Positions 1 to 64,000 are shown, counted from the stretch's first letter. The stretch is 64,000 bases of DNA from an uncultured Acidimicrobiales bacterium (GCA_938023735.1 CALJDK010000109.1:11125-75124); one strand, 5' to 3'. The notes: generated from the letters alone by a model not told the origin. Program-made: numbers and translations.

Positions 1-1
1 G

Positions 2-499
2 ATGCTCGATCGAGCGATTGCAACCACCGACAACCCTGCGGTGGAATACCGGCTGACTGATCTCGACAATCTTGACCTCGAAGGAGAAACCTTCGACGTC
101 GTCTTCAGCAGCCTCACGCTTCACTATGTTGCCGATCTCGATCAACTCTTCACCACCACCAGGGCAGCCACAGCAGCCGGTGGGTCGATCGTGTTCAACG
201 TCGAGCATCCGTTGATGACCGGTCCAACCAAGCTCGACGCGATCGACCACCATGGCACCACGGTTTGGCCGGTCGACCGGTACGCCGATGAAGGCCCGCG
301 AACCAGAACCTGGCTGGTCGAAGGCGTGCGGAAACATCACCGAACGGTTGCCAGCTGGGTGAATGGCCTAATCGACGCCGGCTATTCGATCGACCGACTT
401 GTCGAGTGGTCGCCAACCAGCGAGCAAGTTGCCGAAAACCCCGCGTGGGAGATCGATCGAACCCGACCACCGTTTCTTATGGTGGCGGCCCATGTTTGA
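2..499 (+). CDS. Class I SAM-dependent methyltransferase, C-terminal part (5' end lies left of the window)
   Basis: The ORF is open to the left edge. The FDVVFSSLTLHYVADL and GGSIVFNVEHP blocks are typical of Methyltransf_11/25-type enzymes. Third codon positions are strongly G/C-biased. Confidence 0.7.
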   Translation: MLDRAIATTDNPAVEYRLTDLDNLDLEGETFDVVFSSLTLHYVADLDQLFTTTRAATAAGGSIVFNVEHPLMTGPTKLDAIDHHGTTVWPVDRYADEGPRTRTWLVEGVRKHHRTVASWVNGLIDAGYSIDRLVEWSPTSEQVAENPAWEIDRTRPPFLMVAAHV

Positions 500-560
500 G
501 TGGCCGAATCAGAAGTCAGCTGCACGTAGGTAACGACCCGCAAGTCGCTACCTTGAACAC

Positions 561-1832
561 GTGCTCTTCCCGAATCGTCGAGTCCTTACGCTTGCCCTGA
601 CCGGCTTCGTTGCATTGGCCGGGTGCTCCTCGGTCGACCAGGCAACGGTTGAAGCGACCGTTGCGTCGACGTCTCCAACGGCAACAAGCCTCGAGCAAAC
701 AGCAGCGGACGATTCGACGTCTCCTGACACCGTGGCCGCGGAAGACCGCACCGATGATCCGTGCACGACCAACGACGGTGCGCCAACGGCTCGCACCGAC
801 ATCAACACCTCGGGCAACCGAGTGTTCGACGCGACGCTCGATCTCGAAAGTCCGAGAATCGACATCGCCCTGGGTACCGAACCGGCATGGATCCTTCCGG
901 CAACCGAACCTGGGGCTTGGTATGTATCGCTGGTGGATGACACGGCCGTGATCGTTTCGGCCGACGGTGCTGTTGTGCCAACGCAGGCACCACCACCGGG
1001 CGAGCCGCCGCAGCTACGCACAAACGACGACGGTGACCTCGTTGTAGAAAGTGCGTATGACGATCATGGGTTGTTCACCGATCCACTCGTCGACACGCGC
1101 GTCGTGCACTCGGGCCCGCACGCTGCGGCGCTGGTTGGGCCAACCAACCGTTATGCACACGGCGTTTTGGGCGACGAGATCGAGGCGTCGGCGGTGGAAA
1201 TTGTGAATCGCTGCACCAACGAGCGCACCCGCATCGAAATCGACGACCCGACCGTCATCGAAGGAATCTCGCCCCTCCTCGCCGACCTCGATGGCGACGG
1301 CAAGGTCGAGGTTCTCGTCACCACCAGCAACTCGAGTCGAGGTGGCCAACTCGATGCCTACCGAATCGACGGCAGCTTTCTCGCCAGCTCGGAGCCCATT
1401 GGTCAGGGCAACCGTTGGCGTAATCAGCTTGGCGTAGCTCCACTCGGTCCGAATGGCGAGATTGAAGTCGTCGATGTCCGCATTCCTCATATTGGTGGCG
1501 TGGTCGAGTTCTTCCGCTTGGATGGCGACCGACTGGTTCGGGTCGCTCAAACGTCGGAGTTCACCAGCCATGCCATCGGTAGCCGCAACCTCGATATGGG
1601 TATTCTCGCCGACACCACCGGCGATGGCCGGCCCGAGGTTGTAGCACTTACCCAGAGCCGCGATGGCATTGCTTCGCTTCAGCGATCTGGCGAGGATGGC
1701 GTCGAGCAGGTGGGACAGGTCGAACTCGATGGCCGGGCAACCACCAACCTGGCCGTGCAAGACCTTCCGAACGGCGCAGCCCTAGCCGCAGGAACAACCA
1801 ACGGCACGCTTCATATCTGGATGCCCGCATAG
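561..1832 (+). CDS. Secreted lipoprotein with FG-GAP/VCBS-type Ca-binding repeats
   Basis: GTG start. The N-terminal LTLALTGFVALAGC is a signal peptide with a lipobox. ADLDGDGKVEVLV and DTTGDGRPEVVAL are FG-GAP-like DxDxDG loops. Confidence 0.6.
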   Translation: MLFPNRRVLTLALTGFVALAGCSSVDQATVEATVASTSPTATSLEQTAADDSTSPDTVAAEDRTDDPCTTNDGAPTARTDINTSGNRVFDATLDLESPRIDIALGTEPAWILPATEPGAWYVSLVDDTAVIVSADGAVVPTQAPPPGEPPQLRTNDDGDLVVESAYDDHGLFTDPLVDTRVVHSGPHAAALVGPTNRYAHGVLGDEIEASAVEIVNRCTNERTRIEIDDPTVIEGISPLLADLDGDGKVEVLVTTSNSSRGGQLDAYRIDGSFLASSEPIGQGNRWRNQLGVAPLGPNGEIEVVDVRIPHIGGVVEFFRLDGDRLVRVAQTSEFTSHAIGSRNLDMGILADTTGDGRPEVVALTQSRDGIASLQRSGEDGVEQVGQVELDGRATTNLAVQDLPNGAALAAGTTNGTLHIWMPA

Positions 1833-1921
1833 CTCGCCAGAGCTGGGCTTTTTGACCCATAGACGCCAAAAACGCACGCTCCTACCCTTGGGGATACCCC
1901 CCCCTCAATTGGAGCTCCGAA

Positions 1922-2434
1922 ATGACTTCCCTAACCCGTTTCGCAAACCTGCTTGTTCTTGCGCTGGTTCTTTCTGTCGTTGCCAGCGTGTCACCGTTGT
2001 CCTCACCGCAGGCTGGCGCCGATAGCCACACCTGCGACGGACTCACCGCAACCATCGTCGGTACCGAAGGCCGCGACGTGCTGCGCGGCACCAAAGGCCG
2101 CGACGTCATCGCCGGACTCGGTGGTAACGACAAGATTATGGGAATGGGTGGCAACGATGTCATCTGTGGCGGCTCTGGTAACGACGTGATTTCCGGTGGC
2201 ATGGGCGACGACCTGATCTTCGGCGATGCAGGCAACGACAAGCTCAAAGGCCAAAAGGGTAACGACATGCTCTGGGGCCACGATGGAAACGACAAGCTCT
2301 TCGGCGGGACCGGCAACGATGTGCTGAACGGTGGCGACAACGTTGACATGTGCAAGGGCCAGCGCGGCGACGACGTGAGCGAGTACTGCGACAAAGGCGC
2401 CAAGAAGAACAAGAGAGCCAAGCGCACCAAGTAG
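1922..2434 (+). CDS. Small secreted hemolysin-type (RTX) calcium-binding repeat protein
   Basis: Sec-type signal peptide (LLVLALVLSVVASV...PQAGA). It is followed by about 10 tandem GGxGxD nonapeptides (GGNDKIMGMGGNDVICGGSGNDVISGGMGDD...) and a Lys/Arg-rich tail. Confidence 0.75.
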   Translation: MTSLTRFANLLVLALVLSVVASVSPLSSPQAGADSHTCDGLTATIVGTEGRDVLRGTKGRDVIAGLGGNDKIMGMGGNDVICGGSGNDVISGGMGDDLIFGDAGNDKLKGQKGNDMLWGHDGNDKLFGGTGNDVLNGGDNVDMCKGQRGDDVSEYCDKGAKKNKRAKRTK

Positions 2435-2441
2435 CAAAAAC

Positions 2442-2455
2442 TAGAACACGTTCTA
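2442..2455. promoter_or_regulatory. KstR-type operator (TAGAACACGTTCTA) upstream of the amidohydrolase gene
   Basis: A 14-bp sequence fits the published KstR motif TnnAACnnGTTnnA at every constrained position. It lies in the 59-bp gap, 39 bp before the ATG at 2494. Confidence 0.5.
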
Positions 2456-2493
2456 TTAGGGAACTCGTGTCAAAACTCCGTACTATCGGAGCT

Positions 2494-3708
2494 ATGACCG
2501 AGTTGCCCAGAATCATTTCCGTCGACGATCACGTGGTCGAACCACCCAACCTTTGGCAGGACCGGCTTCCCGCCAAGTTCAAAGACCGGGGACCGCGAGT
2601 CGAGCGAGATCGAGCCATCTTCAACTTCGAAGGCGGTGTGTTCAGCTACGAAAAGGGCGCACCCGACGGCGAGTGGTGCGACTGGTGGCTCTACGACGAC
2701 CTGGTCTACCCCTTCCCGAAACTGTCGGCCGCGGTCGGCTTCGATCACCTCGATGTCACGCCCATCACGTTCGACGACATCCGTCCCGGCGCATGGATTC
2801 AGTCCGAGCGACTGAAGGACATGGACGAGAACCATATGGAAGCGTCGGTCTGCTTCCCCAACATTCTCCCCCGATTCTGCGGCCAGGCGTTTCTTGAACG
2901 CGAAGACAAAGAGCTCGCCCTCCTGTGCGTGCAGGCATACAACGACTGGATGATCGACGAGTGGTGTCAGGGCGACGGCAAGGGTCGACTGATCCCGATG
3001 ACCATCGTTCCGCTCTGGGACCCGGTGCTCGCCGCAGCTGAGGTACATCGATGCGCCGACAAGGGCAGCCGAGCGGTTGCGTTCTCCGAGAACCCACACC
3101 CGCTTGGTCTTCCATCGGTGCACGCCGCCGACCGTCACTGGGATCCGTTCTTCCGGGCCTGTGAAGAGACCGACACCATCCTCAACATGCACATCGGCTC
3201 GAGCTCGAAGATGCCTTCGACTTCACCCGACGCACCGTTCGCCGTGAGCTCCACTATCACGTTCAGCAACGCCATGGGCTCGTTCTGCGACTACATCCTG
3301 TCGGGCGTGTTCGACCGATTCCCCCAGCTGCGAATCGCGTATGCCGAGGGCCAGGTCGGATGGATGCCCTACGTCATCGAGCGCATGGACAAGCTGTGGG
3401 AAGAGCGCGACAACACCAGCGACTTTGGTGTGCAGCTCGAGAACCGTCCGTCGAGCTACATCCCCGGCCATATCTATGGCTGCATCTTCGACGACGAGGT
3501 TGGCCTGCGGAACCGCGACCTTATCGGCATGGATCAGATCTGCTTCGAGGTCGACTACCCACATGCCGACACCACCTTCCCGCACACGAAAGAGGTGGCC
3601 GAAAAGATCGTGCATAACGCCGGACTCACCGACGAAGAGATCTACAAGCTCCTTCGCGGCAACGCCATCAAAGGCTGGAGCCTCCACAACTTCGGCATCA
3701 CCGAATAG
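2494..3708 (+). CDS. Amidohydrolase_2 (ACMSD/LigW-like metal-dependent hydrolase/decarboxylase) family protein
   Basis: RIISVDDHVVEPPNLW N-terminus, HIGSSS and VDYPHAD motifs. The ATG at 2494 is chosen over the ORF-track start at 2350, which overlaps the RTX gene and encodes an Arg-rich extension. Confidence 0.8.
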   Translation: MTELPRIISVDDHVVEPPNLWQDRLPAKFKDRGPRVERDRAIFNFEGGVFSYEKGAPDGEWCDWWLYDDLVYPFPKLSAAVGFDHLDVTPITFDDIRPGAWIQSERLKDMDENHMEASVCFPNILPRFCGQAFLEREDKELALLCVQAYNDWMIDEWCQGDGKGRLIPMTIVPLWDPVLAAAEVHRCADKGSRAVAFSENPHPLGLPSVHAADRHWDPFFRACEETDTILNMHIGSSSKMPSTSPDAPFAVSSTITFSNAMGSFCDYILSGVFDRFPQLRIAYAEGQVGWMPYVIERMDKLWEERDNTSDFGVQLENRPSSYIPGHIYGCIFDDEVGLRNRDLIGMDQICFEVDYPHADTTFPHTKEVAEKIVHNAGLTDEEIYKLLRGNAIKGWSLHNFGITE

Positions 3709-3754
3709 CTAACTATCAATCCGAATAAGGTGTCTGGAACCGTCTTTCGTTTAG

Positions 3755-4360
3755 GTGAGCATGGAACCATTGGTACGTCGGGTGCAGTTGAGCACCAATC
3801 GCGTTTATTCAGCGGGCGGAAAAGCGCTCGATCGACCGCATCGGGCCGGGTCGATTGCCGCGATTGTCGATAACCCTTTCGTCGGAAAGTTTCCCGATGC
3901 CGATGCCATCGGTGAGTGGATCACTGCGCTCCAGCCCTTGGCCAACGAATGGTCGATAGAACTCCGCGATGCGCTCACAGCGCCGACCACCGATGGCGAC
4001 TACGAGATCCAGGGCTACGGCAAAGGCGCCATCGTTGGCGTTGACGGTGAACTTGAAATCGCCGCGGCATGGCATGTACCCGCTGGTGCCAGCCTTCGAA
4101 ACGCGCTCGACCATCCGAAAGCGATCGTGCCGTGCTCGAAGAAGGTTGGCGCCCTCGGAAGTCAGGTCGACATCCCGCTCCAATACATCCACGCCAGCTA
4201 TCTGCGCAGTCATTACGACGTGCAGCCAGTGGTGGTTCCCGACGGCCCTCGTCCGAACGAAGTTGTGTACGCCGTCGTGATGTCCACCGGGCCGCGACCA
4301 CATCATCGCATCGGCGGATTCACCATCGATGAGGTGTCGGGCGACGACGGGCAGCGGTAA
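3755..4360 (+). CDS. Amino-acid-synthesis family protein (PF06684/DUF1185-like)
   Basis: GKALDRP...AAIVDNPF...GYGKGAIVGVDGELEIAAAWH blocks are characteristic of this family. Start is the GTG at 3755 or the ATG at 3761. Confidence 0.6.
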   Translation: MSMEPLVRRVQLSTNRVYSAGGKALDRPHRAGSIAAIVDNPFVGKFPDADAIGEWITALQPLANEWSIELRDALTAPTTDGDYEIQGYGKGAIVGVDGELEIAAAWHVPAGASLRNALDHPKAIVPCSKKVGALGSQVDIPLQYIHASYLRSHYDVQPVVVPDGPRPNEVVYAVVMSTGPRPHHRIGGFTIDEVSGDDGQR

Positions 4361-4404
4361 CCAATCCGTTCCCATACGAGCGCAGAGCGGCCGGCGATGG
4401 GGAG

Positions 4405-4812
4405 CTACGAAACTCCGGCGGCAACGTTTGCCAGGTTCTGCAGGGCGCCGGCGATGACGCCGAGTTGCGGTGTGACAGGGTCGATACCGTGCCGCTCGGC
4501 CAGATACTGCGGGTCGTTATGGAACACTTGCACGCCCGCATCGGTCTCGGTGATCAGAATCTTCTGGGGTAGATCGATTCCCACCGTCGGTGCCAGTTGC
4601 ATAAGCGGGGTACCGAGGGCCGGGTTGCCGAAGAAGACCTCGATGGTTGGTGCCAGTTCGAGGCCTACGCTGTCGGCGCCAGCCCCATGGTCGACCCGAG
4701 CCACGAGCCGGAGTTTTTCGTTGCCTTCGATGGCCGCGGCAAGTCGGTCGGCGGCTTCGGCGGCGGTGCCTGTTCCGGCGGTCTCGACAAGGCCAGGTAC
4801 GTTCAGATCCAT
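4405..4812 (-). CDS. DUF302 domain protein
   Basis: 135 aa. The LRLVARVDHGAGA...GIDLPQKILITETDAGVQVFHNDPQYL pattern is typical of DUF302. Confidence 0.65.
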   Translation of the reverse strand: MDLNVPGLVETAGTGTAAEAADRLAAAIEGNEKLRLVARVDHGAGADSVGLELAPTIEVFFGNPALGTPLMQLAPTVGIDLPQKILITETDAGVQVFHNDPQYLAERHGIDPVTPQLGVIAGALQNLANVAAGVS

Positions 4813-4917
4813 AAGGGGTCCAGTCAGTTGGTCATCGTTATTCGATGGAGGTGGTGAGGCTGAAACTCCGGCGTCCCCAGAGAAATTTCACCCAGACCTG
4901 CGGGTTACCCGCCTGGT

Positions 4918-5730
4918 TCAGCCCTGAAGCAGAGGAACGAGTTCGGGGTGGTCGTGAAAGTTCGCCCAGCCGACGGCATCACTGTCGGCCAGACCATCGT
5001 GAATCGTCGGGTCGGCGCCGTTCGCCATCAACCATTTCACCAGCGATGCATCGCCTCGCCAACAGGCCGCATGGAGCGCGGTACCGAGCCAGTGATAGCC
5101 GGGAGGTTTCGCGTTGACCTCGGCCCCTCGCTCGAGCAGCCACTGCGCCGCCGACTGTTGGCCGGCGTTGACCGCCATCACAAAGGCATGGTTGACCATG
5201 GCAGCTTTGTCATCGGCCAAGTCGGCTGGCACGGTGTCAGGGAACGGTGAGCCAATCGGACCGGCTTCGGGCGTCAACGTCCCATCAGCGCTGACGAACC
5301 GCTCCAGCTCTTCCACTACACCCAATCCGGCTGCAGTACTGAGGGCTCGAACCGCCGCACCTCGCTCTCTGAGCGCACCGGCGATGTCGTGATTGCACCA
5401 GTAGAGGGCCTCATCGAGCGGCGTCCATAGGTCCTGTCCGTTCACATCGACGCCCGAATCGAGGAGTAGGTCGAGAACCGAACGCGAGTCGCATCCTGCT
5501 GCAGCCACCAGTGGAGCGTAGGGGTCGGCGCCGGCATCCAAGAGCAACTGGGCCGAGCCGGTGGGGTTCTCGATGTTGGCGGCCTCACACGCGATCATCT
5601 GCAGCAATGTGGGATGTCCAACCGATGACTGACGGGTCGCCCAGCTCGCATCCTCGGCCAACAGCGCCCCAAGGGCATCGAGGTCGCTGAGGATGATGGC
5701 CATCGCTGGCGCTTCGAAGATGTCGTCCAT
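4918..5730 (-). CDS. Ankyrin-repeat protein
   Basis: Several ANK units, for example GTALHAACWRGDASLVKWLMANGADP and TPLDEALYWCNHDIAGALRERGAAV. The start is trimmed to the ATG at 5730 (alternative 5703), 9 bp after the P450 stop. The longer ORF-track form overlaps the P450 gene. Confidence 0.65.
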   Translation of the reverse strand: MDDIFEAPAMAIILSDLDALGALLAEDASWATRQSSVGHPTLLQMIACEAANIENPTGSAQLLLDAGADPYAPLVAAAGCDSRSVLDLLLDSGVDVNGQDLWTPLDEALYWCNHDIAGALRERGAAVRALSTAAGLGVVEELERFVSADGTLTPEAGPIGSPFPDTVPADLADDKAAMVNHAFVMAVNAGQQSAAQWLLERGAEVNAKPPGYHWLGTALHAACWRGDASLVKWLMANGADPTIHDGLADSDAVGWANFHDHPELVPLLQG

Positions 5731-5738
5731 CGCTGGGC

Positions 5739-7022
5739 CTATTGGTTGATGATCTCGCCGGGCTTCTTGGTGTACGGCGGAGGATTGATTTTCTCGCCGG
5801 GGGTGTAGCTCACCGGCATCGACTTCACGCCGGCGATGAAGTTGGACCGGAGAATCTCGGGCTCGGCGGTCATCGCCAGGTCGGGAAGGCGGGTGAGGAT
5901 CTCGGTGAAGATGAGCTTCAACTCGGTTCGGGCCAGGTTTGCACCAAGACAGTAGTGCGCTCCACCCGCACCGAAGCCAATGTGTGGGTTGTCTTCGCGG
6001 GTGATGTCGAAGGTGAACGGATCGTCCCACACGGTCTCGTCGCGGTTGGCCGAGACATGCCACATGACGATGCGGTCACCCTCCTTTATCTTGGTACCGG
6101 CCACCTCGGTGTCGACCAAGGCGGTGCGACGGAAATGCATCACCGGGGTTGCCCAGCGAACGATCTCGTCGACGGCCGTGGGCATGTACTTATCGAGATC
6201 GCTCAGCAGGAGTTCGCGCTGTTCGGGATGGTCGAGCAACGCCTTCATGCCGTGGCTGGTTGCGGTGCGAGTGGTCTCGTTGCCTGCCACCGAAAGCAGC
6301 AACATGAACATGTCGACCTCGAACTCGTCGAGCCGGTCGCCATCGATCTCGGCGTTGATGAGCTTGGTGATGATGTCGTCTTGCGGGTCGATGGCTCGCT
6401 TCTTGGCGAGATCGTTTGAGTAGGCATACATCGACATGGCGGCGGCACGCGGGTCGCCGTCGTAGTCGGGGTCATCCATACCGATCATGGTGTTGGTCCA
6501 CTCGAACAGGAGCTTGCGATCCTCGTTGGGTACACCCATGATCTCGGCGATTGCCTGCAGCGGAAGCTCGGCTGCCAGGTCTTCGACGAAGTCGCACCGG
6601 CCGCGCTCGATCACGTTGTCGACAATCATGATGCTGCGGTGGGTGAGGTACTGCTCGAGCAGCCCAATCATGCGAGGCGTGAACCCTTTCGATACCAAGC
6701 GGCGGTACCGGGTGTGCTTGGGCGGGTCGGTGTAGAGCATGTTGAGACCGCGCTGATCGACGCCCTCGCCACCTTCTTCTTCGTGATGGTTGTCGATGGA
6801 GATGCCGCCGGTCTCACTGGAGAACCGATCGGTGTCGCGATTGATCTCGGTAAGGGCGGCGTGACTCACGACGCTCCAAAAACCCTTACCATCGGGATGC
6901 TCATGCCAGTGCAGTGGACCCTCGGCACGGAGCTTGGTGAACACCTCGTGGTGCCCGCCGCTCTGAAAAAGATCTGGGTTGAGGAGATCAACCTCAGTGC
7001 CACTACTTCCCTCAATGCTCAT
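5739..7022 (-). CDS. Cytochrome P450, CYP124/CYP125/CYP142-like
   Basis: Heme-binding loop FGAGGAHYCLGANLAR, I-helix AGNETT and the EIVRW (ExxR) motif. Overall length is 427 aa. Confidence 0.9.
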   Translation of the reverse strand: MSIEGSSGTEVDLLNPDLFQSGGHHEVFTKLRAEGPLHWHEHPDGKGFWSVVSHAALTEINRDTDRFSSETGGISIDNHHEEEGGEGVDQRGLNMLYTDPPKHTRYRRLVSKGFTPRMIGLLEQYLTHRSIMIVDNVIERGRCDFVEDLAAELPLQAIAEIMGVPNEDRKLLFEWTNTMIGMDDPDYDGDPRAAAMSMYAYSNDLAKKRAIDPQDDIITKLINAEIDGDRLDEFEVDMFMLLLSVAGNETTRTATSHGMKALLDHPEQRELLLSDLDKYMPTAVDEIVRWATPVMHFRRTALVDTEVAGTKIKEGDRIVMWHVSANRDETVWDDPFTFDITREDNPHIGFGAGGAHYCLGANLARTELKLIFTEILTRLPDLAMTAEPEILRSNFIAGVKSMPVSYTPGEKINPPPYTKKPGEIINQ

Positions 7023-7042
7023 AGGCGCGACTTTCCCACAAA

Positions 7043-7061
7043 ATCTGACGACCTGTCAGGT
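7043..7061. promoter_or_regulatory. Dyad ATCTGACGACCTGTCAGGT (CTGAC-N5-GTCAG) in the P450/sulfatase divergent promoter
   Basis: Inverted repeat in the 58-bp divergent intergenic region. It matches the dyad at 23078-23096 at 15 of 19 positions. It overlaps a second palindrome, GACCTGTCAGGTC (7050-7062). Confidence 0.4.
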
Positions 7062-7080
7062 CTTGATTACGGTTCCGACC

Positions 7081-9405
7081 GTGAGCACCACTGGCCAAAC
7101 GCACCCCATCGACGAGACCGAGCCCTACACAGGGTTCGATGGCGAGATCGCAACAACGGTTGCCCGGTCGACCCCCGACTGGCCCCAGCGCCCGACTCCT
7201 CCCGCTGGCGCTCCGAACATCGTGGTCATCATGGCCGACGATATGGGTTTCTCTGATCTGGGTTGTTATGGCTCCGAAATTCCCACGCCCACTATCGACA
7301 AACTTGCGGCCGAGGGTGTCCGCTACACCAACTTCCACGTCAATCCCATGTGTTCGCCCACCCGTGCGTCGCTGCTTACCGGACTCAACGCCCACGACGC
7401 CGGCATGGGGTTCGTCGCTGAAGCCGACCCCGGATTCCCCGGCTATGCAATGGAGCTCACCCGCAACTGCGCCACGTTGGCCGAGGTGCTGCGCGACAAC
7501 GGCTACAGCACCTTCATGTCGGGCAAGTGGCACCTGTGCCGAGTGCAGGACAAGAACGCTGCGGGCGACAAGAACTCGTGGCCGGTGCAGCGAGGCTTCG
7601 ATGAGTTCTACGGAATCCTCAACGGTTTCACGAACCTGTGGCACCCCGACCGACTTATCGAGGGCAACAGCATGGTCAACATCGACCAGTACCCCGACGA
7701 CTACTACCTCACCGACGATCTCACCGACCGTGCCATCGAGATGATCCGCAACACCAAGGCGGCAAACCCCGCGAAGCCGTTCTTCCTCTATATGGCGCAT
7801 CCGGCTGTGCATGCGCCGCTGCACGCCAAGGCCGAGGACATCGCTCGATTCAAAGGTTGGTACGACCAAGGCTGGGATGCGCTGCGCGAATCGCGCTTTG
7901 CGAAGCAGAAGGAGCTCGGCATCCTTCCGCAGGCCGACCTGCCGCCCCGCAACTACGAGGAAGGCCAACACGTCGAAGCGTGGGACGACCTCAGCGACAC
8001 CCAGCGCGAGGTGTACGCCCGGTACATGGAGGTCTACGCGGCCATGGTCGACAGTGTCGATCAAAGTACCGCCCGGCTTCTCGCTGCAATCGAGCAGCTC
8101 GGCGAACTCGACAACACCATCATCTTGTTCACCAGCGACAACGGAGCGTCCCGCGAGGGGGAAGAGCAGGGCAGCACGCAGTACTACGAGGTGTTGCCTC
8201 CCCGCATGGTCTACGACGTGCAACGCGACCACGACGTGCTCGATCTCATCGGTGGGCCTCGAACCCTCCCCCACTATCCGCGGGGCTGGGCGATGGCCTG
8301 CAACACGCCGCTGCGGCTGTACAAGAAAGCCACCCATGCCGGCGGACATCAGGTTCCGATGATCATGCGTTGGCCCGAGCGAATCGCCGACGCTGGCGGA
8401 CTCCGCGACCAGTACACCCACATCACCGATGTCATGCCCACGCTGTTCGAACTCATTGGTGTCGAGCGCCCTGGCGTGCGAAACGGTCGGGTTATGAAAC
8501 CGCTGGCTGGCCAGAGCTTTGCTGCCACGCTCGACGATGCCGCTGCCCCGACTCGCCACAACGAGCAGTATTACGAGCTTGCCGGGAGCCGCAGTCTGTA
8601 TCGCGATGGCTGGGAGGCGGTTACCGATCATCTTCCCCAAACCAACTTCAGCGACGAGAAGTGGGAGCTGTTCGATATTGATGCCGACCCGTCGCAGGCC
8701 CACGATCTTGCCGACGAACATCCGGAGAAACTCGCCGAACTTCAGCAAGCGTGGGACGAAGCCGCCGACCGCTACCAGGTGAAGCCGCTCGACGAGGGCT
8801 CATGGCTCATGATGAGCCAGCGGCCAGAGTCCGACAACGTCTTTCGCGAACCCCTCACCGTCTACCCGGGTACACCCTCGCTCGAACACTGGCGGGCTGG
8901 CGTGCTGGTAGGGCTGCGTGAATGGACCGCCACCGTCAGCCTTGATTTTGCATCGGGCGACGAAGGTGTGCTCATCGCTCACGGCGACCAGGGCGGCGGG
9001 TACTCGATGTGGATCGAAAACGATGAGCTGGTGTTCTGCTCGAATGACTTCGGCGCAATGCGCACGGTTTCGGGCGGCACGGTTCCCGACGGAACCACCG
9101 AGATCCGGCTGGAAACATTCAACGACGGCCACTGGAAGTTCGGCGTTCGACTGGTGGTCGATGGCACCGAGGTCGGTACCGATACCGGCTTTGGGTCGTT
9201 TGTGGGAATCGCACCGTTCCAGGGCATCGACGTCGGTATCGATCGACGATCGCCGGTGTCGTGGGATCTCCACGAGCGCCGCGGTACCTTCCCCTACACC
9301 GGCACGCTCCACTACGCCCGCTGGGATCCCGGCGACCACAACACTGGTATGGAAGGCGACGAGTTGGTAGCCATGCTCCGCTCAATCGGCGAAAAGTACG
9401 ACTAA
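7081..9405 (+). CDS. Arylsulfatase (AtsA-like, Cys-type formylglycine sulfatase with a C-terminal extension)
   Basis: NIVVIMADDMGFSDLGCYG, the sulfatase signature CSPTRASLLTG, and FTSDNG. The start is uncertain: the GTG at 7081 is preferred because the ORF-track start at 6979 overlaps the divergent P450 start. Confidence 0.85.
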   Translation: MSTTGQTHPIDETEPYTGFDGEIATTVARSTPDWPQRPTPPAGAPNIVVIMADDMGFSDLGCYGSEIPTPTIDKLAAEGVRYTNFHVNPMCSPTRASLLTGLNAHDAGMGFVAEADPGFPGYAMELTRNCATLAEVLRDNGYSTFMSGKWHLCRVQDKNAAGDKNSWPVQRGFDEFYGILNGFTNLWHPDRLIEGNSMVNIDQYPDDYYLTDDLTDRAIEMIRNTKAANPAKPFFLYMAHPAVHAPLHAKAEDIARFKGWYDQGWDALRESRFAKQKELGILPQADLPPRNYEEGQHVEAWDDLSDTQREVYARYMEVYAAMVDSVDQSTARLLAAIEQLGELDNTIILFTSDNGASREGEEQGSTQYYEVLPPRMVYDVQRDHDVLDLIGGPRTLPHYPRGWAMACNTPLRLYKKATHAGGHQVPMIMRWPERIADAGGLRDQYTHITDVMPTLFELIGVERPGVRNGRVMKPLAGQSFAATLDDAAAPTRHNEQYYELAGSRSLYRDGWEAVTDHLPQTNFSDEKWELFDIDADPSQAHDLADEHPEKLAELQQAWDEAADRYQVKPLDEGSWLMMSQRPESDNVFREPLTVYPGTPSLEHWRAGVLVGLREWTATVSLDFASGDEGVLIAHGDQGGGYSMWIENDELVFCSNDFGAMRTVSGGTVPDGTTEIRLETFNDGHWKFGVRLVVDGTEVGTDTGFGSFVGIAPFQGIDVGIDRRSPVSWDLHERRGTFPYTGTLHYARWDPGDHNTGMEGDELVAMLRSIGEKYD

Positions 9406-9467
9406 CTCCCCTTCCCCAAACCGTTGCAAACACCGTGGTGCCAGGACGCCGTTGCAGCGATTGCGGG

Positions 9468-10448
9468 CTAGATCGCCTGTGGTGTGCCGGTGGTGAAGGC
9501 TGCCCGGTAGGCGGTTGGGGTGGTGCCCATGGCCCTTCGGAAGTGCTGCCGCATATTGGTTGCCGTGCCAAAACCTGCGTGGCTGGCGACGTGTTCGATA
9601 GTGGCATTGGTCGTTTCGAGGAGCTGTCGTGCCCGAGCAACGCGCAGAGAAATGATCCACTGCTGCGGGGTTGAACCGACGGCATCTTTGAACCACCGGT
9701 GAAACGACGTCACGCTCATTCCACATGCTGCCGCGAGTTCAGGGATAGGCAGGGCCTCGTGGAGTCGCTCCTGAACAACCTGTTGCAGCGCGTCGATGGT
9801 GGGAGCGCTTTGTGTGGGCTTTGGTGGGTCGACGAATTGCCGCTGGTCACCCGGACGATGGGCCGGAAACACCAGCCGCCGGGCCACGATATTTACCGCT
9901 TCCTCGCCATGGTCGAGTCGCACCAGATGCAGCGCAAGATCGAGAGCCGCTGCGCTGCCGGCTGCAGAAAAGAACGGTCCATCCGATACGTACAACACCT
10001 CACCCTCGACCTCGACCTTCGGAAATCGGGTGCGGAGTTCGGCGGCGTATCGCCAGTGGGTGGCTGCTCGACGCCCGTCGAGCAGACCGGTTTCAGCAAG
10101 GAGAAGCGAACCGCTGCAGAAGGTAACCATCCGAGCCCCATTTCGGTGGGCTTCGCGCAACACGTCGAGAACCTCAGGGTCTGCGCCGTTGGCGGGATTG
10201 GGATGGCCCGGCACGATCACGGTGTCCATATCGGCCAACGCTGCGGTGGGCGAGGTCGGGGTAAGGGTGAAGAAACCCTGACGCATCTGAACCGGGCCCG
10301 GCCCGCAGACCTCGAGGTGGTAGGGCCGTCCCGGAAGCTCCGGGCGATCAAGGCCAAAGACCTCCGTAGCAACGCCCATTTCAAACGGGTTGGTGTCGGC
10401 GACAACCAAAACGCCGACACGATGCGGTTGGCAGGATTCTTTCGACAT
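9468..10448 (-). CDS. GlxA-family transcriptional regulator (DJ-1/PfpI-like domain + AraC-type HTH)
   Basis: N-terminal VGVLVVADTNPFE...FCSGSLLLA (GATase1-like domain). C-terminal AraC HTH (ELAAACGMSVTSFHRWFK...IEHVASHAGFGTATNMRQHFRR). Confidence 0.8.
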   Translation of the reverse strand: MSKESCQPHRVGVLVVADTNPFEMGVATEVFGLDRPELPGRPYHLEVCGPGPVQMRQGFFTLTPTSPTAALADMDTVIVPGHPNPANGADPEVLDVLREAHRNGARMVTFCSGSLLLAETGLLDGRRAATHWRYAAELRTRFPKVEVEGEVLYVSDGPFFSAAGSAAALDLALHLVRLDHGEEAVNIVARRLVFPAHRPGDQRQFVDPPKPTQSAPTIDALQQVVQERLHEALPIPELAAACGMSVTSFHRWFKDAVGSTPQQWIISLRVARARQLLETTNATIEHVASHAGFGTATNMRQHFRRAMGTTPTAYRAAFTTGTPQAI

Positions 10449-10612
10449 TATGCATTTCTACCACTCGTCACCCTTGATTGGTCATGGTTGGCTTGAGTCA
10501 TGTCCGAGAAAATCGAAAGTCCGCTGCTCGTAGAGCCGACCGGAACAACCAACACCGGCACTACCGATGCCGAACTTCCCGACTACATCAGCACCACCGC
10601 TGGAGTCGACCT

Positions 10613-11155
10613 ATGAACCAACCGCAACCGCCCCCGGCAGAGGCCGACGACAAAGACTGGACTTGGGTCCTAGAGCGACCGTGCCCTGACTGCGGCGCCG
10701 ACGTCGGTGATCTCACCGTTGCTGAAGTCGCCACCCTCAACCGCGACATAGCAGCCGGGTTTGCCGAGGTTCTTCATACCCGGCCCGACGTTGCTTCAAG
10801 GCCGTCGCCCGAAACCTGGAGTCCGCTGGAGTATGCGGCGCACGTCCGCGATGTGTTTCGGCTGTTCAGCACCCGGCTCGAACTCATGCTCACCGAAGAA
10901 AATCCCGAGTTCGCCAACTGGAACCCGAACGAGACTCAAGAGGCAGAGCGCTACGACCTGCTCGATCCCGAGGTTGTCGCCGAAGAACTCGTTGCCGACG
11001 CCGAGGCCTTAGCCGTCAGATTCGAAGGTCTCAGCGACGACCAACTGACTCGACAAGGACGCCGCTCCGATGGCGCCTTGTTCACCATCTTGTCGTTTGC
11101 TCGCTACGAGATTCACGACCCCATCCACCACCTTTGGGACATTCGGGCCAACTGA
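10613..11155 (+). CDS. DinB_2/MDMPI-like metal-binding family protein
   Basis: The WSPLEYAAHVRDV...IHDPIHHLWD histidine pattern is typical of the DinB-like fold. The ATG at 10613 is preferred over the Arg/His-rich extension starting at 10478. Confidence 0.5.
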   Translation: MNQPQPPPAEADDKDWTWVLERPCPDCGADVGDLTVAEVATLNRDIAAGFAEVLHTRPDVASRPSPETWSPLEYAAHVRDVFRLFSTRLELMLTEENPEFANWNPNETQEAERYDLLDPEVVAEELVADAEALAVRFEGLSDDQLTRQGRRSDGALFTILSFARYEIHDPIHHLWDIRAN

Positions 11156-11184
11156 CGATCCGCCCGACTGCCTACGCTGTCCCG

Positions 11185-12341
11185 ATGGACAGCAGCACAA
11201 CACGGCTCGATGCGAGTGCACTCGCTCAACTGGTTCGCAACGGAGACGCCACCCCGTTGGAATTGGTCGACGCCGCCATCGGTCGGGCCGAGGCGATCAA
11301 CCCAACGATCAACGCCATCATCCATCCCCGGTTCGAAAAAGCTCGCGCAGAAGCGACCAGCGAGCTGCCGGACGGTCCGTTTCGACGGCGGTTGCGTCCG
11401 GCATCGTCCCGGTTGGTCACGCCACCGATGGTGGTGGATCGATCCGCATTCCGGCAGCGCATTGTGGCCTTGTGGGGCTCAAGCCATCGCGCGGTCGCAC
11501 ATCGAACGGACCGCTCAACGACGAGTGGGGCATCTCCTGCCAGCATGTTGTTTCGCATACCGTCCGCGACACGGCAGCGTTGCTCGACATCAGTGCCATA
11601 CCGTTTGCCTCCGACGGGGTGGTGGCCCCGGCCACCGGACAGCCTTACGTCGAGCAGGTAGGCCGTGACCCCGGGCCACTACGTATTGGATTCATGGCCC
11701 ACCATGTGCGGGTCGATGTTCACCCCGACTGCGCGTCGCTCGTCGAACAAACCGCCGCACTACTCGAATCGCTCGGCCACCACGTCGAGCAGGCCAACCC
11801 TGCCCCGCTGGATGACCCCGAGGTGAAGGCGTCGTACAGCGGTCTTGTTCCGGCGCAAACGGCGAACACGCTCGACAACGTCGCAGCATGGATCGGACGC
11901 GAACTCACCGCCGAGGACGTCGAGCCAGGAACCTGGGCCTTGGCCCAGGCCGGACGCTCCCTCAGCGGACCAGCCGTCGCGGCGTCCTACGACGGCATGC
12001 ACCGATTCCGGCGCTCGATGCTCGACTGGTGGGACACAGGCTTCGACATTCTGCTCACACCCACCACGGCCAGCCTGCCCTCGCCGCTCGGCGACATGGT
12101 GCCAACCAGCGATGAACCGATGCGTGGCCAGATGCGCTCGATTCCTCACGCCGTGTTCACTTCGGCGTTCAACATCACCGGCCAGCCCGGAATCTCGCTT
12201 CCACTTGGTAGCAGCGATGGGCTACCGCTCGGCGTGCAACTCGTTGCCGGCTACGGACGCGAAGATCGACTCATCGCACTGGCATCGCAGATCGAGGCCG
12301 CCACTCCGTGGGCCGACAAGCGGTCGCCGCTAGACCCCTAG
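11185..12341 (+). pseudogene. Amidase (amidase-signature family) with an internal out-of-frame deletion
   Basis: The N-terminal 66 aa (MDSSTTRLDASALAQLV...ELPDGPFR) read in one frame. From about 11385 the protein continues in another frame as AVASGIVPVGHATDGGGSIRIPAAHCGLVGLKPSRG... to the stop at 12341. The roughly 100 aa that normally lie between GPF(R/H)GVP..KD and GGSSGGSAAAV are absent. Confidence 0.6.
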
Positions 12342-12370
12342 ACCTCTAGACCCCGAAGTCTTGCGTGACG

Positions 12371-13546
12371 TCAGCCGTCTGCGCCCAGAATGAGGCCACT
12401 CGTCGGCACACCGGCGCCGCCGGTCACCACAGTGTTCTCAACGTTTGCTACTTGATTCACCGCGGTGCCCCGGATCTGACGCACTCCTTCGGCGACACCG
12501 TTCATTCCGTGGATGTACGCCTCGCCCAATTGACCGCCGTGAGTATTGATGGGCAACCGACCGCCAAGCTCGACGTTGCCATCGCGCACGAAGTCCTTCG
12601 CCTCACCACGTCCGCAGAAGCCAAACGACTCAAGCTGCATCAGAACATAGGGGGTGAAGTGGTCATAGATAATCGCCGTCGGGATGTCGGCAGGCGAAAG
12701 CTGGGCGTCGGCCCACAACTGATCAGCAACCAATGTCATCTCTTCGAGGTGCCCAATGTCGTCGCCGTAGTAGGCCGTCATCATCGCTGTGGGTGCCGCG
12801 ATCCCTTGCGCCGCTGCCTTAATGATTGCGGGCTTTTGCGGAAGGTCACGAGCCCGTTCGGCCGAGACGATCACCAAAGCCTGACCACCATCGCTCTCCT
12901 GACAGCAGTCGAGAAGGCGTAGCGGCTCGGCAATCCAGCGACTCTCGGCATGGTCAGCCAACGTGATTGGCCGTTCGTAGAACCATGCCTTCGGGTTGGT
13001 AGCCGCATGGCGTCGAGCGGCCACGGCCACGGCCCCGAGCGCTTCGGTCGTGGCCCCAGAGTCGTGCATGTAGCGTCGGGCGGTCATGGCCGCCCACTGC
13101 GCCGGGGTAACGATTCCGTGCGGGGTGTACCAGGCGTAGCCGGCATTCTCCGCCGATGGCTCAGTGCCGCGATCTTGCACGCCAGCACCGAAACGACGTC
13201 CGGAGCGTTCGTTGAATGCCCGGTAGCAGACCACAACATCGGCTACGCCGGTGGCAACGGCCATGGCCGCCTGCAGCACCACCGCGCCAGGTGCGCCACC
13301 GCCAAAGTTCACCCGACCGAAGTAGGTGATGTTGCCCATCCCGAGAGCTCGGGCTACCTCGGTCTCGGGGTTCTTCTCCATCGTGTAGGTAACGAGTCCG
13401 TCGACATCGGCGGGGGTTAGTCCGGCGTCGTTGAGGGCGGCGAGGACCGACTCGGCGGCAAGCTGTAGCTCGCTTCGACCGGAGTCTTTCGAGAACTCGG
13501 TGGCGCCGATACCGGCGATTGCGGTCTTTCCCGACAGCATGCTCAT
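12371..13546 (-). CDS. Thiolase-fold lipid-transfer protein (SCP-x type; Ltp2-like retro-aldolase candidate)
   Basis: GKTAIAGIGATEFSKDSGRSELQLA N-terminus and the C-terminal NTHGGQLGEAYIHGMN block. Its ATGA overlap with the upstream MaoC gene gives the same gene order as Rv3542c-Rv3541c-Rv3540c. Confidence 0.75.
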   Translation of the reverse strand: MSMLSGKTAIAGIGATEFSKDSGRSELQLAAESVLAALNDAGLTPADVDGLVTYTMEKNPETEVARALGMGNITYFGRVNFGGGAPGAVVLQAAMAVATGVADVVVCYRAFNERSGRRFGAGVQDRGTEPSAENAGYAWYTPHGIVTPAQWAAMTARRYMHDSGATTEALGAVAVAARRHAATNPKAWFYERPITLADHAESRWIAEPLRLLDCCQESDGGQALVIVSAERARDLPQKPAIIKAAAQGIAAPTAMMTAYYGDDIGHLEEMTLVADQLWADAQLSPADIPTAIIYDHFTPYVLMQLESFGFCGRGEAKDFVRDGNVELGGRLPINTHGGQLGEAYIHGMNGVAEGVRQIRGTAVNQVANVENTVVTGGAGVPTSGLILGADG

Positions 13547-14004
13547 CGTTGATCTCCCGAATCGGCAACGGCGCTAAGGCTCAGGGTTACCGAGCCGCTG
13601 GCATGCGATCCTCGTGCCGTCGTGCCATCGATCGATACCGTCACTACGCCATCCGCCGATTCGGTGACCGTGCCGGTGAAGGTGAGGGTGTCGCCGGGGT
13701 GAGCAGGCATACCCAGTCGGATTGCAGTCTTGTTGATGCGAGCGTGTGGCCCGGCCCAATCGGTGACAAACCGGTTCACCAAACCCGTGGTGGTGAGGAT
13801 GTTCAGAAAGATGTCGGGCGCACCCCGCTTCACCGCGGCTTCATGGTCGTGGTGAACATCCTGGTAATCGCGAGTGGCGATAGCGGCCGCGATGACAAAG
13901 GTGCGGTCGATAGCAATCTCGAGAGGAGGGAGCTCATCGTCGATGGCGACCTCGCTGGCCTGAAGCGGCGGACGAAGTGAACTCGAACTGGTCTCACTAG
14001 TCAC
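13543..14004 (-). CDS. MaoC-like (R)-hydratase hot-dog protein (ChsH1-like)
   Basis: ATRDYQDVHHDHEAAVKRGAPDIFLNILTT hydratase motif region. It shows 4-nt overlaps with both neighbouring genes. Confidence 0.7.
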   Translation of the reverse strand: MTSETSSSSLRPPLQASEVAIDDELPPLEIAIDRTFVIAAAIATRDYQDVHHDHEAAVKRGAPDIFLNILTTTGLVNRFVTDWAGPHARINKTAIRLGMPAHPGDTLTFTGTVTESADGVVTVSIDGTTARGSHASGSVTLSLSAVADSGDQR

Positions 14005-14993
14005 TGTGAACTCCCTTCAGCAAGAACGAAATGGGGCATGACAAGGTCGTCTTCCTGCTTTCGGTACCGCACTTCCACCGGCAAACCAATAGCGACGTCT
14101 TCCCGGTCGGTGTCGGGCATTTCGGCCACGAATCGAACGCCCTCCTCCAGGTCGACCAGCGCAACAACTAGCGGGTAATCAAACGCCGGTACCTGTGGGT
14201 GATGGTTCACCACGAAGCTATGGATAGTGCCGCGGCCCGACATCGCGACAGTGCTCCAATCGAACGATTGGCAGGCGCCGCACGCTGGCGATGGTGGGTG
14301 TCGAAGCGTGCCGCAGCTGTCGCACTTCTGGATCCGAAGTTCGCCAGCAAGAGTTCCCTCGAAAAAGAAGGCGTTGTCACGATTGATGGCCGGGCGTGGA
14401 CGCGGCGGCCGGTCAGAATCTCCACCGGCTTGACCGCCAGATCCTCGGTTCTTCGGAGCAAATCGAAACAGCCGCCACCGCTGTCGACCAATCAGCTCGC
14501 CATCTCCCAGCGGGTCCGGTGAGGCCGTAAACGACATGACCGTGGTGATGAAGTGTCCTCGACCAAGCCCGGTGTCTTTGACATCTGAAACCGATTCGAT
14601 GACCTCCGATGTCGTTATCCAGTCGCCGGGTACCGCATCGCCAAGGTACTCCTGCTCGCAATTAGTGGCCACGACCGAGGTGAATCCGGCGTCGTCGAGC
14701 AGCGCGAAGAGTTCCTTCCTTGGATCCTGGGTCGTCGACTTCGACGTTCCACCCAGACCTGCCATCGACCAGACCTGAAGCATCGCCGGAGGGGCAATCA
14801 CCGACGAGCGGCCGGTTGCCATCGATGCGTCGTCGTCGACGTAGATCGGGTTGGTGTCGCCTATCGCATCGATCCACGAGCGAATGTCCGACGGAGCGAT
14901 TGGGTCGCGCGATTGACGACTAGGGCCGCAACTCTTCCCGGCGAAAGGATCGAGCTGCTCGCGAGTAAGACCAGGATGCTCGTCTTGAGACAT
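14001..14993 (-). CDS. MaoC_N-type hot-dog domain fused to a DUF35 Zn-ribbon/OB domain (ChsH2-like)
   Basis: N-terminal hot-dog domain, then a Gly/Pro linker. The C-terminus carries a CDSCGTLRHPPSPACGACQS zinc ribbon plus an OB fold (DUF35), the architecture described for ChsH2. Confidence 0.7.
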   Translation of the reverse strand: MSQDEHPGLTREQLDPFAGKSCGPSRQSRDPIAPSDIRSWIDAIGDTNPIYVDDDASMATGRSSVIAPPAMLQVWSMAGLGGTSKSTTQDPRKELFALLDDAGFTSVVATNCEQEYLGDAVPGDWITTSEVIESVSDVKDTGLGRGHFITTVMSFTASPDPLGDGELIGRQRWRLFRFAPKNRGSGGQAGGDSDRPPRPRPAINRDNAFFFEGTLAGELRIQKCDSCGTLRHPPSPACGACQSFDWSTVAMSGRGTIHSFVVNHHPQVPAFDYPLVVALVDLEEGVRFVAEMPDTDREDVAIGLPVEVRYRKQEDDLVMPHFVLAEGSSQ

Positions 14994-15063
14994 ACGGCAT
15001 CAAAGCAAAAAGTTCGACAGCCGTCCAAAGCCGTTCGCCGGCAAAAGGAGGACTGCGGGGTCG

Positions 15064-15804
15064 TCAGCTGAGCAAGGTTGGGTCGGCTCGGAGCTCGACT
15101 CGCACTGCGGCTTCCCAGAATCCGATAAAGCCGTTGCCGTCACTTTGGCTGACGCGACTGAGCAGGCTATCGGGGAGCTTGGATTGCAGCGGGCCGTCGG
15201 TGATCGCCCGGGCGTGCCATGCCCGCTGGCAGCGCTGTTCGAGGGCGACGGCTCGTTGGTGCACGGCTCGTACGGTCGAGCCGAGCACGAACACGCCATG
15301 GCCGGCGAGCAGCGAAAGGTTGGCATCGCCAATGGTCTCGATAGCAGCCGCAGCCGAGTTCGAATCGTTCACCGGACCGTCGTATTCGTCCACCAAGAGC
15401 AGCTCGCCTCCGCCGCCCAGCATCGAGCTCTGATCCATGATTGGCGGCACCTCACCGATGTTTGCCCACACCGTGGCGTACAGCGGGTGGCTGTGCATTG
15501 CCACCTGCACATCCGGTCGAGCTTTGTGAAGTTCGAGATGAAGGGGAATACCCAGTGGCGCCGGCCAGTCGCCTTCAACGACGTTGCCGTCGAGGTCGAT
15601 GACGATAACGTGTTCCGGGCGCAGCTCTTCCCAATGCAACAGCCATGGGTTACACCACAACGTGCCGTCGCCTCGGTTGATGGTGATGTGCCCGGCGAGA
15701 TGATCGTCGTACCCCTCGCGCCATAAGGCACGAGCCAACAGCACCAGCTCTTCCTGCGGGGAGAGATCGGGAATGAGCTTGTCTGGTTTGGGTGAAAACG
15801 TCAT
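15064..15804 (-). CDS. Class II aldolase/adducin family protein
   Basis: GHITINRGDG..., HSHPLYAT and LLAGHGVFVLG motifs. The ATG at 15804 overlaps the upstream stop (ATGA). The 432-aa ORF-track form is an out-of-context extension. Confidence 0.75.
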   Translation of the reverse strand: MTFSPKPDKLIPDLSPQEELVLLARALWREGYDDHLAGHITINRGDGTLWCNPWLLHWEELRPEHVIVIDLDGNVVEGDWPAPLGIPLHLELHKARPDVQVAMHSHPLYATVWANIGEVPPIMDQSSMLGGGGELLLVDEYDGPVNDSNSAAAAIETIGDANLSLLAGHGVFVLGSTVRAVHQRAVALEQRCQRAWHARAITDGPLQSKLPDSLLSRVSQSDGNGFIGFWEAAVRVELRADPTLLS

Positions 15805-16997
15805 GAACGTGGCAGCACGATCTCGGGAAGCGGATGTCGGTAGAGCCTCGCGGCGTTCTCGCTGCACATCATCCGGAGCTCGTCGTTGGGAATATGGCCC
15901 CACGCGTCGCGAATGACCTGCTGGCTGGTTGGCCAGGTGCTGTCGCCGTGCGGGTAGTCGGTCTCGACACAGATGTTCTCGACGCCAATTCGGTGCCGAG
16001 CGTCGATGGTCGAGGGGTCGTCGATGGTGCAGAACCAGAAGTTGCGCTTGAGGATGTCGGACGGGCGATCGTCCCAGCCCAATCCATAGCCCGACCGGTC
16101 GATGATGTTGTCGAGGCGGTCGAGCAGCATCGGCACCCAGCCGATTCCACCCTCCGACATCGCAATCTTCAGGTTGGGAAACTTCACCGGGTACTCCGAC
16201 CACAGCCATTCGGTAGCTGCACCCAACGACAGCTGGCCGAACATTGTGGCGCCGATCTGCATGACCGGCGAGCCCGGGGGTGTTGGGTACATTCCGGCGC
16301 TCCCGACGTGCAGCGAGATCACCGTGTCGGTATCGGCGCAGGCCTGGATGATTGGGTCCCAAAAGTCACGATCCCACAGGCTTGGCAGATCGATTGCGTG
16401 CGGTCGCTCGGGCAAGGTGACCGAGGTAAAACCACGTGCGGCGTTGCGGTGGATCTCTTCCGCGGCCAACTGTGAGTCGCCGAGATAGGTAATGCCGCCC
16501 GGGATGATTCGCTCCGGGTACGGGAGGTACCACTCGTTGTAGAGCCAGTCGTTCCACGCTCGGGTGGCGTCGAGACCCGCTTCGGTATCTTTGGCGAACG
16601 AGAACACCCGCCCACAAAATCCCGTGATCTGGCTGGGGAAGTTGAGCTGAGCCCACACACCGCCCAAATCCATGTCGGCGATGCGGGCTTCGATGTCGTA
16701 GCAACCCGGCCGCATGTGTTCGAAACGGAAGGGCTCGAGCTTGACCGAGTCGGGACGACGGCCAGCGACTGCGTTCATACCGACCTGGGTGTAGATCTCG
16801 CCTTCGAACTTCCAGACCTCGTGGCCCTGATCGGTTTCGATGAGCTGCGGCCCGCGCTCGCGGATGGTTGGGTCCATGTACTCCGAGAACAAATGCGGAG
16901 GCTCAACAACATGATCATCGACCGAGATAATCGTGTAATGAACCTCGGCTGGATCAGGGTCGGGAAGGAACAGTTCGGGGTCAAGCGTCGAGCTCAC
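15801..16997 (-). CDS. Amidohydrolase_2 family protein (paralogue of 2494-3708)
   Basis: TIISVDDHVVEPPHLF, SLHVGSAG and TDYPHGDSTWP motifs, with the same block order as the 2494 gene. Confidence 0.8.
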   Translation of the reverse strand: MSSTLDPELFLPDPDPAEVHYTIISVDDHVVEPPHLFSEYMDPTIRERGPQLIETDQGHEVWKFEGEIYTQVGMNAVAGRRPDSVKLEPFRFEHMRPGCYDIEARIADMDLGGVWAQLNFPSQITGFCGRVFSFAKDTEAGLDATRAWNDWLYNEWYLPYPERIIPGGITYLGDSQLAAEEIHRNAARGFTSVTLPERPHAIDLPSLWDRDFWDPIIQACADTDTVISLHVGSAGMYPTPPGSPVMQIGATMFGQLSLGAATEWLWSEYPVKFPNLKIAMSEGGIGWVPMLLDRLDNIIDRSGYGLGWDDRPSDILKRNFWFCTIDDPSTIDARHRIGVENICVETDYPHGDSTWPTSQQVIRDAWGHIPNDELRMMCSENAARLYRHPLPEIVLPRS

Positions 16998-17350
16998 TTC
17001 GATGCCTCCTTGTCTCCGAGTGCTTCAAGCCTGGGCATCGACGGCGACGACACGATGAGTCGATCGAAGTCCTGGCCTTTGAGCTCAATCACATAGCCGC
17101 CATCGCTTCGAGTGGTTGCCACGAAGTCTGTCGCCCCGCTACGACGCCATGTTCCCAAAGCCAGCAGACCCGGAATACCGGTACCCGGTGCTCGGAGCCC
17201 TCGGATCTGTTGGCGAGCACTGGTAACTCGCTCGACGGAGGTAATCGACGAGATCGGCACCGACACCTCTTTGCGTCGCAGCGCCGCAAACTTCTCGAAA
17301 CCCGACAGCTTCACGGTGAGGTGGTGGTCATCGATATGCAGTTCTGCCAT
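16994..17350 (-). CDS. Small hypothetical protein, possibly bacterial PH-like
   Basis: 118 aa from the ATG at 17350 (MAELHIDDHHLTVKLSGFEKF...). Its stop overlaps the amidohydrolase start by 4 nt. No recognisable catalytic motif. Confidence 0.45.
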   Translation of the reverse strand: MAELHIDDHHLTVKLSGFEKFAALRRKEVSVPISSITSVERVTSARQQIRGLRAPGTGIPGLLALGTWRRSGATDFVATTRSDGGYVIELKGQDFDRLIVSSPSMPRLEALGDKEASK

Positions 17351-17514
17351 AGCGCCATCTTCGCCGATGAGGCGGCCGTTTGTCGCCTGCGATCGCAGGG
17401 AAATCACCGCAGTCAAGCCCGCCGGGCGTGGCAGATGACACCGGTTGCAGCGGTCACACAGCTCAAGTTCGAAGCCGTTGGGTTCGTAAACTAAGGGTAA
17501 CGAAGGAGAATCCA

Positions 17515-17922
17515 ATGTTCGGATTTTTGAACCGCACCCCCCAACTTCCTGAGGCTTTCACCGCTGCCCTCGAAGGCGCCTACACCGCCGACGAGATGAC
17601 GCAGATCGACCGCTTCGGAACCATGCTCAACCTCCCCGAAGGCACCCCACTTGCCGTCGAGGGAAACACCGGCCGCGAAGTTTTCCTCATCGTTTCCGGC
17701 GATGCTGACGTTGTGCGCGGTGGCGACACCATCGCCACCGTCGGAGCCGGTGCAGTTGTCGGCGAGTCAGCCGTGCTCACCAACGAGCCCCGCAACGCAA
17801 CGCTGCTGGCCACCAACGACGTCGAAGTTGTCGTCTTCAGTCGCCGCGATTTCAACTCGCTGCTCGCCGCGTGCCCTCAGCTCGAGGTTCGCATGCAAGA
17901 ACTGGCCGACGCCCGCGCATAA
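17515..17922 (+). CDS. Stand-alone cyclic-nucleotide-binding (cNMP/Crp-type) domain protein
   Basis: EGNTGREVFLIVSGDADVVRGG...GAVVGESAVL...RNATLLA beta-barrel motif. An AAGGAGA Shine-Dalgarno sequence lies 6 nt before the ATG at 17515. Confidence 0.6.
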   Translation: MFGFLNRTPQLPEAFTAALEGAYTADEMTQIDRFGTMLNLPEGTPLAVEGNTGREVFLIVSGDADVVRGGDTIATVGAGAVVGESAVLTNEPRNATLLATNDVEVVVFSRRDFNSLLAACPQLEVRMQELADARA

Positions 17923-17947
17923 CTACCTCCACGCTCTTCCCAGGTTC

Positions 17948-20746
17948 TTACTGTTGGCTAGCGGCTGATTCTGAGCGGTCGATTGCTCTGGAGTCGGTGC
18001 CGAGGTAGCTGGCGACGACCAACGGGTTGTTACGGACCTCGTTTGGCTGGCCTTCAGCGATCACCTGGCCGGACTCGAGGCAATACACACGATCCGAGAT
18101 CGACATGATCAACGGCATGTCGTGCTCAATGATGAGAATGCTTGCGTCGAGTTCTTTGCGCAGGTTCAACAGCAGTGGACCGAACGCCTCGGTTTCGCGC
18201 TGGGCCAGACCCGCCGTGGGTTCGTCCATACACAACACCCGTGCATCAAGCGCCAGCAGTCCAGCAAGCTCGACGATCCGACGCGTTCCGGTTGAAAGGT
18301 CGGAAATGTAGGAGTCGGCGTAGCGACCAAGACCGAGGAAGTCGATGAGGTCCGTGGCCTCAGCCTTCTTGCGACGCTCCGCCGCAATGGCATGCGGCAG
18401 AAACAACGCCGTCGACACGAACCCGGTACGCCCGCGGGCTTCCAGCGCCACCTGCACGGTTTCGCGCACGGTGAGTTCGGGGAACAGCGTTGCTGCCTGG
18501 AACGTGCGACCCAATCCGGCTTTCGCTCGTGCGGTGGACGACTTGTTGGTGACGTTGGCACCGCCGATTTCAATAGAGCCCTTCGCCGGCACAAAGCCGC
18601 CGATGGCGTTCATGAGCGTGCTCTTACCCGCGCCGTTGGTTCCGATGAGGCCGACAATTTCGCCATCATCGACGTTCACGCTGACCGAATCGACCGCCCG
18701 GTTACCGCCGAAGGTGACCGAGATGTCGTCGGCCCTAAGCGTTGCCGGGACGCGCTCGCCCTCGCGACGGCTAAGGGTTGCGGGCGGCGTGCTGCTGATC
18801 TTGTTTTCGGTTTCCGGCAGCCGACCTTCGAGCCAGCCGAACAGCGCGTCGCGAAGCGCAAAGCCAATCTGCACCAAACCGCCCGGGAAATAGAGAAGCA
18901 GGAACAGGAGGCCAATGCTTGAGGTGAGCAGCGGAATGAGTTCGTTGTCGGAGAAGATCGTGGCCAGACCCTCAACCCAGAACGCGCCAAGCACCGGACC
19001 AAACAGCGTGCCGAGACCGCCGATGACCGCCATCGACACAACGCGAAGCGACTGGAAACTCACAAAGGCCAGGCCCGATAACGGAACCGTCGACAACGTG
19101 CCAGCCAGGAATGCTCCACCGAGACCAGCCAGCGCACCAGAGAAGGCAAAGGTGGTGAGCCGCGTGCGCATAGCGTTGACGGTGTAGGCAGCCGACGTGT
19201 CGGGGTTATCGCGAACCGCCAGCGTGGTGCGACCGATGCCGCTGTTGCGAATTCGAGCGACGAGCACCATCACCACAATGAGCGATGCCAACGAGAACCA
19301 GTAGTAGTTGCGGTCGTTGACCAGGTCGAGGCCAAGAAAGCTGCCTCGGGGAAACGGTACCGATGAGCGGTTGCCATCGGACACAAAGTCGCGGCGGTAG
19401 ATGTATTGCTGCGCGGCGATACCAAGGGCAAACGTGCTGACGGCAAGGAACAGGCCTTTCACCCGGAGTGCGCCAAGCCCGACCAGCGTGGCTGCCGCGG
19501 CGCCGAAGCCTGCGCCGCCGACAAGTGACAGCACAAACGGAACCCCAGCCCGCTGCAGACCAGCAGCACCGAACGCACCCAGACCAGCCAGGGCCATCTG
19601 ACCGAGCGAGAGTTGGCCCGACCAGCCGGTGATGACGGTTACCGACAGCGCACAGATCGCAAACGCAAGGATGGCCGAGTAGGTGAGCAGCTTGGAGTTG
19701 GCCGACACGAAGGTCGGTACCAGGGCGGCGAGAAACATAATGAAGGCAATCGCCAGAACCGACAGATTACGGATCCACCACTTGTCCCGGAGTGCCGTCG
19801 GGATGGGCTTTACTTTCGGGGCAAACGAGAACGTGGCCTTTTCGTTCTCTTCGCGGCCCTGGAAGTACACGGCAATCATGACGGCCACAAAGATGAGGAA
19901 GTCGACCAGGCCCGCTTGATCGAGGTAGTTGAATTGCACCACCGATTGCGCAACACCGATGAAGATGCCAGCCATGAGAGCTCGGGGGAACGAGACCATC
20001 TTGGCCAGCACCGCCGCGGCCAAGGCGCGAACGAGGGTGTTGGGGCCGATGGCATTGAAACCGGTGAGCGCACCACTGGTGCCCGACAGCAAGATGATGG
20101 AGAGCGTGGCCAGGAATCCGCTGATGCTCCACACCGCGGTAGAGACAAGCTGCGGGCTAATGCCCTGGGTACGGGCAAGGTTGGGGTTGGCGGCCGATGC
20201 CTGCACGGTCTTGCCGAAGGTGGTGCGGTTCATGACCCAACCGAGCACACCGGCAACGATGGGCACAACAACGATGGTGGTGAGTTCGGGCCCCGTCATC
20301 CGCAAACCGGCAACGTCGTCCCACGAACTGCCAACCGGTACAGGGAAGCGGGGTCGACCTTCCTGGGTGATATCGGGCAACGCCTGCACTAACGCCTGCA
20401 TCAGCTGCGCGATACCGATGGTGGCAACCAACAGGATCACTCGAGGCGCGGCAAAGAGTCGGCGAATGACAATGAGTTCGAGGCCCATCGCCAGAGCAGT
20501 ACCCAAGAGCAATGAGATGAACAGTGCCAACCAGTACGGAACGTTCCAGTTGAGCACCAGCAGCGCCATTAGCACCGCGGTGGGGAGACCCATGTTGGCC
20601 ACCGCAAAGTTGATAACGCGGGTCGAGCGGTAGATGAGCACGATGCCCATGCCGAGTAAGCCGAAAACCATGCCGCTGGCGATGCCGTTGTAGATCAGCT
20701 GCGAGGTTGCGCCGATGCCGAAGAGTTCGAAACTGAAGTTGAGCAT
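17948..20746 (-). CDS. ABC importer chain A2: fused LivH-like TMD + LivM-like TMD + LivG-like ATPase
   Basis: LIYRSTRVINFA (LivH block), GWSGQLSLGQMALAGLGAF (LivM block), and a C-terminal NBD with GTNGAGKST, LSTGTRRIVEL and CMDEPTAGLA. The start shares one nucleotide with the upstream stop (TGATG). Confidence 0.85.
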   Translation of the reverse strand: MLNFSFELFGIGATSQLIYNGIASGMVFGLLGMGIVLIYRSTRVINFAVANMGLPTAVLMALLVLNWNVPYWLALFISLLLGTALAMGLELIVIRRLFAAPRVILLVATIGIAQLMQALVQALPDITQEGRPRFPVPVGSSWDDVAGLRMTGPELTTIVVVPIVAGVLGWVMNRTTFGKTVQASAANPNLARTQGISPQLVSTAVWSISGFLATLSIILLSGTSGALTGFNAIGPNTLVRALAAAVLAKMVSFPRALMAGIFIGVAQSVVQFNYLDQAGLVDFLIFVAVMIAVYFQGREENEKATFSFAPKVKPIPTALRDKWWIRNLSVLAIAFIMFLAALVPTFVSANSKLLTYSAILAFAICALSVTVITGWSGQLSLGQMALAGLGAFGAAGLQRAGVPFVLSLVGGAGFGAAAATLVGLGALRVKGLFLAVSTFALGIAAQQYIYRRDFVSDGNRSSVPFPRGSFLGLDLVNDRNYYWFSLASLIVVMVLVARIRNSGIGRTTLAVRDNPDTSAAYTVNAMRTRLTTFAFSGALAGLGGAFLAGTLSTVPLSGLAFVSFQSLRVVSMAVIGGLGTLFGPVLGAFWVEGLATIFSDNELIPLLTSSIGLLFLLLYFPGGLVQIGFALRDALFGWLEGRLPETENKISSTPPATLSRREGERVPATLRADDISVTFGGNRAVDSVSVNVDDGEIVGLIGTNGAGKSTLMNAIGGFVPAKGSIEIGGANVTNKSSTARAKAGLGRTFQAATLFPELTVRETVQVALEARGRTGFVSTALFLPHAIAAERRKKAEATDLIDFLGLGRYADSYISDLSTGTRRIVELAGLLALDARVLCMDEPTAGLAQRETEAFGPLLLNLRKELDASILIIEHDMPLIMSISDRVYCLESGQVIAEGQPNEVRNNPLVVASYLGTDSRAIDRSESAASQQ

Positions 20747-23031
20747 CAGCCGCCCTCGTCGCCAAGGAACACTGCGCGGGCAAGGTCGTCGCGTTCGGCC
20801 AGCTCGGCAGCCGGGCCGGTAAAGCGGACCCGACCCTTCTCGAGGAAGATGGCCCGGTCGGCGATGGCCAGAGCCACGTTGAGCGACTGTTCGACGATAA
20901 TCATCGTCATGCCCTCGGCCTTGAGCTGTTCGATAACGGCCAGCAATCGCTCGACGATCACAGGAGCCAGACCCAGTGACAGCTCGTCGATGATAAGGAT
21001 CTCGGGGTCGTGCAGCAGGGTCATGGCCAACGCCAGAATCTGCTGCTGACCACCCGAGAGCGAGCCGGCGATGTCGTCGCCGCGGTCGGCGAGTTCGGGG
21101 AACAGCTCGAGCACACGAGCGATACGGCGCTCGGCTTCGCCTTCGTCGTTTCGGTACGGGAAGGCGGCCATCTCGAGGTTGTCGTCGATGCTCATGGGCA
21201 GGAAGACGCCCTTGCCGCCCGCGAGCATATGAATGCCAAGACCGTTACGTTGCTCGGCCGAGGTATAGGTGAAGGCCCGCCCGTTGAGGCGCACCACGCC
21301 CCGGCTGGGTGTGCCGAGTCCGGCGACCACGTTGAGGATGGTGGATTTACCGGCGCCGTTGGTACCGAGAAGCGCAACCACCTCGCCCTTCATCACCTCG
21401 AACTCAACGTCGAAGAGCACCTGCACCGGGCCGTACGCGAAGTCGAGGTTGCGCACCTGGATGACCGGCACATCGTCGGGGTCCATCTCGGCCATGCGTT
21501 CGATTTCGTCGCGGTCTTCGATCATCTCTTCAACAGCAAGCGAAATGTCGCGCCGGATAAACCGCGAGCCGTACACGATAAGAAGACCGCCGATGACTGC
21601 TGCCGGTGGAGCCACAACCCACATAGCCGTGCGGTTTCCGTATGAGTCCGACAGCGAACCCACCAGAAGACCGCCGAAGAATCCGCCCATCAGGAAGATG
21701 AAGACTGGAAGGAAGGCGAATGCCAGAGCCCGAATGCGGAACGGCGACACCGCAGCGATGATTGGTGCTGCAGCAACAAACGCCGCCGAGATAGCTGCTT
21801 GGGCGATGGCGATCATCACCACGAGTGTGCCGATGTTCTTGATGGGGAGCGCTATGGCGTAGATGACGCCCGCAAAGATGACGAAATAGCCAGCCAGGCG
21901 CATCATGGCTGGCGGGTCTTCGCGGAACTTCCGATCGAAGAGTTTGCCGACGACGGGAAGGATCGGAATGGAGACGACCCAGATCAGCGACTCGACCACG
22001 CCCCGCTTGAGCGGCCCAAATGCGTACCGGCTTTCCATCAACAGGTTGAACTGCAATGGCACGGCAATGAGGGCAAAACCGAGCACACCAACACCAACCG
22101 CAAGGAAGTAGAAGGCTCGAACCTGCGTGAGCCGGGCAAACGCCTGGCTGATGTTGATGGGTAGCTCGCGATCTTCGACCGCCACTTCGTCCTGTTCGAC
22201 TGCGGTCATCGAGTCGATATCGCCGTCGCCAAAAATGGCCTGCTGGTCGAACTGCCCGCGCTTGGGCTCCTTCAGGGTTATCGACGCCAAGCCGACGAGC
22301 ACTGGTGGAATCGCAAGAATGAAGAATGCCCACCGCCAACCTTCGGTGCCGCCGACTGCGGCGGCGGTTCCACCAACGATGAGTGGGCCTAGGAGCTGAC
22401 CGAGCGGTCGGCCAACACCTTCGAGCGCAAAGATCTGACTGCGGGCCTGCACCGGGTAGGCGTCGGTGAGCAGCGAGTTGGACACCGGAATTCGGTAGGC
22501 CTGACCGGCTCCGGTAAACGCATTGGTGATGAACAACTGGAACGGGTTGGCCACCATGCCGCTCAGGAACATCGCGACGGCCCAAAACAACGACGCGATA
22601 GGAATAATCGCCACCCGCTTGATGCGGTCGGCGATGGCCGCCATGGGCACGGCGCCGAGCACCAGCGCCACACCACCGAAGGACAACACACCGGTAAGTG
22701 CGGTGTCGGAAATACCAAACGTGTTCTGGATATCGGGAGCCACAACCCGGGTGGCTCGGGGGATGTCGTCGATCAGGTTCAACAGGAACATGAACAGGAC
22801 CATCTTGGCCCCGCCCACCCGAATCGCTTCTTTGAGCGACATTGGGTCGTCGCCGACACCCGGCAGGAGATCGTTGGGCAAGATGACGTCGGCAACCAGG
22901 GCCGCTTGCTCTTCCTGACGGCGAGCCTCTTCCTCAAGTACCGATGCCGTCAGCGAGGCGGCCACCGAAGAGGGGGCGGGGTCGACTGAACCGGGCTCGT
23001 CGCCCGGGCCGTTTGCTTCGTTGCTCACCAC
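20746..23031 (-). CDS. ABC importer chain A1: 12-TM MFS-fold domain fused to a LivF-like ATPase
   Basis: The N-terminal ~500 aa show a 6+6 TM pattern, an ADRIKRV loop and GWRWAFFILAIP. The C-terminal NBD carries GTNGAGKST, LSGGQQQ and IIDELSLGLAP. The start is uncertain: GTG at 23031 or 23028 is preferred, because the ORF-track GTG at 23136 lies only 19 bp from the divergent SBP start. Confidence 0.8.
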   Translation of the reverse strand: MVSNEANGPGDEPGSVDPAPSSVAASLTASVLEEEARRQEEQAALVADVILPNDLLPGVGDDPMSLKEAIRVGGAKMVLFMFLLNLIDDIPRATRVVAPDIQNTFGISDTALTGVLSFGGVALVLGAVPMAAIADRIKRVAIIPIASLFWAVAMFLSGMVANPFQLFITNAFTGAGQAYRIPVSNSLLTDAYPVQARSQIFALEGVGRPLGQLLGPLIVGGTAAAVGGTEGWRWAFFILAIPPVLVGLASITLKEPKRGQFDQQAIFGDGDIDSMTAVEQDEVAVEDRELPINISQAFARLTQVRAFYFLAVGVGVLGFALIAVPLQFNLLMESRYAFGPLKRGVVESLIWVVSIPILPVVGKLFDRKFREDPPAMMRLAGYFVIFAGVIYAIALPIKNIGTLVVMIAIAQAAISAAFVAAAPIIAAVSPFRIRALAFAFLPVFIFLMGGFFGGLLVGSLSDSYGNRTAMWVVAPPAAVIGGLLIVYGSRFIRRDISLAVEEMIEDRDEIERMAEMDPDDVPVIQVRNLDFAYGPVQVLFDVEFEVMKGEVVALLGTNGAGKSTILNVVAGLGTPSRGVVRLNGRAFTYTSAEQRNGLGIHMLAGGKGVFLPMSIDDNLEMAAFPYRNDEGEAERRIARVLELFPELADRGDDIAGSLSGGQQQILALAMTLLHDPEILIIDELSLGLAPVIVERLLAVIEQLKAEGMTMIIVEQSLNVALAIADRAIFLEKGRVRFTGPAAELAERDDLARAVFLGDEGG

Positions 23032-23077
23032 TCCCCCATACGCCCTACAGATTGGCTTACGGCGGGGTGCATTCAAA

Positions 23078-23096
23078 ATCTGACGGTCCGTCAGAT
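23078..23096. promoter_or_regulatory. Perfect 9-1-9 palindrome ATCTGACGGTCCGTCAGAT in the divergent promoter of ABC system A
   Basis: Seen in the ~124-bp gap between the MFS-ATPase gene and the SBP gene. It has the same CTGAC-N5-GTCAG core as 7043-7061. Confidence 0.45.
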
Positions 23097-23155
23097 ACGG
23101 TGTGGTGATGGAATGATCCCGGCGGAAAAGAATCACCTATGGAGGGGAACAATCA

Positions 23156-24622
23156 ATGAGCTTGCAAAGCGCATCTCGCCCGGCTCGAAAGGCCGGTGCA
23201 CGTATGAGGTTTTTGGCGATATTGGCGTTTCTCGCCCTTATCGCATCGGCCTGCGGTGGGGGCGAAGTCGCCACCGACGATGACGAACCCGATACCAGCA
23301 CCGACACCGAGGCCCCGGCCGATGACGAACCTGAGCCGGCCGACGAGGAGCCCGCCGACGAACCGGCCGACGAGGAACCGGCCGACGAACCCGATGAAGA
23401 ACCCGCCGAAACGGTTGAGCTCACCGCGTCGTTCCGAGGCGTCACCGAGGACACCATCACCATCGGTGTCACCATGCTCGACTTCGACGACCTCCAAGAG
23501 AAGAACCTCTCGCCACAGGGCTGGGGCGACCAGCAACTCGTGATGCAGACCTATATCGACGACATCAACGCAAACGGTGGCATCAACGGGCGAATGATCG
23601 AACCGATCTATGAGTTCTACACCCCACTTGGCACCACGGTTGCCGCCGAGGTTTGCACCCGTCTCACCAAAGATGAAGAGATCTTCGCCATCGTGGGTGG
23701 TTTCCTCGGCCCAGCCGAAACCGAGAACGTGTGCATCACCGATACCAACAACACAGTGTTGGTCAACGGCGTCCAGACCGCCGAACGGCTCGAGCAGTCG
23801 AAGGCACCATGGATTCAGCCCGGCTCGCTCAACAACCGCCGACTCGAAGCCTTCGTCGACATTCTCGATGGCGACGGTCGGCTCCAGGGCCGAAACGTGG
23901 CAATCATCGGGTCTGTCGAACGCGAAGATGTGTTCGAGGAAGCCATTGAGGTTGTCGAGGCCAAGGGCATCGAGCCCGTGCTCTCGGCCATCAACGACGT
24001 GCCGCAGGGCGACATCGTTGCCGAGAACGCTCGCTGGCAGGTACTCGCCGAGAACCTTCGAGCCGCTAATGCCGACGCTGTCCTGGTCATCGGTAGTGGT
24101 CAGGCTGCAGCCCGAGGCATTTTCGAAAACGGACTCGATATCGAAACCTGGTTCCTCGAGCGCACCGCTCTCGACAACCCGGGCGAGAACACCACGGCTG
24201 AAATGATCGACGGCATCATCACCTCCACGGGTCTTACCAACGATGAGATCTACGAAGAGGCCGGAACCCAGCAGTGCCGCGAGATCTTCTTTGCGGCCAA
24301 CCCGGGAATCGTCGAAGACAAACTCCCCAGCGAGTACGTCGAAGGTGAAGAGCAGTGGTTCAACCCCATTATGAGCTACTGCCGTTGGCTGCAGCTGTTC
24401 ACGCAGGTTGCGACGGCTGCAGGCCCCGACCTCACCCCGGAGACCTTCCTCGCTGCCGCCGAAAGTTTCGGTGACATCACACTGCCTGGCTTGCCGTTCG
24501 CATCGCTCGGCCCAGGAAAGTACGACGCCGACGATTCGTTCCGTCTGTCGGTGTTCGATATGACCATCGGTGAAACCGGCGACCTCACGCCGCTCACCGA
24601 CATCCTCGACGGCACCAGCTAG
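23156..24622 (+). CDS. ABC substrate-binding lipoprotein A (LivJ/Peripla_BP_6-like) with an acidic linker
   Basis: A GGAGGGGA Shine-Dalgarno sequence precedes the ATG. Lipobox LALIASAC, a ~50-aa D/E/P-rich linker, then ITIGVTMLD...DDINANGGINGRMIEP, typical of LivJ-type SBPs. Confidence 0.75.
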   Translation: MSLQSASRPARKAGARMRFLAILAFLALIASACGGGEVATDDDEPDTSTDTEAPADDEPEPADEEPADEPADEEPADEPDEEPAETVELTASFRGVTEDTITIGVTMLDFDDLQEKNLSPQGWGDQQLVMQTYIDDINANGGINGRMIEPIYEFYTPLGTTVAAEVCTRLTKDEEIFAIVGGFLGPAETENVCITDTNNTVLVNGVQTAERLEQSKAPWIQPGSLNNRRLEAFVDILDGDGRLQGRNVAIIGSVEREDVFEEAIEVVEAKGIEPVLSAINDVPQGDIVAENARWQVLAENLRAANADAVLVIGSGQAAARGIFENGLDIETWFLERTALDNPGENTTAEMIDGIITSTGLTNDEIYEEAGTQQCREIFFAANPGIVEDKLPSEYVEGEEQWFNPIMSYCRWLQLFTQVATAAGPDLTPETFLAAAESFGDITLPGLPFASLGPGKYDADDSFRLSVFDMTIGETGDLTPLTDILDGTS

Positions 24623-24640
24623 AGCGACGCGGAAGCCGCA

Positions 24641-25828
24641 ATGCACTCCGAACTTCCCGCCGCCGACGTCATCATCGTCGGCGGCGGGGTGATCGGGTCA
24701 TCGACGGCGTACTGGCTCAACCAGCGGGGGCTGAGCACTACCGTCATTGAACGCCGAAGCACGCTCGGATCGTGGACTACGCCGAACGCCCTTGGCACCA
24801 TCCGTACCCAGTACGGAACACCAACGCTGATCGACCTGGCGCAAGAGAGCCTCGAGTTCTACCAGAATATCGGCGAGCATTTGGGTGTTGACTCGGCCGA
24901 GCTCGGTTGGGCCAACCAGGGGTATCTGTACCTCACCGATAGCGAGGCGCACATCGAGCGCCTTCGTGAATCGATCGACACCTACGCCGAGCTTGGCGTC
25001 ACGTCATCGTCGCTGGTGACCGGCGGCGAACTGCACGACCGCTTCCCGTTTGTCGGCCAGGCGGTCGCTGGCATCTTTCATGCCGACGGGTCGTGGGTCG
25101 ACCCTGCTGCCATCACTTCGGCATGGGCCGGAGCCACCACCAACACCACGTTCGTTACCGACACAACCGCTACCGCCGTCGAACAGGTTGGCCAGGGCTG
25201 GCGGGTCGATACCGACCGGGGCTCGGTCGAAGGCGATGCGGTTGTGCTGTGCACCGGCCCAGCAGCGCCCGCGATGCTGGCCTCCAAAGGGTGCACCCTC
25301 CCCCACAAGATCACGCCCCGGTATCGGGCGTTCATTCCCGACGACGACCCCCACCACGCTGCAGCCCCACTGGTTATCAACATCGCCAACGGCGCCTACT
25401 GGCGCCCGGTACCGGGCGGCGTATGGATCAGTCACGCCAACGTCGACGATCGCCACGTCGAACCGGCCGATGGAGTGGTGGTTCCGCCGGCGTTTCTCGA
25501 CGAGTGCATCAACCAGATTGAACCCGTGTCGCCCCAGCTTGCTGAGACGGCTCGACGCACCGATTCCGGTGAAATCACCTACGCCGGCGGGTTCCAGGTG
25601 TACCCCGGCGACGATGCACCCTTCATCGGTCAGGTACCCGGAGCTCCAGGCCTGTTCACCAACTGCGGCCATTGGGCGGGGGTGATGCTGTCGCCTGCCG
25701 CAGGCCGCTTAGCCGCCGACCTGGTTACCGGCGCAGTGGCGGAGGCCCAGAACTCGTGTCGGCTCACCCGGTTCGACGACGGGCCGGTCGAGCGAAGCTC
25801 CACCAACAAGTTCGGCGGTTGGGGATGA
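24641..25828 (+). CDS. FAD-dependent oxidoreductase (DAO family; sarcosine-oxidase-beta/D-amino-acid-oxidase-like)
   Basis: N-terminal dinucleotide fold DVIIVGGGVIGSSTAYWL. 395 aa. The gene starts 18 bp after the SBP gene. Confidence 0.8.
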   Translation: MHSELPAADVIIVGGGVIGSSTAYWLNQRGLSTTVIERRSTLGSWTTPNALGTIRTQYGTPTLIDLAQESLEFYQNIGEHLGVDSAELGWANQGYLYLTDSEAHIERLRESIDTYAELGVTSSSLVTGGELHDRFPFVGQAVAGIFHADGSWVDPAAITSAWAGATTNTTFVTDTTATAVEQVGQGWRVDTDRGSVEGDAVVLCTGPAAPAMLASKGCTLPHKITPRYRAFIPDDDPHHAAAPLVINIANGAYWRPVPGGVWISHANVDDRHVEPADGVVVPPAFLDECINQIEPVSPQLAETARRTDSGEITYAGGFQVYPGDDAPFIGQVPGAPGLFTNCGHWAGVMLSPAAGRLAADLVTGAVAEAQNSCRLTRFDDGPVERSSTNKFGGWG

Positions 25829-26640
25829 CCAACGGTGCAACCTTGGCTGATGCGCTGGGGTGGACGGTCGAACGCTTGGCGCCGACGCTTGGCGCGCGAG
25901 TCACCGGGGCCAACCTTGCCGAACTCACCGACGATGTTGTTGCCGCGATGCAACAGCTCCTCGGCGAATACCTGGTGCTGGCATTCGATGCGCAGACCCT
26001 TACTCCTGATGAGCATGTGGCCATCGGCCAGGTGTTTGGAACGCCCTATCTGCACCCCTACCTCAAGCCGGTTCCCGAGCACCCGGCCATCCTCGAGGTC
26101 ATCAAAGAGGCCGACGACATCGCCACCTTTGGCGGCGAGTACTGGCATGCCGACATCACGTTTGAAGACCCTCCCGCATCGGCATCGGTGTTGTACGCCC
26201 GCGAGCTTCCGCCGCTCGGCGGCGACACGCTGTTCGCCAACCAACAGTTCGCATTCGCCACGCTTTCGCCCACCATGCAGGAGCGGTTGCGGAACCTGCG
26301 AGCGGTGCACCTCTACCCAGGGATGAGCGAAGACGACCCGCAAGCGATGGCAACCCACGACGTCATACGCCACAATCCGCGCAACGGCGCCGACAGCCTC
26401 TACGTGAACGCGGCGTTTGTCAGCCGGTTCGACGGTATGACCCAACAAGAGAGCGCCGGGCTGCTCGAGTTTCTCTTTGCCCACCAAGTCCGCCCCGAGG
26501 GGTCACTCCGCCTCCAATGGTCCGACGACATGGTGGCCATCTGGGACAACGGCTCGGTGATTCACTACGCCACGAACGACTACCCCGGCCACCGCCGCGA
26601 ACTCCGAAGAGTCACCGCAATGGAACAACCAAAGCCCTAA
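25825..26640 (+). CDS. TauD/TfdA-family Fe(II)/2-oxoglutarate dioxygenase
   Basis: GGEYWHADITFEDPPASASVLYARELPPLGGDTLFAN (HxD facial-triad region) and a distal H in IWDNGSVIHYA. ATGA overlap with the FAD oxidoreductase stop. Confidence 0.8.
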   Translation: MTNGATLADALGWTVERLAPTLGARVTGANLAELTDDVVAAMQQLLGEYLVLAFDAQTLTPDEHVAIGQVFGTPYLHPYLKPVPEHPAILEVIKEADDIATFGGEYWHADITFEDPPASASVLYARELPPLGGDTLFANQQFAFATLSPTMQERLRNLRAVHLYPGMSEDDPQAMATHDVIRHNPRNGADSLYVNAAFVSRFDGMTQQESAGLLEFLFAHQVRPEGSLRLQWSDDMVAIWDNGSVIHYATNDYPGHRRELRRVTAMEQPKP

Positions 26641-26647
26641 AGGACCC

Positions 26648-26714
26648 AAACCCCCGAACCAGTACCGTATTTGGGGGCTGTGCCCCGCGCTGGCGGTACT
26701 GGTTCGGGGTTTTT
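26648..26714. terminator. Bidirectional hairpin terminator between convergent genes
   Basis: AAACCCCCGAACCAGTACCG ... CGGTACTGGTTCGGGGTTT form a stem of about 19 bp with one bulge, enclosing an inner GGGGC/GCCCC stem. A T5 run follows on the + strand. Confidence 0.7.
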
Positions 26715-26719
26715 GCGTG

Positions 26720-28366
26720 TTAGCCGCTGGAGGCGGAGTAGTTTCCGGTTGGCACGATGCAGGTGTTCTGATCGTCGAAGGCTTTGTCTTCGCCGAAGCC
26801 ACATGGCCAAGTCCAGTTGGTCTCCTGAACCGCTCGGAACATTCCGGCCTGACCATCGACAATGGCGGGGATCATGTCGTTGGTATCGGCGGGTCCAAGG
26901 TTGGCAATGGCGTCAAGAATTGATTCGGGTGTTGGGTTGTCACCGGCATGGTAGAGAACCCGGGCCATCACGCGAACCTGCGCACAGATGGTTGCCACCA
27001 TTCCGGCAGCCGATCCGTCTTCGGTGCTGAAGTAATCGTGCAAGGGTCCGCCCTGCTCGTTGTAGGTATTGAGGCACAGCTCATTGAATGGCGGAAGCAC
27101 CGCACCGTCGGTGTTGTTCTGGCCGGTATAGGCGCTATCGCTCAAGAAGGCGCCGTTGTACATCTCAGCAGCAGCATCGCCACCAAATGCCTTCACCTTC
27201 GACGACACCAAGTCGCCATTCTGGCTGTTGATCGACGAGTTGAAGAACTGCACATCACCCACTGCAAAGCCCTGCGTAACCATCTCGGAGATGTACCCGG
27301 GAAGCGACAAGATGTTAAGGCCCGGGAACAAGGCATCGACGCCGGCCGCCTTCATGTTGGCCACGCTGTCTTGAAGACCCTCGGTGCACGATGTTGCACC
27401 ACCGCATCCAATCACGTCGGAAACTGCAACCTCGTATCCGAATTCGTTCAGCACCTCTTCCACCGTCGCGAACTCCTCAGCGATACCTGGGGTATCTGGC
27501 GTTACCAGACCAATGGTCTTGCCTTCGAGAAGTCCAGCGGCATCGGCCTGCGTCACAAGATCGCGCAATGCGGTGATCTGCGACGGGAACGCCGTGATGA
27601 GGCGACCCTGACTGCGTTCGTAAAATTCGGCCGGGAGACCTTGCGTCGTAATGAGCGGCGTCTCATGCTCCTCGGTGACGCAGAACACCGCCGAACCCTG
27701 GAATCCGGTGGAGTTCATCACGATGACCGAGTTGTTGTCTTCGGTGAGCTCGAGACAAGCGCCGGTGAGTTCTGCCACCGAGTCGGGCGCCAGCGGGCTC
27801 GACTCGGCCGTCTTTAGATCGAGCGTGCGGCCCCGAATGGTGCACTCGTTGAGAGCGTTCACCAAGAACTCGAACTGCTCGGCCACGTCGCCGACCTCGA
27901 CACCAAAGCCGATCGCGGCAAGCTCTTCGAGTGTGCTTCGTAGATGGCCGACCTCGATGGTGTCTTCGGTAATGCCATCCATACTTGCGGTTCGACCCTC
28001 GGCTGCCGGGTGCTCCTGGCAGAACTCGTCGAGGCTGCTGAATGGGTCGGTACTGCGATCGAAGCTGGCCTGAAAGTCGGCAAAGAGTGGGATGCCATGC
28101 GGGTCTTCGGCGAAGACCGGCTCGGAATCAGCCATTGCTTCTTCACCCTCTTGATCATCGTCGTCGCTGCCAGCCGGCGCCTCGGTGGTGGCGGGCTCGT
28201 CTTCCGGCTCCTCATCGGTGCCCTCGCCGCCGCCGCTGTCTCCTCCACCGCTATCGGCCTCGACCTGATCGTCGTCGGTCGACGTGCTCTCGCCCGAACA
28301 GGCTGAGGCGAACAGTGCGAAGGCCGTCAGCGCAATCAGAAAACGCATCACCAGTGAACGCTTCAT
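26720..28366 (-). CDS. ABC substrate-binding lipoprotein B (LivJ-type, divergent from A) with an acidic linker
   Basis: ATG at 28366 preceded by GAGGGGGAAG. Lipobox FALFASAC, then a ~80-aa D/E/G-rich linker. The overall size and position mirror SBP A. Confidence 0.6.
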   Translation of the reverse strand: MKRSLVMRFLIALTAFALFASACSGESTSTDDDQVEADSGGGDSGGGEGTDEEPEDEPATTEAPAGSDDDDQEGEEAMADSEPVFAEDPHGIPLFADFQASFDRSTDPFSSLDEFCQEHPAAEGRTASMDGITEDTIEVGHLRSTLEELAAIGFGVEVGDVAEQFEFLVNALNECTIRGRTLDLKTAESSPLAPDSVAELTGACLELTEDNNSVIVMNSTGFQGSAVFCVTEEHETPLITTQGLPAEFYERSQGRLITAFPSQITALRDLVTQADAAGLLEGKTIGLVTPDTPGIAEEFATVEEVLNEFGYEVAVSDVIGCGGATSCTEGLQDSVANMKAAGVDALFPGLNILSLPGYISEMVTQGFAVGDVQFFNSSINSQNGDLVSSKVKAFGGDAAAEMYNGAFLSDSAYTGQNNTDGAVLPPFNELCLNTYNEQGGPLHDYFSTEDGSAAGMVATICAQVRVMARVLYHAGDNPTPESILDAIANLGPADTNDMIPAIVDGQAGMFRAVQETNWTWPCGFGEDKAFDDQNTCIVPTGNYSASSG

Positions 28367-28555
28367 AATCTTCCCCCTCAAATAGGATTTGTGACCAATG
28401 TCATTACCTAACCGGCAAGGTAGCCCAACGCGATCCCCCAGCGCAGATCGCGATCGCCACATTTGATTCAGAGGAGTGGTTGGCACCAAGATCATGGCGG
28501 CCCGTGGGCATACGCTCCGGGCCGGGGGACAACCAAGGGGAACGAGACTCACGCA

Positions 28556-30793
28556 ATGAGTGCTGAGGAACCAGACCAAAGCGCCGGCTCACTCGCGCAG
28601 ACGGTATTGGTCGAAGAGGCGCGCCGTCAGGCCACCCAGGCCGAGCGCGACGAGCGAACCATCCTTCCCGACGATCTGCTTCCCGGCGTCGGCGACGAGC
28701 CGATGTCGGTGAAGGAGGCCATGACCGTCGGCGGCAAAAAGATGCTCGTCTTCATGTTTCTGCTCAACGTCATCGACGACCTCCCACGTGCTATCCGCGT
28801 CATCGCCCCCGACATCCAGAACACCTTCAACCTCACCGACACCACACTCACCGGGGTGCTCTCGTTCGGCGGTGTTGCGCTCGTCGCCGGCGCCGTGCCC
28901 ATGGCCGGCCTCGCCGACCGCATCAAGCGGGTCACCATCATTCCGTTCGCGTCGATGTTCTGGGCAGCCACCATGTTCCTCACCGCCTTCGTGATCAATC
29001 CGTTCCAGCTGTTCATGACCAACGCGTTCACCGGCGCAGGGCAGGCGTACCGAATTCCGGTGTCCAACTCGCTGCTCACCGACGCCTACCCGGTGCAGGC
29101 CCGCAGTCAGATCTTTGCCCTCGAAGGAATTGGGCGACCGCTCGGCCAGCTTCTCGGACCGCTGATCGTGGGCGGCGTCGCTGCCATCGCTGGCGGCGAC
29201 GAAGGATGGCGCTGGGTCTTCGTTGTTCTCGCGGTCCCGCCCGTGCTCGTTGGATTGGCTTCCTTCCGGCTCAAAGAACCGCGCCGTGGTCACTTCGACC
29301 AGAAGGCCATCCTCGGCACCACCGACCCGGGGTATGACGACATCCTCTACGACTACGACGACGACGACAACGCCGAAGAAGAGCTTCCCGTCAGTGTGAG
29401 CCAAGCGTTCGCCCGTCTCGGCAAAGTACGTGCCTTCTACTACCTGGCCGTCGGCGTTGGCGTTCTCGGCTTTGCGCTTATCGCCGTGCCGCTCCAGTTC
29501 AACCTGCTCCTCGAGAGCAAGTACAGCATGGGCCCCCTGCGGCGCGGCGTCGTTGAATCGTTGATTTGGATCATCACGATTCCGATTCTTCCGTTCGTCG
29601 GCAAGCTCCTCGACAAGAAGTTCCGTGAAGATCCTCCCGCCATGATGCGCCTGGCCGGCTACTTCGTGATCCTCTCGGGCGTGCTCTACGCGATCGGGCT
29701 ACCTCTCAAGCCCATCGGCCCGCTCGTCGTATTCATCGCTCTCGCCCAGGCAGCCATCGCCGCAGCGTTCGTTGCCGCCGGGCCAATCATCGCTGCGGTA
29801 TCACCGTTTCGAATTCGAGCCCAAGCGTTTGCCTTCCTCCCCCTCTTCATTTTCCTCATGGGTGGGTTCTTTGGCGGCCTCATCGTTGGTCAGCTCTCGG
29901 ACGCATTCGGCAACCGCACGGCCATGCTCACGGTTGCGCCACCATCGGCGCTCATCGGCGGCCTTCTCATAATCTACGGCTCGCGCTTCATTCGAAGCGA
30001 CATTTCGGTAGCGGTCGAAGAGCTCATCGAAGAGCGCGATGAAGTCGAAAACATGATCCAGAACCCCGACGACATCCCGGTGATTCAGGTTCGCAACCTC
30101 GACTTCTCGTACGGACTTGTGCAGGTGTTGTTCGACGTTGGCTTTGAGGTACACGAAGGCGAGGTCGTTGCCCTGCTCGGCACCAACGGCGCCGGAAAGT
30201 CGACCATCATCCGAGCCATCAGCGGTCTCGGCACGCCCGACCGAGGTGTGATTCGACTCAACGGTCGCACCATCACCTACACCGATGCTGAACGCCGATT
30301 CCATGAAGGCATCGTGCAGCTCCGTGGCGGCGCAGGAATCTTCCCCGACCTCACCATCGGCGACAACCTCAAAGCAGCGGTACTCGGATCGAAGCTCGAG
30401 AAAGACGACACCGAGGCTCGCATGGCCGAAGCCGTCCAGCGGTTCCCGGCGCTCGATGGACGACTCGGCGAACGCGCCGGCGACCTGTCTGGCGGACAGC
30501 AACAGATGCTTGCTCTGGCCATGGCGCTCATGCACAAGCCCGAGATCCTCATCATCGACGAACTGTCGCTGGGTCTGGCGCCACTTGTGGTGCAGCAGCT
30601 GCTCGAGGTCATCGAGGAACTCAAGGCCGAAGGAATGACCATGCTCATCGTGGAGCAGTCGGTCAACATCGCCCTCTCATTGGCCGATCGGGCCGTGTTT
30701 GTCGAGAAGGGCGTAGTTCGCTTCGAAGGCAACGCCGCTGAGCTCGCCGAACGCGACGACTTGGCCGAAGCGGTCTTCCTGGGCGGCCACTGA
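28556..30793 (+). CDS. ABC importer chain B1: 12-TM MFS-fold domain fused to a LivF-like ATPase
   Basis: Close paralogue of 20746-23031, sharing blocks such as FTGAGQAYRIPVSNSLLTDAYPVQARSQIFALEG. The NBD carries GTNGAGKST, LSGGQQQ and IIDELSLGLAP. Confidence 0.8.
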   Translation: MSAEEPDQSAGSLAQTVLVEEARRQATQAERDERTILPDDLLPGVGDEPMSVKEAMTVGGKKMLVFMFLLNVIDDLPRAIRVIAPDIQNTFNLTDTTLTGVLSFGGVALVAGAVPMAGLADRIKRVTIIPFASMFWAATMFLTAFVINPFQLFMTNAFTGAGQAYRIPVSNSLLTDAYPVQARSQIFALEGIGRPLGQLLGPLIVGGVAAIAGGDEGWRWVFVVLAVPPVLVGLASFRLKEPRRGHFDQKAILGTTDPGYDDILYDYDDDDNAEEELPVSVSQAFARLGKVRAFYYLAVGVGVLGFALIAVPLQFNLLLESKYSMGPLRRGVVESLIWIITIPILPFVGKLLDKKFREDPPAMMRLAGYFVILSGVLYAIGLPLKPIGPLVVFIALAQAAIAAAFVAAGPIIAAVSPFRIRAQAFAFLPLFIFLMGGFFGGLIVGQLSDAFGNRTAMLTVAPPSALIGGLLIIYGSRFIRSDISVAVEELIEERDEVENMIQNPDDIPVIQVRNLDFSYGLVQVLFDVGFEVHEGEVVALLGTNGAGKSTIIRAISGLGTPDRGVIRLNGRTITYTDAERRFHEGIVQLRGGAGIFPDLTIGDNLKAAVLGSKLEKDDTEARMAEAVQRFPALDGRLGERAGDLSGGQQQMLALAMALMHKPEILIIDELSLGLAPLVVQQLLEVIEELKAEGMTMLIVEQSVNIALSLADRAVFVEKGVVRFEGNAAELAERDDLAEAVFLGGH

Positions 30794-33639
30794 TGCTTCA
30801 CTCGCTCGCTTCCACCTTCACCCTGGCCATTGAGATATCGCAACAGAGCGTTCTGGTCGGCCTGGTCACCGGCCTCGCCTACGCCGCGCTCGCCGCTGGC
30901 TTCGTGCTGGTGTACCGGTCGACCGGCGTGCTCAACTTCGCCCACGCCGAAACCGGCGCCCTCTGCGTCGGCGTGTTCCTTTACCTGCTGGTCAACGTCA
31001 ACCTCAACTGGTGGGTGGCGTACGTCTTGGCGGTGTTGCTTGGTGGGTTCATCGGGTTATGTACCGAACTCATCGTGGTGCGGCGCCTCTTTCACGCGCC
31101 CCGACTCGTCTTGCTCATCGCCACCATCGGCGTGGCGCAGCTGCTGACGTTCATCAAGTTCAACCTGCCGACGGTTTCGTCGCCGGGCCCGATCCCACTT
31201 CCCTTCAGTCGGGTGTTCGAGCCCACATCGAGTCTTCGTATCCTGCCCCGCGAATACGTGGTGCTCATCGTTATCCCCCTCGTCATCCTTGCCCTCGCCT
31301 GGTTCCTGGGTCGTACCCGGTTTGGTCTTGCCGTGCGAGCTACAGCCTCGAACGGCGATACCGCTCGGGTGTATGGAACCAGCCCAAAAACCACCTCCAC
31401 GATCGTCTGGGTCATTGGTGGTTGCCTCGCCGCCGCCACGGCAATCTTGTTCGCTCCGTACACAATCAGCAACGCAGCAGCCGCAGGCACGTCGGCGCTC
31501 GGCGCAAGTCTGTTGCTTCGAGCGGTCACCGTTGGCCTTATCGCCCGGATGCAATCGCTGCCCTTGGTACTGGTGGGCGGACTAGCGGTTGGCCTCATCG
31601 AACAGATCGTTGCCAACAACTCCAGCCGTCGAGCCGTCGATGTCTACCTGTTCATCGCCGTGCTCATCGTGGTGTTGTTTGTCAAGCGGTCGCGTACCGA
31701 AGACGCCAGTTGGTCGCTCTCACCACAGCTGCGGCCGGTACCCCATCGCCTGAAGGACGTCCTTTGGGTAAAGCACTTCAACCTCATCGGGTTCGGGTTG
31801 CTGTTCGGGGCCTTTGCGTTGTTCGGGTTGATCGTCGACAGCAACTCGCAGCTCTTCACCTGGACCGGCATCCTCGTCACCGCCATCGTTGTTGTTTCCC
31901 TCTCGCTCCTTACCGGCTGGGCCGGACAGCTTTCGCTCGGCCAGTTCGCGTTTGTCGGCCTGGGCGCCATGACGATGGTGACCTTCACGCAGGGCAACGA
32001 GCTGCCGTTCATCGAGTACGCCTTCACCATGTCGTGGGGCCTCGCGCTGGTGTTTTCGGTCATCGTTGGAGTGGTGGCCGCAATCATCATTGGAATCCCG
32101 GCGCTGCGGGTGAAAGGCCTGTTCCTGGCCGTCGCCACCCTGGCGTTCGCCATCGCCGCAGCCAACTGGATTCTGCTGCGCGACGTGTTTACTGGCGGAA
32201 GCACCACCACCCGCCCCGTCGCCAAACCTGTCCTCGGTCCCATCGACTTGGGCGAGTCTCGCAAGGCCTACTTCTTCTTCTGCCTGCTGTGTCTCATCCT
32301 CGTGTCGGCGCTGGTATCGAGAATTCGCCGCACAGGCATTGGTCGAAACCTCATTGCGGTTCGCGAAAACGAACAGGCGGCTGCGGCCGTCACCGTAAAT
32401 CCGAACCGGGTAAAGCTCATCGCTTTCGCGCTGTCGGGCGGAATCGCCGCCTTCGCTGGCGCCCTGTTCATCACCCTCAACTCGGCCATCCAGCCCGCTT
32501 CGGTGTTTGGCCCCGACAAGTCGATTCAGGTCATCACCATCGCCATCATCGGCGGGCTCGGCTCGGTGGCCGGCCCGGTACTTGGCGCCCTTTGGGTTGT
32601 CGGACTGCCCTCGTTCTGGGACGACCCACCCGGCGTCATCGTGCTACTCACCAGCAGCATCGGCCTGCTGATACTCCTCATGTACTTCCCCGGTGGAATC
32701 CAGCAATTGGTGTACACCGCTCGCGATGCCATCCTCGCGGCCGCCGACCGGAGCCGCGGCGAACCCGAGCTTCCCGAGCGCCGAGTGGTCCACGCACTTC
32801 CCACCCGCACCACCGGAGCTATCGATCTTCCCCCTGGCGTGCCAGCGCTGAAGACCGAAGGCGTCAGCGTGCAGTTCGGTGGCAACCGGGCCGTCAACGA
32901 TGTGGCCTTCCACGTAATGCCCAACGAGCTCGTCGGACTCATCGGTACCAACGGTGCGGGCAAGTCGACGCTGCTCAACGCGGTAAGCGGATTCGTGCCG
33001 TCCACCGGCAGCATCGAAGTATTGGGCAACGAGGTCAACAACCTTTCCGCTCACAAGCGCCACGAGATGGGTCTTGGCCGAGGCTTCCAGGCCGCCAAGC
33101 TCTACCCCGACCTCACCGTTCGCGAAACGCTGATGGTGGCGCTCGAAGCCCGCGAGTCAACCAAGCTTGTGCCCACGCTTCTTGGGTTCCCCAGCGCTCG
33201 AGCCTCGGAGCGTCGCAAGCGCAGCGAAGCCGATGACATCATCGACTTTCTGGGTCTCGGCCACTTCTCCGAGAGCTACGTTGCCGCGCTATCCACCGGT
33301 ACTCGTCGCATCGTCGAACTCGGCGGACTCCTTGCCGTCGACGCTCAGGTGCTGCTGCTCGATGAGCCAACCGGTGGTGTTGCCCAGAAGGAGACCGAGG
33401 CGTTCGGGCCGCTCATTCGGCGCATTCAGCAAGAACTTCAGGCTGCCGTAGTGGTCATCGAACACGACATGCCGTTGGTAATGAGCATCAGCGATCGGGT
33501 GTACTGCCTGGAGTCAGGCGAGGTCATTGCCGAGGGCGCACCCGAGGATGTCCGAAGCGACCCGCTGGTGATTTCGTCGTACCTCGGAACCGACACTCGT
33601 GCCATCGAACGAAGCGACCAGAGCGCCACCACCACCTAA
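30793..33639 (+). CDS. ABC importer chain B2: fused LivH-like TMD + LivM-like TMD + LivG-like ATPase
   Basis: VLVYRSTGVLNFAHAE, GWAGQLSLGQFAFVGLGAM, and an NBD with GTNGAGKST, LSTGTRRIVEL and LLDEPTGGVA. TGATG overlap with B1. Confidence 0.85.
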   Translation: MLHSLASTFTLAIEISQQSVLVGLVTGLAYAALAAGFVLVYRSTGVLNFAHAETGALCVGVFLYLLVNVNLNWWVAYVLAVLLGGFIGLCTELIVVRRLFHAPRLVLLIATIGVAQLLTFIKFNLPTVSSPGPIPLPFSRVFEPTSSLRILPREYVVLIVIPLVILALAWFLGRTRFGLAVRATASNGDTARVYGTSPKTTSTIVWVIGGCLAAATAILFAPYTISNAAAAGTSALGASLLLRAVTVGLIARMQSLPLVLVGGLAVGLIEQIVANNSSRRAVDVYLFIAVLIVVLFVKRSRTEDASWSLSPQLRPVPHRLKDVLWVKHFNLIGFGLLFGAFALFGLIVDSNSQLFTWTGILVTAIVVVSLSLLTGWAGQLSLGQFAFVGLGAMTMVTFTQGNELPFIEYAFTMSWGLALVFSVIVGVVAAIIIGIPALRVKGLFLAVATLAFAIAAANWILLRDVFTGGSTTTRPVAKPVLGPIDLGESRKAYFFFCLLCLILVSALVSRIRRTGIGRNLIAVRENEQAAAAVTVNPNRVKLIAFALSGGIAAFAGALFITLNSAIQPASVFGPDKSIQVITIAIIGGLGSVAGPVLGALWVVGLPSFWDDPPGVIVLLTSSIGLLILLMYFPGGIQQLVYTARDAILAAADRSRGEPELPERRVVHALPTRTTGAIDLPPGVPALKTEGVSVQFGGNRAVNDVAFHVMPNELVGLIGTNGAGKSTLLNAVSGFVPSTGSIEVLGNEVNNLSAHKRHEMGLGRGFQAAKLYPDLTVRETLMVALEARESTKLVPTLLGFPSARASERRKRSEADDIIDFLGLGHFSESYVAALSTGTRRIVELGGLLAVDAQVLLLDEPTGGVAQKETEAFGPLIRRIQQELQAAVVVIEHDMPLVMSISDRVYCLESGEVIAEGAPEDVRSDPLVISSYLGTDTRAIERSDQSATTT

Positions 33640-33749
33640 CCAGCCCTCCCATAGCCGACGGCAAGTTTCGGCGGCCGAGTCATGTCGGGCCCGCGGTTCA
33701 CAACCGACCGGATGCAGGCTCGTAATCCGCAATCTGCTTCGGTTGAAGA

Positions 33750-35168
33750 ATGACTCCAGAGGAATTCCGGGTCGCCGGACACCAACTGATCGACTGGATC
33801 GCCGACTCCCGCGCGACCGTTCACGAAAAGCCTGTCCTAGCCCAGGTTGTCCCGGGCGAGATCCGGTCACGGTTCGAGTCCGAGGCTCCCGGCGACGTCG
33901 TATCGTTCGACGCGCTGCTGGCCGAACTCGACAACTCCGTTGTCCCCGGAGTCACCCAGGTCCAGAGCCCTATGCACTTTGGCTGGTTCCCCTCCAACGC
34001 GAGCCTTTCGTCGGTACTCGGCGATATCGCATCGTCGGGAATCGCATCGCTCGGCATCTCGTGGGAGAGCAGTCCGGCGCTGACCGAGGTTGAAGAGGTC
34101 GTCTGCGATTGGATGCGCCAACTCACCGGCTTGTCCGATGCCTGGCAGGGTGCGATTCACGACACCGCATCAACGGGTTGCCTGGTAGCCATGCTCGTCG
34201 CCCGCGAGCGGGCAACTGAGCTCGCGCAAAACACCGGCGGACTCCAAGGTCTGTCCCAACCACTCATGGTGTACACCAGCCCGCAGGCCCACTCGTCGGT
34301 GGCGAAAGCAGCACTGCTTGCCGGATTCGGTTGGGACAACATCCGGATGGTCGATGTCGACCCCGACACCTTCGCCATGAACGCAGAGTCGTTGGCCAAA
34401 CTCATGGAGGCCGATGCCGCGGCCGGCAAGGTTCCCGCCTGCGTAGTTGCCGCAGTCGGCACCACCGGCACCACTGCGATGGACCCGGTAGCCGCCATCG
34501 TCGACGCGGCCGCCAAGCATCGAGCGTTCGTGCATGTCGACGCTGCTATGGCTGGCACCGCAATGCTCCTGCCCGAATGCCGTCACCTCTGGGAAGGTGT
34601 GGAGCGCTCCGATTCGATCTCGTGGAACCCGCATAAATGGATGGGCACCATTCTCGATTGCTCGCTGCTGTACATGCGCGACATCGACCTGCTCCAGCGC
34701 ATCATGGCCACCAACCCGGCGTACCTGCAATCGCCCACCGGCGACGAGGCCACGCAGTATCGCGACTGGGGAATCCCCCTTGGCCGACGGTTCCGGTCGC
34801 TCAAGCTGCTGTTTCAACTTCGTCTCGACGGTATCGAAGCAATCCAGGCCCGAATTCGGCGCGACCTGGCCAACGCCAAGTGGTTCGAGGAGAAAGTTCG
34901 AGCGGCTGATGGTTGGGAGGTAGTCGCCCCCGTCGATCTACAAACGGTGTGTGTTCGCTACTACCCCGACGGCATGTCCGAAGGCGCCGAACTCGACGAG
35001 TTCACCCAAGGCTGGGCCCGCGCTATCAACGCATCGGGCAAAGCCTTCCTCACCGCATCAACTCTGCCAGACGGCTGGATGGTGCGGGTATCGATAGGCG
35101 TCGAGGCAACCGAGCGTCAACACTTGGAAGACCTCTGGACCCTCATGCAGGCAGCAGTCGCGTCCTAG
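33750..35168 (+). CDS. Group II PLP-dependent decarboxylase (aromatic-L-amino-acid decarboxylase-like)
   Basis: FRVAGHQLIDWIADS N-terminus, HVDAAMAG, and the PLP-lysine motif SWNPHKWMGTILDCSLLY. Confidence 0.8.
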   Translation: MTPEEFRVAGHQLIDWIADSRATVHEKPVLAQVVPGEIRSRFESEAPGDVVSFDALLAELDNSVVPGVTQVQSPMHFGWFPSNASLSSVLGDIASSGIASLGISWESSPALTEVEEVVCDWMRQLTGLSDAWQGAIHDTASTGCLVAMLVARERATELAQNTGGLQGLSQPLMVYTSPQAHSSVAKAALLAGFGWDNIRMVDVDPDTFAMNAESLAKLMEADAAAGKVPACVVAAVGTTGTTAMDPVAAIVDAAAKHRAFVHVDAAMAGTAMLLPECRHLWEGVERSDSISWNPHKWMGTILDCSLLYMRDIDLLQRIMATNPAYLQSPTGDEATQYRDWGIPLGRRFRSLKLLFQLRLDGIEAIQARIRRDLANAKWFEEKVRAADGWEVVAPVDLQTVCVRYYPDGMSEGAELDEFTQGWARAINASGKAFLTASTLPDGWMVRVSIGVEATERQHLEDLWTLMQAAVAS

Positions 35169-35169
35169 C

Positions 35170-35191
35170 CCGTACATTGACCGTACATTGT
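35170..35191 (+). promoter_or_regulatory. Tandem 11-bp direct repeat CCGTACATTGA/CCGTACATTGT upstream of the sulfite reductase gene
   Basis: Two adjacent copies start 2 nt after the decarboxylase stop and about 110 bp before the ATG at 35303. A possible regulator site. Confidence 0.3.
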
Positions 35192-35256
35192 GACGCATTT
35201 GTCCTTAAACCCGACCTGTTGGGTTGTATTTAGCAACGCGCGTTCTCTACGCTGAT

Positions 35257-35289
35257 CCCTAATTCCGACAAAGATGATCGGATTTAGGG
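35257..35289 (+). promoter_or_regulatory. Leader hairpin overlapping the Shine-Dalgarno sequence of the sulfite reductase gene
   Basis: CCCTAATTCCGA (35257-35268) pairs with TCGGATTTAGGG (35278-35289) at 11 of 12 positions. The right arm contains the GGGAG Shine-Dalgarno sequence, 12 nt before the ATG. Confidence 0.3.
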
Positions 35290-35302
35290 AGATTCAGCGA
35301 CT

Positions 35303-37144
35303 ATGACCATCATCGAGAACACCCCAAACCTGGAAATCACGGTTACTCCGGGCGCCCCTAGCAGTCCGGGATCAGCTTCGCCCGTGGTCACCGACCCGGC
35401 TATCAAAGCCGATATCGCCAAGTTCCGCACCATGCTCGACCAGTACCTGGCCGGCGATCTCGACGAAGACGTCTTCCGAGTGTTCCGACTCACCAACGGC
35501 ATCTACGGACAACGCCAGGGCGGCCAGAACCAGATGGTGCGGGTGCGCATGCCGTTTGGTGCCATCACCGCCGACCAACTCGACATGCTGGCCTTTGTCT
35601 CCGAGAAGTACTCGCGCAACTGGGGACACATCACCACCCGCCAGAACATCCAGATGCACTACATCCAACTTCCGCAGATTCCCGAGGTACTCGAACACCT
35701 CGGCTCGGTTGGCCTCACCAGTCGTGAAGCCTGCGGCGACACCATCCGCAACGTGCAGGGCTGCCACCTTGCCGGCGCCTGCCCCTTCGAAATCCTCGAC
35801 ATCAGCGCCTGGGCCGAGGCTGCCAACGAGCACTTCCTCCGCAACCCACTCGGGCAACGCCTGCCCCGAAAGTTCAAGATCAACTTCTCTGGCTGCGAAA
35901 CCGACTGTGGTCAGGCGTTGTTTAACGACGCCGGCGTTGTGGCCAGCGCCCGCACCCGAGACGACGGCACCATCGAAGCTGGCTTCCGGGTGTACGTGGC
36001 CGGCGGCCTGGGCGCCAACCCTCACGCCGCACTGCTCCTCGAGGACTTCACCACCAAAGACGACCTCCTGCCCACCCTCGAATCGATCCTTCGGGTATTC
36101 GAACAAACCGGGGGTCGCGACAACAAGCTTCGCGCCCGCATGAAGTGGGTTGTCGACGAGCTCGGATGGGAAGAAACTCAACGCCGAGTGCTCAAGACCC
36201 GCAAGCTGTTGCCCGCCTCGGCCACCTGGCCTGGCGGCATTCCCGACATCGTGGCCGAAAAGGGCGATGCCCCAGCCGGCCTCGCAACCGGCGTCGAGCC
36301 CACGCTCGTTGGCCAGGGTGTTGCGGTGAAGCTCCGTGCCCGTTCCGATTACGACCGTTGGGAATCAGCCAACGTGGTTCGCGGCGTCACGAAGGGAACC
36401 GTTTCGGCCTACGCCTGGTGCGAGTTGGGCGATATCACCGCCGACCAATTCCGTGGCATTGCCCAAGTCATCCGCGACTTCGATGTCGATGTTCGGGTCT
36501 CGAATCGTCAGAACTTCATCATCCGTGATCTCGACGAAAGCCAACTTCCCCAACTGTTCGATCGACTCGGCGAACTCGGCATGGCTCAACCAGGTGCCGA
36601 GCTCATTCGCGACGTCGTGTCGTGCCCAGGCGCCGATACCTGCGGCCTAGCTGTCACCCAATCACGCGGCCTCGCCAAGTCGATTGGTGAAGCCCTCGAG
36701 GCCGAAGGTCTTGCCGAAATCGGCGGCGTTCGGGTCAACATCTCTGGCTGCATGAACAGCTGCGGGCAACATCACATCGCCGACATCGGCTTCTTCGGCG
36801 CAGAGCGCCGAGCTCATGGCCAATCGGCACCGGGCTATCAGATGCTGCTTGGCGGCTACGTCGGTCAAGAGAAGATCCACTTCGGCGACAAAGCACTTCG
36901 CCTTCCCGCCAAGACCGCGGCCGAGGCTACGGTTCGGGTCATGCGACGCTTTGTTGAAGAACGCGAAGCCGGCGAAGCCTTCCGCTCCTGGATGGACCGG
37001 GCTGGTGGCGCTCGCGAGATCGCCAAGGGACTCAAAGACCTCGACGAGTTCCCCACACCACAAGACAACCCCGACTTCTATATCGACTTCGACGAGACCG
37101 GCCCGTTCAGCGCCGAGGTCGGCGTGTCGGAGTGCGCTACATGA
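35303..37144 (+). CDS. sirA: Ferredoxin-dependent sulfite (nitrite/sulfite) reductase hemoprotein, SirA/NirA-like
   Basis: Two NIR_SIR ferredoxin-like/4Fe-4S-siroheme modules. C-terminal cluster motif VSCPGADTCGLA...ISGCMNSCGQHHI. 613 aa. Confidence 0.8.
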   Translation: MTIIENTPNLEITVTPGAPSSPGSASPVVTDPAIKADIAKFRTMLDQYLAGDLDEDVFRVFRLTNGIYGQRQGGQNQMVRVRMPFGAITADQLDMLAFVSEKYSRNWGHITTRQNIQMHYIQLPQIPEVLEHLGSVGLTSREACGDTIRNVQGCHLAGACPFEILDISAWAEAANEHFLRNPLGQRLPRKFKINFSGCETDCGQALFNDAGVVASARTRDDGTIEAGFRVYVAGGLGANPHAALLLEDFTTKDDLLPTLESILRVFEQTGGRDNKLRARMKWVVDELGWEETQRRVLKTRKLLPASATWPGGIPDIVAEKGDAPAGLATGVEPTLVGQGVAVKLRARSDYDRWESANVVRGVTKGTVSAYAWCELGDITADQFRGIAQVIRDFDVDVRVSNRQNFIIRDLDESQLPQLFDRLGELGMAQPGAELIRDVVSCPGADTCGLAVTQSRGLAKSIGEALEAEGLAEIGGVRVNISGCMNSCGQHHIADIGFFGAERRAHGQSAPGYQMLLGGYVGQEKIHFGDKALRLPAKTAAEATVRVMRRFVEEREAGEAFRSWMDRAGGAREIAKGLKDLDEFPTPQDNPDFYIDFDETGPFSAEVGVSECAT

Positions 37145-37716
37145 CCAACCGTTTGGCGGCGGCCTTCGAGGCGATTGACGCCGCCAACCTTGAGGACCCC
37201 AACGAGCATCCCGACGGCCCTCTCGCCCACGTGCAGGGGGTCAAAGCCACGCACTGGACCACGGTTCTGGCCCCCGACGCCAGCGACGCCCTTCGCATCG
37301 CAACCCGGGCGCACCATCTCAAGCGGTGGGAGCTGCTGCGGGCCGACTACCCCGAGGGCCGATCGGGCTATCTCAAGTGGCGGCTCGACAACAAGAAACA
37401 CCAAGCCGACGCGGCGGCAACCATCGTTCGCGACGTTGGCTACGACGACGATGTCGCCGACCGAACCACGACACTGCTGCTTCGTCGCGATCTTGGCACC
37501 GACCCGGACACCCAGGTGCTCGAAGATGCCGCCTGCCTGGTGTTTCTCGAAACCCAGTACGAACCGCTTCTCGACCGACTCGATCGTGAGAAGGCGGTAA
37601 ACGCAGTGGCGAAGACGCTGAAGAAGATGAGCGCCAAGGCGATTGATCTGGCTGGTTCCATCGAGATGTCCGACGATGCGGTGAGCGTTCTCAAAGCGGC
37701 AGCAGCCACGCTTTAG
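37141..37716 (+). CDS. DUF4202 family protein
   Basis: RAHHLKRWELLRADYPEGRSGYLKWR and LEDAACLVFLETQ blocks. The ATG at 37141 overlaps the sirA stop (ATGA); a GTG at 37132 is an alternative start. Confidence 0.6.
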   Translation: MTNRLAAAFEAIDAANLEDPNEHPDGPLAHVQGVKATHWTTVLAPDASDALRIATRAHHLKRWELLRADYPEGRSGYLKWRLDNKKHQADAAATIVRDVGYDDDVADRTTTLLLRRDLGTDPDTQVLEDAACLVFLETQYEPLLDRLDREKAVNAVAKTLKKMSAKAIDLAGSIEMSDDAVSVLKAAAATL

Positions 37717-38919
37717 TTATGCGTCGAGTGCCTGATCGAGGTCGGCGTAGAGATCCTCGATCGACTCAAGTCCAATCGAAAGCCGCACCATTCCTGGACC
37801 GATGCCCACAGCGTCGCGCGCCTCTGGTGAGAGCCGACGGTGCGTGGTGGTGGCGGGGTGGGTGACAAGACTCTTTGAATCGCCAACGTTGTTGGAGATA
37901 TCGAACAACCGAAGGGCGTCGAGAAACGTGAACGCAGCATCCTTCGAACCGACGTCGACGGTGAGAATCGTGCCACCGGCCGACATCTGCTTGAGCGCCA
38001 ACTCGCATTGAGGGTGCGACTCGAGTGTTGGGTAGCGCACTGCGTGTATCCGAGGGTCGGTGTCGAGGCGGGTCGCCAGCCCGGCCGCAGCGTTGCTCGA
38101 TGCCTCAACCCGAAGACGGATGGTTTCGAGTCCCTTGGCCAAAACCCACGCATTGAACGGGCTCAAGCTTGGACCGGTGTGGCGAAGGAACGGAACAAGC
38201 GTGTCGTCGATGTATTCGTGGGTGCTTAGCACCGCTCCGCCGAGCGTGCGGCCCTGTCCGTCGATGTGTTTGGTGGCCGAATACACCACCACATCGGCGC
38301 CAAACTCAAGCGGCTTCTGAAGCACCGGACTCGCGAATACGTTGTCGACGATCACGATGGCGCCCGCGCTGTGGGCCATCTCGCACACGGCGGCGAGGTC
38401 GATTACTTCCAGACCCGGGTTCGATGGCGATTCAAGAAACACCGCTTTGGCGCCGCCATCCAGCGCTGCTTCCCACGCGTCGAGCGATGTGCCATCGACG
38501 AGTTCGGTTTCCACGCCCATGCGCGGAAGAACCTCGGCGAGGATCACATGGCAGCTGCCAAACAGAGCCCGTGATCCAACGACCCGGTCGCCGGCGCTCA
38601 CCAGCGAGACCAGTGACGCAAAGACTGCCGACATGCCGCTGGCAGTGGCCCGACACGCCTCGGCGCCCTCCAACAATCGAAGCCGTTCTTCAAAGGTCGT
38701 AACCGTTGGGTTTCCGTAGCGCGAATAAATGTAGCGATCGCGTTCGCCGGCAAACGCCGCTTCGGCTTCGGCCGCCGACGAATACACGTAGCCCGAGGTT
38801 GCGTAGATCGCTTCGGCTGTTTCGTCGAACTGCGATCGGTCGAGGCCGCCTCGAACCAGGTTGGTCGCCTCGCCCAGCGGCGGGTTCAACTCTGGGTCCA
38901 CGGGAGGTGGTCCTTCCAA
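37717..38919 (-). CDS. metZ: O-succinylhomoserine sulfhydrylase-like PLP enzyme (Cys/Met metabolism family)
   Basis: SATKHIDGQGRTLGG PLP-lysine block and the C-terminal VRLSIGLESIEDLYADL. The start is uncertain: TTG at 38919 or GTG at 38901, both overlapping the rhodanese stop. Confidence 0.7.
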   Translation of the reverse strand: MEGPPPVDPELNPPLGEATNLVRGGLDRSQFDETAEAIYATSGYVYSSAAEAEAAFAGERDRYIYSRYGNPTVTTFEERLRLLEGAEACRATASGMSAVFASLVSLVSAGDRVVGSRALFGSCHVILAEVLPRMGVETELVDGTSLDAWEAALDGGAKAVFLESPSNPGLEVIDLAAVCEMAHSAGAIVIVDNVFASPVLQKPLEFGADVVVYSATKHIDGQGRTLGGAVLSTHEYIDDTLVPFLRHTGPSLSPFNAWVLAKGLETIRLRVEASSNAAAGLATRLDTDPRIHAVRYPTLESHPQCELALKQMSAGGTILTVDVGSKDAAFTFLDALRLFDISNNVGDSKSLVTHPATTTHRRLSPEARDAVGIGPGMVRLSIGLESIEDLYADLDQALDA

Positions 38920-39287
38920 CCGTCGTGGCGATGGCGTTCGGGGTCAAGGTCGCCTTCGAAACCGGCTGACACGTTGAAGAGGTTGGTAAATCCAGCGCCT
39001 TCGAAAGCGGTTGCCGCCGCCTGCGACCTTGCGCCAGAACGACAAACGAAGAGAACGGGTTGGTCGGAGGCAAGCCCTTCGGTGGCGTTGGTGAGGAAGT
39101 CGGGGTTGGGGCTGCCACCCGGGAACTGCGTCCACTCGACGTGGCGAACCTCTTTGCCAATCGACTCAAGGTTTGGAACACCAACGAAGCTCCACTCGGC
39201 CACGGTCCGAACATCGATGAGCACGGCGTCGGGGTTTTCAACCAGAAGTCCCCACGCGTCGCTGAGAGAAAGTTGTGAAATTGCCAT
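38886..39287 (-). CDS. Single-domain rhodanese-like sulfurtransferase
   Basis: LIDVRTVAEW and the active-site loop FVCRSGARS. 133 aa. Confidence 0.8.
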   Translation of the reverse strand: MAISQLSLSDAWGLLVENPDAVLIDVRTVAEWSFVGVPNLESIGKEVRHVEWTQFPGGSPNPDFLTNATEGLASDQPVLFVCRSGARSQAAATAFEGAGFTNLFNVSAGFEGDLDPERHRHDGWKDHLPWTQS

Positions 39288-39456
39288 TTCGAAGCACCTA
39301 AGCCCTTTATGCCGTAGTGATAACCATCACCCTAAAGATGACTAAACCGGTCAGCTTTAGCGTATCGCTCGTGCGCACAGCACTCGCATCGGGAACGTCG
39401 CACAAGCTCTATTGTCTGGGCAGACCTCGAACAGGACCGCAACAAAGAGGACCACC

Positions 39457-39630
39457 ATGAGCATTCCGGATACTCGCTACGCAATTCTGACCGGCCCCGA
39501 CACGCACGATTTCTGCAAGCGGGTTTCCGACGCCCTCGACGCCGGCTACGAACTCTACGGCTCTCCCGCAATCACCTTCGACTCCGACGGCACCACCCCA
39601 ATAGTCGCCCAAGCCATAATCCGCCCCTAA
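39457..39630 (+). CDS. DUF1737 family small protein
   Basis: The RYAILTGPDTHDFCKRVSDALDAGYELYGSPAITFD pattern is typical of DUF1737. The ATG at 39457 is preferred. Confidence 0.5.
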   Translation: MSIPDTRYAILTGPDTHDFCKRVSDALDAGYELYGSPAITFDSDGTTPIVAQAIIRP

Positions 39631-39633
39631 CCA

Positions 39634-39805
39634 TTCCGCCCAAATGAACAAACATACCTGGCACCAAACCCCCCAAAAGGTGCCAGGTACCAAACAGCGG
39701 TCCAGGTGCCAGGTACCTTTCGGCCCCCAGGTGCCAGGAACCTTTTGCCGATGAGGTTCCAGGCACCGCGCTGTTCCGCCCAAATGAACAAACATACCTG
39801 GCACC
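39634..39805. repeat. Structured intergenic repeat array: two exact 32-bp direct repeats bracketing four further copies of a 13-bp motif
   Basis: TTCCGCCCAAATGAACAAACATACCTGGCACC occurs at 39634-39665 and again at 39774-39805. GGTGCCAGGTACC is at 39679 and 39705, GGTGCCAGGAACC at 39730, and GGTTCCAGGCACC at 39755. Motif spacing is 25-26 bp. Confidence 0.85.
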
Positions 39806-39872
39806 GGATTGTTGATTGGTTGGAGGTGTAGCTGACGGGGCTCGGAATCGAGGGTGGCGGTAGGTTGGGGCG

Positions 39873-40979
39873 ATGTCTGAAACCGATCCTGCTACTTGGT
39901 TGATTTCGGCGGGGCGCAAGCGCGAACCCGGCGAACCGCTCAACGTTGCGCCCGAGTTCGCGTCGAACTTCTACCTCCCAAGCCACCGCCTCTACAGCCG
40001 GGTTGAGGGCACCACCACCTCCAATGCGCTCGAAGACCTTCTCGGTGGACTCGAGGGAGGCCGAGCCTTGTCGTTTGCGTCAGGAATGGCTGCGGTAAGC
40101 GTTGTTCTCCACCGCCTGCCCGCCGGTTCTCATGTGGCCGTTCCCGATGATCCATACCACGGCGTAGCCGGACTCATCGACGAAGGTGAAGCGCAGGGCC
40201 GGTGGACGGTGAGCCGGCTCGACCAGTCTGATACCAGCGTGTGGCTCGAGGCTCTCCAAACCTGCGACCTGGTGTGGCTCGAATCACCCGCAAACCCACT
40301 GATTACCGTCGCTGACCTACCCACGATCTGCGGCGCGCCTCGCAAAGAGGGTTGCCTGGTAGCGGTCGACAGCACATTCGCGACGCCGCTCAACCAGAAG
40401 CCGCTCGACTACGGCGCCGATGTCGTCATGCACTCGGCCACCAAGTTCATCGGCGGACACTCCGACCTTCTGGCCGGCGTCGTCATTACCCGCGACGATG
40501 ATTTGTACGACGAGTTCTACCACCGGCGCCTGCTTTACGGAGCTTCGATTGGCGGCATGGAGGCCTTTCTCACGCTCCGCGGTGCGCGCACGCTGAGTCT
40601 CCGTGTCGAGCGAGCTCAGGAAAACGCGATGATCCTAGCCGAACGCCTCGAACAACACGCCGAAGTCAGCACCGTTCGCTACCCCGGGCTTCCAAGCCAC
40701 CAAACCCATGAGGTCGCGAAGAGTTTTATGACCGGTTTCGGCGCAATGATGTCGTTCGACACCACCGGCGACGGTGCTCGAGCCTCGGCGGCCTGCGAAG
40801 CAGCGAACCTCGTTCACCATGCCACCAGCCTCGGCGGCATCGAATCAACAATGGAACGCCGCGCAGTCATCGAGGGCCAAGAAGGGATGCCGCCAACACT
40901 TATTCGATTCAGTGTCGGCTGCGAAAACGTCGAAGACATTTGGGCTGACCTCGATCAAGCCCTCACTTCCACCAAATAG
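39873..40979 (+). CDS. metB: Cystathionine gamma-synthase/lyase family PLP enzyme
   Basis: HSATKFIGGHSDLLAGVV PLP-lysine block and the C-terminal IRFSVGCENVEDIWADL. 368 aa. Confidence 0.7.
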   Translation: MSETDPATWLISAGRKREPGEPLNVAPEFASNFYLPSHRLYSRVEGTTTSNALEDLLGGLEGGRALSFASGMAAVSVVLHRLPAGSHVAVPDDPYHGVAGLIDEGEAQGRWTVSRLDQSDTSVWLEALQTCDLVWLESPANPLITVADLPTICGAPRKEGCLVAVDSTFATPLNQKPLDYGADVVMHSATKFIGGHSDLLAGVVITRDDDLYDEFYHRRLLYGASIGGMEAFLTLRGARTLSLRVERAQENAMILAERLEQHAEVSTVRYPGLPSHQTHEVAKSFMTGFGAMMSFDTTGDGARASAACEAANLVHHATSLGGIESTMERRAVIEGQEGMPPTLIRFSVGCENVEDIWADLDQALTSTK

Positions 40980-41028
40980 ACACCCCCGTCCAGGCGCAGT
41001 CACCCCCTCCCGCCGTCGAACGAATTAC

Positions 41029-41508
41029 ATGCCGACCGACGCGACGGCTACATTTGCGCCCATGCCAATTCAAGGTGAGTACGAACCAAGCACATGGGAC
41101 TGGGTCCGCGAGCAGGTGGAACAGTACGAGGCCAGTGGCGGCACCGAAGCCAACACGCTGATGGACACGGGAATCCCGATCATCGTTATGACCACCGTTG
41201 GGGCCAAGAGCGGCAAAGTGCGCAAGGTCCCCCTGATGCGGGTGGAGCATGAGGGCGAGTACGCCCTTATCGCATCGAAGGGTGGTGCTCCCGAGCACCC
41301 CGCCTGGTACTACAACCTTCTGGCCAACCCGAACATCATGATGCAGGACGGCCCTGAACCCTACGACACCGAAGTTCGCATGGTTACCGGCGAAGAGCGG
41401 GCAACGTGGTACCAGCGCGGCATCGACGTGTACCCACCGTATGAGGAGTACGCCGTGAAAGCGGGCGATCGCGAGATTCCCGTTTTTGTAAGCGCGGCCA
41501 AGGCGTAG
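41029..41508 (+). CDS. Deazaflavin (F420)-dependent nitroreductase family protein (DUF385/Ddn-like)
   Basis: GAKSGKVRKVPLMRVEHEGEYALIASKGGAPEHPAWYYNLLANP signature. The ATG at 41029 is chosen over the ORF-track start inside metB. Confidence 0.8.
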   Translation: MPTDATATFAPMPIQGEYEPSTWDWVREQVEQYEASGGTEANTLMDTGIPIIVMTTVGAKSGKVRKVPLMRVEHEGEYALIASKGGAPEHPAWYYNLLANPNIMMQDGPEPYDTEVRMVTGEERATWYQRGIDVYPPYEEYAVKAGDREIPVFVSAAKA

Positions 41509-41551
41509 AACTGCTTTTCACCCCGCTGCCGTTGTTCTGTAGCGTGCGGAC

Positions 41552-42343
41552 ATGGGGACAAATCTGCTTACCGACCGCGTTGCAATCGTCACCGGTGTCG
41601 GGCCGGGGTTAGGTCGCGACATTTCGTTGGCGCTTGCCGACGCAGGGGCCAAGGTTGTTCTGGCGGCCCGTAATGCCGAACGCCTCGACGAGGTGAAGGC
41701 CGAGATCGAAGCACTTGGAGGTACTGCCTTAGCGGTACCGACCGACATCACCGACGTCGACCAATGCAAGGCCCTTGTCGAGGCAACTCGTGACGAGTTC
41801 GGGGCACTCCATACGTTGGTGAACTCGGCGTTCAAGCAGCCACCGTTTCTTACCATCGAGGATTCAGCCGAGAAGGACTTTCGCGACGCCTTCGAGGTGA
41901 ACTTCTTCGGCCACGCATGGCTTACCAAGGCGGCAACGCCGTTACTCCGCGAGTCGGCTCCCGGGTCGATCGTGTTCATCAACACCATGTCGACCCGCAG
42001 GATCCGAGAGAATTTCGGCATCTACACCGCGTCGAAGATGGCGTTGTTGGGAATGGCCAAGGCCCTGGCGGTGGAGTTGGGCAACGACAAGATTCGAGTG
42101 AACTCGGTGCACCCGGGATATATCTGGGGACCGTCGGTGAAGTGGTTCTTCAACCACAAAGCCAAGACCGAAGACCGCACGTTCGACGAGGTCTACGAAG
42201 AGGTCGCAAGCGATACCGCTCTTCATCATCTGCCGGGGTCCGACGAGATTGCGCAGTCGGTGGTTTTCCTGGCATCGGAGAAAATGTCGAGTTCCATCAC
42301 CGGCGAGTCCATCGACGTCAACGCTGGGCAGTGGATCCGATGA
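41552..42343 (+). CDS. SDR-family oxidoreductase
   Basis: VAIVTGVGPGLGR (TGxxxGxG-type) and YTASKMAL (YxxxK). Confidence 0.8.
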   Translation: MGTNLLTDRVAIVTGVGPGLGRDISLALADAGAKVVLAARNAERLDEVKAEIEALGGTALAVPTDITDVDQCKALVEATRDEFGALHTLVNSAFKQPPFLTIEDSAEKDFRDAFEVNFFGHAWLTKAATPLLRESAPGSIVFINTMSTRRIRENFGIYTASKMALLGMAKALAVELGNDKIRVNSVHPGYIWGPSVKWFFNHKAKTEDRTFDEVYEEVASDTALHHLPGSDEIAQSVVFLASEKMSSSITGESIDVNAGQWIR

Positions 42344-43095
42344 GCGCACCGCTTGCTGACAAAGTTGCGCTGGTGACGGGCGCTGGAAGCGGAATCGGCC
42401 GGGGTGGCGCACTGTCATTCGCCGACTTGGGCGCCACCGTGGTGGTTGCCGACATCAACCTTGCTGGCGCACAAGAAACCGTTGGCCTCATCGAGTCGGC
42501 CGGCGGAACCGCAGCCGCCGTTGCATGCGATGTCACTGACGAGGCCCAGGTTGAAGCGATGATCGCCGCCACCGTCGAGCGGTTCGGCCAGCTCGATGCG
42601 GCGTTTAACAACGCAGGAAACGCAATGGGGCAGTACGCCATTCACGAAATGCCGCTCGACTACTGGCGCCAGTCGGTCGAGGTGAACCTCACGGGAACCT
42701 TCCTGTGTCTGAAACACGAGATCATTCACATGACCGCCAACGGCGGCGGGTCGATCGTGAACACGTCGTCGGGGGCCGCCAAAGTTCCGGCGCCGGGACG
42801 TGCTCCCTATAGCGCCGCAAAGCGCGGCGTGGTTGGCCTCACCGCGCATTGCGCAAAGGACTACGGCGCCGCTGGACTTCGGGTGAACGCAGTGCTCCCG
42901 GGCCTCATCGATACTCCTGGGGTGCGAGCGAACTATGAAGACGGCCAGCTTGAGCAGATCGCGAAGTTCGTGCCCGGTGGTCGACTTGGGCAACCGGCCG
43001 ACATTGGCGATGTTGCGGCGTGGCTGTGCACCGACGCGGCCCGGTTCATCAACGGGCAAGCGCTGGTGGTTGATGGCGGCGGCATTCTCGCCTAG
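42340..43095 (+). CDS. SDR-family oxidoreductase
   Basis: VALVTGAGSGIGRG, NNAG and YSAAKRGV. ATGA overlap with the preceding SDR gene. Confidence 0.85.
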   Translation: MSAPLADKVALVTGAGSGIGRGGALSFADLGATVVVADINLAGAQETVGLIESAGGTAAAVACDVTDEAQVEAMIAATVERFGQLDAAFNNAGNAMGQYAIHEMPLDYWRQSVEVNLTGTFLCLKHEIIHMTANGGGSIVNTSSGAAKVPAPGRAPYSAAKRGVVGLTAHCAKDYGAAGLRVNAVLPGLIDTPGVRANYEDGQLEQIAKFVPGGRLGQPADIGDVAAWLCTDAARFINGQALVVDGGGILA

Positions 43096-43877
43096 TACCC
43101 GCTGGCCGGTGCGCTCTCGGCGGCTGCCCGCCCGAATCGCTTGGCCGCCGCGGCGAAGCCCTGTTTGAGCAGTGGAGCGTCGGCCACGGCGGTGATCATG
43201 CGGAAGCCCTGTTCGAGTCGGCGATCCACCAAGTCGGCGGTTGTGTGGCAGCCGGGCACAACCCCGGCGTTCTGGCACGCCGAAACAATACGCTCGAGCG
43301 CCTCATCAAAGGCCGCCTCACCGTCGTTGTTTCGCGGCGGGAGCCCAAGGGTGAGCGAAAGATCAGCGGGGCCGACATAGACCGCATCAACCCCGGGCGT
43401 ACCCAAGATGCCGTCGAGGTCGTTAAGCGCGGTGGTGGTTTCGACCATCGGAATGCAGGCAACAGCCTCGTTGGCACCCGCCGGGGTGTACCCGGCATTT
43501 CGAACCAGCGGACGGATGGGTCCGTAGCTGCGAGAACCTTGGGGAGCATAGCGACATGCGGCGACGGCCTGGTGGGCCTGTTCGGCCGAGTTCACCATCG
43601 GGATGATTACCCCTGCTGCTCCGGCGTCGAGCACTATGCCGATCGAATCAGCAGCGTTGATTTGTACCCGAACCAGCGGAGTGGCCGAGCCAAGTTCGAT
43701 CGCCTGCATCATTTCTGGCAGAACAGAACGATCGATGAGTCCGTGTTGTTGGTCGACACAGACGTAATCGAAGCCCGATCGGCTGGCTATCTCTGCCGAC
43801 AGCCCAATCGGTAGTGAGATCCATGACCCGATGGTTGCGCCGCCTGAAGCCCAGGTCTCTTTCATCACGTTCTGCAT
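43092..43877 (-). CDS. HpcH/HpaI-family aldolase
   Basis: FDYVCVDQQHGLID, VRVQINA and IIPMVNSAEQA blocks. Its stop overlaps the convergent SDR stop (CTAG). Confidence 0.75.
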   Translation of the reverse strand: MQNVMKETWASGGATIGSWISLPIGLSAEIASRSGFDYVCVDQQHGLIDRSVLPEMMQAIELGSATPLVRVQINAADSIGIVLDAGAAGVIIPMVNSAEQAHQAVAACRYAPQGSRSYGPIRPLVRNAGYTPAGANEAVACIPMVETTTALNDLDGILGTPGVDAVYVGPADLSLTLGLPPRNNDGEAAFDEALERIVSACQNAGVVPGCHTTADLVDRRLEQGFRMITAVADAPLLKQGFAAAAKRFGRAAAESAPASGY

Positions 43878-45143
43878 TTAGCTGAGCGTAATGTCTGGTG
43901 CTCTTACGCTGTGATCCTGCCACTGCCGCTTGGCCAGCCCAGCGAGAATCGAGGCCACCACATACACGGCGCACGACACAGCCAGCGCGGTAGCGATATC
44001 GAATTGCGAGGCGACGATGCCGAGCCCAATCCCTCCGGTGATCTCACCCAGCGATTGCGCCTGACCCAGAAACGAATGAACGGTGGCTCGATGTTCGGCC
44101 ATCGTGAACGCGTTGGTCCAGGCTTCGACAACCGGCCGGGCCACAGCTCGCAGGGTTCCCGACGCGATGACCCCAAACGCTCCAGCAACGAGAACGTTTC
44201 CCCGAGCCAGCAACAACACTCCGACGGCCGTTCCGAGATGAAGCGCCGAAAGCCACGGCACCAACCGGTCGCCACGGAGTCGATCTTTCAACAGCAGCAG
44301 AGCGGCGGCGCCAAGTAACGACTGCGACACGCTGATGCCACCAACAAGTGTGGCGTCGATTGCGATGCTGGTGGTCGGAAGCTCGTCGAAGCGAGCCACA
44401 AACAGTCGGTCGACCGCCTCGCTGGCAAACCCTGCGAGGGCGACGACGATGAAGAGTCGGCGCAATGGCTTCACCCGGCGGGTCGACGCTCCGCCAACCC
44501 GCAGCAGTTCGCCAAACTGTTGCAGCGGCGTACCGACGCCCTGCAATGGCATAAACCCGGTCTCGGGCATGATGCGAAGCAGTGTGAACCCGCGAGCCAA
44601 AAGCACAACTCCAACAAGCACCAGGGCGGTTCCCATCGACCAGATCGCCGCCACGGCAGCGCCAATCACAACACCAACAACTGCGCCCAACAATCCGAGT
44701 CGGGCCCGGCGGAGAATGAGCGGCTCAGCCGCTGTGGTGGACCCCAACTCGTCGGTGATCCACGCGGTTTCGGCACCCGAGCGAAAGGTGGATCCGAGGC
44801 TCCAAAGCACCTGACCCAACGCCACCACCACGAACGTCGAACCAAACCCGGCCAGCACCACACCGAACCCGGCACAGAAAAAGCCAAGGATCACCGAGGT
44901 TCGGCGGCTGCGAAGATCTGCCACCACCCCAGTGGGTATCTCCGCCAGCAGAATCGTGATTTCCTTCACGGTGCCGAGCAGCAACAACTGCACGGGCGGA
45001 AATCCGAGATCGACGGTTACACGGGTGAATAGCAGCACCCAGTAACTGCTCATGCAGAGCTGCCAGAAAATCCCCGAGGTGAGAAAAATGCGCTCGGCGC
45101 GTTGGGAGTCGCCGCTGGCGGTGGCTAACTGTTCATCGCCCAT
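43878..45143 (-). CDS. MFS transporter
   Basis: About 12 hydrophobic segments and a GVVADLRSRR motif-A-like loop. The start is uncertain (45143 overlaps the upstream gene by 19 nt). Confidence 0.7.
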   Translation of the reverse strand: MGDEQLATASGDSQRAERIFLTSGIFWQLCMSSYWVLLFTRVTVDLGFPPVQLLLLGTVKEITILLAEIPTGVVADLRSRRTSVILGFFCAGFGVVLAGFGSTFVVVALGQVLWSLGSTFRSGAETAWITDELGSTTAAEPLILRRARLGLLGAVVGVVIGAAVAAIWSMGTALVLVGVVLLARGFTLLRIMPETGFMPLQGVGTPLQQFGELLRVGGASTRRVKPLRRLFIVVALAGFASEAVDRLFVARFDELPTTSIAIDATLVGGISVSQSLLGAAALLLLKDRLRGDRLVPWLSALHLGTAVGVLLLARGNVLVAGAFGVIASGTLRAVARPVVEAWTNAFTMAEHRATVHSFLGQAQSLGEITGGIGLGIVASQFDIATALAVSCAVYVVASILAGLAKRQWQDHSVRAPDITLS

Positions 45144-45733
45144 TCGGCAACCATCTCCGCAATCACCCTTGGATCATGGTTGCTGGTCACCCGGTGCTCG
45201 GCATTGGGAAAGATGTCGAGAAAGGCCTGATGCTCGCCGGAGTCGGCACCTAGGAGCAGGACGGGAACCTCGGTATCTCGGGCCGCGCGTTCGGCAAGCT
45301 CGCGGTCGCCGTGGGTAGGCGGTGGCGCATCGGTGAGCGGATCGGGTGAGTCGGCAATGATTCGGACTCGCTTCATCCGCCGATCGAGAAGATCATCAAT
45401 CGACAGGAACGGATCACCGAGACCATCGACGAGAACCATTCGGTGGGCCCGTCCCGCCAGCGCAAAGAGTTGGGCCGACCAACCGCTCACGCCAATACCC
45501 ACCACCGTGTCGACCTTTTCAATGCCCTGATCGGCGAAAAGCCTGGTTGCGACATACATCGGGTCGGTAAGGCCATAGTTCTGTCCTACCAATTCCGGTT
45601 GCGACCCGTGGCCGGGGAGGTCGGGTGCAATCACCTGCGCCCAGGCGGAGAACGCTTCGGCGTACGGCCCGCCACCGCCGACATCGCCGACCTCATGCAA
45701 CACCAGAATGCTCTCTGATATGGCGGCCGTCAT
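45125..45733 (-). CDS. Small alpha/beta-hydrolase-fold protein
   Basis: 202 aa with a VVGIGVSGWSA nucleophile-elbow-like segment. ATGA coupling to the upstream hydrolase gene. Confidence 0.5.
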   Translation of the reverse strand: MTAAISESILVLHEVGDVGGGGPYAEAFSAWAQVIAPDLPGHGSQPELVGQNYGLTDPMYVATRLFADQGIEKVDTVVGIGVSGWSAQLFALAGRAHRMVLVDGLGDPFLSIDDLLDRRMKRVRIIADSPDPLTDAPPPTHGDRELAERAARDTEVPVLLLGADSGEHQAFLDIFPNAEHRVTSNHDPRVIAEMVAEWAMNS

Positions 45734-46617
45734 GGGCGTTCGCCGATCTCACTGAGGAAATTGACGATGAGGTCAAAGGTGGTGTCGGGTTGCTCGAGGT
45801 GCAGGTAGTGACCGCCGCCGGCGACAGCATGGTGGCGTCCATCTGCAAAGAGCGCCATCCGTTCATCGATCGACTGGGGCGAAAGCTCGGACCACATGTC
45901 CTCTTCGCCTCCGGTGAGCGCAAGGATCGGCCGCTTCATGCGTTCGAACTCACCAGTCACGACTTCGCGTCGGAAACCCTCGGGAATGTTGACGTTGAAG
46001 GTCGGGTCCCACTTCCACGACCAGCCGTCGCCGTTTCGCTCCGACCCATGCTCTACCAAATGGGCGACCCATTGTTCGGGGATGCGGTAGTTGATGTCGC
46101 CGCGCTGTTTGGCCATGGCCGCCTTCGACTCGAACACACGACGCTCACGGCCAAAGGTCTTGATCGCGTAATCGACCATCGATGTGGTGAGGGCGCCGTA
46201 GTCTTCGACATTAAACATCTCGTCGGGTGGGCCCAGCCCATCAATACTCACCATCCATCGAACCCGTTCGGGCCAGGTAGCCGATACACCGATACCGATG
46301 GAGGAACCCATCGAGTGACCAATGATGCCGACCGGTTGGTCGTAGTGGGCGGCAAGTCGAGCCACGTCGATGCTGGCCGCCCGAAAAATCTGGCCGGTGA
46401 ACAGGCGCTCGCTATCACCGTGACCTCGGTGGTCGACCGCAGCAACGTGGTACCCCAGCGCTGCAACCCGTGGCGCTAGTTCGTCGAACATCCGACCGTG
46501 GTCGAACGCTCCGTGCAGGCAGATGACGACGGGATTGGTGGGGTCGCCCCACTCCCACACCCGAATGCGAGTGCCAGCAAGATCGACAAATGTGGAGCGA
46601 TCGGGTTCAGCGAGCAC
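45730..46617 (-). CDS. Alpha/beta hydrolase
   Basis: VICLHGAFDHG, DHRGHGDS and the GHSMGSS nucleophile elbow. GTG start. Confidence 0.8.
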   Translation of the reverse strand: MLAEPDRSTFVDLAGTRIRVWEWGDPTNPVVICLHGAFDHGRMFDELAPRVAALGYHVAAVDHRGHGDSERLFTGQIFRAASIDVARLAAHYDQPVGIIGHSMGSSIGIGVSATWPERVRWMVSIDGLGPPDEMFNVEDYGALTTSMVDYAIKTFGRERRVFESKAAMAKQRGDINYRIPEQWVAHLVEHGSERNGDGWSWKWDPTFNVNIPEGFRREVVTGEFERMKRPILALTGGEEDMWSELSPQSIDERMALFADGRHHAVAGGGHYLHLEQPDTTFDLIVNFLSEIGERP

Positions 46618-46649
46618 GCTTTGGAATGTAGGGCGTTGCGGCCAATTCG

Positions 46650-47582
46650 TCAGATCTGACAGGCAGCAAAGAGGCGCTCTTTGAACCGTTTCTCATCAAC
46701 AGCCCACAGCACCCGACAGTTCGGTGCTGGCGCGCCAGCCCGACGGTCGACCAGTACGGCGCCTCGGGTGGGTTCGTCGAGGCCCACCACCATCCACTCG
46801 TCGGTGTCCTCGGTGATGAGGGTTTCGTCGAGCGCCACCGCCATCGCCACCGGATCGGGGAGGTCATAGCCCTCAAGTCCGCTGACCTCGCGGCAGAAGA
46901 TATCGACGGCAACATTGATGTTGCCGACAAACTCGCCGAGGGCGCCCATCGAAAGCAACCGTTCGTGCTCATCGGGCCGGATGACGGTGAAGAGGCGAGA
47001 GATATTCCAGCCGACCATTGTCTTGGCGCCATCGGCGGCGAGCACCACGGTGGCGGCTTCAGGGTCGGCCCATACGTTGAACTCGCCGGCGGTGTTGACG
47101 TTGCCAACCCCGTCGGGCGAGCCAGCCATCATGAAGGTGTGGCGGAACTTGGTGAGGAACTGATCGTCGCGGTCGAGAGCCTCGGCAATGTTGGTCATCG
47201 GACCAAGCGTTACCAGGGTGTGTTTGCCGGGGTTCTCGTTGGCCAGGCGGAGCAACGCATCGACCGCAAACTCGGCCTCGGGCTGGCGCGACGGCCCGGG
47301 AAGCTCGGCCTCGCTCATGCCATCGGCACCGTGAACGTTCTGCGCCGTTTCAAGGGTGCGACTCTTCGGGCCAGCGTTTCCCACGTAGACGGGCACGTCG
47401 GTGTTGCCAGCGATGTCGAGCGTGACGATGGCGTTGCGCACCGCCATATCGAGCGGAACATTGCCGGCGACGATAGTGACCGCTTCGATGTCGACCGACG
47501 GTTCCTTTACGGCAAGAAGTAGCGCGACAGCATCATCGGACGCAGTGTCGGTATCGATGACGAAGGACGGTCGATCAGCCAT
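46650..47582 (-). CDS. Nucleoside hydrolase (IU-NH family)
   Basis: N-terminal aspartate cluster VIDTDTASDDAVALLLA. 310 aa. Confidence 0.8.
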   Translation of the reverse strand: MADRPSFVIDTDTASDDAVALLLAVKEPSVDIEAVTIVAGNVPLDMAVRNAIVTLDIAGNTDVPVYVGNAGPKSRTLETAQNVHGADGMSEAELPGPSRQPEAEFAVDALLRLANENPGKHTLVTLGPMTNIAEALDRDDQFLTKFRHTFMMAGSPDGVGNVNTAGEFNVWADPEAATVVLAADGAKTMVGWNISRLFTVIRPDEHERLLSMGALGEFVGNINVAVDIFCREVSGLEGYDLPDPVAMAVALDETLITEDTDEWMVVGLDEPTRGAVLVDRRAGAPAPNCRVLWAVDEKRFKERLFAACQI

Positions 47583-47676
47583 CGAACCAATCTAGAGAAG
47601 GCTGCTGTCCAAAAACGCATCGAACAAGTGCGACGTCGCGCCACCGCACAACGTCATATCGACGACTATCAATACG

Positions 47677-47699
47677 AATACGGTTCCAGACACCGTATT
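47677..47699 (-). terminator. Hairpin directly after the engB stop
   Basis: AATACGGT-TCCAGAC-ACCGTATT forms a perfect 8-bp stem. On the minus strand it lies 6 nt after the TGA and is followed by a T-containing tract. It belongs to the GGT(G/T)YCWGRMACC motif family. Confidence 0.45.
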
Positions 47700-47705
47700 T
47701 CAGAT

Positions 47706-48302
47706 TCACGTGTCGAGTAGGAACTCGCGGATCTCGCCGCGTAGCTCGGAGATGCCGGTGCCCTTCTCAGCACTGACCCAGCGCACCTCGGATTTCTGGA
47801 CCCCGAGCTTTCGGGTGAGGTCGTTGCGCCGCTTGGCACTCTTCGAGGGTCGCACCTTGTCAGACTTTGTTGCCACGAAGTTGTAGGGAAGGTCGATGGT
47901 TTGGAGCCAATCGACGGTCTGCAGGTCGAGATCGGTTGGCCCGACCGCACCGTCGATGAGTACCAGCGCGCCCTGCAGGGTCTCGCGTTCGGTCAGGTAC
48001 TTGTCGATCATGTTCTTCCACCGGGTTTGCTCGTTGGCCGATGCCTTGGCAAACCCGTAGCCGGGAAGGTCAACAAGCCAGAGACCAGAACCTGCCGGTT
48101 GTAGCTCGTAGATGTTGATGAGCTTGGTGGCTCCGGGAGTTTTGGACGTACGGGCCAACTTCTTTCGGTTGGCGAGCGCGTTGATGAGCGACGACTTGCC
48201 CACGTTGGAACGGCCGATAACCGCCAGCTCAACCTTGCCTTCGGGGAGCTGATCGGATTTGGCCGCCGACTGCAAAAATTCGAGATTCAGGGGCGACGCC
48301 AT
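47706..48302 (-). CDS. engB: Ribosome-biogenesis GTPase EngB/YsxC (YihA)
   Basis: G1 GRSNVGKSSLINAL, G3 DLPGYG and G4 TKSDK. 198 aa. Confidence 0.9.
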   Translation of the reverse strand: MASPLNLEFLQSAAKSDQLPEGKVELAVIGRSNVGKSSLINALANRKKLARTSKTPGATKLINIYELQPAGSGLWLVDLPGYGFAKASANEQTRWKNMIDKYLTERETLQGALVLIDGAVGPTDLDLQTVDWLQTIDLPYNFVATKSDKVRPSKSAKRRNDLTRKLGVQKSEVRWVSAEKGTGISELRGEIREFLLDT

Positions 48303-48325
48303 GGGGAAAGACTACGACTCACTGC

Positions 48326-51300
48326 CTACAGATCACGAAGCGCCTTGCGGATCCGCTTCTCGCTGGCGGTGCCTTTGGTACCAACCGTTTGGGCAAAGCT
48401 GCTCACCCGAAACTCTTCCAGCATCCACATGATTTCTTCGGCAGCATCGCTGGGCGGCAGCGCATCGAGCGTTTGGTAGACCTCGTTCTCGAGCGTCACG
48501 CATGTTTTGATGAGCGTGGTATCGGCAGCGATACGGGTGGGGAGTTTCTCGAGTCGGTGGTCGATGGCCATCACGTACCGGAGCACATCGTCGATCCGGT
48601 CGGCGCCCACTCCTTGCACGAACCCTGGGTAGACGAGACGCTCGAGGTGGTTGCGAGCATCGGCAACACCGATGGCCATCTTCGGGTTGGTGAGGTCGGC
48701 AAGGCGCTCTTTCACGTCGGCGACGGTGACCAGAATCTCGGCCGAGGTTCGACCGATTGCGGTGACGAGGTCCGAAACGTCGGCCCGGGCCGAGGCGATC
48801 AAGGCATCCCACGCCTGTTCGTTCCACGCCACCCCACCGGCGTTGCGCATCGCCGCGTCAAGGGATGCAGCCAACACGTCGTTGTACCAATCGACCGAGG
48901 ACCCGTAAGGCCCCGACAGCAGCGCAAGGTTCGTGGCGTTGGTGAGAAGGTTTCGAAACGTCTTGGCCTGACCTGGGATGTTGAGCTGGATGAGTCGGCG
49001 GGTTGCCTCCCACATCGACGACCACTGTTCAGCGGCTGCGGGAAGCAGCGATAGGCCAACGGTTTCGCCTTCGTCGACAAGCGCGGGGTACACCACTACC
49101 TCAGCGCCGGCAGCCGTGGTGGTTGTGGTGGCGGGGATGGCGCCGAACGTCCAGGTGACCTGGCCGGTCTGCTCGAGTTCGTGGGTGGTAACCGCAAGGT
49201 CGGCTTCGACCTGGCCGTGCACTTCGGCGGCAACGGCGACGAGATCGCGACCCTCGGCGATGGTGGCATCGCTTTCGTCGAACACTCGAAAGGTGGGCCG
49301 CAGATGGTCGGGCAGCCGGGTGAGGTCGAAGGACTCGGGCCCGATCTGTATGCCCGAGTACTCGCCAAGGACCCGGCGAACCTCATCGAGATACCCTCGC
49401 TCCTCGTCGAGGCCACCAACGATGGCGGCGACGGTGTCGGGGATCGGCACAAACTCTTTGCGCAAAGCTTTTGGCAGGGTGCGAAGCGTCTCGGTCACGA
49501 GCTCTTCGCGCACGCCCGGAACATTCCAGGCGAAACCAGCGGCGTCGACATAACGAAGCGACGCCAACGGAATATTGACCACCAGACCGTCACGCGGGCT
49601 CCCCGGCTCGTATTCATACGACAACGGAAGCGACAGGTCACCGATGTTCCAGTACTCGGGGTAGTCGTTGTCGTCGACGACGATGTCGTCGCGATCGACC
49701 AGGTCGTCCACCGTAAGGTCGAGGAGCCGACTGCCATCCTTGCCGCTCTTGCGTTTCTCTTTCCACCACCGATTGAACGAACCGGCCGACGTGACCTTGG
49801 GACCGAGCCGTTGGTCGTAGAACGCAAAGAGTCGGTCGTAGTCGATCGATGCGTCGGAGGATCTGGTTCGAGCAGCAAGTGTCCGCACCTCTTCGAGAAC
49901 CTCGGCGTTGTGTTCGATGAACCCGTAGGCACCTTCCCATTCGCCTTCGAGAAGCGCATGGTGGATAAACCACTCGCGCGCCATCTCGGGGTCGAGTCGG
50001 CCAACCTGCACTCGCCGCTGGTTCACCACCGGCAGGCCATACAGCGTGACCTTCTCGTTCGCGAGTGCGGCGCCCTGCTTCACGTCCCACCACGGCTCAC
50101 CGTAGGAGTGGCGTACGAGGTGGTCGGCTGCATGCTCGACCCACTCGGGTCGGATTCGGGCGACGCGGCGGGCCCACATGCGGTTGGTTTCGACCAGTTC
50201 GCCAGCCATCACCCAGCTGGCGCCGCCGGTGCCAAGAGCCGAACCTCGGGCAATAACGAAGCGGGAGTTGCGCGCACCCAGGTACTCGCGCGCTGGGGCT
50301 CGCTTGCCCTGCTTGCCCTGTTTCGCGGCCTTCGCGTTCTTGCCGCCTTTCTCTGGCGGCAGCGTGCCGACTTGCGAGAGCAACCCAGCCAGCAGCGAGC
50401 GATGAACTGCGTCGGGTTCGGCCGGCGACGCGTTAAGCGGAAGGTCGAGATCTTTGGCCACCCGTTCTAGCTGACGATGAATGTCCTGCCATTCGCGAAT
50501 GCGGTTGAAGTTGAGGAACTCGCGCTTGCAGAGCCGACGGAACTTGTTCTGGGTGAGCTGCGATCGCTGCTCGCCGATGTAGCGCCACAGCTCCAAAATG
50601 CTGAGAAAGTCGGAGCCCTCCACATCGAACCGCTTGTGCGACTCGTCGGCTGCCTGCTGCTTCTCCGATGGCCGCTCGCGCACATCGATTACCGACATGC
50701 CCGACGTGATGATCATGACCTCGGATAAACATCCGTAGTCGGTAGCTTCAAGAACCATCCGGCCGAAGCGGGGGTCGAGCGGCAATCGAGACAGCTGACG
50801 GCCGAGCGGGGTAAGCCAGTTCTTGGTGCCTTCCTTCTCGGGGTCGACCGCATCGAGCTCTTCCAGCAGCATCACGCCATCGCGAATGCTGCGCTTGTCG
50901 GGTGGGTCGACAAACGGAAAGCTCTCGGCATTGCCAAGGCCAAGCGATGCCATCTGCAGAATCACCGACGCCAAGTTGGTGCGTTGAATCTCGGGTTCGG
51001 TGAACTCGGGTCGGGTCTCGTAGTCATCTTCGTCGTACAGCCGAATGGCGATGCCGGGCCCTACGCGACCGCACCGGCCAGAGCGCTGATTGGCCGATGC
51101 TTGCGAGATGGGCTCGATCGGGAGGCGCTGCACTTTGGTGCGATTGCTGAATCGGCTGATGCGGGCGGTTCCGGTATCGATCACGTAGCGAACACCGGGA
51201 ACGGTGAGCGACGTTTCGGCCACGTTGGTTGCCAGCACAACTCGACGACCGCGGTGATCAGAGAACACCCGGTGCTGTTCGGCGGCCGAGAGCCGTCCGT

Positions 51301-52138
51301 AGAGTGGCAGGATCTCGACGTCGCGCATCTTCATGCCTTCGAGGGTTGCTGCGGCTTCGCGAATGTCGCGTTCGCCCGACAGGAACGTAAGGATGTCACC
51401 GCTGCCTTCGGCGCTGAGTTCCTTTACCGCCGCAACGATCGCGTCGTTCTGATCGAGCACTTCGCGGTCGTCGTCGGGGTCGGCAAGCGGCCGATACCGC
51501 ACCTCGACCGGAAAGGTCCGGCCCGATACTTCGATGATGGGCGCGTCGTTGAAGTGGGCCGAGAACTTGTCGGTGTCGATGGTGGCCGACGTGATGATGA
51601 CCTTTAGGTCGGGTCGGCGAGGCAGCAGCTGCTTGAGATACCCAAGCAGGAAATCGATGTTGAGGCTTCGCTCATGCGCCTCGTCGATAATGATGGTGTC
51701 GTAGCGGCTGAGCTGCTTGTCGCGTTGGAGTTCGGCTAGCAAGATGCCGTCGGTCATCAGCTTTACTAGCGTCGATGGACCGACCTGATCGGTGAACCTC
51801 ACCGTGTAGCCCACCAACTCCCCCACCGACGTTTCGAGCTCCTCGGCTACCCGCTCGGCAACACTTCGCGCTGCGAGGCGCCGAGGTTGGGTGTGCCCGA
51901 TGAAGCCGGCGGCACCGCGACCAAGGTCGAGGCAGAGTTTGGGCAGCTGGGTGCTTTTACCTGATCCGGTTTCGCCAGCCACCACCACAACCTGATTGGC
52001 GGCGATTGCTTCGAGGATGTCGTCGCGGCGATCGGCGATTGGTAGGTCGGGATAGGTGACCGTGGGCAGCAGCAACCGGCGCTTCTCGATCTGCTCGTTT
52101 GAGAATCGCTTTGCCACAGCCCACCAGTATGGCGGCAT
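48326..52138 (-). CDS. hrpA: ATP-dependent RNA helicase HrpA (DEAH-box)
   Basis: GETGSGKSTQLPK, DEAHERS and QRSGRCGR motifs. The 1270-aa length with a long C-terminal extension is typical of HrpA. Confidence 0.9.
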   Translation of the reverse strand: MPPYWWAVAKRFSNEQIEKRRLLLPTVTYPDLPIADRRDDILEAIAANQVVVVAGETGSGKSTQLPKLCLDLGRGAAGFIGHTQPRRLAARSVAERVAEELETSVGELVGYTVRFTDQVGPSTLVKLMTDGILLAELQRDKQLSRYDTIIIDEAHERSLNIDFLLGYLKQLLPRRPDLKVIITSATIDTDKFSAHFNDAPIIEVSGRTFPVEVRYRPLADPDDDREVLDQNDAIVAAVKELSAEGSGDILTFLSGERDIREAAATLEGMKMRDVEILPLYGRLSAAEQHRVFSDHRGRRVVLATNVAETSLTVPGVRYVIDTGTARISRFSNRTKVQRLPIEPISQASANQRSGRCGRVGPGIAIRLYDEDDYETRPEFTEPEIQRTNLASVILQMASLGLGNAESFPFVDPPDKRSIRDGVMLLEELDAVDPEKEGTKNWLTPLGRQLSRLPLDPRFGRMVLEATDYGCLSEVMIITSGMSVIDVRERPSEKQQAADESHKRFDVEGSDFLSILELWRYIGEQRSQLTQNKFRRLCKREFLNFNRIREWQDIHRQLERVAKDLDLPLNASPAEPDAVHRSLLAGLLSQVGTLPPEKGGKNAKAAKQGKQGKRAPAREYLGARNSRFVIARGSALGTGGASWVMAGELVETNRMWARRVARIRPEWVEHAADHLVRHSYGEPWWDVKQGAALANEKVTLYGLPVVNQRRVQVGRLDPEMAREWFIHHALLEGEWEGAYGFIEHNAEVLEEVRTLAARTRSSDASIDYDRLFAFYDQRLGPKVTSAGSFNRWWKEKRKSGKDGSRLLDLTVDDLVDRDDIVVDDNDYPEYWNIGDLSLPLSYEYEPGSPRDGLVVNIPLASLRYVDAAGFAWNVPGVREELVTETLRTLPKALRKEFVPIPDTVAAIVGGLDEERGYLDEVRRVLGEYSGIQIGPESFDLTRLPDHLRPTFRVFDESDATIAEGRDLVAVAAEVHGQVEADLAVTTHELEQTGQVTWTFGAIPATTTTTAAGAEVVVYPALVDEGETVGLSLLPAAAEQWSSMWEATRRLIQLNIPGQAKTFRNLLTNATNLALLSGPYGSSVDWYNDVLAASLDAAMRNAGGVAWNEQAWDALIASARADVSDLVTAIGRTSAEILVTVADVKERLADLTNPKMAIGVADARNHLERLVYPGFVQGVGADRIDDVLRYVMAIDHRLEKLPTRIAADTTLIKTCVTLENEVYQTLDALPPSDAAEEIMWMLEEFRVSSFAQTVGTKGTASEKRIRKALRDL

Positions 52139-52184
52139 TAGCCGCCGAGTGGCTTGTCAGTGATCGTTCACCAGGAACGGACGG

Positions 52185-52874
52185 CTAGTACCGAATGGGA
52201 TCCATCGTGTGATCGGGAGGGTCGAGGCTGGGCATGAACACATCGCAGTTGGAGTCCTTCGACCAGACCGCCCAGGTAAGCACAGGCTCATCGCCGGTAC
52301 ACATGGAGTGAGACTCATGCGGCCGGTGAATAATGACGTCGCCCGGCCCTTTCGTCGACCAGGTCTCACCGACCTGCCACTCGAGGGTGCCGCTGATGAT
52401 GCCGTACAACTCGGGCGCCACGTGATGGTGCGGTGGATACACAATGTGAGGCGCCTGCAAACTGAACCCCACCAGCAGGTCGTCAACAACAAACGGTGGT
52501 TCGTAGCCTCGAAACTCGCCCGAGGCCAGCAATAGGAAGCTGTAGAACGGCTTGAACTTCATCAGCTCGTCGGTTTCTTCAAGACTCTCGTAGGACTTGA
52601 GCCATTGCAGGTGAGGCGTGGCTTCGCCTAGTAGCTGAGCCAACTGCTTCCATGGCTCGTGCGTCGCTTCGATCACTGATGCAAGCCATTGGTCGACCAC
52701 CGGTTGCGACACCGGAGGTACCGGACGGCTCGGCGCACACTGGCGTAATTCTGGGGCGACCCGATCGAACGCCGAAGCGGAGTGATCGGTGACGGCCCGG
52801 TCGACAACTGCGATCAACTCGGCAAGCAAACGATCGACCATCGTTGACGCAGACGCTTCGGACACCGACGACAT
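52185..52874 (-). CDS. Cupin protein with a DddL/DddQ-type (DMSP-lyase family-like) metal motif
   Basis: A helical N-terminal half precedes a cupin core, VYPPHHHVAPELYGIISG...GDVIIHRPHESHSM (YPxHxHxxxExY pattern). Assignment to the cupin fold is firm; assignment to the DMSP-lyase family is tentative. Confidence 0.5.
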   Translation of the reverse strand: MSSVSEASASTMVDRLLAELIAVVDRAVTDHSASAFDRVAPELRQCAPSRPVPPVSQPVVDQWLASVIEATHEPWKQLAQLLGEATPHLQWLKSYESLEETDELMKFKPFYSFLLLASGEFRGYEPPFVVDDLLVGFSLQAPHIVYPPHHHVAPELYGIISGTLEWQVGETWSTKGPGDVIIHRPHESHSMCTGDEPVLTWAVWSKDSNCDVFMPSLDPPDHTMDPIRY

Positions 52875-52985
52875 GACTCAAACGATAGATCGGTGCACCG
52901 GGGCCGTCCTCAAGAGCGGCGCGAAATCCCCACCACCCTTCCATCATCTGGGAATGGGCGTTTCCGTTGTTGGGTTCCGTGGTGA

Positions 52986-53381
52986 ATGGACTCGTTCCGA
53001 ACCGCCATGTTCCCACCTCTTGCCTCATTGGCAGCGGCCGGCCTCTGGCTGGTGCTGGCGTGGCGATCGCCAACCCTCACCCATCACTTCGCGCCGCTCA
53101 TCGCCGCGGCACTGTGGGGAATCATCGCCCGGAATCCACCGGGTGCCGCCCAGCCTGACCGGTCTGAGCGACTCACCCCCGAATCTTCGGTCATCCGATC
53201 ATCCTTTGTTGGTGGGTTCGCAATTGCGGCGGCAACGACCCTGATTCTGCTGGTGGCCGACAAGCTGCAAGGACCAGGCCTGTACGGCAACTTTCCCGTT
53301 CCTGCCGAGCTGTTCCTCCACGCCCTCGGAGGCGCGGTGATTGGTTCCCGTGCGTGGACGCTTGCACGCAACCCCTCCTAG
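52986..53381 (+). CDS. Hypothetical small membrane protein (about 4 TM)
   Basis: Four hydrophobic stretches and reasonable codon bias. No recognisable family. Confidence 0.4.
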   Translation: MDSFRTAMFPPLASLAAAGLWLVLAWRSPTLTHHFAPLIAAALWGIIARNPPGAAQPDRSERLTPESSVIRSSFVGGFAIAAATTLILLVADKLQGPGLYGNFPVPAELFLHALGGAVIGSRAWTLARNPS

Positions 53382-53436
53382 CTGATCCAATCACTCAGAC
53401 ATTCCCCTCGAAACGAAATCCAGCTACGGAGAAACC

Positions 53437-54213
53437 ATGGGTCTGCTCGATGGACGAATCGCGATCGTGACCGGAGCCGGCGACGGCATCGGAAAAGGGA
53501 TCGCTCGACACTTTGTTTCCGAGGGTGCCCAGGTGCTGGTGGCCGAACGAAACGAAACCACCGGCCAAGAAGTAGCCGACTCGTTGGGCGACAGCGCTCT
53601 GTTCTGCCACACCGACGTGGCCGACAAAGACCAGGTCGACGCCATGGTGGCAACGGCTGTGGAGCATTGGGGCACCGTTGACATCCTGGTCAACAACGCT
53701 TGGGGCGGCGGCCGAATCAGCCGGGTCGAGCAGAAGACGCCAGAGCTGATGGAACGGGGTATGGCCATCGGGCTCTACGGCCCGCTGTGGGCGATGCTGG
53801 CCGCCCATCCCGTGATGAAGGAAAAGGGTTACGGTCGCATCGTCAACATGGCGTCGCTCAATGGCGTCAACGCCCACATGGGAACCCTCGAATACAACAC
53901 AGCCAAAGAGGCCTTGCGCGGCGCCACCCGTACTGCGGCTCGCGAGTGGGCGCCCACGGGCATCACCGCCAACATCATCTGCCCGGCGGCCAAGTCGGCG
54001 GCGTTCCGGCGGGTTATGGGTGAGCATCCCGAACTCGAAGCCGCGGCCGACGCCTCAAACCCAATGGGTCGCATCGGCGATGCTGAAGCCGACATCGCTC
54101 CGGTGGCCGCATTTCTGGCCAGTGAGGGATCTCGCTACATGACCGGCAACACGCTTTTCGTTGACGGCGGATCTCATATCAACGGGTCGAGTTGGGCACC
54201 GGACCTCGACTAA
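53437..54213 (+). CDS. SDR-family oxidoreductase
   Basis: IAIVTGAGDGIGKG, NNAW and YNTAKEAL. Confidence 0.85.
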   Translation: MGLLDGRIAIVTGAGDGIGKGIARHFVSEGAQVLVAERNETTGQEVADSLGDSALFCHTDVADKDQVDAMVATAVEHWGTVDILVNNAWGGGRISRVEQKTPELMERGMAIGLYGPLWAMLAAHPVMKEKGYGRIVNMASLNGVNAHMGTLEYNTAKEALRGATRTAAREWAPTGITANIICPAAKSAAFRRVMGEHPELEAAADASNPMGRIGDAEADIAPVAAFLASEGSRYMTGNTLFVDGGSHINGSSWAPDLD

Positions 54214-54233
54214 GGCGCAACCGAAAACGACAC

Positions 54234-54258
54234 GAGCCCCGGCATTTCGCCGGGGCTC
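54234..54258. terminator. Bidirectional hairpin terminator
   Basis: GAGCCCCGGC-ATTTC-GCCGGGGCTC forms a perfect 10-bp GC-rich stem between convergent genes. Confidence 0.65.
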
Positions 54259-54301
54259 ATGATTTCACTAGCAAGTCTGCAAAGCAGACAAAAGAGTGTG
54301 C

Positions 54302-54859
54302 CTAGACCTGACGGCCAAGGAACGCTGCGAGCTGATCGGCTGCGCACGAACCGTCAGCGCATTCCTGCTGGGCACCGAATGGCGCACCTTCAGGGCCACG
54401 GAAGGCGTCGGGAATTGCCTGCTGGGCTTGGGCCAGAATGGCCGAAGCAAGTTCGGGTGCCAGGTCGGTGCTCTGACCGGTTGCCTTGGCGAGGTCCCAG
54501 GAGTGCTGGAACGTATCGGTCATCGCCAAGCCCATCACCGCAGCGCCGGGCATGGTGCCAAAGGGAAGCTCGCACATGTTTCCGAGTGCTCCCTCGGCGT
54601 TGAATGCTTCCATGGTCTTTGCGGCAGCGGCGTCGAACGCGGCCAGGTAGTCGCCTGAGGCGTAGTCGACCTCTTCGCCCGATGGAGCCTGGCTCTGCAC
54701 GCCAGCCTGGAAGAAGTCCTGGGCACCGACGATGTGATTGATCAGACCGGCGACATTCCATGATTCGCAGGGAGTTGCGGCCTGCATCTGGTCGGGTGAC
54801 ACGGCAGCGAGAGTTTCGCGGCAGACGTCGATTGCTTGCTGGAGGGGTTGGGTGCTCAT
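54302..54859 (-). CDS. TIGR03086-like (MDMPI_N/DinB-fold) metal-binding protein
   Basis: TPCESWNVAGLINHIVGAQDFF N-terminal pattern. The ATG at 54859 follows an AAGGA Shine-Dalgarno sequence. Confidence 0.6.
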   Translation of the reverse strand: MSTQPLQQAIDVCRETLAAVSPDQMQAATPCESWNVAGLINHIVGAQDFFQAGVQSQAPSGEEVDYASGDYLAAFDAAAAKTMEAFNAEGALGNMCELPFGTMPGAAVMGLAMTDTFQHSWDLAKATGQSTDLAPELASAILAQAQQAIPDAFRGPEGAPFGAQQECADGSCAADQLAAFLGRQV

Positions 54860-54968
54860 GGGGGTGTCCTTTTTGAAAGGGCTGGTGGGAACGGCGAATT
54901 GCCGGTTCCACAACCTAGCAGTGGCCCACGGTTAGGTTTCCTCAGCAACCGAAGATGGGTTTGACCAA

Positions 54969-55427
54969 CTACCGGTTCTTCAGCAGGTCTTTCAGAATTA
55001 TTGGGCGAGGTTCGACCGGCGAGCTCGTAACGATGTTGGTGATGGTGTCGCCCTGCTCCCAGACATCTTCCATCAGGTCCTCAAGCTCTTGGGTGTCGCG
55101 AATACGCGCTCGAACGACATGACTGTCTGAGCCGGTGACGCGGTTGGCTTCGATCACGTTGGGTATGGCAGCGAGCTTCGGATCGATGCCGACGGTCTTC
55201 ATCGGAACCTTCAACCGGATCACACAGAGCAGCGGATACCCCAGCGCCTCGTAGTCGATCACGGCTCGGTAGCCCTGAATAATTCCTGCTTCCTCAAGCT
55301 TACGAACCCGTTCGGCAACGGCGGGCGCGGTGAGCCCGATTCGTTCGCCCAGCTCCTTGTAGGAGATGCGGGCGTTGCGTTGCAGCTCGTCGATGATGTC
55401 GCTGCTAATGCTATCGAGGTGATCCAC
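54969..55427 (-). CDS. Lrp/AsnC-family transcriptional regulator
   Basis: DIIDELQRNARISYKELGERIGLTAPAVAERVRKLEEAGII HTH domain plus a C-terminal RAM/AsnC_trans_reg domain. Confidence 0.9.
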   Translation of the reverse strand: MDHLDSISSDIIDELQRNARISYKELGERIGLTAPAVAERVRKLEEAGIIQGYRAVIDYEALGYPLLCVIRLKVPMKTVGIDPKLAAIPNVIEANRVTGSDSHVVRARIRDTQELEDLMEDVWEQGDTITNIVTSSPVEPRPIILKDLLKNR

Positions 55428-55732
55428 GTCACATACCTTACTAAACGAAACGGTAAACGCTTATACACTTTGGAAAACTAGCTATTAACTGTGAAATTAC
55501 CCCGAAGAACACGGTTTCGAAAGCCCCATTTGGCCGATCGTCATTTACTCTGGGGGCATGAGCTTCCTTGCACGCGTCCTCCGAAACCGCAATGCTCCAA
55601 TCGGCAACCCCGACGACCGCCAGATCGAAGATCGCTTCCGTCGCTCAGGCGACCCGCGCATCGATCACGAGAACAGCGCCCGCCGCACTCGTTAACCATT
55701 TCACCCCTGCGAGACTCAACTACGCTGCGGCG

Positions 55733-56185
55733 ATGTCGGTCCGGTTGGAACTCATCACTGGCGAGAACTGGCGAGCTGCGTTGGGTGTGCAGGTATCGGC
55801 GGCCCAGTTGCCCTTGGTGGCCGATCATCAACCGGTTGCTTTGGTCATCCTGGCCAAGACACAAGTGGTTCAGGGCGGAGGCGACTGGGAACCGCTGGCC
55901 ATTCTCAAAGACGACATGTTGGTTGGTGTGGTGGGCATCGTTCATCGTGATGGAAAGTCGTTCATGGAGAACCTCGCCATCGACCAGCAGTGGCAACGAC
56001 AGGGCATTGGTTCGGCCGCTGTTGGACGTATTGTCAGTCGCTGTAGGTCGCGAGGATCCAACGAGGTCTTGCTCACGGTCCACGACGACAACGAGGGAGC
56101 GCAAAAGCTCTACGGGAATCAGGGGTTCGAACCCACTGGACGACGCCCATTCGGTGACCCCGAATGGCGCCTGATTCTCGACTAG
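55733..56185 (+). CDS. GNAT-family N-acetyltransferase
   Basis: LAIDQQWQRQGIGSAAV (Q/RxxGxG/A acetyl-CoA loop) and a KLYGNQGFEPTG tail. The ATG at 55733 is preferred over the longer form. Confidence 0.7.
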   Translation: MSVRLELITGENWRAALGVQVSAAQLPLVADHQPVALVILAKTQVVQGGGDWEPLAILKDDMLVGVVGIVHRDGKSFMENLAIDQQWQRQGIGSAAVGRIVSRCRSRGSNEVLLTVHDDNEGAQKLYGNQGFEPTGRRPFGDPEWRLILD

Positions 56186-56282
56186 ATATCGTTCAAAACG
56201 TGCCGTTCGCGGGTGGGGGAGCGGCTCGTTGTTTGGCGCACGTTATGGGCTGGAGTGAACGGACTGTTGTCTCCCTGTCTTC

Positions 56283-56316
56283 ATGATCGCTCTTGTGCGA
56301 TGATCGCTTTTATGCG
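56283..56316 (+). promoter_or_regulatory. Tandem 17-bp repeats ATGATCGCTCTTGTGCG/ATGATCGCTTTTATGCG abutting the toxin start (probable TA operator)
   Basis: Two full copies plus a partial third (ATGATTCTTGGGTG) that runs into the GTG at 56328. Confidence 0.45.
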
Positions 56317-56327
56317 ATGATTCTTGG

Positions 56328-56651
56328 GTGGCTGATGTTGAGGCGCATGATGAAGTCGTCGAATGGTTCGACACGCTCAGCCAGGCAGATTGGGAACGAA
56401 CTCTCGTTGTGGTCGATCGGTTGGCTTCGCTCGGCCCGAAGGCCAGGATGCCGCTTTCGCGGAGCCTGGGGGAGGGGCTCTTTGAGCTTCGGTTCACTGT
56501 TGGGTCAACAGCTCGACGCATCACGTACCGGTTCACCAAAGACAACCGCATCATTTTGCTTACTACATTCCGTAAACAACGCAACAACGAGCGAGCCGAG
56601 GTATCCCGAGCTCGCAAGATCGCCGAGGATTGTGCGAAGCGCAATCCGTAG
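56328..56651 (+). CDS. Type II toxin, RelE/ParE superfamily (HigB/Gp49-like)
   Basis: 107 aa. LGEGLFELRF...RITYRFTKDNRIILLTTFRKQ is typical of Gp49/HigB-like toxins. The toxin precedes the antitoxin. Confidence 0.75.
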   Translation: MADVEAHDEVVEWFDTLSQADWERTLVVVDRLASLGPKARMPLSRSLGEGLFELRFTVGSTARRITYRFTKDNRIILLTTFRKQRNNERAEVSRARKIAEDCAKRNP

Positions 56652-56665
56652 AAGGAGAGACAAAC

Positions 56666-56986
56666 ATGGCTAACTACTCCCGTTGGGAAGACATCAAGAA
56701 GTCCAAAGGCGAGCCCTCGGACGAAACGCGTGCAGCTGTGAATCAGGATCTTGATCTTGGGCAGCTCATCTATGACATGCGCACCGAGGCCGGGCTCAGC
56801 CAACGTGAGTTGGCTGAACGGATGCAAACAACCCAGTCGGTTATTTCTCGTCTCGAGGAAGGCGGCGGTGCTAAGAACCGGATCGATACGCTTGCCCGAG
56901 TCGCAACAGCACTCGATCGGCACATGATTCTGTCGTTCCCGGTCGAGGTCCCCGACAAACTTACCGACGCCGTCCAGGTCGCCTAA
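56666..56986 (+). CDS. XRE-family HTH antitoxin (HigA-like)
   Basis: MRTEAGLSQRELAERMQTTQSVISRLEEG helix-turn-helix. A GAAGGAGAG Shine-Dalgarno sequence precedes the ATG, which lies 14 nt after the toxin stop. Confidence 0.8.
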   Translation: MANYSRWEDIKKSKGEPSDETRAAVNQDLDLGQLIYDMRTEAGLSQRELAERMQTTQSVISRLEEGGGAKNRIDTLARVATALDRHMILSFPVEVPDKLTDAVQVA

Positions 56987-57043
56987 GACTCGACCCTGTG
57001 TGGCCGACGACCTGGGTGGTCCGGCGAGCATCTGGGTTTGGGT

Positions 57044-57979
57044 TTACCGGCTGGCGCCGGCCACAAAGGTTGAGACGATGTAGGTGGCGTGTCGGTCGAG
57101 GGATCCTCGGCCTCGGTCGTATCGCATCGTGGTTCGAGGGTCGGCGTGTGATGCTGCTTCTTGAACGTCGCGTAGTGGGACTCCGGCGTCGAGAGCGGCG
57201 GTGATGAACGAATGCCTTAGCGAGTGCGGGCTGATCTGTTTGTCGATCCCTGCCCTCTTCGCGAGCCGGCGAACTATGCGGGCCGACGCGTGCCGGTCGA
57301 GGCGCTTGGTTTCGTCGTGGTTTAAGAAGATTGGGCCTGTCTGTCGTTCTCCGATGTAGAGGTCGATGGCTCGTGCTGTTCTGGGCGAGAGCGGGATGGT
57401 GGCGGTCTTGTGGCCCTTGCGGTGGATGAACAGGGTGCGATGCCCGCGGTTTACGTCGAGGTTGTCGATGTCGGCATTGAGCGCCTCGGAGATCCGCAAA
57501 CCGTTCAGCGCTAACAGGCATGCCAACGCATGATCGCGGCCGCCGTTTAGTCCAGCTTGGACCAAGAACGCCCCGAGCTCATTGCGGTCAAGACCGAGCG
57601 TGGTGGATTCGTAATCCTGTTTCGGACGGCGAACATACGCACCCGGGTCGCGTTCTATAAGCCGTTCCTGCGAGCAATACCGGTAAAACCCGCAAACGGT
57701 CGACAAGCGGCGACCAATCGTGGCACGGGCCTTACCTTCGGACTCGCACCAGCGTGCATACAGCTCGATGTGGGCACGCTCGACATCGAACGGGTCGAGC
57801 CCGGCAGTATCGAGCCAGCTGATCCATTGCCGTAGATCGAGCCGGTATGCCTCAAGCGTTGTTCCCGAGTAGCCAGCCAGGAACCCGCCGATAGCTTTTT
57901 TGACTCGCTGCCGGATCGGGTCAACGTCGACCAGGACAAGCTGGCCAACGATTTCGCTTTGATGATTGGTGGTGTGCAT
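57044..57979 (-). CDS. Tyrosine-type site-specific recombinase/integrase
   Basis: N-terminal SAM-like domain (TLEAYRLDLRQW). The catalytic region carries GLRISEAL, HSLRHSFIT, ASHADPRTTMRYD and the R..HxxR..Y pattern. The ATG at 57979 follows GAGGAG. Confidence 0.85.
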   Translation of the reverse strand: MHTTNHQSEIVGQLVLVDVDPIRQRVKKAIGGFLAGYSGTTLEAYRLDLRQWISWLDTAGLDPFDVERAHIELYARWCESEGKARATIGRRLSTVCGFYRYCSQERLIERDPGAYVRRPKQDYESTTLGLDRNELGAFLVQAGLNGGRDHALACLLALNGLRISEALNADIDNLDVNRGHRTLFIHRKGHKTATIPLSPRTARAIDLYIGERQTGPIFLNHDETKRLDRHASARIVRRLAKRAGIDKQISPHSLRHSFITAALDAGVPLRDVQEAASHADPRTTMRYDRGRGSLDRHATYIVSTFVAGASR

Positions 57980-58209
57980 TGGATTCTCCTCATGATTGAT
58001 GGAGAACCCAGCGGACCACCGATAGGGGCATATGGCCAGAACGATCTCCACGTGCCGTTCTGCGCCACCTGGGACCGTGCCGAAGAGTTCGCGTTATGGG
58101 CGCTTTCGGCCTCGCCTTGGGTTTAGTCTCCCGGTTGAGACGGGCGCCGCGCTATGGCCGTGTCGGTGTGCGGCTACAGGATGGAATCAATCGCGTCGAT
58201 TAGTTAGCC

Positions 58210-59454
58210 ATGCGTCGTATCCGCCTCAGCCGTCTCGTACTTGTGCTCGTCTTGCTAGCTAGCGCGTGCGCCAACCAATCGCCTATCGAGACTGCGCAGA
58301 ACAGCGCGCAGACAACCCCCGATTCTTTGAGCCACGTGGACACCGCAGAATCAGCGGCGGGCCCAGCGCCAAAACAGGAATTTGGCCCGCTGCCCGGATG
58401 GTTGGAGACGGCATGTGCCGGCAGATTTGCCGCAACTGTGGACTTGGAGGAGGTACTCCCCGAATACCTGCATGAGGCTTCCGCTGACTTTGCGGATTAC
58501 CGAGACAAACTCGCTCCGCTGAGTGATGCCCTCAATGAAGGCTCTCTGACTGAGGCCCTGAGTGAAGTCGCTCTGCCAGCACCAGATGACCCGATGAGCG
58601 CACTGGTTCGCCTACGAGATACCGACTGCGATGAAGGTTCCGCTGGCTACTACGCCGCAACCGAACAGGCTCTGTTGGCACCTTTATCTCAAGGCGAGCT
58701 GGAAGAACAAGTGAAGGTACTCCTCAAAACAACGTTGGAGGAGATGTTCGACCGAGTTCGAGTGCGCGGGCCAGGACTCGGATCACCGATGCCAGTTGGG
58801 GTTGCAGACCTCAAAAACTCGACCTTCCTTGGCCTGTACGACGGTAAGGAATATGCGTACGACGGATCCCAAACCTTCACCAAGGTAGACGGCGTCTGGG
58901 AAAGTTCGAGCAGCGATTCACTGAGAGGAAGCTGGTGGTTTCCGGCCGGGATAGCAGCGGAGCCTGAAGCGTTTGAATCAGCAGTGATTTCGTTTGTGGG
59001 CGATGAGTACCGGTTGGGAGTACCGACTCGCCATGTGAAGGTCGAGCTTGGTGATTGGTACATAGCTCATGTTTGGATAGATGAGTTTGGCCAACCGCGA
59101 CGATTCGAGTCGACCGTTCCGCTCTTTGACATCTATCTCTGGGCCTCGACTGATTTTCTTGAATTGAACCCTGACCCCGCCGCGTTCAGTTTGGAAGAGG
59201 CGCCGGTGCCTCCGACCACGGTTGATCCCGACGAGACGGTCGACGCATACGTCGTGGTCAGCGACATTGCGAGCGACGAGCGCGGCGACTTCGTCGTGCG
59301 TACTTCGATCGAGCTCCAGCCCGTGCCGATCAAGGATCTCCCAGATGATCGGATCGTCGATCTGACACAGGTAATCGGCCGTGTAGCCGCCACCGATATC
59401 TTGGCCGGCTCGGTGCTCGTCGATGGCATGTTTGTCGACCCAGTTGTGGACTAG
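58210..59454 (+). CDS. Hypothetical secreted lipoprotein with a SAF-like C-terminal segment
   Basis: Signal/lipobox LVLVLLASAC. The C-terminal VIGRVAATDILAGSVLVDGMF resembles SAF/CpaB-type domains. No other recognisable motif. Confidence 0.5.
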   Translation: MRRIRLSRLVLVLVLLASACANQSPIETAQNSAQTTPDSLSHVDTAESAAGPAPKQEFGPLPGWLETACAGRFAATVDLEEVLPEYLHEASADFADYRDKLAPLSDALNEGSLTEALSEVALPAPDDPMSALVRLRDTDCDEGSAGYYAATEQALLAPLSQGELEEQVKVLLKTTLEEMFDRVRVRGPGLGSPMPVGVADLKNSTFLGLYDGKEYAYDGSQTFTKVDGVWESSSSDSLRGSWWFPAGIAAEPEAFESAVISFVGDEYRLGVPTRHVKVELGDWYIAHVWIDEFGQPRRFESTVPLFDIYLWASTDFLELNPDPAAFSLEEAPVPPTTVDPDETVDAYVVVSDIASDERGDFVVRTSIELQPVPIKDLPDDRIVDLTQVIGRVAATDILAGSVLVDGMFVDPVVD

Positions 59455-59880
59455 CAGCGATCGCGGCAACATCTCGAATTTACTTGAACTTCATTCAAGA
59501 TCGGGGAACAGAAGCCGCGATCAGCTGGAGAGGCCCAACACCCAGTCGCCCCGGTGCCGATATCTCGCAGTTCGTCGCGAAGCGCCGAGGTGAGGATATA
59601 CGTGTAATCGGCGGTGTCTTTGGTGGACGTTACGTGGCTGGTCGAGGACTGTTAGTGATGGCCGCGTCGCTGGCCAAGAGTGCCGCGGAAGTGCCGTTAG
59701 CGAGTGGGTGTCAGGTCGTTCTTTCCGGAACAATATGGAGCGGTGTTCGAGCGTCAGTTTGTTCAAACTGCTGGCCAGGCGCAAACCACATTCGCCGGAT
59801 CCCTTGCAGAATTCTTGTGTTGAATCCAGGCATTGGTGTTGCCCGTTTCTGGCGATGGGGTGGTCCACTAGGATTAACAG

Positions 59881-60630
59881 ATGGTTGATTCAACGATCTG
59901 GAGCGAGCGGTGTGTGGTGGCATTTCTCGATGAGCCGCCGTTCTTTTCGCCAGTGGAGGGAGGGTCGCCGGTCGGCTGCGATATCGAGCTGACGAATATG
60001 GTCCTCGGAGCTCTTGGGGTTGCTGAAGTCGAGTATGTGCTCACGTCCTTTGGTGAGCTGTTGGAAGGGGTGCGCACCCGCCGCTGGCATATGAATACTC
60101 CGTTGTTTGTCACTACGGAGCGCCGTGAAATGGTGCGGTTTAGTCGACCTGTGTGGGCGGCGATCGACAGTTTCATCGTGCGACGTGACGACGGCCGCGA
60201 CTTCTCAAGCTATGAAGCTATTGCTGCTGATGAAACGGTTCGTCTCGCTGCGGTATCTGGACAGATTCAGGTTGACGCTGCCCTTAGCGCCGGGACGCCC
60301 TCGGACCGTATTGTCCAGTTCGATGATCAAGATGCAGCAGCCAAGGCTGTTCTTGATGGCCGCGTGGATGCGTCTGTGAGCACCGCTCCTGGTAACGGCG
60401 CCTATCTCGAGAGGCTCGGCAGTGAGCTGTTGATTTCAGTGTCGGATACCCGGGCTTCCGATCGGGGAGGGGTCCCAATGGGGGCCTTCTCGTTTCATCA
60501 CGATTCGTACGGACTTGCTGACGCGTTCGACGAGCAACTGAGTTTGATTCTCGGGTCCGAAGGACATCTGTCGATGATGCGGCGATTCGGATTCGACGAA
60601 GCATCCCTCCGTCCAGCTATCGACTTCTAG
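59881..60630 (+). CDS. SBP_bac_3-like (polar amino-acid-binding fold) protein without a signal peptide
   Basis: GCDIELTNMVLGALGV...FSRPVWAAIDSFIVRRDD...DGRVDASVST block order is typical of family-3 solute-binding proteins. No N-terminal hydrophobic segment and no adjacent permease or ATPase gene. Confidence 0.55.
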   Translation: MVDSTIWSERCVVAFLDEPPFFSPVEGGSPVGCDIELTNMVLGALGVAEVEYVLTSFGELLEGVRTRRWHMNTPLFVTTERREMVRFSRPVWAAIDSFIVRRDDGRDFSSYEAIAADETVRLAAVSGQIQVDAALSAGTPSDRIVQFDDQDAAAKAVLDGRVDASVSTAPGNGAYLERLGSELLISVSDTRASDRGGVPMGAFSFHHDSYGLADAFDEQLSLILGSEGHLSMMRRFGFDEASLRPAIDF

Positions 60631-60681
60631 TCGGCCGGGTATCAGGCGCCGATTTCGTCTTGGTCGGCCGGAATTTTCCTC

Positions 60682-60712
60682 TTGACATGGAGTGACTCCA
60701 GGTCGGTACGGT
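60682..60712 (+). promoter_or_regulatory. MerR-type promoter: TTGACA - 19-bp spacer containing the dyad TGGAGTGACTCCA - TACGGT
   Basis: -35 TTGACA (60682-60687), perfect 6-1-6 palindrome (60688-60700), -10-like TACGGT (60707-60712). The over-long 19-bp spacer is the hallmark of MerR-activated promoters. It lies 29 bp upstream of the merR-family gene. Confidence 0.5.
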
Positions 60713-60740
60713 CGGTGTACCGACGTAGGAAAGAGGGTTG

Positions 60741-61100
60741 ATGAGGATCTCTGAGGTGGCCGCCATGAGCGGTCTAACTATTGACACGATCCGGTTCTAT
60801 GAAAAGTCTGGGCTGTGCCCAGCGATTGATCGTGACGCTGGTGGGAAACGCGAGTTCTCATCGGAGGATGCAGATTGGCTTTGTCTGTTGTCCTCGTTAC
60901 GAGAGACCGGCATGCCGACCGGCGAAATGCGCCACTTCGCCGAGATGTACCAGGTCGGTGATGCAACCATCCCGGAACGCAAACAACTTCTTTTGGAACA
61001 CTCCGACCGCTTGAAGGACCGGCGGGCAGATCTTGATCAATGTGAACAGTTGCTCGCTTTCAAGCTCGCTCGATATGACAAGATCTTGGGTGGTAAATGA
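60741..61100 (+). CDS. MerR-family transcriptional regulator
   Basis: MRISEVAAMSGLTIDTIRFYEKSGL HTH and a coiled-coil C-terminus. A TTG at 60738 is an alternative start. Confidence 0.85.
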   Translation: MRISEVAAMSGLTIDTIRFYEKSGLCPAIDRDAGGKREFSSEDADWLCLLSSLRETGMPTGEMRHFAEMYQVGDATIPERKQLLLEHSDRLKDRRADLDQCEQLLAFKLARYDKILGGK

Positions 61101-61699
61101 TGAGGATTATTGTCGTCGGCGCGGAGGGAGATATCGGCCAAGCTGCGTGCAGCGAATTGGGTACACGTCATGATCTGATCAAGGTTGGGCGCACGTCCGG
61201 CGACCTGCAGGTCGACATGTCCGACCCGGCGTCGATCGGCGATATGTATGCGAAAGTCGGACGGGTTGACGCGGTTGTGTCGACAGCGGGCGATGTCCAT
61301 TTCGAGACTCTCGAGGAACATACCGATGAGACCTTCATGCTTGGCCTTCGTCAGAAGGTGATGGGTCAGATCAATCTTGTGCTCGCAGGGCTCGCCTGCG
61401 TAACTGACGGTGGCTCATTCACGTTGACGAGTGGCGTACTTGACCGCGACCCGATCAGGATGGGGAGCGCAGGTGCAACCGCGAACGGAGCGTTGGCGGG
61501 TTTCGTGGTCGGAGCCGCCATCGAGATGCCACGAGGCTTGAGGCTAAACGTTGTCAGCCCAGGACTCCTTGAGGTTTCGGTTCCTCGGTACGGAGCCTGG
61601 TTCCCTGGCCACGAACCGGTTAGCTCGCAACGAGTTGGGCTGGCCTATGCAAAGGCCGTAGAAGGTGCAATCTCGGGCCGGGTAGTAGTCGTCGAATAG
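61097..61699 (+). CDS. Short-chain dehydrogenase-like NAD(P)-binding protein
   Basis: IIVVGAEGDIGQA Rossmann start. 200 aa. ATGA overlap with the merR-family gene. Confidence 0.7.
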   Translation: MMRIIVVGAEGDIGQAACSELGTRHDLIKVGRTSGDLQVDMSDPASIGDMYAKVGRVDAVVSTAGDVHFETLEEHTDETFMLGLRQKVMGQINLVLAGLACVTDGGSFTLTSGVLDRDPIRMGSAGATANGALAGFVVGAAIEMPRGLRLNVVSPGLLEVSVPRYGAWFPGHEPVSSQRVGLAYAKAVEGAISGRVVVVE

Positions 61700-61847
61700 T
61701 GCCCAAGACATCGTTGGCCTGGTCAACGGTTAGACCAAATCTCATTGTTCACTCCACCCGTCGACATTGTCGGTTGCTCTGCCCCGCCTCGCACATGAAG
61801 TGGTCGGAGACTGGCCGAAGCAATCGACCCACATGTAGCTCCGCTGC

Positions 61848-62420
61848 CTAGCTTTTTGCGGCGATGCCTGGCCACATTGCGTCGACGATTCGTTTCGCGT
61901 CAGCGGACTTCATTGGCAGGTGGCCGACAACGAGGCGCACCCACAACGGGCCATAGATCGCATCGAGGACAACTTCGTGGTCGATGTCGGGGCGAATCTC
62001 GCCGAGTTTGATTCCGCGGGCCAGTCTCGCAAGAGATAGGTCACGTCGGGGCTGCCAGAAACGTTCACGGAACTCCTCGGCGATGTCTTTGTCAGATTGG
62101 CCTTGGGAGAGCAGCTCGCAGATGACTCGACCGGTGGGGGAGTTGAACAGCTTGATGACGGTCCGAAGATGCCGCTCGAAGTCGGCTTTGATGTCATTCG
62201 TTTCGGTAAACGGGGTGGCTCGCATCGTTCCTTGCACGAGGGCGTCGAGAACGACGGCAGTTTTGGAAGGCCACCATCGGTAGATCGTTTGTTTCGCAAC
62301 CTTTGCGTTCTCCGCTATGGCGTTGATCGTGACGTCTCCGCCTTCACGTCCGACCAGTTCGAACGCTGCCTCGAGGACACGTTCTCTTGCTTGTTCGTCA
62401 CGGCTTCTACCTCGGGGCAT
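61848..62420 (-). CDS. TetR/AcrR-family transcriptional regulator
   Basis: ERVLEAAFELVGREGGDVTINAIAENAKVAKQTIYRWWPSK HTH. Confidence 0.85.
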   Translation of the reverse strand: MPRGRSRDEQARERVLEAAFELVGREGGDVTINAIAENAKVAKQTIYRWWPSKTAVVLDALVQGTMRATPFTETNDIKADFERHLRTVIKLFNSPTGRVICELLSQGQSDKDIAEEFRERFWQPRRDLSLARLARGIKLGEIRPDIDHEVVLDAIYGPLWVRLVVGHLPMKSADAKRIVDAMWPGIAAKS

Positions 62421-62458
62421 GCCTCCAGCCTATGGCGGAACGTCTTCAATAACAAGAC

Positions 62459-62514
62459 TTGACGTCTACATGGACCAACAGTATCGTTATTCAAACAACG
62501 AGACCGCCGGTCTC
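62459..62514 (+). promoter_or_regulatory. Putative yceI-operon promoter (TTGACG-17-TATCGT) followed by a 15-bp palindrome GAGACCGCCGGTCTC
   Basis: -35 at 62459-62464 and -10 at 62482-62487. A perfect 7-1-7 dyad at 62500-62514 lies 26 nt before the ATG and is a candidate operator for the divergent TetR. Confidence 0.4.
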
Positions 62515-62539
62515 GGTAATCAATCGATGAGGAAACGCA

Positions 62540-63094
62540 ATGACGAACAAACTTCCGTTACGCCCGGGTGTGTGGAGTGTCGATCCACTTCACTCGACCG
62601 TCGAGTTCACAGCGCGCCATATGGCTATATCTAAAGTCAGGGGGCGTTTCGGCGACTTCGAAGTGTCAGTGACAATCGGGGGCTCGCTCGACGAGACCTC
62701 TCTGGTGGCCACCGTGGATATGAGTTCGGTCGACACGAGCAACGCCGACCGCGATGCTCATCTGCGTAGCTCCGACTTCTTCAACATCGAAACACACCCG
62801 AAGATGACCTTCCGTTCGACAAAGATCACTGATCTCGCCGAAGGCGCCTACGCAATTGCCGGTGACCTCACTATCAACGGCATCACAAGCCCCGAGACGC
62901 TCGACGTCACGTTTCACGGTAGTGAAACCTTCCCTGGCGATAACTCTTTCCACGCTGGTTTCGAGGCAACCGGGATGATCAACCGCACCGACTATGGCAT
63001 CGACTTCAACGTGCCCCTCGCTGCCGGCGGTTTCGTGATCTCCGACAAGATCGGTATCGAACTCGACGTCCAACTCGTTGCGCCAAAGGACTGA
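62540..63094 (+). CDS. YceI-family (polyisoprenoid-binding) protein
   Basis: WSVDPLHSTVEFTARHMAISKVRGRF...DRDAHLRSSDFF signature. Confidence 0.85.
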   Translation: MTNKLPLRPGVWSVDPLHSTVEFTARHMAISKVRGRFGDFEVSVTIGGSLDETSLVATVDMSSVDTSNADRDAHLRSSDFFNIETHPKMTFRSTKITDLAEGAYAIAGDLTINGITSPETLDVTFHGSETFPGDNSFHAGFEATGMINRTDYGIDFNVPLAAGGFVISDKIGIELDVQLVAPKD

Positions 63095-63097
63095 TCC

Positions 63098-63973
63098 GTG
63101 AAACAAAACGTTGCAGTTCTAGGAACGGGTGCCATGGGGTCGCGTATTGCGGCCCGAATCGCCGAAGCTGGTCACACCGTCACCGTATGGAACCGGTCCC
63201 CGGCCGCGGCACGCTCGGTGGCTGAGGCATCGCCATCGATCACCGCGACGAGTTCGGCGCGTGAAGCTGTAGCCGGCGCGGAAGTGGTGGTATCGATGGT
63301 CGCTGACGACGAGGCCAGTCGTTCGCTCTGGCTCGACCCGGAAACCGGCGTTCTAGAGGTGGCTGGTGCCGCAGTCGCAGTGGAGTCGTCAACAATCACA
63401 CGCGGTTGGGCTGTTGCGTTGAGTGAAGCGGCAACTTCTGAAGGAGTTTCGTTTATCGAGGCGCCGGTCGTCGGCTCGAGACCTCAGGCAGACGCAGGGG
63501 CGCTGTTTGTCCTTGTTGGCGGCGAGGTCACGGTTCTCGACCAGGTTCGCCCGGTTCTTGATGCCTACGCGGGAGGGGTCCATCACGTTGGGCCGGTCGG
63601 CGCTGCTGCCGCTATGAAACTTGGGATCAACGGACTGTTTGGGATGCAGGTCGCCGCCTATGCCGAGATAGTCGGGATGCTTTCCAAGGCCGGTATCGAC
63701 AGGTCCGAAGCCGTTGGCCTTCTCGGTAATCTGCCGATCACTTCACCCGGCCTTCAACGGATTCTTGGTCTCTTCGAATCCGGCGATTTCAGTCCGAACT
63801 TTCCCATCGAACTCGTCGAGAAAGACTTCCGCTACCTCAGCCAGCTCGCCGACGACGCTAACGCCCCGACACCGATGGTCAAGGCTGCCTCTGCAGTATT
63901 CGCCCAAGGTGCCAGCGGTGCGCAGGCCGAACTGGACATAGCCGGTATCGCTGAGCTCTATATGCAGCAATAG
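63098..63973 (+). CDS. NAD(P)-dependent oxidoreductase, 3-hydroxyisobutyrate/6-phosphogluconate dehydrogenase-like
   Basis: VAVLGTGAMGSRIA Rossmann start, FIEAPVVGS and MKLGINGL blocks. GTG start 3 nt after the yceI stop. Confidence 0.8.
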   Translation: MKQNVAVLGTGAMGSRIAARIAEAGHTVTVWNRSPAAARSVAEASPSITATSSAREAVAGAEVVVSMVADDEASRSLWLDPETGVLEVAGAAVAVESSTITRGWAVALSEAATSEGVSFIEAPVVGSRPQADAGALFVLVGGEVTVLDQVRPVLDAYAGGVHHVGPVGAAAAMKLGINGLFGMQVAAYAEIVGMLSKAGIDRSEAVGLLGNLPITSPGLQRILGLFESGDFSPNFPIELVEKDFRYLSQLADDANAPTPMVKAASAVFAQGASGAQAELDIAGIAELYMQQ

Positions 63974-64000
63974 CGCCCTTCAACCCGATTGGCGCAAGCC

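Follow-up and report, generated by a model that had tools for sequence, protein, structure and literature searches.

Gene content of the two sets

The window, i.e. the whole 64-kb stretch of DNA that was analysed, carries two gene sets, A (17948-24622) and B (26720-33639), each encoding three proteins: an SBP, a LivH-LivM-LivG fusion (LivHMG) and an MFS-LivF fusion. In set A, the LivHMG gene A2 (17948..20746, 932 aa) and the MFS-LivF gene A3 (20746..23031, 761 aa, identical to protein P0026), both assigned with Pfam and NCBIfam, lie on the minus strand. Their domains were located by tblastn: LivH at ~19835-20746, LivM at ~18866-19792 and the LivG NBD at ~17957-18739 in A2; the MFS core at ~21547-22875, a helical linker at ~21466-21546 and the LivF NBD at ~20749-21465 in A3. 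SBP-A, a lipoprotein of 488 aa matched by Peripla_BP_6, is encoded on the plus strand (23156..24622). In set B, the plus strand carries the MFS-LivF gene B3 (28556..30793, 745 aa, identical to protein P0001; Pfam, AlphaFold and Foldseek) and the LivHMG gene B2 (30793..33639, 948 aa; Pfam, NCBIfam and tblastn). SBP-B, a lipoprotein of 549 aa recognised by a sub-cut-off Peripla_BP_6 match and by its similarity to SBP-A, is encoded on the minus strand (26720..28369). B3 comprises an MFS core (~28670-30001), a TM12-linker helix (~30002-30082) and a LivF NBD (30083-30790), and its N-terminus is a cytoplasmic helix with a DDLLPGVG motif; B2 comprises LivH (30793-31707), LivM (31750-32712) and a LivG NBD (32845-33636).

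In both sets the SBP gene is divergent from the transporter genes. The 124 bp that separate A3 from SBP-A on the ORF map (23032..23155) presumably hold promoters; a consensus scan of this region detected no sigma-70-like promoter, and no Rfam family was found there. Likewise, no Rfam match was obtained in the 186 bp read directly between SBP-B and B3 (28370..28555). A TGATG overlap joins the stop codon of the MFS-LivF gene to the start codon of the LivHMG gene, in A3/A2 and B3/B2 alike, and the synthesis of the two chains is translationally coupled through it.

These data agree with the original prediction on most structural points: the TGATG overlap in both copies, a second gene encoding a LivH-LivM-LivG chain of 930-950 aa with the expected Pfam domains, a third gene encoding an MFS plus LivF chain of about 745-760 aa (MFS_1 and ABC_tran on one chain), and all the quoted motifs, ADRIKRV and GWRWAFF/GWRWVFV included, which were found in the translations. 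The predicted absence of free livF or livG genes also holds for the 64-kb window, in which tblastn detected four NBDs, all within A2, A3, B2 and B3. A second MFS gene of the window (43878-45143) has no detectable relation to the fused MFS.

Two genes on the plus strand separate the sets, encoding a DAO-type FAD oxidoreductase (24641-25828) and a TauD-family dioxygenase (~25822-26640), both identified with NCBIfam. Neither has a homologue in any of 79 related loci, and in one of these (L001) two SBP genes adjoin directly. Hence, the DAO-type and TauD-family genes are outside the conserved system, and a guess at the substrate from these neighbours was rejected on account of their absence from all 79 loci.

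Components of the ABC importer core

A2 and B2 each contain two BPD_transp_2 domains, an ABC_tran domain and the LivG tail BCA_ABC_TP_C (PF12399). PF02653 is found in two stretches of each chain (1.8e-49 for A2, 1.8e-60 for B2), and B2 carries UrtB-like and UrtC-like stretches according to NCBIfam. The best NCBIfam match of the A2 and B2 NBDs is LivG/UrtD, under the equivalog cut-off, and that of the A3 and B3 NBDs is UrtE/LivF. The translations contain the motifs GTNGAGKST, LSGGQQQ, IIDELSLGLAP and LSTGTRRIVEL, and the LivF-type NBD has VEQS instead of the H-loop His. The top Foldseek match of the NBD is 1JI0 (37% identity). All NCBIfam equivalog cut-offs were missed by a wide margin: LivF (165-167 bits versus 441), LivG (201-203 versus 362), UrtE (170-184 versus 286) and UrtD (186-192 versus 304). 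Since the scores are so far under these cut-offs, orthology of the NBDs to E. coli LivF/LivG or to UrtD/UrtE was rejected, and the substrates of those systems should not be transferred to sets A and B. A search by sequence found no solved HAAT membrane-domain structure.

Of the two proteins first described as LivJ-type SBPs, SBP-A passes the Peripla_BP_6 cut-off of 31.7 bits with 49.7 bits, whereas SBP-B falls short of it with 23.3 bits and is tied to the family by its ~25% identity to SBP-A only. Both have signal peptides of similar ending (...LIASAC in SBP-A, ...LFASAC in SBP-B), followed by an acidic linker, which is long in SBP-A. Nearly all related loci have an SBP gene next to the transporter genes, with the SBP-B orthologues lying upstream of the MFS-LivF gene. 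SBP-B is an atypical, divergent cluster-B SBP. A cognate cluster-B SBP, a criterion of the HAAT family, is found in set A and is weakly recognisable in set B. By their domain content, both sets encode SBP-dependent ABC importers of this family (LivJ-HMGF/Urt, TC 3.A.1.4). The lipoprotein SBP would hand its substrate to the LivH-LivM membrane pair, LivG being fused behind LivM and LivF being supplied by the second chain, the synthesis of which is coupled to that of the first.

The MFS domain and its relatives

MFS_1 matches A3 with 107.8 bits (7e-31) and B3 with 108.2 bits (5.5e-31), against a Pfam cut-off of 33.4. The AlphaFold model of the MFS alone (pLDDT 89, pTM 0.86) has 12 TM helices, TM6 and TM7 being separated by an acidic, disordered loop; the full-chain model reaches a pLDDT of 81 and a pTM of 0.77. 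The signatures ADRIKRV and GWRWAFF/GWRWVFV are present, as is motif A (G-x-x-x-D-R-x-x-R, TM2-TM3 loop) in the form LADRIKR, with D121, R122 and R125 invariant or nearly so among aligned fused and free-standing members. The N-terminal part of A3 and B3 is thus a complete canonical 12-TM MFS (6+6 with a central loop), as had been proposed.

Since NBD matches dominated the fold search with the whole chain, the MFS-only model was submitted to Foldseek, which returned SPNS2 (8ex4, TM-score 0.82) as the best match, together with Spns1, HnSpns and DgoT (TM-scores to these Spinster/DgoT structures of 0.75-0.82). HnSpns is also the best PDB match by sequence (3e-12), the significant part being restricted to residues 64-217, i.e. 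to the N-terminal half. Identity of the fused MFS to Spinster proteins is 17-20%. In HnSpns, a TM1 Asp-Arg pair and a TM4 Glu (E129) serve proton coupling. In the alignment to HnSpns, the Asp position is occupied by Pro77 and the Glu position by Gln163. Because the match covers the N-terminal half only and the proton-site residues are replaced by Pro and Gln, membership of the Spinster family (TC 2.A.1.49) was rejected. These replacements fit a loss of classical transport and a changed energy coupling equally well.

Free-standing relatives of about 450 aa are found in contexts unrelated to liv, which excludes them as unfused partners of liv operons. The fused MFS descends from this autonomous actinobacterial MFS clade. 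The TM1 motif D-E-x-D-R is well kept in the free-standing relatives and degenerate in many fused lineages; it reads DDLPR or DDIPR in the copies of the window.

Reality and spread of the fusion

Both fusion ORFs are intact in the window, with no stop codon or frameshift at the MFS/NBD junction. An uninterrupted fusion ORF is also found in more than 300 full-length homologues, including MAG records deposited as whole chromosomes, and identical proteins occur on other contigs (P0001, P0002). The gene plan is kept in 79 of the 79 Acidimicrobiia loci that were fetched, as far as each contig extends. The cultured Streptomycetaceae strain Embleya sp. NBC_00888 encodes MFS-LivF, LivHMG and SBP in the same plan, its MFS-LivF protein being 44% identical over the full length. 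Moreover, Microthrixaceae have MFS-LivF-LivG triple fusions beside a LivHM gene. Frameshifts or truncations are evident in some metagenomic homologues (e.g. P0135, P0144 and P0190) and show that assembly errors do occur among these fusions; nonetheless, the chance that a frameshift, a misassembly or a wrong gene call has joined a separate MFS gene to livF is negligible, given two independent unbroken ORFs within one window and the same junction and linker length in so many homologues, chromosome records and a cultured strain among them.

The central claim of the original prediction, an MFS fused to a LivF-type NBD within a HAAT importer, is thus borne out by Pfam, NCBIfam, two AlphaFold models, the fold search and the conserved gene plan, and the expected fusions beside fused livHMG genes do exist in other genomes (the 79 Acidimicrobiia loci and Embleya). 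It made the architecture look far more singular than it is: the proteins form a large and deep family, for which JGI already uses the automatic label 'BCAA ATPase component/MFS permease'. All named matches belong to Acidimicrobiia, unclassified Actinomycetota or Embleya, and the fusion is old and widespread within Actinomycetota. Neighbouring genes include one for an AMP-binding acyl-CoA synthetase in one locus (L080), and genes for a GDSL lipase and an alpha/beta hydrolase in Embleya. A search of the full-text literature, mainly of non-subscription journals, found no published account of an MFS fused to a LivF-type NBD; the transporter census of the Saier laboratory gives a sensor kinase-MFS protein (TC 2.A.1.34) as the sole MFS fusion (PMC3924187).

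Mosaic history of sets A and B

The two sets had been presented as inverted copies of one another. The shared three-gene plan stands; identities between the whole chains are however unequal (72% for MFS-LivF, 47% for LivHMG and 25% for the SBPs) and reveal a mosaic history. By domain, A and B are 78% identical in the MFS, 66% in the LivF NBD, 64% in LivG, 43% in LivM and 36% in LivH. Furthermore, in three loci (L031, L033 and L035) the A-lineage MFS is only 36-37% identical to A3, over the portion present in those loci, whereas the B-lineage MFS is 64-65% identical to it. Since A3 is nearer to the B-lineage than to the A-lineage MFS, it derives from a B-lineage gene, and the MFS-LivF gene of set A was replaced by a B-lineage copy. 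That the whole unit was simply duplicated in recent times, in tandem or inverted, was rejected, since set A combines LivHM domains and an SBP of a distant lineage with an A3 from the B-lineage. A very recent gene conversion as the source of the A/B identity of the MFS is unsupported: A-type orthologues in three other genomes are in the same state (88-94% identity), so that the replacement is old.

This replacement suggests that the MFS module is not tied to one substrate. Since it serves systems whose LivHM domains are 36-43% and whose SBPs are 25% identical, and has been swapped between paralogues, we infer that the MFS is not the substrate-specific path, the one role that these data speak against.

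Conservation of the MFS domain and of the linker

Identities of five B-type orthologues for MFS/LivH/LivM (85/85/85, 77/78/78, 77/71/73, 65/53/51 and 55/52/54%) indicate that the evolutionary rate of the MFS equals those of LivH and LivM or is lower. The cavity helices have a mean column entropy of 0.71, compared with 1.04 for TM3/6/9/12; TM2, TM7 and TM11, at 0.40-0.47, are below the NBD (0.68). Fused and free-standing members alike show no variation in motif A (D-R-x-x-R) and related loop residues. Many of the invariant MFS residues are Gly, Pro or Ala, a bias that suggests helix packing rather than ligand contact.

Of 298 fused proteins, 291 have a linker of 35-37 residues between MFS and NBD. 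Despite a poorly conserved sequence, the linker keeps its length across lineages that are only 27-30% identical; the Embleya protein aligns without any gap in it. In the MFS-only model of B3, the TM12 helix continues unbroken into the linker, up to residue 502. Such a constant length could come from packing geometry alone. In every case the MFS is fused to LivF and occupies the N-terminus. It is clear that selection keeps the MFS domain in place. Its slow evolution, conserved cavity helices and motif-A loops, together with the fixed length of the linker, point to a working part of the importer rather than ballast.

Possible roles of the MFS domain

LivF thus bears an N-terminal 12-TM MFS, to which it is joined through what is predicted to be a continuous TM12-linker helix. 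The reading that we favour, as possible rather than probable, is that the MFS still switches between conformations and that its state is mechanically tied to the ATPase cycle of LivF. Such a coupling may work in either direction. The ATP-driven closure of the LivF/LivG dimer could drive or gate the MFS, which would then form a second, ATP-assisted path for something that all paralogues share; alternatively, the MFS could gate the ATPase through its own state, in a transceptor-type control. In its boldest form, the first option would make the complex a hybrid primary/secondary transporter, in which dimer closure acts through the TM12-linker helix of fixed length on the alternating access of the MFS and one ATPase pair powers two paths, that of LivHM, fed by the SBP, and that of the MFS, for a ligand shared by all paralogues; we consider this form doubtful. 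Against coupling in general, TM12 is a peripheral helix of the MFS and a poor lever for a rocker-switch motion, no ligand common to all paralogues can be named, and the degenerate TM1 motif and the Pro and Gln at the Spinster proton site also count against it.

These last features, as well as the abundance of invariant Gly, Pro or Ala positions and the exchange of the module between paralogues, would suit a passive anchor or scaffold, i.e. a non-transporting MFS that keeps LivF membrane-bound and governs the assembly or stoichiometry of the complex, its conservation reflecting helix packing and a protein-protein interface. Across relatives the NBDs are always tethered to the membrane (G to HM, F to MFS, or F and G to MFS), and LivF is the only subunit that would otherwise be soluble. 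However, one helix would do for this purpose, instead of a 12-TM domain that evolves no faster than LivH and LivM. Conservation peaks in helices of the cavity and domain interface (TM2, TM4, TM7 and TM11) and falls to its minimum in the helices that face the lipid (TM3, TM6, TM9 and TM12), the expected site of any contact surface with LivHM; the motif-A loops, which serve conformational switching, are invariant. The evolutionary rates and this pattern disfavour a mere membrane anchor, which we regard as rather unlikely.

The same pattern is that of a working MFS, and ordinary free-standing MFS genes exist in the same clade. The domain might then be an independent secondary transporter, fused for co-expression or co-localisation only (Rosetta-stone) and having no mechanical link to the ATPase; it could for instance export a common catabolic by-product or ensure low-affinity uptake. 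We find this unlikely, since the linker keeps its length within one residue despite the divergence of the lineages and is predicted to form one continuous helix with TM12, unlike a loose tether, and neither the partner nor the N-terminal position of the MFS ever changes. Moreover, the TM1 motif is relaxed in fused members and kept in free-standing ones, and an unrelated flux would hardly call for a 1:1 stoichiometry with the importer.

Finally, a Spinster-like MFS could handle lipids or dock the SBP, by binding its diacylglyceryl anchor or by moving amphipathic or lipid-like species, so that SBPs would be kept at the transporter or hydrophobic substrates served. The nearest solved relatives carry lysolipids or S1P, both SBPs are apparently lipoproteins with long acidic tethers, lipid-type genes neighbour the L080 and Embleya loci, and a substrate-independent role is compatible with the swap of the module. 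Nevertheless, the similarity to Spinster proteins is weak and significant in one half of the domain only, their key residues are not kept and the neighbour associations are anecdotal, which makes this role improbable.

The ABC importers and the MFS carriers, which form the two largest superfamilies of transporters, usually count as alternative and independent solutions for transport; here they are joined in one importer. If the MFS and the ATPase are mechanically or regulatorily coupled, as in the reading that we favour, this would add a new principle to the way in which transporters are designed or controlled, and the hybrid form, if true, would imply an ATP-energised MFS, of which we know no description. 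MFS-LivF systems are numerous in Acidimicrobiia, among them groups known from sponges, activated sludge and fresh water, and most members of the family are annotated merely as 'MFS transporter' or 'ATP-binding protein', i.e. misdescribed as another kind of transporter. The homologous locus of the cultured Embleya strain opens the question to experiment.

Comparison with known systems

With LivJ/LivK-LivHMGF of E. coli and UrtABCDE, the two sets have in common a Peripla_BP_6 cluster-B SBP, LivH-like and LivM-like BPD_transp_2 domains and two unlike NBDs, one of LivG type with BCA_ABC_TP_C and one of LivF type with LSGGQQQ and VEQS. They differ from them in that LivH, LivM and LivG are on one chain, LivF has an N-terminal 12-TM MFS, and the SBPs are long lipoproteins with acidic tethers, SBP-B being atypical.

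For the MFS, the best PDB matches in sequence and structure are the Spinster proteins (HnSpns 6E8J, SPNS2 and Spns1) and the ACS symporter DgoT. The TM1 region L-N-x-x-D...R, motif A and the TM4 segment ...P-x-x-x-S-L-x-x-D-x-Y-P are common to the fused MFS and Spinster; by contrast, the former has an invariant Pro at the Asp of the TM1 'DR' pair and a Gln at the TM4 Glu, and is fused to an ABC ATPase. It resembles these transporters but does not belong to their family.

ArsB-ArsA, a secondary-type carrier bound to an ATPase, is a precedent for ATP driving or modulating a carrier fold. However, ArsB does not belong to the MFS, nor ArsA to the ABC ATPases; the two exist as separate proteins, and the system has neither a binding protein nor a second pair of membrane domains. 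In MetNI, ModBC and MalK, an extra domain of the NBD controls the cycle by trans-inhibition or by binding a regulator, which makes them the closest analogue of a gating role for the MFS; their extra domains are small, soluble and C-terminal, whereas here the domain has a 12-TM transporter fold and is N-terminal. LplT-Aas and UhpC illustrate MFS domains that are fused to a non-transport partner or signal through one, and the sensor kinase-MFS family is likewise a fusion of this kind. Unlike LivF, the partners in these three cases are neither ABC NBDs nor parts of an SBP-dependent importer.

Organization of the two importer gene sets

The window carries two importers whose HAAT (LivJ-HMGF/Urt) parts list is complete and in which the MFS-LivF fusion is intact. 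Set A comprises a LivH-LivM-LivG chain (A2, 932 aa; 17948-20746, minus strand), an MFS-LivF chain (A3, 761 aa; 20746-23031, minus strand) and a lipoprotein solute-binding protein (SBP-A, 488 aa; 23156-24622, plus strand). The ORF map places set B as its mirror image: SBP-B (549 aa; 26720-28369, minus strand), MFS-LivF chain B3 (745 aa; 28556-30793, plus strand) and LivH-LivM-LivG chain B2 (948 aa; 30793-33639, plus strand). The start codon of B3 is the ATG at 28556, and residue numbers from our 40-sequence alignment equal the true B3 number plus one. In both sets the SBP gene is divergent from its two transporter genes, a feature absent from the original prediction. A 497-aa ORF antisense to SBP-A (23153-24646, minus strand) is apparently a shadow ORF typical of high-G+C DNA and not a gene candidate.

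Pfam detected MFS_1 and ABC_tran in A3 and B3 (MFS_1 at 108 bits for a cut-off of 33.4), and two BPD_transp_2 domains with ABC_tran and BCA_ABC_TP_C in A2 and B2. This bears out the original prediction, which had placed an MFS domain and a LivF-type ATPase domain (NBD) on one chain and LivH, LivM and LivG on a second. Its claim that no free livF or livG gene is present also holds, since the four NBDs found by tblastn in the whole window each lie within A2, A3, B2 or B3. Likewise, the predicted TGATG overlap, joining the stop of the MFS-LivF gene to the start of the LivHMG gene, is present in both sets.

According to NCBIfam, the NBDs of A2 and B2 are nearest to LivG/UrtD and those of A3 and B3 to LivF/UrtE, all scoring far below the equivalog cut-offs. 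Hence, the importer family is clear but the substrate is not assignable from the NBDs. In Pfam, SBP-A exceeds the Peripla_BP_6 cut-off whereas SBP-B, only ~25% identical to it, is sub-threshold; the translations of both have a signal peptide ending in ...ASAC and a long acidic tether.

Distribution of the MFS-LivF fusion

A homology search with B3 gave more than 600 matches, the best 120 of which are full-length, 63-100% identical and all combine MFS_1 with ABC_tran. NCBI names such homologues 'MFS transporter' or 'ATP-binding protein', and JGI 'ABC-type branched-chain amino acid transport ATPase component/MFS permease'. With the MFS domain by itself as query, an exhaustive search yielded 119 cluster representatives at E<1e-30, and MFS-NBD fused chains were still seen down to 27-30% identity. 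The fusion family is large and old, not a one-off of the window. Several short or seemingly NBD-less members in metagenome assemblies (among P0124, P0135, P0144, P0190 and P0265) are frameshifted fusions that lose the frame directly after 'LQVRNLDFSYG'.

The original prediction had proposed searching other genomes for such fusions beside fused livHMG genes, and 79 such loci were found (one genome per species). Nearly all are titled Acidimicrobiia or a subgroup; they include Aldehydirespiratoraceae, Poriferisocius, Ilumatobacter and Microthrix, and several Poriferisocius MAGs bear names derived from sponges. Within the reach of each contig, the MFS-LivF gene is followed by the LivHMG gene in all 79. 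One or two SBP genes, almost always divergent, lie upstream of it in nearly all of them. The mirror pair of sets A and B is also present in two related loci, L001 and L046.

Furthermore, a large sister family (P0244, P0313-P0431) consists of MFS-LivF-LivG triple fusions of ~1,000 aa. For instance, a Microthrixaceae genome (GCA_020637215.1; L080, 8001-11030) encodes one flanked on one side by a LivHM gene and on the other by a gene whose 570-aa product has no Pfam match and may be an SBP. This triple fusion also adjoins an acyl-CoA-synthetase-type gene.

Beyond the Acidimicrobiia, Embleya sp. NBC_00888, a streptomycete in culture, encodes MFS-LivF (754 aa), LivHMG (937 aa) and SBP (451 aa) in consecutive, co-directional genes (NZ_CP108785.1, locus at 4,149,130-4,154,600; L085, 8932-15402). 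Its MFS-LivF protein and B3 share 44% identity along the whole chain as well as the N-terminal DDLLPGVG motif, and they align through the linker without a gap. As the strain is cultured, the system is open to experimental test. An alpha/beta hydrolase and a GDSL lipase flank it; the 5.7-Mb record is labelled as a plasmid in PLSDB and is nearly without annotation there.

Fold and origin of the MFS domain

AlphaFold models of the whole B3 chain (pLDDT 81, pTM 0.77) and of its first 504 residues (pLDDT 89, pTM 0.86) both contain a cytoplasmic helix at the N-terminus and 12 TM helices in a 6+6 arrangement, with TM6 and TM7 joined by a disordered acidic loop. In both, TM12 runs on as a single helix to about residue 502, directly ahead of the first NBD strand. 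The N-terminus of MFS proteins lies on the cytoplasmic side and, with 12 TM helices, the NBD would therefore lie on the same side. The N-terminal domain of A3 and B3 is a genuine MFS of canonical fold. Its best fold matches in the PDB are SPNS2 (8ex4, TM-score 0.82), Spns1, HnSpns and DgoT, which are also its best sequence matches there.

The taxa that have the fusions also commonly have unfused MFS relatives of ~450 aa, which bear the TM1 motif LNAVDELDR and occur in gene contexts unrelated to liv. The existence of these genuine free-standing relatives shows that the fused MFS descends from an autonomous transporter clade. One of them (P0469; L082, 8001-9506) has beta-oxidation-like surroundings, which may be a clue to the class of substrate that the ancestor handled: its neighbours encode short-chain dehydrogenases, a thiolase, a ChsH2-type OB protein, an acyl-CoA synthetase and an enoyl-CoA hydratase. 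JGI labels some truly free-standing members 'branched-chain amino acid transport system ATP-binding protein', a name that was presumably carried over from the fused family.

Mosaic history of sets A and B

Identity between sets A and B is highest in the MFS (78%) and falls through the linker (67%), LivF NBD (66%), LivG (64%), LivM (43%) and LivH (36%) to the SBP (25%). In five related loci (L031, L033, L035, L036 and L037, positions 1-6050), a B-lineage system is preceded, in tandem, by an A-lineage MFS-LivF/LivHMG/SBP system, whose MFS, as far as these loci contain it, is only about 36% identical to those of the window. In L031, L033 and L035, the A-lineage system includes an SBP-A-like gene and is 58% (LivH) and 71% (LivG) identical to A2, but over the C-terminal part of its MFS present there, identity to A3 is only 36-37%. 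By contrast, the B-lineage MFS of these loci is 64-65% identical to A3. Since A3 is nearer to the B-lineage than to the A-lineage MFS, the MFS-LivF gene of set A has been replaced by a B-lineage copy. The NBD of A3 later diverged and its MFS did not. The replacement is not recent, since A-type orthologues in three other genomes share the replaced state (88-94% identity). The MFS module is thus interchangeable between paralogues and, because it serves very different LivHM/SBP sets, is unlikely to be a specificity-determining path.

Neighbouring genes and substrate clues

A DAO-type FAD oxidoreductase and a TauD-family dioxygenase are encoded between the two SBP genes (24641-26640). All 79 related loci lack a homologue of either, so no substrate can be assigned from them. 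In L001 nothing separates the two SBP genes, and the oxidoreductase and dioxygenase genes look like a lineage-specific insertion, not part of the importer system. Downstream of set B are genes for a PLP-dependent decarboxylase (33750-35168), a sulfite/nitrite reductase (35303-37144) and two Cys/Met-metabolism PLP enzymes (37717-38919 and 39873-40979); a sulfatase gene lies upstream (6979-9405). The organosulfur and amino-acid flavour of these genes might at most hint at substrates. Rfam gave no match, to a riboswitch or otherwise.

Adjoining set A, at 5739-16997, is a cluster for the catabolism of lipid or steroid side chains; it encodes a cytochrome P450, an AraC/DJ-1-type regulator, an amidase, an Amidohydro_2 enzyme, a thiolase (12371-13546) and a ChsH2-like hydratase (14001-14993) that has OB and zinc-ribbon domains. 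Another MFS gene (43878-45143), whose 421-aa product matches MFS_1 weakly, lies next to genes for an HpcH/HpaI aldolase and alpha/beta hydrolases; it has no detectable relationship to the fused MFS. Across the last 10 kb of the window (54001-64000), G+C drops from ~0.61-0.63 to 0.58-0.59 and GC skew becomes positive.

Conservation and possible role of the MFS module

The SBP would capture the substrate, which would pass LivHM with the LivG/LivF heterodimer supplying power; the MFS would be an accessory module whose target is shared by all paralogues. Our leading but tentative reading is that the MFS has kept its conformational switching and that a rigid helix couples it to LivF, the ATPase cycle driving or gating the MFS, or the state of the MFS gating the ATPase. 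The linker, measured from the Asp that follows TM12 up to the Tyr in the NBD motif 'LDFSYG', is weakly conserved in sequence (entropy 1.17) but 35-37 residues long in 291 of 298 fused proteins, including triple fusions and Embleya. This fixed length argues for a geometric or mechanical constraint and not for a loose tether.

That the MFS is a scaffold or anchor is rather doubtful. In B-type orthologues it is conserved as strongly as LivH and LivM, or more (MFS/LivH/LivM identities of 77/71/73, 65/53/51 and 55/52/54% among examples). In the 40-sequence alignment, mean column entropy is 0.71 for cavity and domain-interface helices versus 1.04 for peripheral TM3/6/9/12, and TM2, TM7 and TM11 (0.40-0.47) surpass the NBD (0.68) in conservation. 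Moreover, motif A and related loop residues are invariant in fused as well as free-standing members. Such a pattern is the signature of a working MFS under constraint and not of an anchor.

An independent carrier, fused to LivF for co-localisation, is an unlikely explanation. The TM1 D-E-x-D-R motif is retained in free-standing members but degenerate in many fused lineages, reading DDLPR or DDIPR in A3 and B3, where Asn also replaces the motif-B Arg of TM4. The degenerate TM1 motif is equally compatible with loss of transport or with changed energy coupling. A lipid-handling or SBP-docking module, favoured by the resemblance to Spinster proteins and by lipid-type neighbours in other loci, seems improbable. 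The fusion being an artefact can practically be dismissed.

Comparison with known transport systems

Sets A and B belong to the HAAT family of ABC importers and would work likewise, although NCBIfam indicates that their NBDs are not orthologues of LivFG/UrtDE. The fused MFS belongs to the major facilitator superfamily but lies outside the Spinster family. The bacterial Spinster homologue HnSpns is among its nearest solved relatives; however, identity to Spinster proteins is 17-20% and the significant sequence match is limited to the N-terminal half. In the alignment, moreover, an invariant Pro stands opposite the Asp of the Spinster TM1 'DR' pair, and a Gln opposite the TM4 Glu. Spinster membership is not supported on these grounds.

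To our knowledge, no characterised transporter has an MFS fused to an ABC NBD. A search of full-text literature found no description of such a fusion, and in a transporter census by the Saier laboratory (PMC3924187) the only fusion listed is a sensor kinase-MFS family. The MFS-LivF architecture is not unique to the window and, since annotation pipelines already label both halves, it can be viewed as seen but not studied. It would surprise a transporter specialist.

What the first reader, a model, noticed from the sequence alone, without database searches (positions are those of the whole stretch)
39634..39805. Dense intergenic array of a 13-bp motif GGTGCCAGG(T/A)ACC bracketed by exact 32-bp direct repeats
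The array lies between the DUF1737 gene and the metB-like gene. A 32-bp sequence, TTCCGCCCAAATGAACAAACATACCTGGCACC, occurs twice exactly, 140 bp apart. Each copy ends in the reverse form of the motif. Between them are GGTGCCAGGTACC twice, GGTGCCAGGAACC, and the near-complement GGTTCCAGGCACC. Motif starts are spaced 25-26 bp apart. Adjacent opposite-orientation copies can form 11-13-bp GC-rich stems: 39655-39665 with 39679-39689, and 39730-39742 with 39755-39767. The remaining forward copy can pair with the distal direct repeat, giving a nested multi-stem RNA. The array does not fit any riboswitch, CRISPR or IS terminus that I recognise. It could be a REP/MITE-like element, a structured sRNA or leader, or a multi-site operator in front of a methionine-pathway gene.
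Basis: seen in the sequence. Interest (0 to 1): 0.6.

Follow-up and report, generated by a model that had tools for sequence, protein, structure and literature searches.

The report
REP-like repeat array with partner transposase
The dense 13-bp motif array is one of about 55-60 copies of a hairpin-forming "selfish" repeat family that travels with this Acidimicrobiales genome's single REP-type (RAYT-like) transposase gene, so it is a known kind of element and not a methionine-specific switch or operator.

Summary

The array is not specific to this locus. The 13-mer occurs 98 times exactly in the 4.68-Mb genome, in about 55-60 intergenic arrays that share one oriented design: head box, head hairpin, direct units, then a GGTTCCAGGCACC tail. 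The same arrays flank the genome's only Y1 HUH transposase gene. That protein carries the class-2 Y---NP signature and folds most like E. coli TnpA-REP. Its homologues in relatives are flanked by their own, different 13-mers, each abundant only in its own genome.

At the orthologous DUF1737-metB gap, three congeners are empty, one has a single hairpin, and one has an unrelated palindrome. A conserved leader, riboswitch or met operator is therefore ruled out.

The "bracketing" 32-mer is the family's head box. Its second copy is the only solo head in the genome, so it is a local peculiarity and not a target-site duplication.

The scan had already reached the REP/RAYT reading on another piece of this genome; I re-tested it independently. 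New here:
- the same core and period recur beside homologous transposases in Bacillaceae;
- head boxes abut TAA stop codons.

No transcript data could be obtained.

The parts
39412..39630 (+). DUF1737 gene (ATG at 39457 gives 57 aa). Its TAA stop at 39628-39630 lies 3 bp before the repeat element.
   Evidence: Pfam DUF1737, 67 bits; ORF list.
39634..39654 (+). Head box, the 5' module of the repeat family. Consensus: W3-4 CGCC CAWWTG RAC N6-7.
   Evidence: 30 head boxes genome-wide, 29 of them followed by the hairpin. Found with arrays only, apart from 4 copies beside another palindrome.
39655..39689 (+). Head hairpin: arm TACCTGGCACC (39655-39665), 13-nt A/C-rich loop (39666-39678), arm GGTGCCAGGTA (39679-39689). 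The 3' arm is also unit 1 (13-mer at 39679-39691).
   Evidence: Perfect 11-bp inverted repeat I8; present in the MFE; 57 such hairpins in the genome; outer stem pairs co-vary.
39705..39717 (+). Unit 2, GGTGCCAGGTACC, in direct orientation 26 bp after unit 1.
39730..39742 (+). Unit 3, GGTGCCAGGAACC. It pairs with the tail unit.
   Evidence: (I7).
39755..39767 (+). Tail unit GGTTCCAGGCACC, the usual last unit of arrays genome-wide.
39768..39773 (+). 6-bp linker GCGCTG between the tail and the second head.
39774..39805 (+). Solo second copy of the head box plus 5' arm, with no hairpin partner after it. It is the only solo head in the genome. In the MFE it pairs back to unit 2.
   Evidence: (D2, I4).
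39873..40979 (+). metB-like Cys/Met-metabolism PLP enzyme gene, same strand. In congener G001 its start overlaps the DUF1737 stop.
   Evidence: Pfam PF01053, 319 bits; orthologous gaps.

Best explanation
Window 39634-39805 is one copy of a dispersed family of REP/BIME-like clustered palindromic repeats. The family is cognate to the genome's single class-2 Y1 HUH transposase (RAYT / TnpA-REP-like; contig C131:23273-23905).

Shown: the family has about 55-60 intergenic arrays with a common polar design. A ~20-nt head box is followed by an 11-13-bp hairpin with a 13-nt loop, then 1-4 further 13-mers in direct orientation at a 25-26 bp period, then a GGTTCCAGGCACC tail. The same arrays flank the transposase gene. 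Homologous transposases in relatives each carry their own variant 13-mer, abundant only in that genome. This insert is absent from the orthologous site in several congeners.

Inferred: the transposase recognises the hairpin in single-stranded DNA, as E. coli TnpA-REP does. Cutting and rejoining there seeds new copies, and arrays then grow or shrink by unit-level duplication or slippage. At this locus the element landed between two genes that are adjacent or overlapping, and so probably co-transcribed, in congeners. It is therefore probably transcribed as a -82 kcal/mol intercistronic structure. Such a structure could stabilise the upstream cistron or attenuate read-through, as REPs do in E. 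coli operons.

The second 32-mer is a local duplication of the head module. It is not a target-site duplication.
For: Genome-wide family:
- 98 exact and 183 one-mismatch 13-mers, in 62 clusters; 180 of the intervals are 25 or 26 bp.
- A shared oriented architecture.
- 54 of 54 arrays are intergenic, and 23 of 46 lie between convergent genes, against 21% of all gaps (p = 1.5e-5).

Transposase:
- One PF01797 hit in the genome, an intact 211-aa ORF.
- HUH motif HFHLL and Tyr motif YIHRNP. Y---NP is the class-2 signature in Quentin 2018 (PMC6006769).
- NCBIfam REP_Tyr_transpos matches end to end at 49.9 bits, against 16.9 bits for IS200.
- The AF2 model (pLDDT 84) best matches 4er8, TnpA-REP bound to a REP hairpin (E = 2.8e-7, TM 0.73). 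IS200/IS608/ISDra2 score 0.55-0.64.

Linkage of repeat and gene:
- Arrays lie on both flanks of the gene.
- In the Bertels-type flank test, 16-mers occur 27 and 34 times. Only 3 of 3,758 genes match this on both flanks.

Co-variation:
- Homologues in G019, G001, G022, G018, G023, G010 and G002 are flanked by different 13-mers.
- GGAGCCTGGCACT occurs 171 times in G001 only. GGTACCWGGTACC occurs 29 times in G022 and 0-2 times in the other four genomes checked.
- Bacillaceae and other Actinomycetota with GGTGCCWGGYAC arrays carry homologues with the motif 25-250 bp away.

Hairpin, locus and recency:
- Compensatory changes preserve the outer stem pairs.
- The orthologous gap is empty in G001, G004 and G005, has a single hairpin in G003, and has an unrelated palindrome in G002.
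- The closest paralogue differs at 1 of 59 nt. The next closest is the array beside the transposase gene.
Against: - No biochemical or transcript evidence.
- The protein scores below NCBIfam's curated cut-off for REP_Tyr_transpos (49.9 vs 80 bits). Sequence matches to PDB Y1 enzymes are marginal.
- The repeats lack the GTAG or CGTC tag of the classical REP superfamilies. Units are direct, not alternating as in BIMEs.
- G003 has 40 copies of the hairpin, but its two detectable homologues are flanked by other repeats, so no cognate enzyme was found there.
- A second, more abundant repeat family in this genome has no Y1 gene at all. Repeat abundance without a linked transposase is therefore possible here.
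- The genome is a 211-contig, 90.8%-complete MAG. My gene calls are crude (codon-position GC).
- Copies within one genome are not independent events.
Confidence: 0.85

Rival explanations
1. The array's primary role is host-selected and post-transcriptional. It would be a 3'-end or intercistronic RNA structure (a U-tract-less terminator, an exonuclease barrier, or a translation-coupled regulator placed just after stop codons). Under this reading the transposase link would be historical only.
For: - The sense strand folds far better than shuffles (z = -7.7, against -3.9 for the antisense strand).
- 21 of 25 head-box arrays have the upstream gene reading into the head. The median gap from stop to head box is 6 bp, against 73 bp on the tail side.
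- TAA stops are over-represented: 11 of 17, against 24% genome-wide.
- Arrays are enriched between convergent genes.
- REPs in E. coli are known to stabilise upstream mRNA (established knowledge; cited in PMC3733652).
Against: - The array is absent from the same site in three congeners, where the two genes abut, so it is dispensable for this operon.
- No terminator-like site was found.
- Flanking of the transposase gene and cross-genome co-variation of motif with enzyme are not explained by an RNA role alone.
- The two readings are not exclusive.
Confidence: 0.2
2. The array is a multi-site double-stranded DNA operator for a dimeric regulator that controls the metB-like gene or the methionine pathway.
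For: The 13-mer is a near-palindrome (GGTRCC-W-GGYACC) repeated at a regular spacing 68 bp upstream of a Cys/Met PLP enzyme gene.
Against: - About 55-60 arrays lie next to unrelated genes, mostly at 3' ends, and only 5 of 46 sit between divergent genes.
- The array is not conserved upstream of the orthologous gene in five congeners.
- No promoter-like site lies in the gap.
- The outer stem positions change in a compensatory way, which fits a hairpin and not a fixed protein-recognition sequence.
Confidence: 0.03
3. The element is a MITE derived from a classical insertion sequence, and the 32-bp direct repeat is its target-site duplication.
For: An exact 32-bp direct repeat brackets the array.
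Against: The 32-mer is the family's own head box. There are 30 head boxes in the genome; 29 start an array and none of the other arrays ends in one. The nearest other copy (C184) shares 55 nt with the first 32-mer plus hairpin. So the sequence belongs to the element, not to the target. No classical terminal inverted repeats were seen.
Confidence: 0.03
4. The second 32-mer (the solo head) is a short-read assembly artefact in a repeat-rich MAG and is not real sequence.
For: The genome is a 211-contig MAG. Several arrays sit at contig ends (for example C18:155, C134:155, C104:811), which shows that the repeats disturb assembly. The solo head is unique in the genome.
Against: The duplication is internal to a long contig, with unique sequence on both sides, and is only 140 bp apart, which is within read or insert length.
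Confidence: 0.05

Closest known systems
REP/BIME elements with their REP-associated tyrosine transposase (RAYT / TnpA-REP; 'REPtrons') of Enterobacteria, Pseudomonas, Xanthomonas and Stenotrophomonas (Nunvar 2010 PMC2817692; Ton-Hoang 2012 PMC3333891; structure 4er8, PMC3479197)
   Same: Both are short extragenic hairpin-forming palindromes in high copy, clustered at regular spacing and concentrated at gene 3' ends. Both have a single-copy Y1 HUH gene flanked by the same repeats. Repeat and enzyme co-vary between genomes. The predicted fold is closest to TnpA-REP.
   Different: There is no GTAG or CGTC tag. After one inversion at the head, the units are in direct orientation, not alternating. 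The core is only 13 bp and is itself a near-palindrome. A polar head box is present. The host is Acidimicrobiales (Actinomycetota), which is not mentioned in the main text of the four RAYT papers I searched. The protein scores below NCBIfam's curated REP_Tyr_transpos cut-off.
TIRYT / TIRtron (Di Nocera 2013, PMC3733652) = TnpA-Y1 subclass 2.1 (Quentin 2018, PMC6006769) = RAYT Group 1 (Bertels 2017, PMC5581495)
   Same: This is the widely distributed, cross-phylum class-2 group. Its proteins are longer, with a C-terminal extension and a Ser motif after the catalytic Tyr; WSS is invariant here. Some homologues carry a DnaA-C-like or HTH tail; one relative has a weak Bac_DnaA_C hit. Flanking self-complementary repeats occur singly, in dimers or in clusters. 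GGGGTCAGACCCC beside the homologues in G018, G023 and G010 fits the published GGGGWSAS consensus.
   Different: This genome's motif (GGTGCCAG...) departs from GGGGWSAS at two positions. Group 1 RAYTs are reported with low flanking 16-mer abundance (about 12), whereas here it is 27-34, with about 55-60 arrays. Subclass assignment was not tested against reference sequences.
REPINs of Pseudomonas fluorescens (Bertels & Rainey 2011, PMC3116915)
   Same: Both are non-autonomous hairpin repeats thought to be copied by a single-copy RAYT. Near-identical sister copies indicate recent copying.
   Different: A REPIN is a doublet of inverted REPs with a spacer. Here the unit is an array of 2-6 phased 13-mers with a head and a tail.
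IS200/IS605 insertion sequences (IS608, ISDra2)
   Same: Same HUH/Y1 catalytic core. Subterminal hairpins are recognised in single-stranded DNA, and insertion occurs next to a short target without a duplication.
   Different: The gene here is single-copy and is not itself repeated. It has the Y---NP class-2 signature, and the fold match to IS200-type TnpA is weaker (TM 0.55-0.64, against 0.73 for TnpA-REP).

Membership tests
REP-RAYT system (REPtron) | Short palindromic repeat able to form a hairpin | tested here: met
   Perfect 11-bp stem with a 13-nt loop. MFE -82.1 kcal/mol, z = -7.7. Outer stem pairs are kept by compensatory changes.
REP-RAYT system (REPtron) | High copy number, dispersed, extragenic | tested here: met
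   98 exact and 183 one-mismatch 13-mers in about 55-60 arrays. 54 of 54 arrays lie outside called genes.
REP-RAYT system (REPtron) | Y1 transposase gene flanked on both sides by the same repeats, with flanking 16-mers abundant genome-wide (Bertels 2017 criterion) | tested here: met
   Arrays lie 5' and 3' of C131:23273-23905. Flank 16-mers occur 27 and 34 times, placing the gene in the top 3 of 3,758 genes.
REP-RAYT system (REPtron) | Transposase gene present as a single copy, not as a multi-copy IS | tested here: met
   One PF01797 match in the assembly. The assembly is 90.8% complete, so a second copy cannot be strictly excluded.
REP-RAYT system (REPtron) | HUH motif, catalytic Tyr and the class-2 Y---NP signature | tested here: met
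   HFHLL and YIHRNP, invariant across 11 homologues. Signature as defined in PMC6006769.
REP-RAYT system (REPtron) | RAYT-specific NP(L/V)(R/K)xG motif and conserved N-terminal Thr (Nunvar 2010) | tested here: inconclusive
   The protein has NPLDLG: NP, L and G are present, but D replaces R/K. At the likely Thr position, HVMNRG has Met, and Thr appears in only one homologue. No reference alignment was available.
REP-RAYT system (REPtron) | Passes NCBIfam NF047646 (REP_Tyr_transpos) curated cut-off | tested here: not met
   49.9 bits against a cut-off of 80, although the match is end to end and far above IS200 (16.9 bits).
REP-RAYT system (REPtron) | Fold closest to TnpA-REP rather than IS200-type TnpA | tested here: met
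   Foldseek top hit is 4er8_A: E = 2.8e-7, TM(target) 0.73, 159 of 165 residues aligned. IS200/IS608/ISDra2 give 0.55-0.64.
REP-RAYT system (REPtron) | Repeat sequence co-varies with the transposase between genomes | tested here: met
   There are different flanking 13-mers per homologue, each abundant only in its own genome. The pairing recurs in Bacillaceae. Exception: no cognate was found in G003.
REP-RAYT system (REPtron) | Enzyme binds and cleaves its REP in single-stranded DNA; repeats are mobilised | not testable with these tools
   This needs biochemistry or population sequencing. The only indirect signs are near-identical sister copies and presence/absence at orthologous sites.
GTAG/CGTC-tagged REP superfamilies (Di Nocera 2013) | GTAG or CGTC tetranucleotide at one end of the palindrome | tested here: not met
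   The stem feet read (T/A)(G/A)TACC...GGTAC(C/A). No GTAG or CGTC was seen in the aligned copies.
BIME | Regularly spaced REPs in alternating orientation | tested here: not met
   The regular spacing is met (25-26 bp). Orientation is one inverted head followed by direct units, typically -++++.
TIRYT / Y1 subclass 2.1 | Flanking repeats carry GGGGWSAS; C-terminal extension with Ser motif, with or without a DnaA-C/HTH domain | tested here: inconclusive
   Relatives' GGGGTCAG fits the consensus, but this genome's GGTGCCAG differs at 2 of 8 positions. The WSS motif is invariant. One homologue has Bac_DnaA_C at 19.3 bits, below the 31.5 cut-off. The G000 protein has no HTH tail.
Riboswitch or other curated RNA family | Match to an Rfam covariance model | tested here: not met
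   Only chance-level hits (E of 2 or more, far below gathering scores) in 38800-40600.
MITE | Terminal inverted repeats plus a target-site duplication at every copy | tested here: not met
   The 32-bp direct repeat exists at this locus only. It is the element's own head module.
CRISPR array | Repeats of 24-48 bp separated by unique spacers of similar length | tested here: not met
   The repeat is 13 bp. Spacers are 12-13 bp and themselves semi-conserved (AAACCCCC..., TTTCNGCCC...). There are about 55-60 short arrays, not one or a few loci.

The most novel reading that the evidence does not exclude
The GGTGCCWGGYACC near-palindrome, in direct arrays with a 25-26 bp period, may be the conserved cognate site of one RAYT lineage that spans at least two phyla (Acidimicrobiales and other Actinomycetota, and Bacillaceae). 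In this genome the element also has a polar 'head box' module that docks within about 6 bp of the stop codon, preferentially TAA and often CTAAC, of a gene reading into it. That would imply one of two things. Either a Y1 transposase targets gene 3' ends, for example a stop-codon-like target sequence or single-stranded DNA exposed at transcription ends. Or the head-box array has been domesticated as a 3'-end mRNA or translation-termination device. Neither has been described for REP systems as far as I could find.
Probability: 0.2. Interest if true: 0.6.

Novelty: new member of a known kind. Interest (0 to 1): 0.35.

Why it matters
For annotation, it removes a tempting false lead. The array is not a methionine-pathway riboswitch, leader or operator. 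The same reading will explain roughly 55-60 similar "mystery arrays" in this genome and in related Acidimicrobiales MAGs, and it probably explains many contig breaks.

For biology, it extends REP-RAYT systems to an uncultured actinobacterial order. It also gives a compact, testable substrate (an 11-13-bp stem, a 13-nt loop and a head box) for a divergent class-2 Y1 enzyme.

Three observations give handles on the open question of how REP arrays are targeted and grow:
- the same 13-mer core and period recur beside homologous genes in Bacillaceae;
- the head box abuts TAA stops;
- one congener has a spacer-less 13-bp tandem version.

Tried and rejected
- Rfam at permissive E-values over 38800-40600 gave only chance hits.
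- The promoter and terminator consensus scan found nothing in 39200-40000. This is weak evidence, because actinobacterial signals fit the consensus poorly.
- A phmmer search of the transposase against PDB found nothing. The profile search gave only marginal, non-discriminating hits to ISDra2/IS200 and 4er8. Structure prediction plus Foldseek was needed to separate them.
- Full-text searches for the 13-mer and its palindromic variants returned only unrelated eukaryotic primers and sequences. One badly chosen literature query returned noise.
As a result there was no RNA-seq, no read-level check of the solo head, and no read laying.
- I considered that the head box might be an independent host post-stop motif that arrays land beside. 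This was rejected: outside arrays it occurs at the chance level, 21 matches against 18 in the control.
- I considered that the two other genes with abundant 16-mers on both flanks might be novel repeat-associated enzymes. They look like ordinary genes lying among a second repeat family.
- Raw MFE does not separate the two strands (-82 vs -86 kcal/mol). Only the z-scores differ, so I make no firm claim about which strand is functional.

Full report
**1. The observation**

- The 32-mer TTCCGCCCAAATGAACAAACATACCTGGCACC occurs exactly twice, at 39634-39665 and 39774-39805.
- The 13-mer GGTGCCAGGTACC is exact at 39679 and 39705. Variants lie at 39730 (GGTGCCAGGAACC) and 39755 (GGTTCCAGGCACC). The reverse form ends each 32-mer.
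- Starts are 26, 26, 25 and 25 bp apart, and TRF reports a period of 25.
- Ten matches with up to two mismatches lie in the window, against 1.3 expected; none of 100 shuffles reached ten.
- The three proposed stems exist. The sense-strand RNA MFE (-82.1 kcal/mol, z = -7.7) reproduces the nested fold. The antisense strand gives -85.8 kcal/mol, z = -3.9.
- The neighbours are a DUF1737 gene and a Cys/Met-metabolism PLP enzyme gene.

**2. It is a genome-wide family with a fixed architecture**

The window is contig C109 of a 4.68-Mb, 61.5% GC, 211-contig assembly. The 13-mer occurs 98 times exactly and 183 times with up to one mismatch. Nearly all copies lie in 62 clusters, and 180 of the intervals are 25 or 26 bp.

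Aligned copies show one oriented design:
- a head box, roughly W3-4 CGCC CAWWTG RAC N6-7;
- a hairpin, TACCTGGCACC / 13-nt A,C-rich loop / GGTGCCAGGTA;
- one to four further 13-mers in direct orientation;
- a tail, usually AAAGGTTCCAGGCACC.

The window copy fits this design exactly.

**3. The 'bracketing' repeat**

Of 31 matches to the head-box pattern in the genome, one is spurious. Of the 30 true head boxes, 29 are followed by the hairpin partner. The only solo head is the second 32-mer here. So the direct repeat is not a target-site duplication or any general feature of the family. It is a local duplication of the head module, by an unresolved mechanism, or less likely an assembly artefact that I could not check.

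The first 32-mer plus hairpin shares a 55-nt exact stretch with the array on contig C184 (1 mismatch in 59). The next closest copy is the array immediately downstream of the transposase gene (6 of 59), which shares the rare AACAAAC(A/G)TACC head variant.

**4. The partner gene**

The genome has a single PF01797 (Y1_Tnp) match, at C131:23273-23905, an intact 211-aa ORF. Arrays of the same 13-mer lie on both sides of it.

I applied the flanking 16-mer criterion of Bertels et al. 2017 (PMC5581495). Its flanks carry 16-mers present 27 and 34 times. Only 3 of 3,758 crude gene calls have both flanks that abundant. The other two are ordinary genes sitting among a second repeat family.

Features of the protein:
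- It has HFHLL (HUH) and YIHRNP. Y---NP is the class-2 (TnpA-REP) signature of Quentin et al. 2018 (PMC6006769).
- NCBIfam's REP_Tyr_transpos model matches end to end at 49.9 bits. That is below its curated 80 bits but far above IS200 at 16.9 bits.
- Sequence searches of PDB are marginal.
- An AlphaFold model (pLDDT 84, pTM 0.83) matches E. coli TnpA-REP bound to a REP hairpin best (4er8; E = 2.8e-7, TM 0.73 over 159 of 165 residues). IS200/IS608/ISDra2 TnpA score 0.55-0.64.

**5. Co-variation across genomes**

Homologues occur in 17 of 24 genomes of the same taxonomic family and in none of 16 from other families of the order. Each examined homologue is flanked by its own 13-bp near-palindrome:

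| Genome | Flanking motif |
|---|---|
| G019 | GGTGCCWGGCACC |
| G001 | GGAGCCTGGCACT |
| G022 | GGTACCWGGTACC |
| G018, G023, G010 | GGGGTCWGACCCC |
| G002 | GGGGTCAGGCAC |

- The G001 motif occurs 171 times in G001 and not at all in four other genomes. The G022 motif occurs 29 times in G022 and 0-2 times elsewhere.
- The exact head hairpin of this genome occurs 57 times here, 40 times in congener G003, 24 times in G019, and 0-1 times in 38 other relatives.
- Across all collected hairpins the three stem positions outside my fixed search core change in a compensatory way (A-T to G-C, T-A to C-G, G-C to C-G). Pairing is 0.83, 0.73 and 0.75, against a maximum of 0.65 in 500 shuffles. Copies within a genome are related, so this counts copies and not events.
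- One exception: G003's two detectable homologues are flanked by other repeats, so its cognate enzyme is missing from the assembly or lost.

**6. An unexpected extension**

Among the single hits from other phyla, *Rossellomorea marisflavi* has the same core (GGTGCCAGGYAC) as a head hairpin followed by many direct units at a 25-bp period. *Metabacillus arenae*, a Bacillaceae MAG, a Gaiellaceae MAG and an 'Actinomycetes' MAG have GGTGCCWGGCACC doublets or arrays. All five genomes carry homologues of the transposase (27-41% identity). The motif lies on both flanks in *M. arenae* and within 25-250 bp of a homologue in the others. The pairing of motif and enzyme therefore crosses phyla.

**7. This locus is an insertion, not a conserved regulatory region**

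In five congeners the DUF1737 and metB-like genes are syntenic. The gaps differ:
- G001: the gap is essentially nil, with an ATGA stop/start overlap.
- G005 and G004: the gaps are short and carry no motif.
- G003: a single hairpin without a head box.
- G002: an unrelated long palindrome.

In this genome the gap is 242 bp. The two genes are thus probably one transcription unit into which repeats have inserted more than once. No Rfam family and no promoter- or terminator-like site is found. This rules out a conserved methionine riboswitch, leader or operator.

**8. Genomic context of the family**

- All 54 arrays lie outside called genes. Of the 46 with a called gene on both sides, 23 lie between convergent genes, against 21% of all gaps (p = 1.5e-5), and only 5 lie between divergent genes.
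- Head-box arrays are polar. In 21 of 25 the upstream gene reads into the head (p = 9e-4). The median gap from stop codon to head box is 6 bp, against 73 bp on the tail side (p = 2e-6). The window copy has a 3-bp gap.
- The stops abutting head boxes are TAA in 11 of 17 cases, against 24% genome-wide (p = 5e-4), often as CTAAC.
- The head box occurs outside arrays only at the chance level. Four copies sit beside a different palindrome, GCTCCCGCGGGAGC, so it is a module of the element.
- Whether this polarity reflects target choice or selection is unexplained.

**9. How it most likely works**

Shown: a repeat family plus one linked, intact class-2 Y1 gene; co-variation between them; variable presence at orthologous sites; and near-identical sister copies.

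Inferred from established knowledge of TnpA-REP and IS200/IS605 enzymes (PMC3333891, PMC3479197):
- the enzyme recognises the hairpin in single-stranded DNA, cuts beside it and rejoins, seeding copies;
- arrays then change length by unit duplication or slippage;
- here the array is probably co-transcribed with DUF1737 and metB and folds strongly, so it may stabilise the upstream cistron or reduce read-through, as E. coli REPs do.

**10. Comparison with known systems, and novelty**

The system works like a REPtron and meets most of its defining features. It departs in several ways:
- it has no GTAG or CGTC tag (Di Nocera 2013, PMC3733652);
- units are direct, not alternating (Nunvar 2010, PMC2817692);
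- it has a head box;
- the protein scores below NCBIfam's cut-off.

The enzyme most resembles the widely distributed subclass 2.1 / Group 1 / 'TIRYT' set: it has a C-terminal extension and the WSS motif, and relatives' repeats fit GGGGWSAS. I could not test subclass membership against reference sequences.

None of the four RAYT papers I searched mentions Actinobacteria or Firmicutes in its main text. The motif is not in the searchable literature.

An earlier follow-up in this scan reached the same REP/RAYT reading for another array of this genome. I re-derived it independently.

Verdict: a new member of a known kind, of modest interest. Two leads are worth following: cross-phylum conservation of the core and period, and head boxes abutting TAA stops.

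Noticed in passing
Genome contigs outside the window, e.g. G000:C68:11560-12320 and C137:3300-4300: A second, more abundant palindromic repeat family (for example CGCGACACTCGTGTCTGACACCTGTGTCGCG; its top 16-mers occur 60-84 times) has no Y1 transposase gene detectable in this 90.8%-complete assembly. In congener G003 a related-looking repeat (GTGTCAGAGCAAGTGCCA) flanks a Y1 homologue.
   Followed up: partly
G000 arrays on C1:3811-3932, C24:3994-4152, C87:9737-10017, C90:24167-24350, C104:811-969, C137:131-330: A ~95-bp element with its own internal inverted repeats (GG|AAACTCAGCGGATAGGCGCTTGCGCACATTTTGACATCCGCTGAGTTTCAAGAAGCCGGCACATTGGGCGAAGCCCAATCCGCGCGGCTT|CC) appears inserted within 13-mer units. 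It gives the recurrent 95-96 bp spacing in six arrays.
   Followed up: no
Relative G001, e.g. G001:C10:25-141, C29:38551-38680, C96:3096-3134 and 3837-3888: In congener G001 the cognate 13-mer (GGAGCCTGGCACT) forms pure 13-bp tandem arrays with no spacer, 171 copies in all, including on both sides of its Y1 gene. This array geometry differs from the 25-26 bp period here.
   Followed up: partly
G000:C56:7842, C56:15469, C83:130, C119:12: The head-box motif (GCTCAT[AC]TGAAC) also occurs about 5 nt before a different palindrome, GCTCCCGCGGGAGC. The head box may therefore be a module shared between repeat types.
   Followed up: no
window 3712-3750 and 47665-47703: Two solitary 13-mer relatives share a 5' flank (ACTATCAAT[C/A]CGAATA). 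The core is flipped between them (GGTGTCTGGAACC vs GGTTCCAGACACC).
   Followed up: partly
Whole genome (crude gene calls): Stop-codon usage came out as TAG 42%, TGA 33%, TAA 24%, an unusually high TAG share for a 61% GC genome. It rests on my simple codon-position-GC gene caller and needs a proper gene finder.
   Followed up: no
Relative G002, orthologous gap (L016:1374-1533): The same DUF1737-metB gap in G002 carries an unrelated long palindrome (AAATTTTGCCCCAAAGTGAC...GTCACTTTGCAACAAAATTT). This intergenic site has been hit independently by different hairpin repeats.
   Followed up: no
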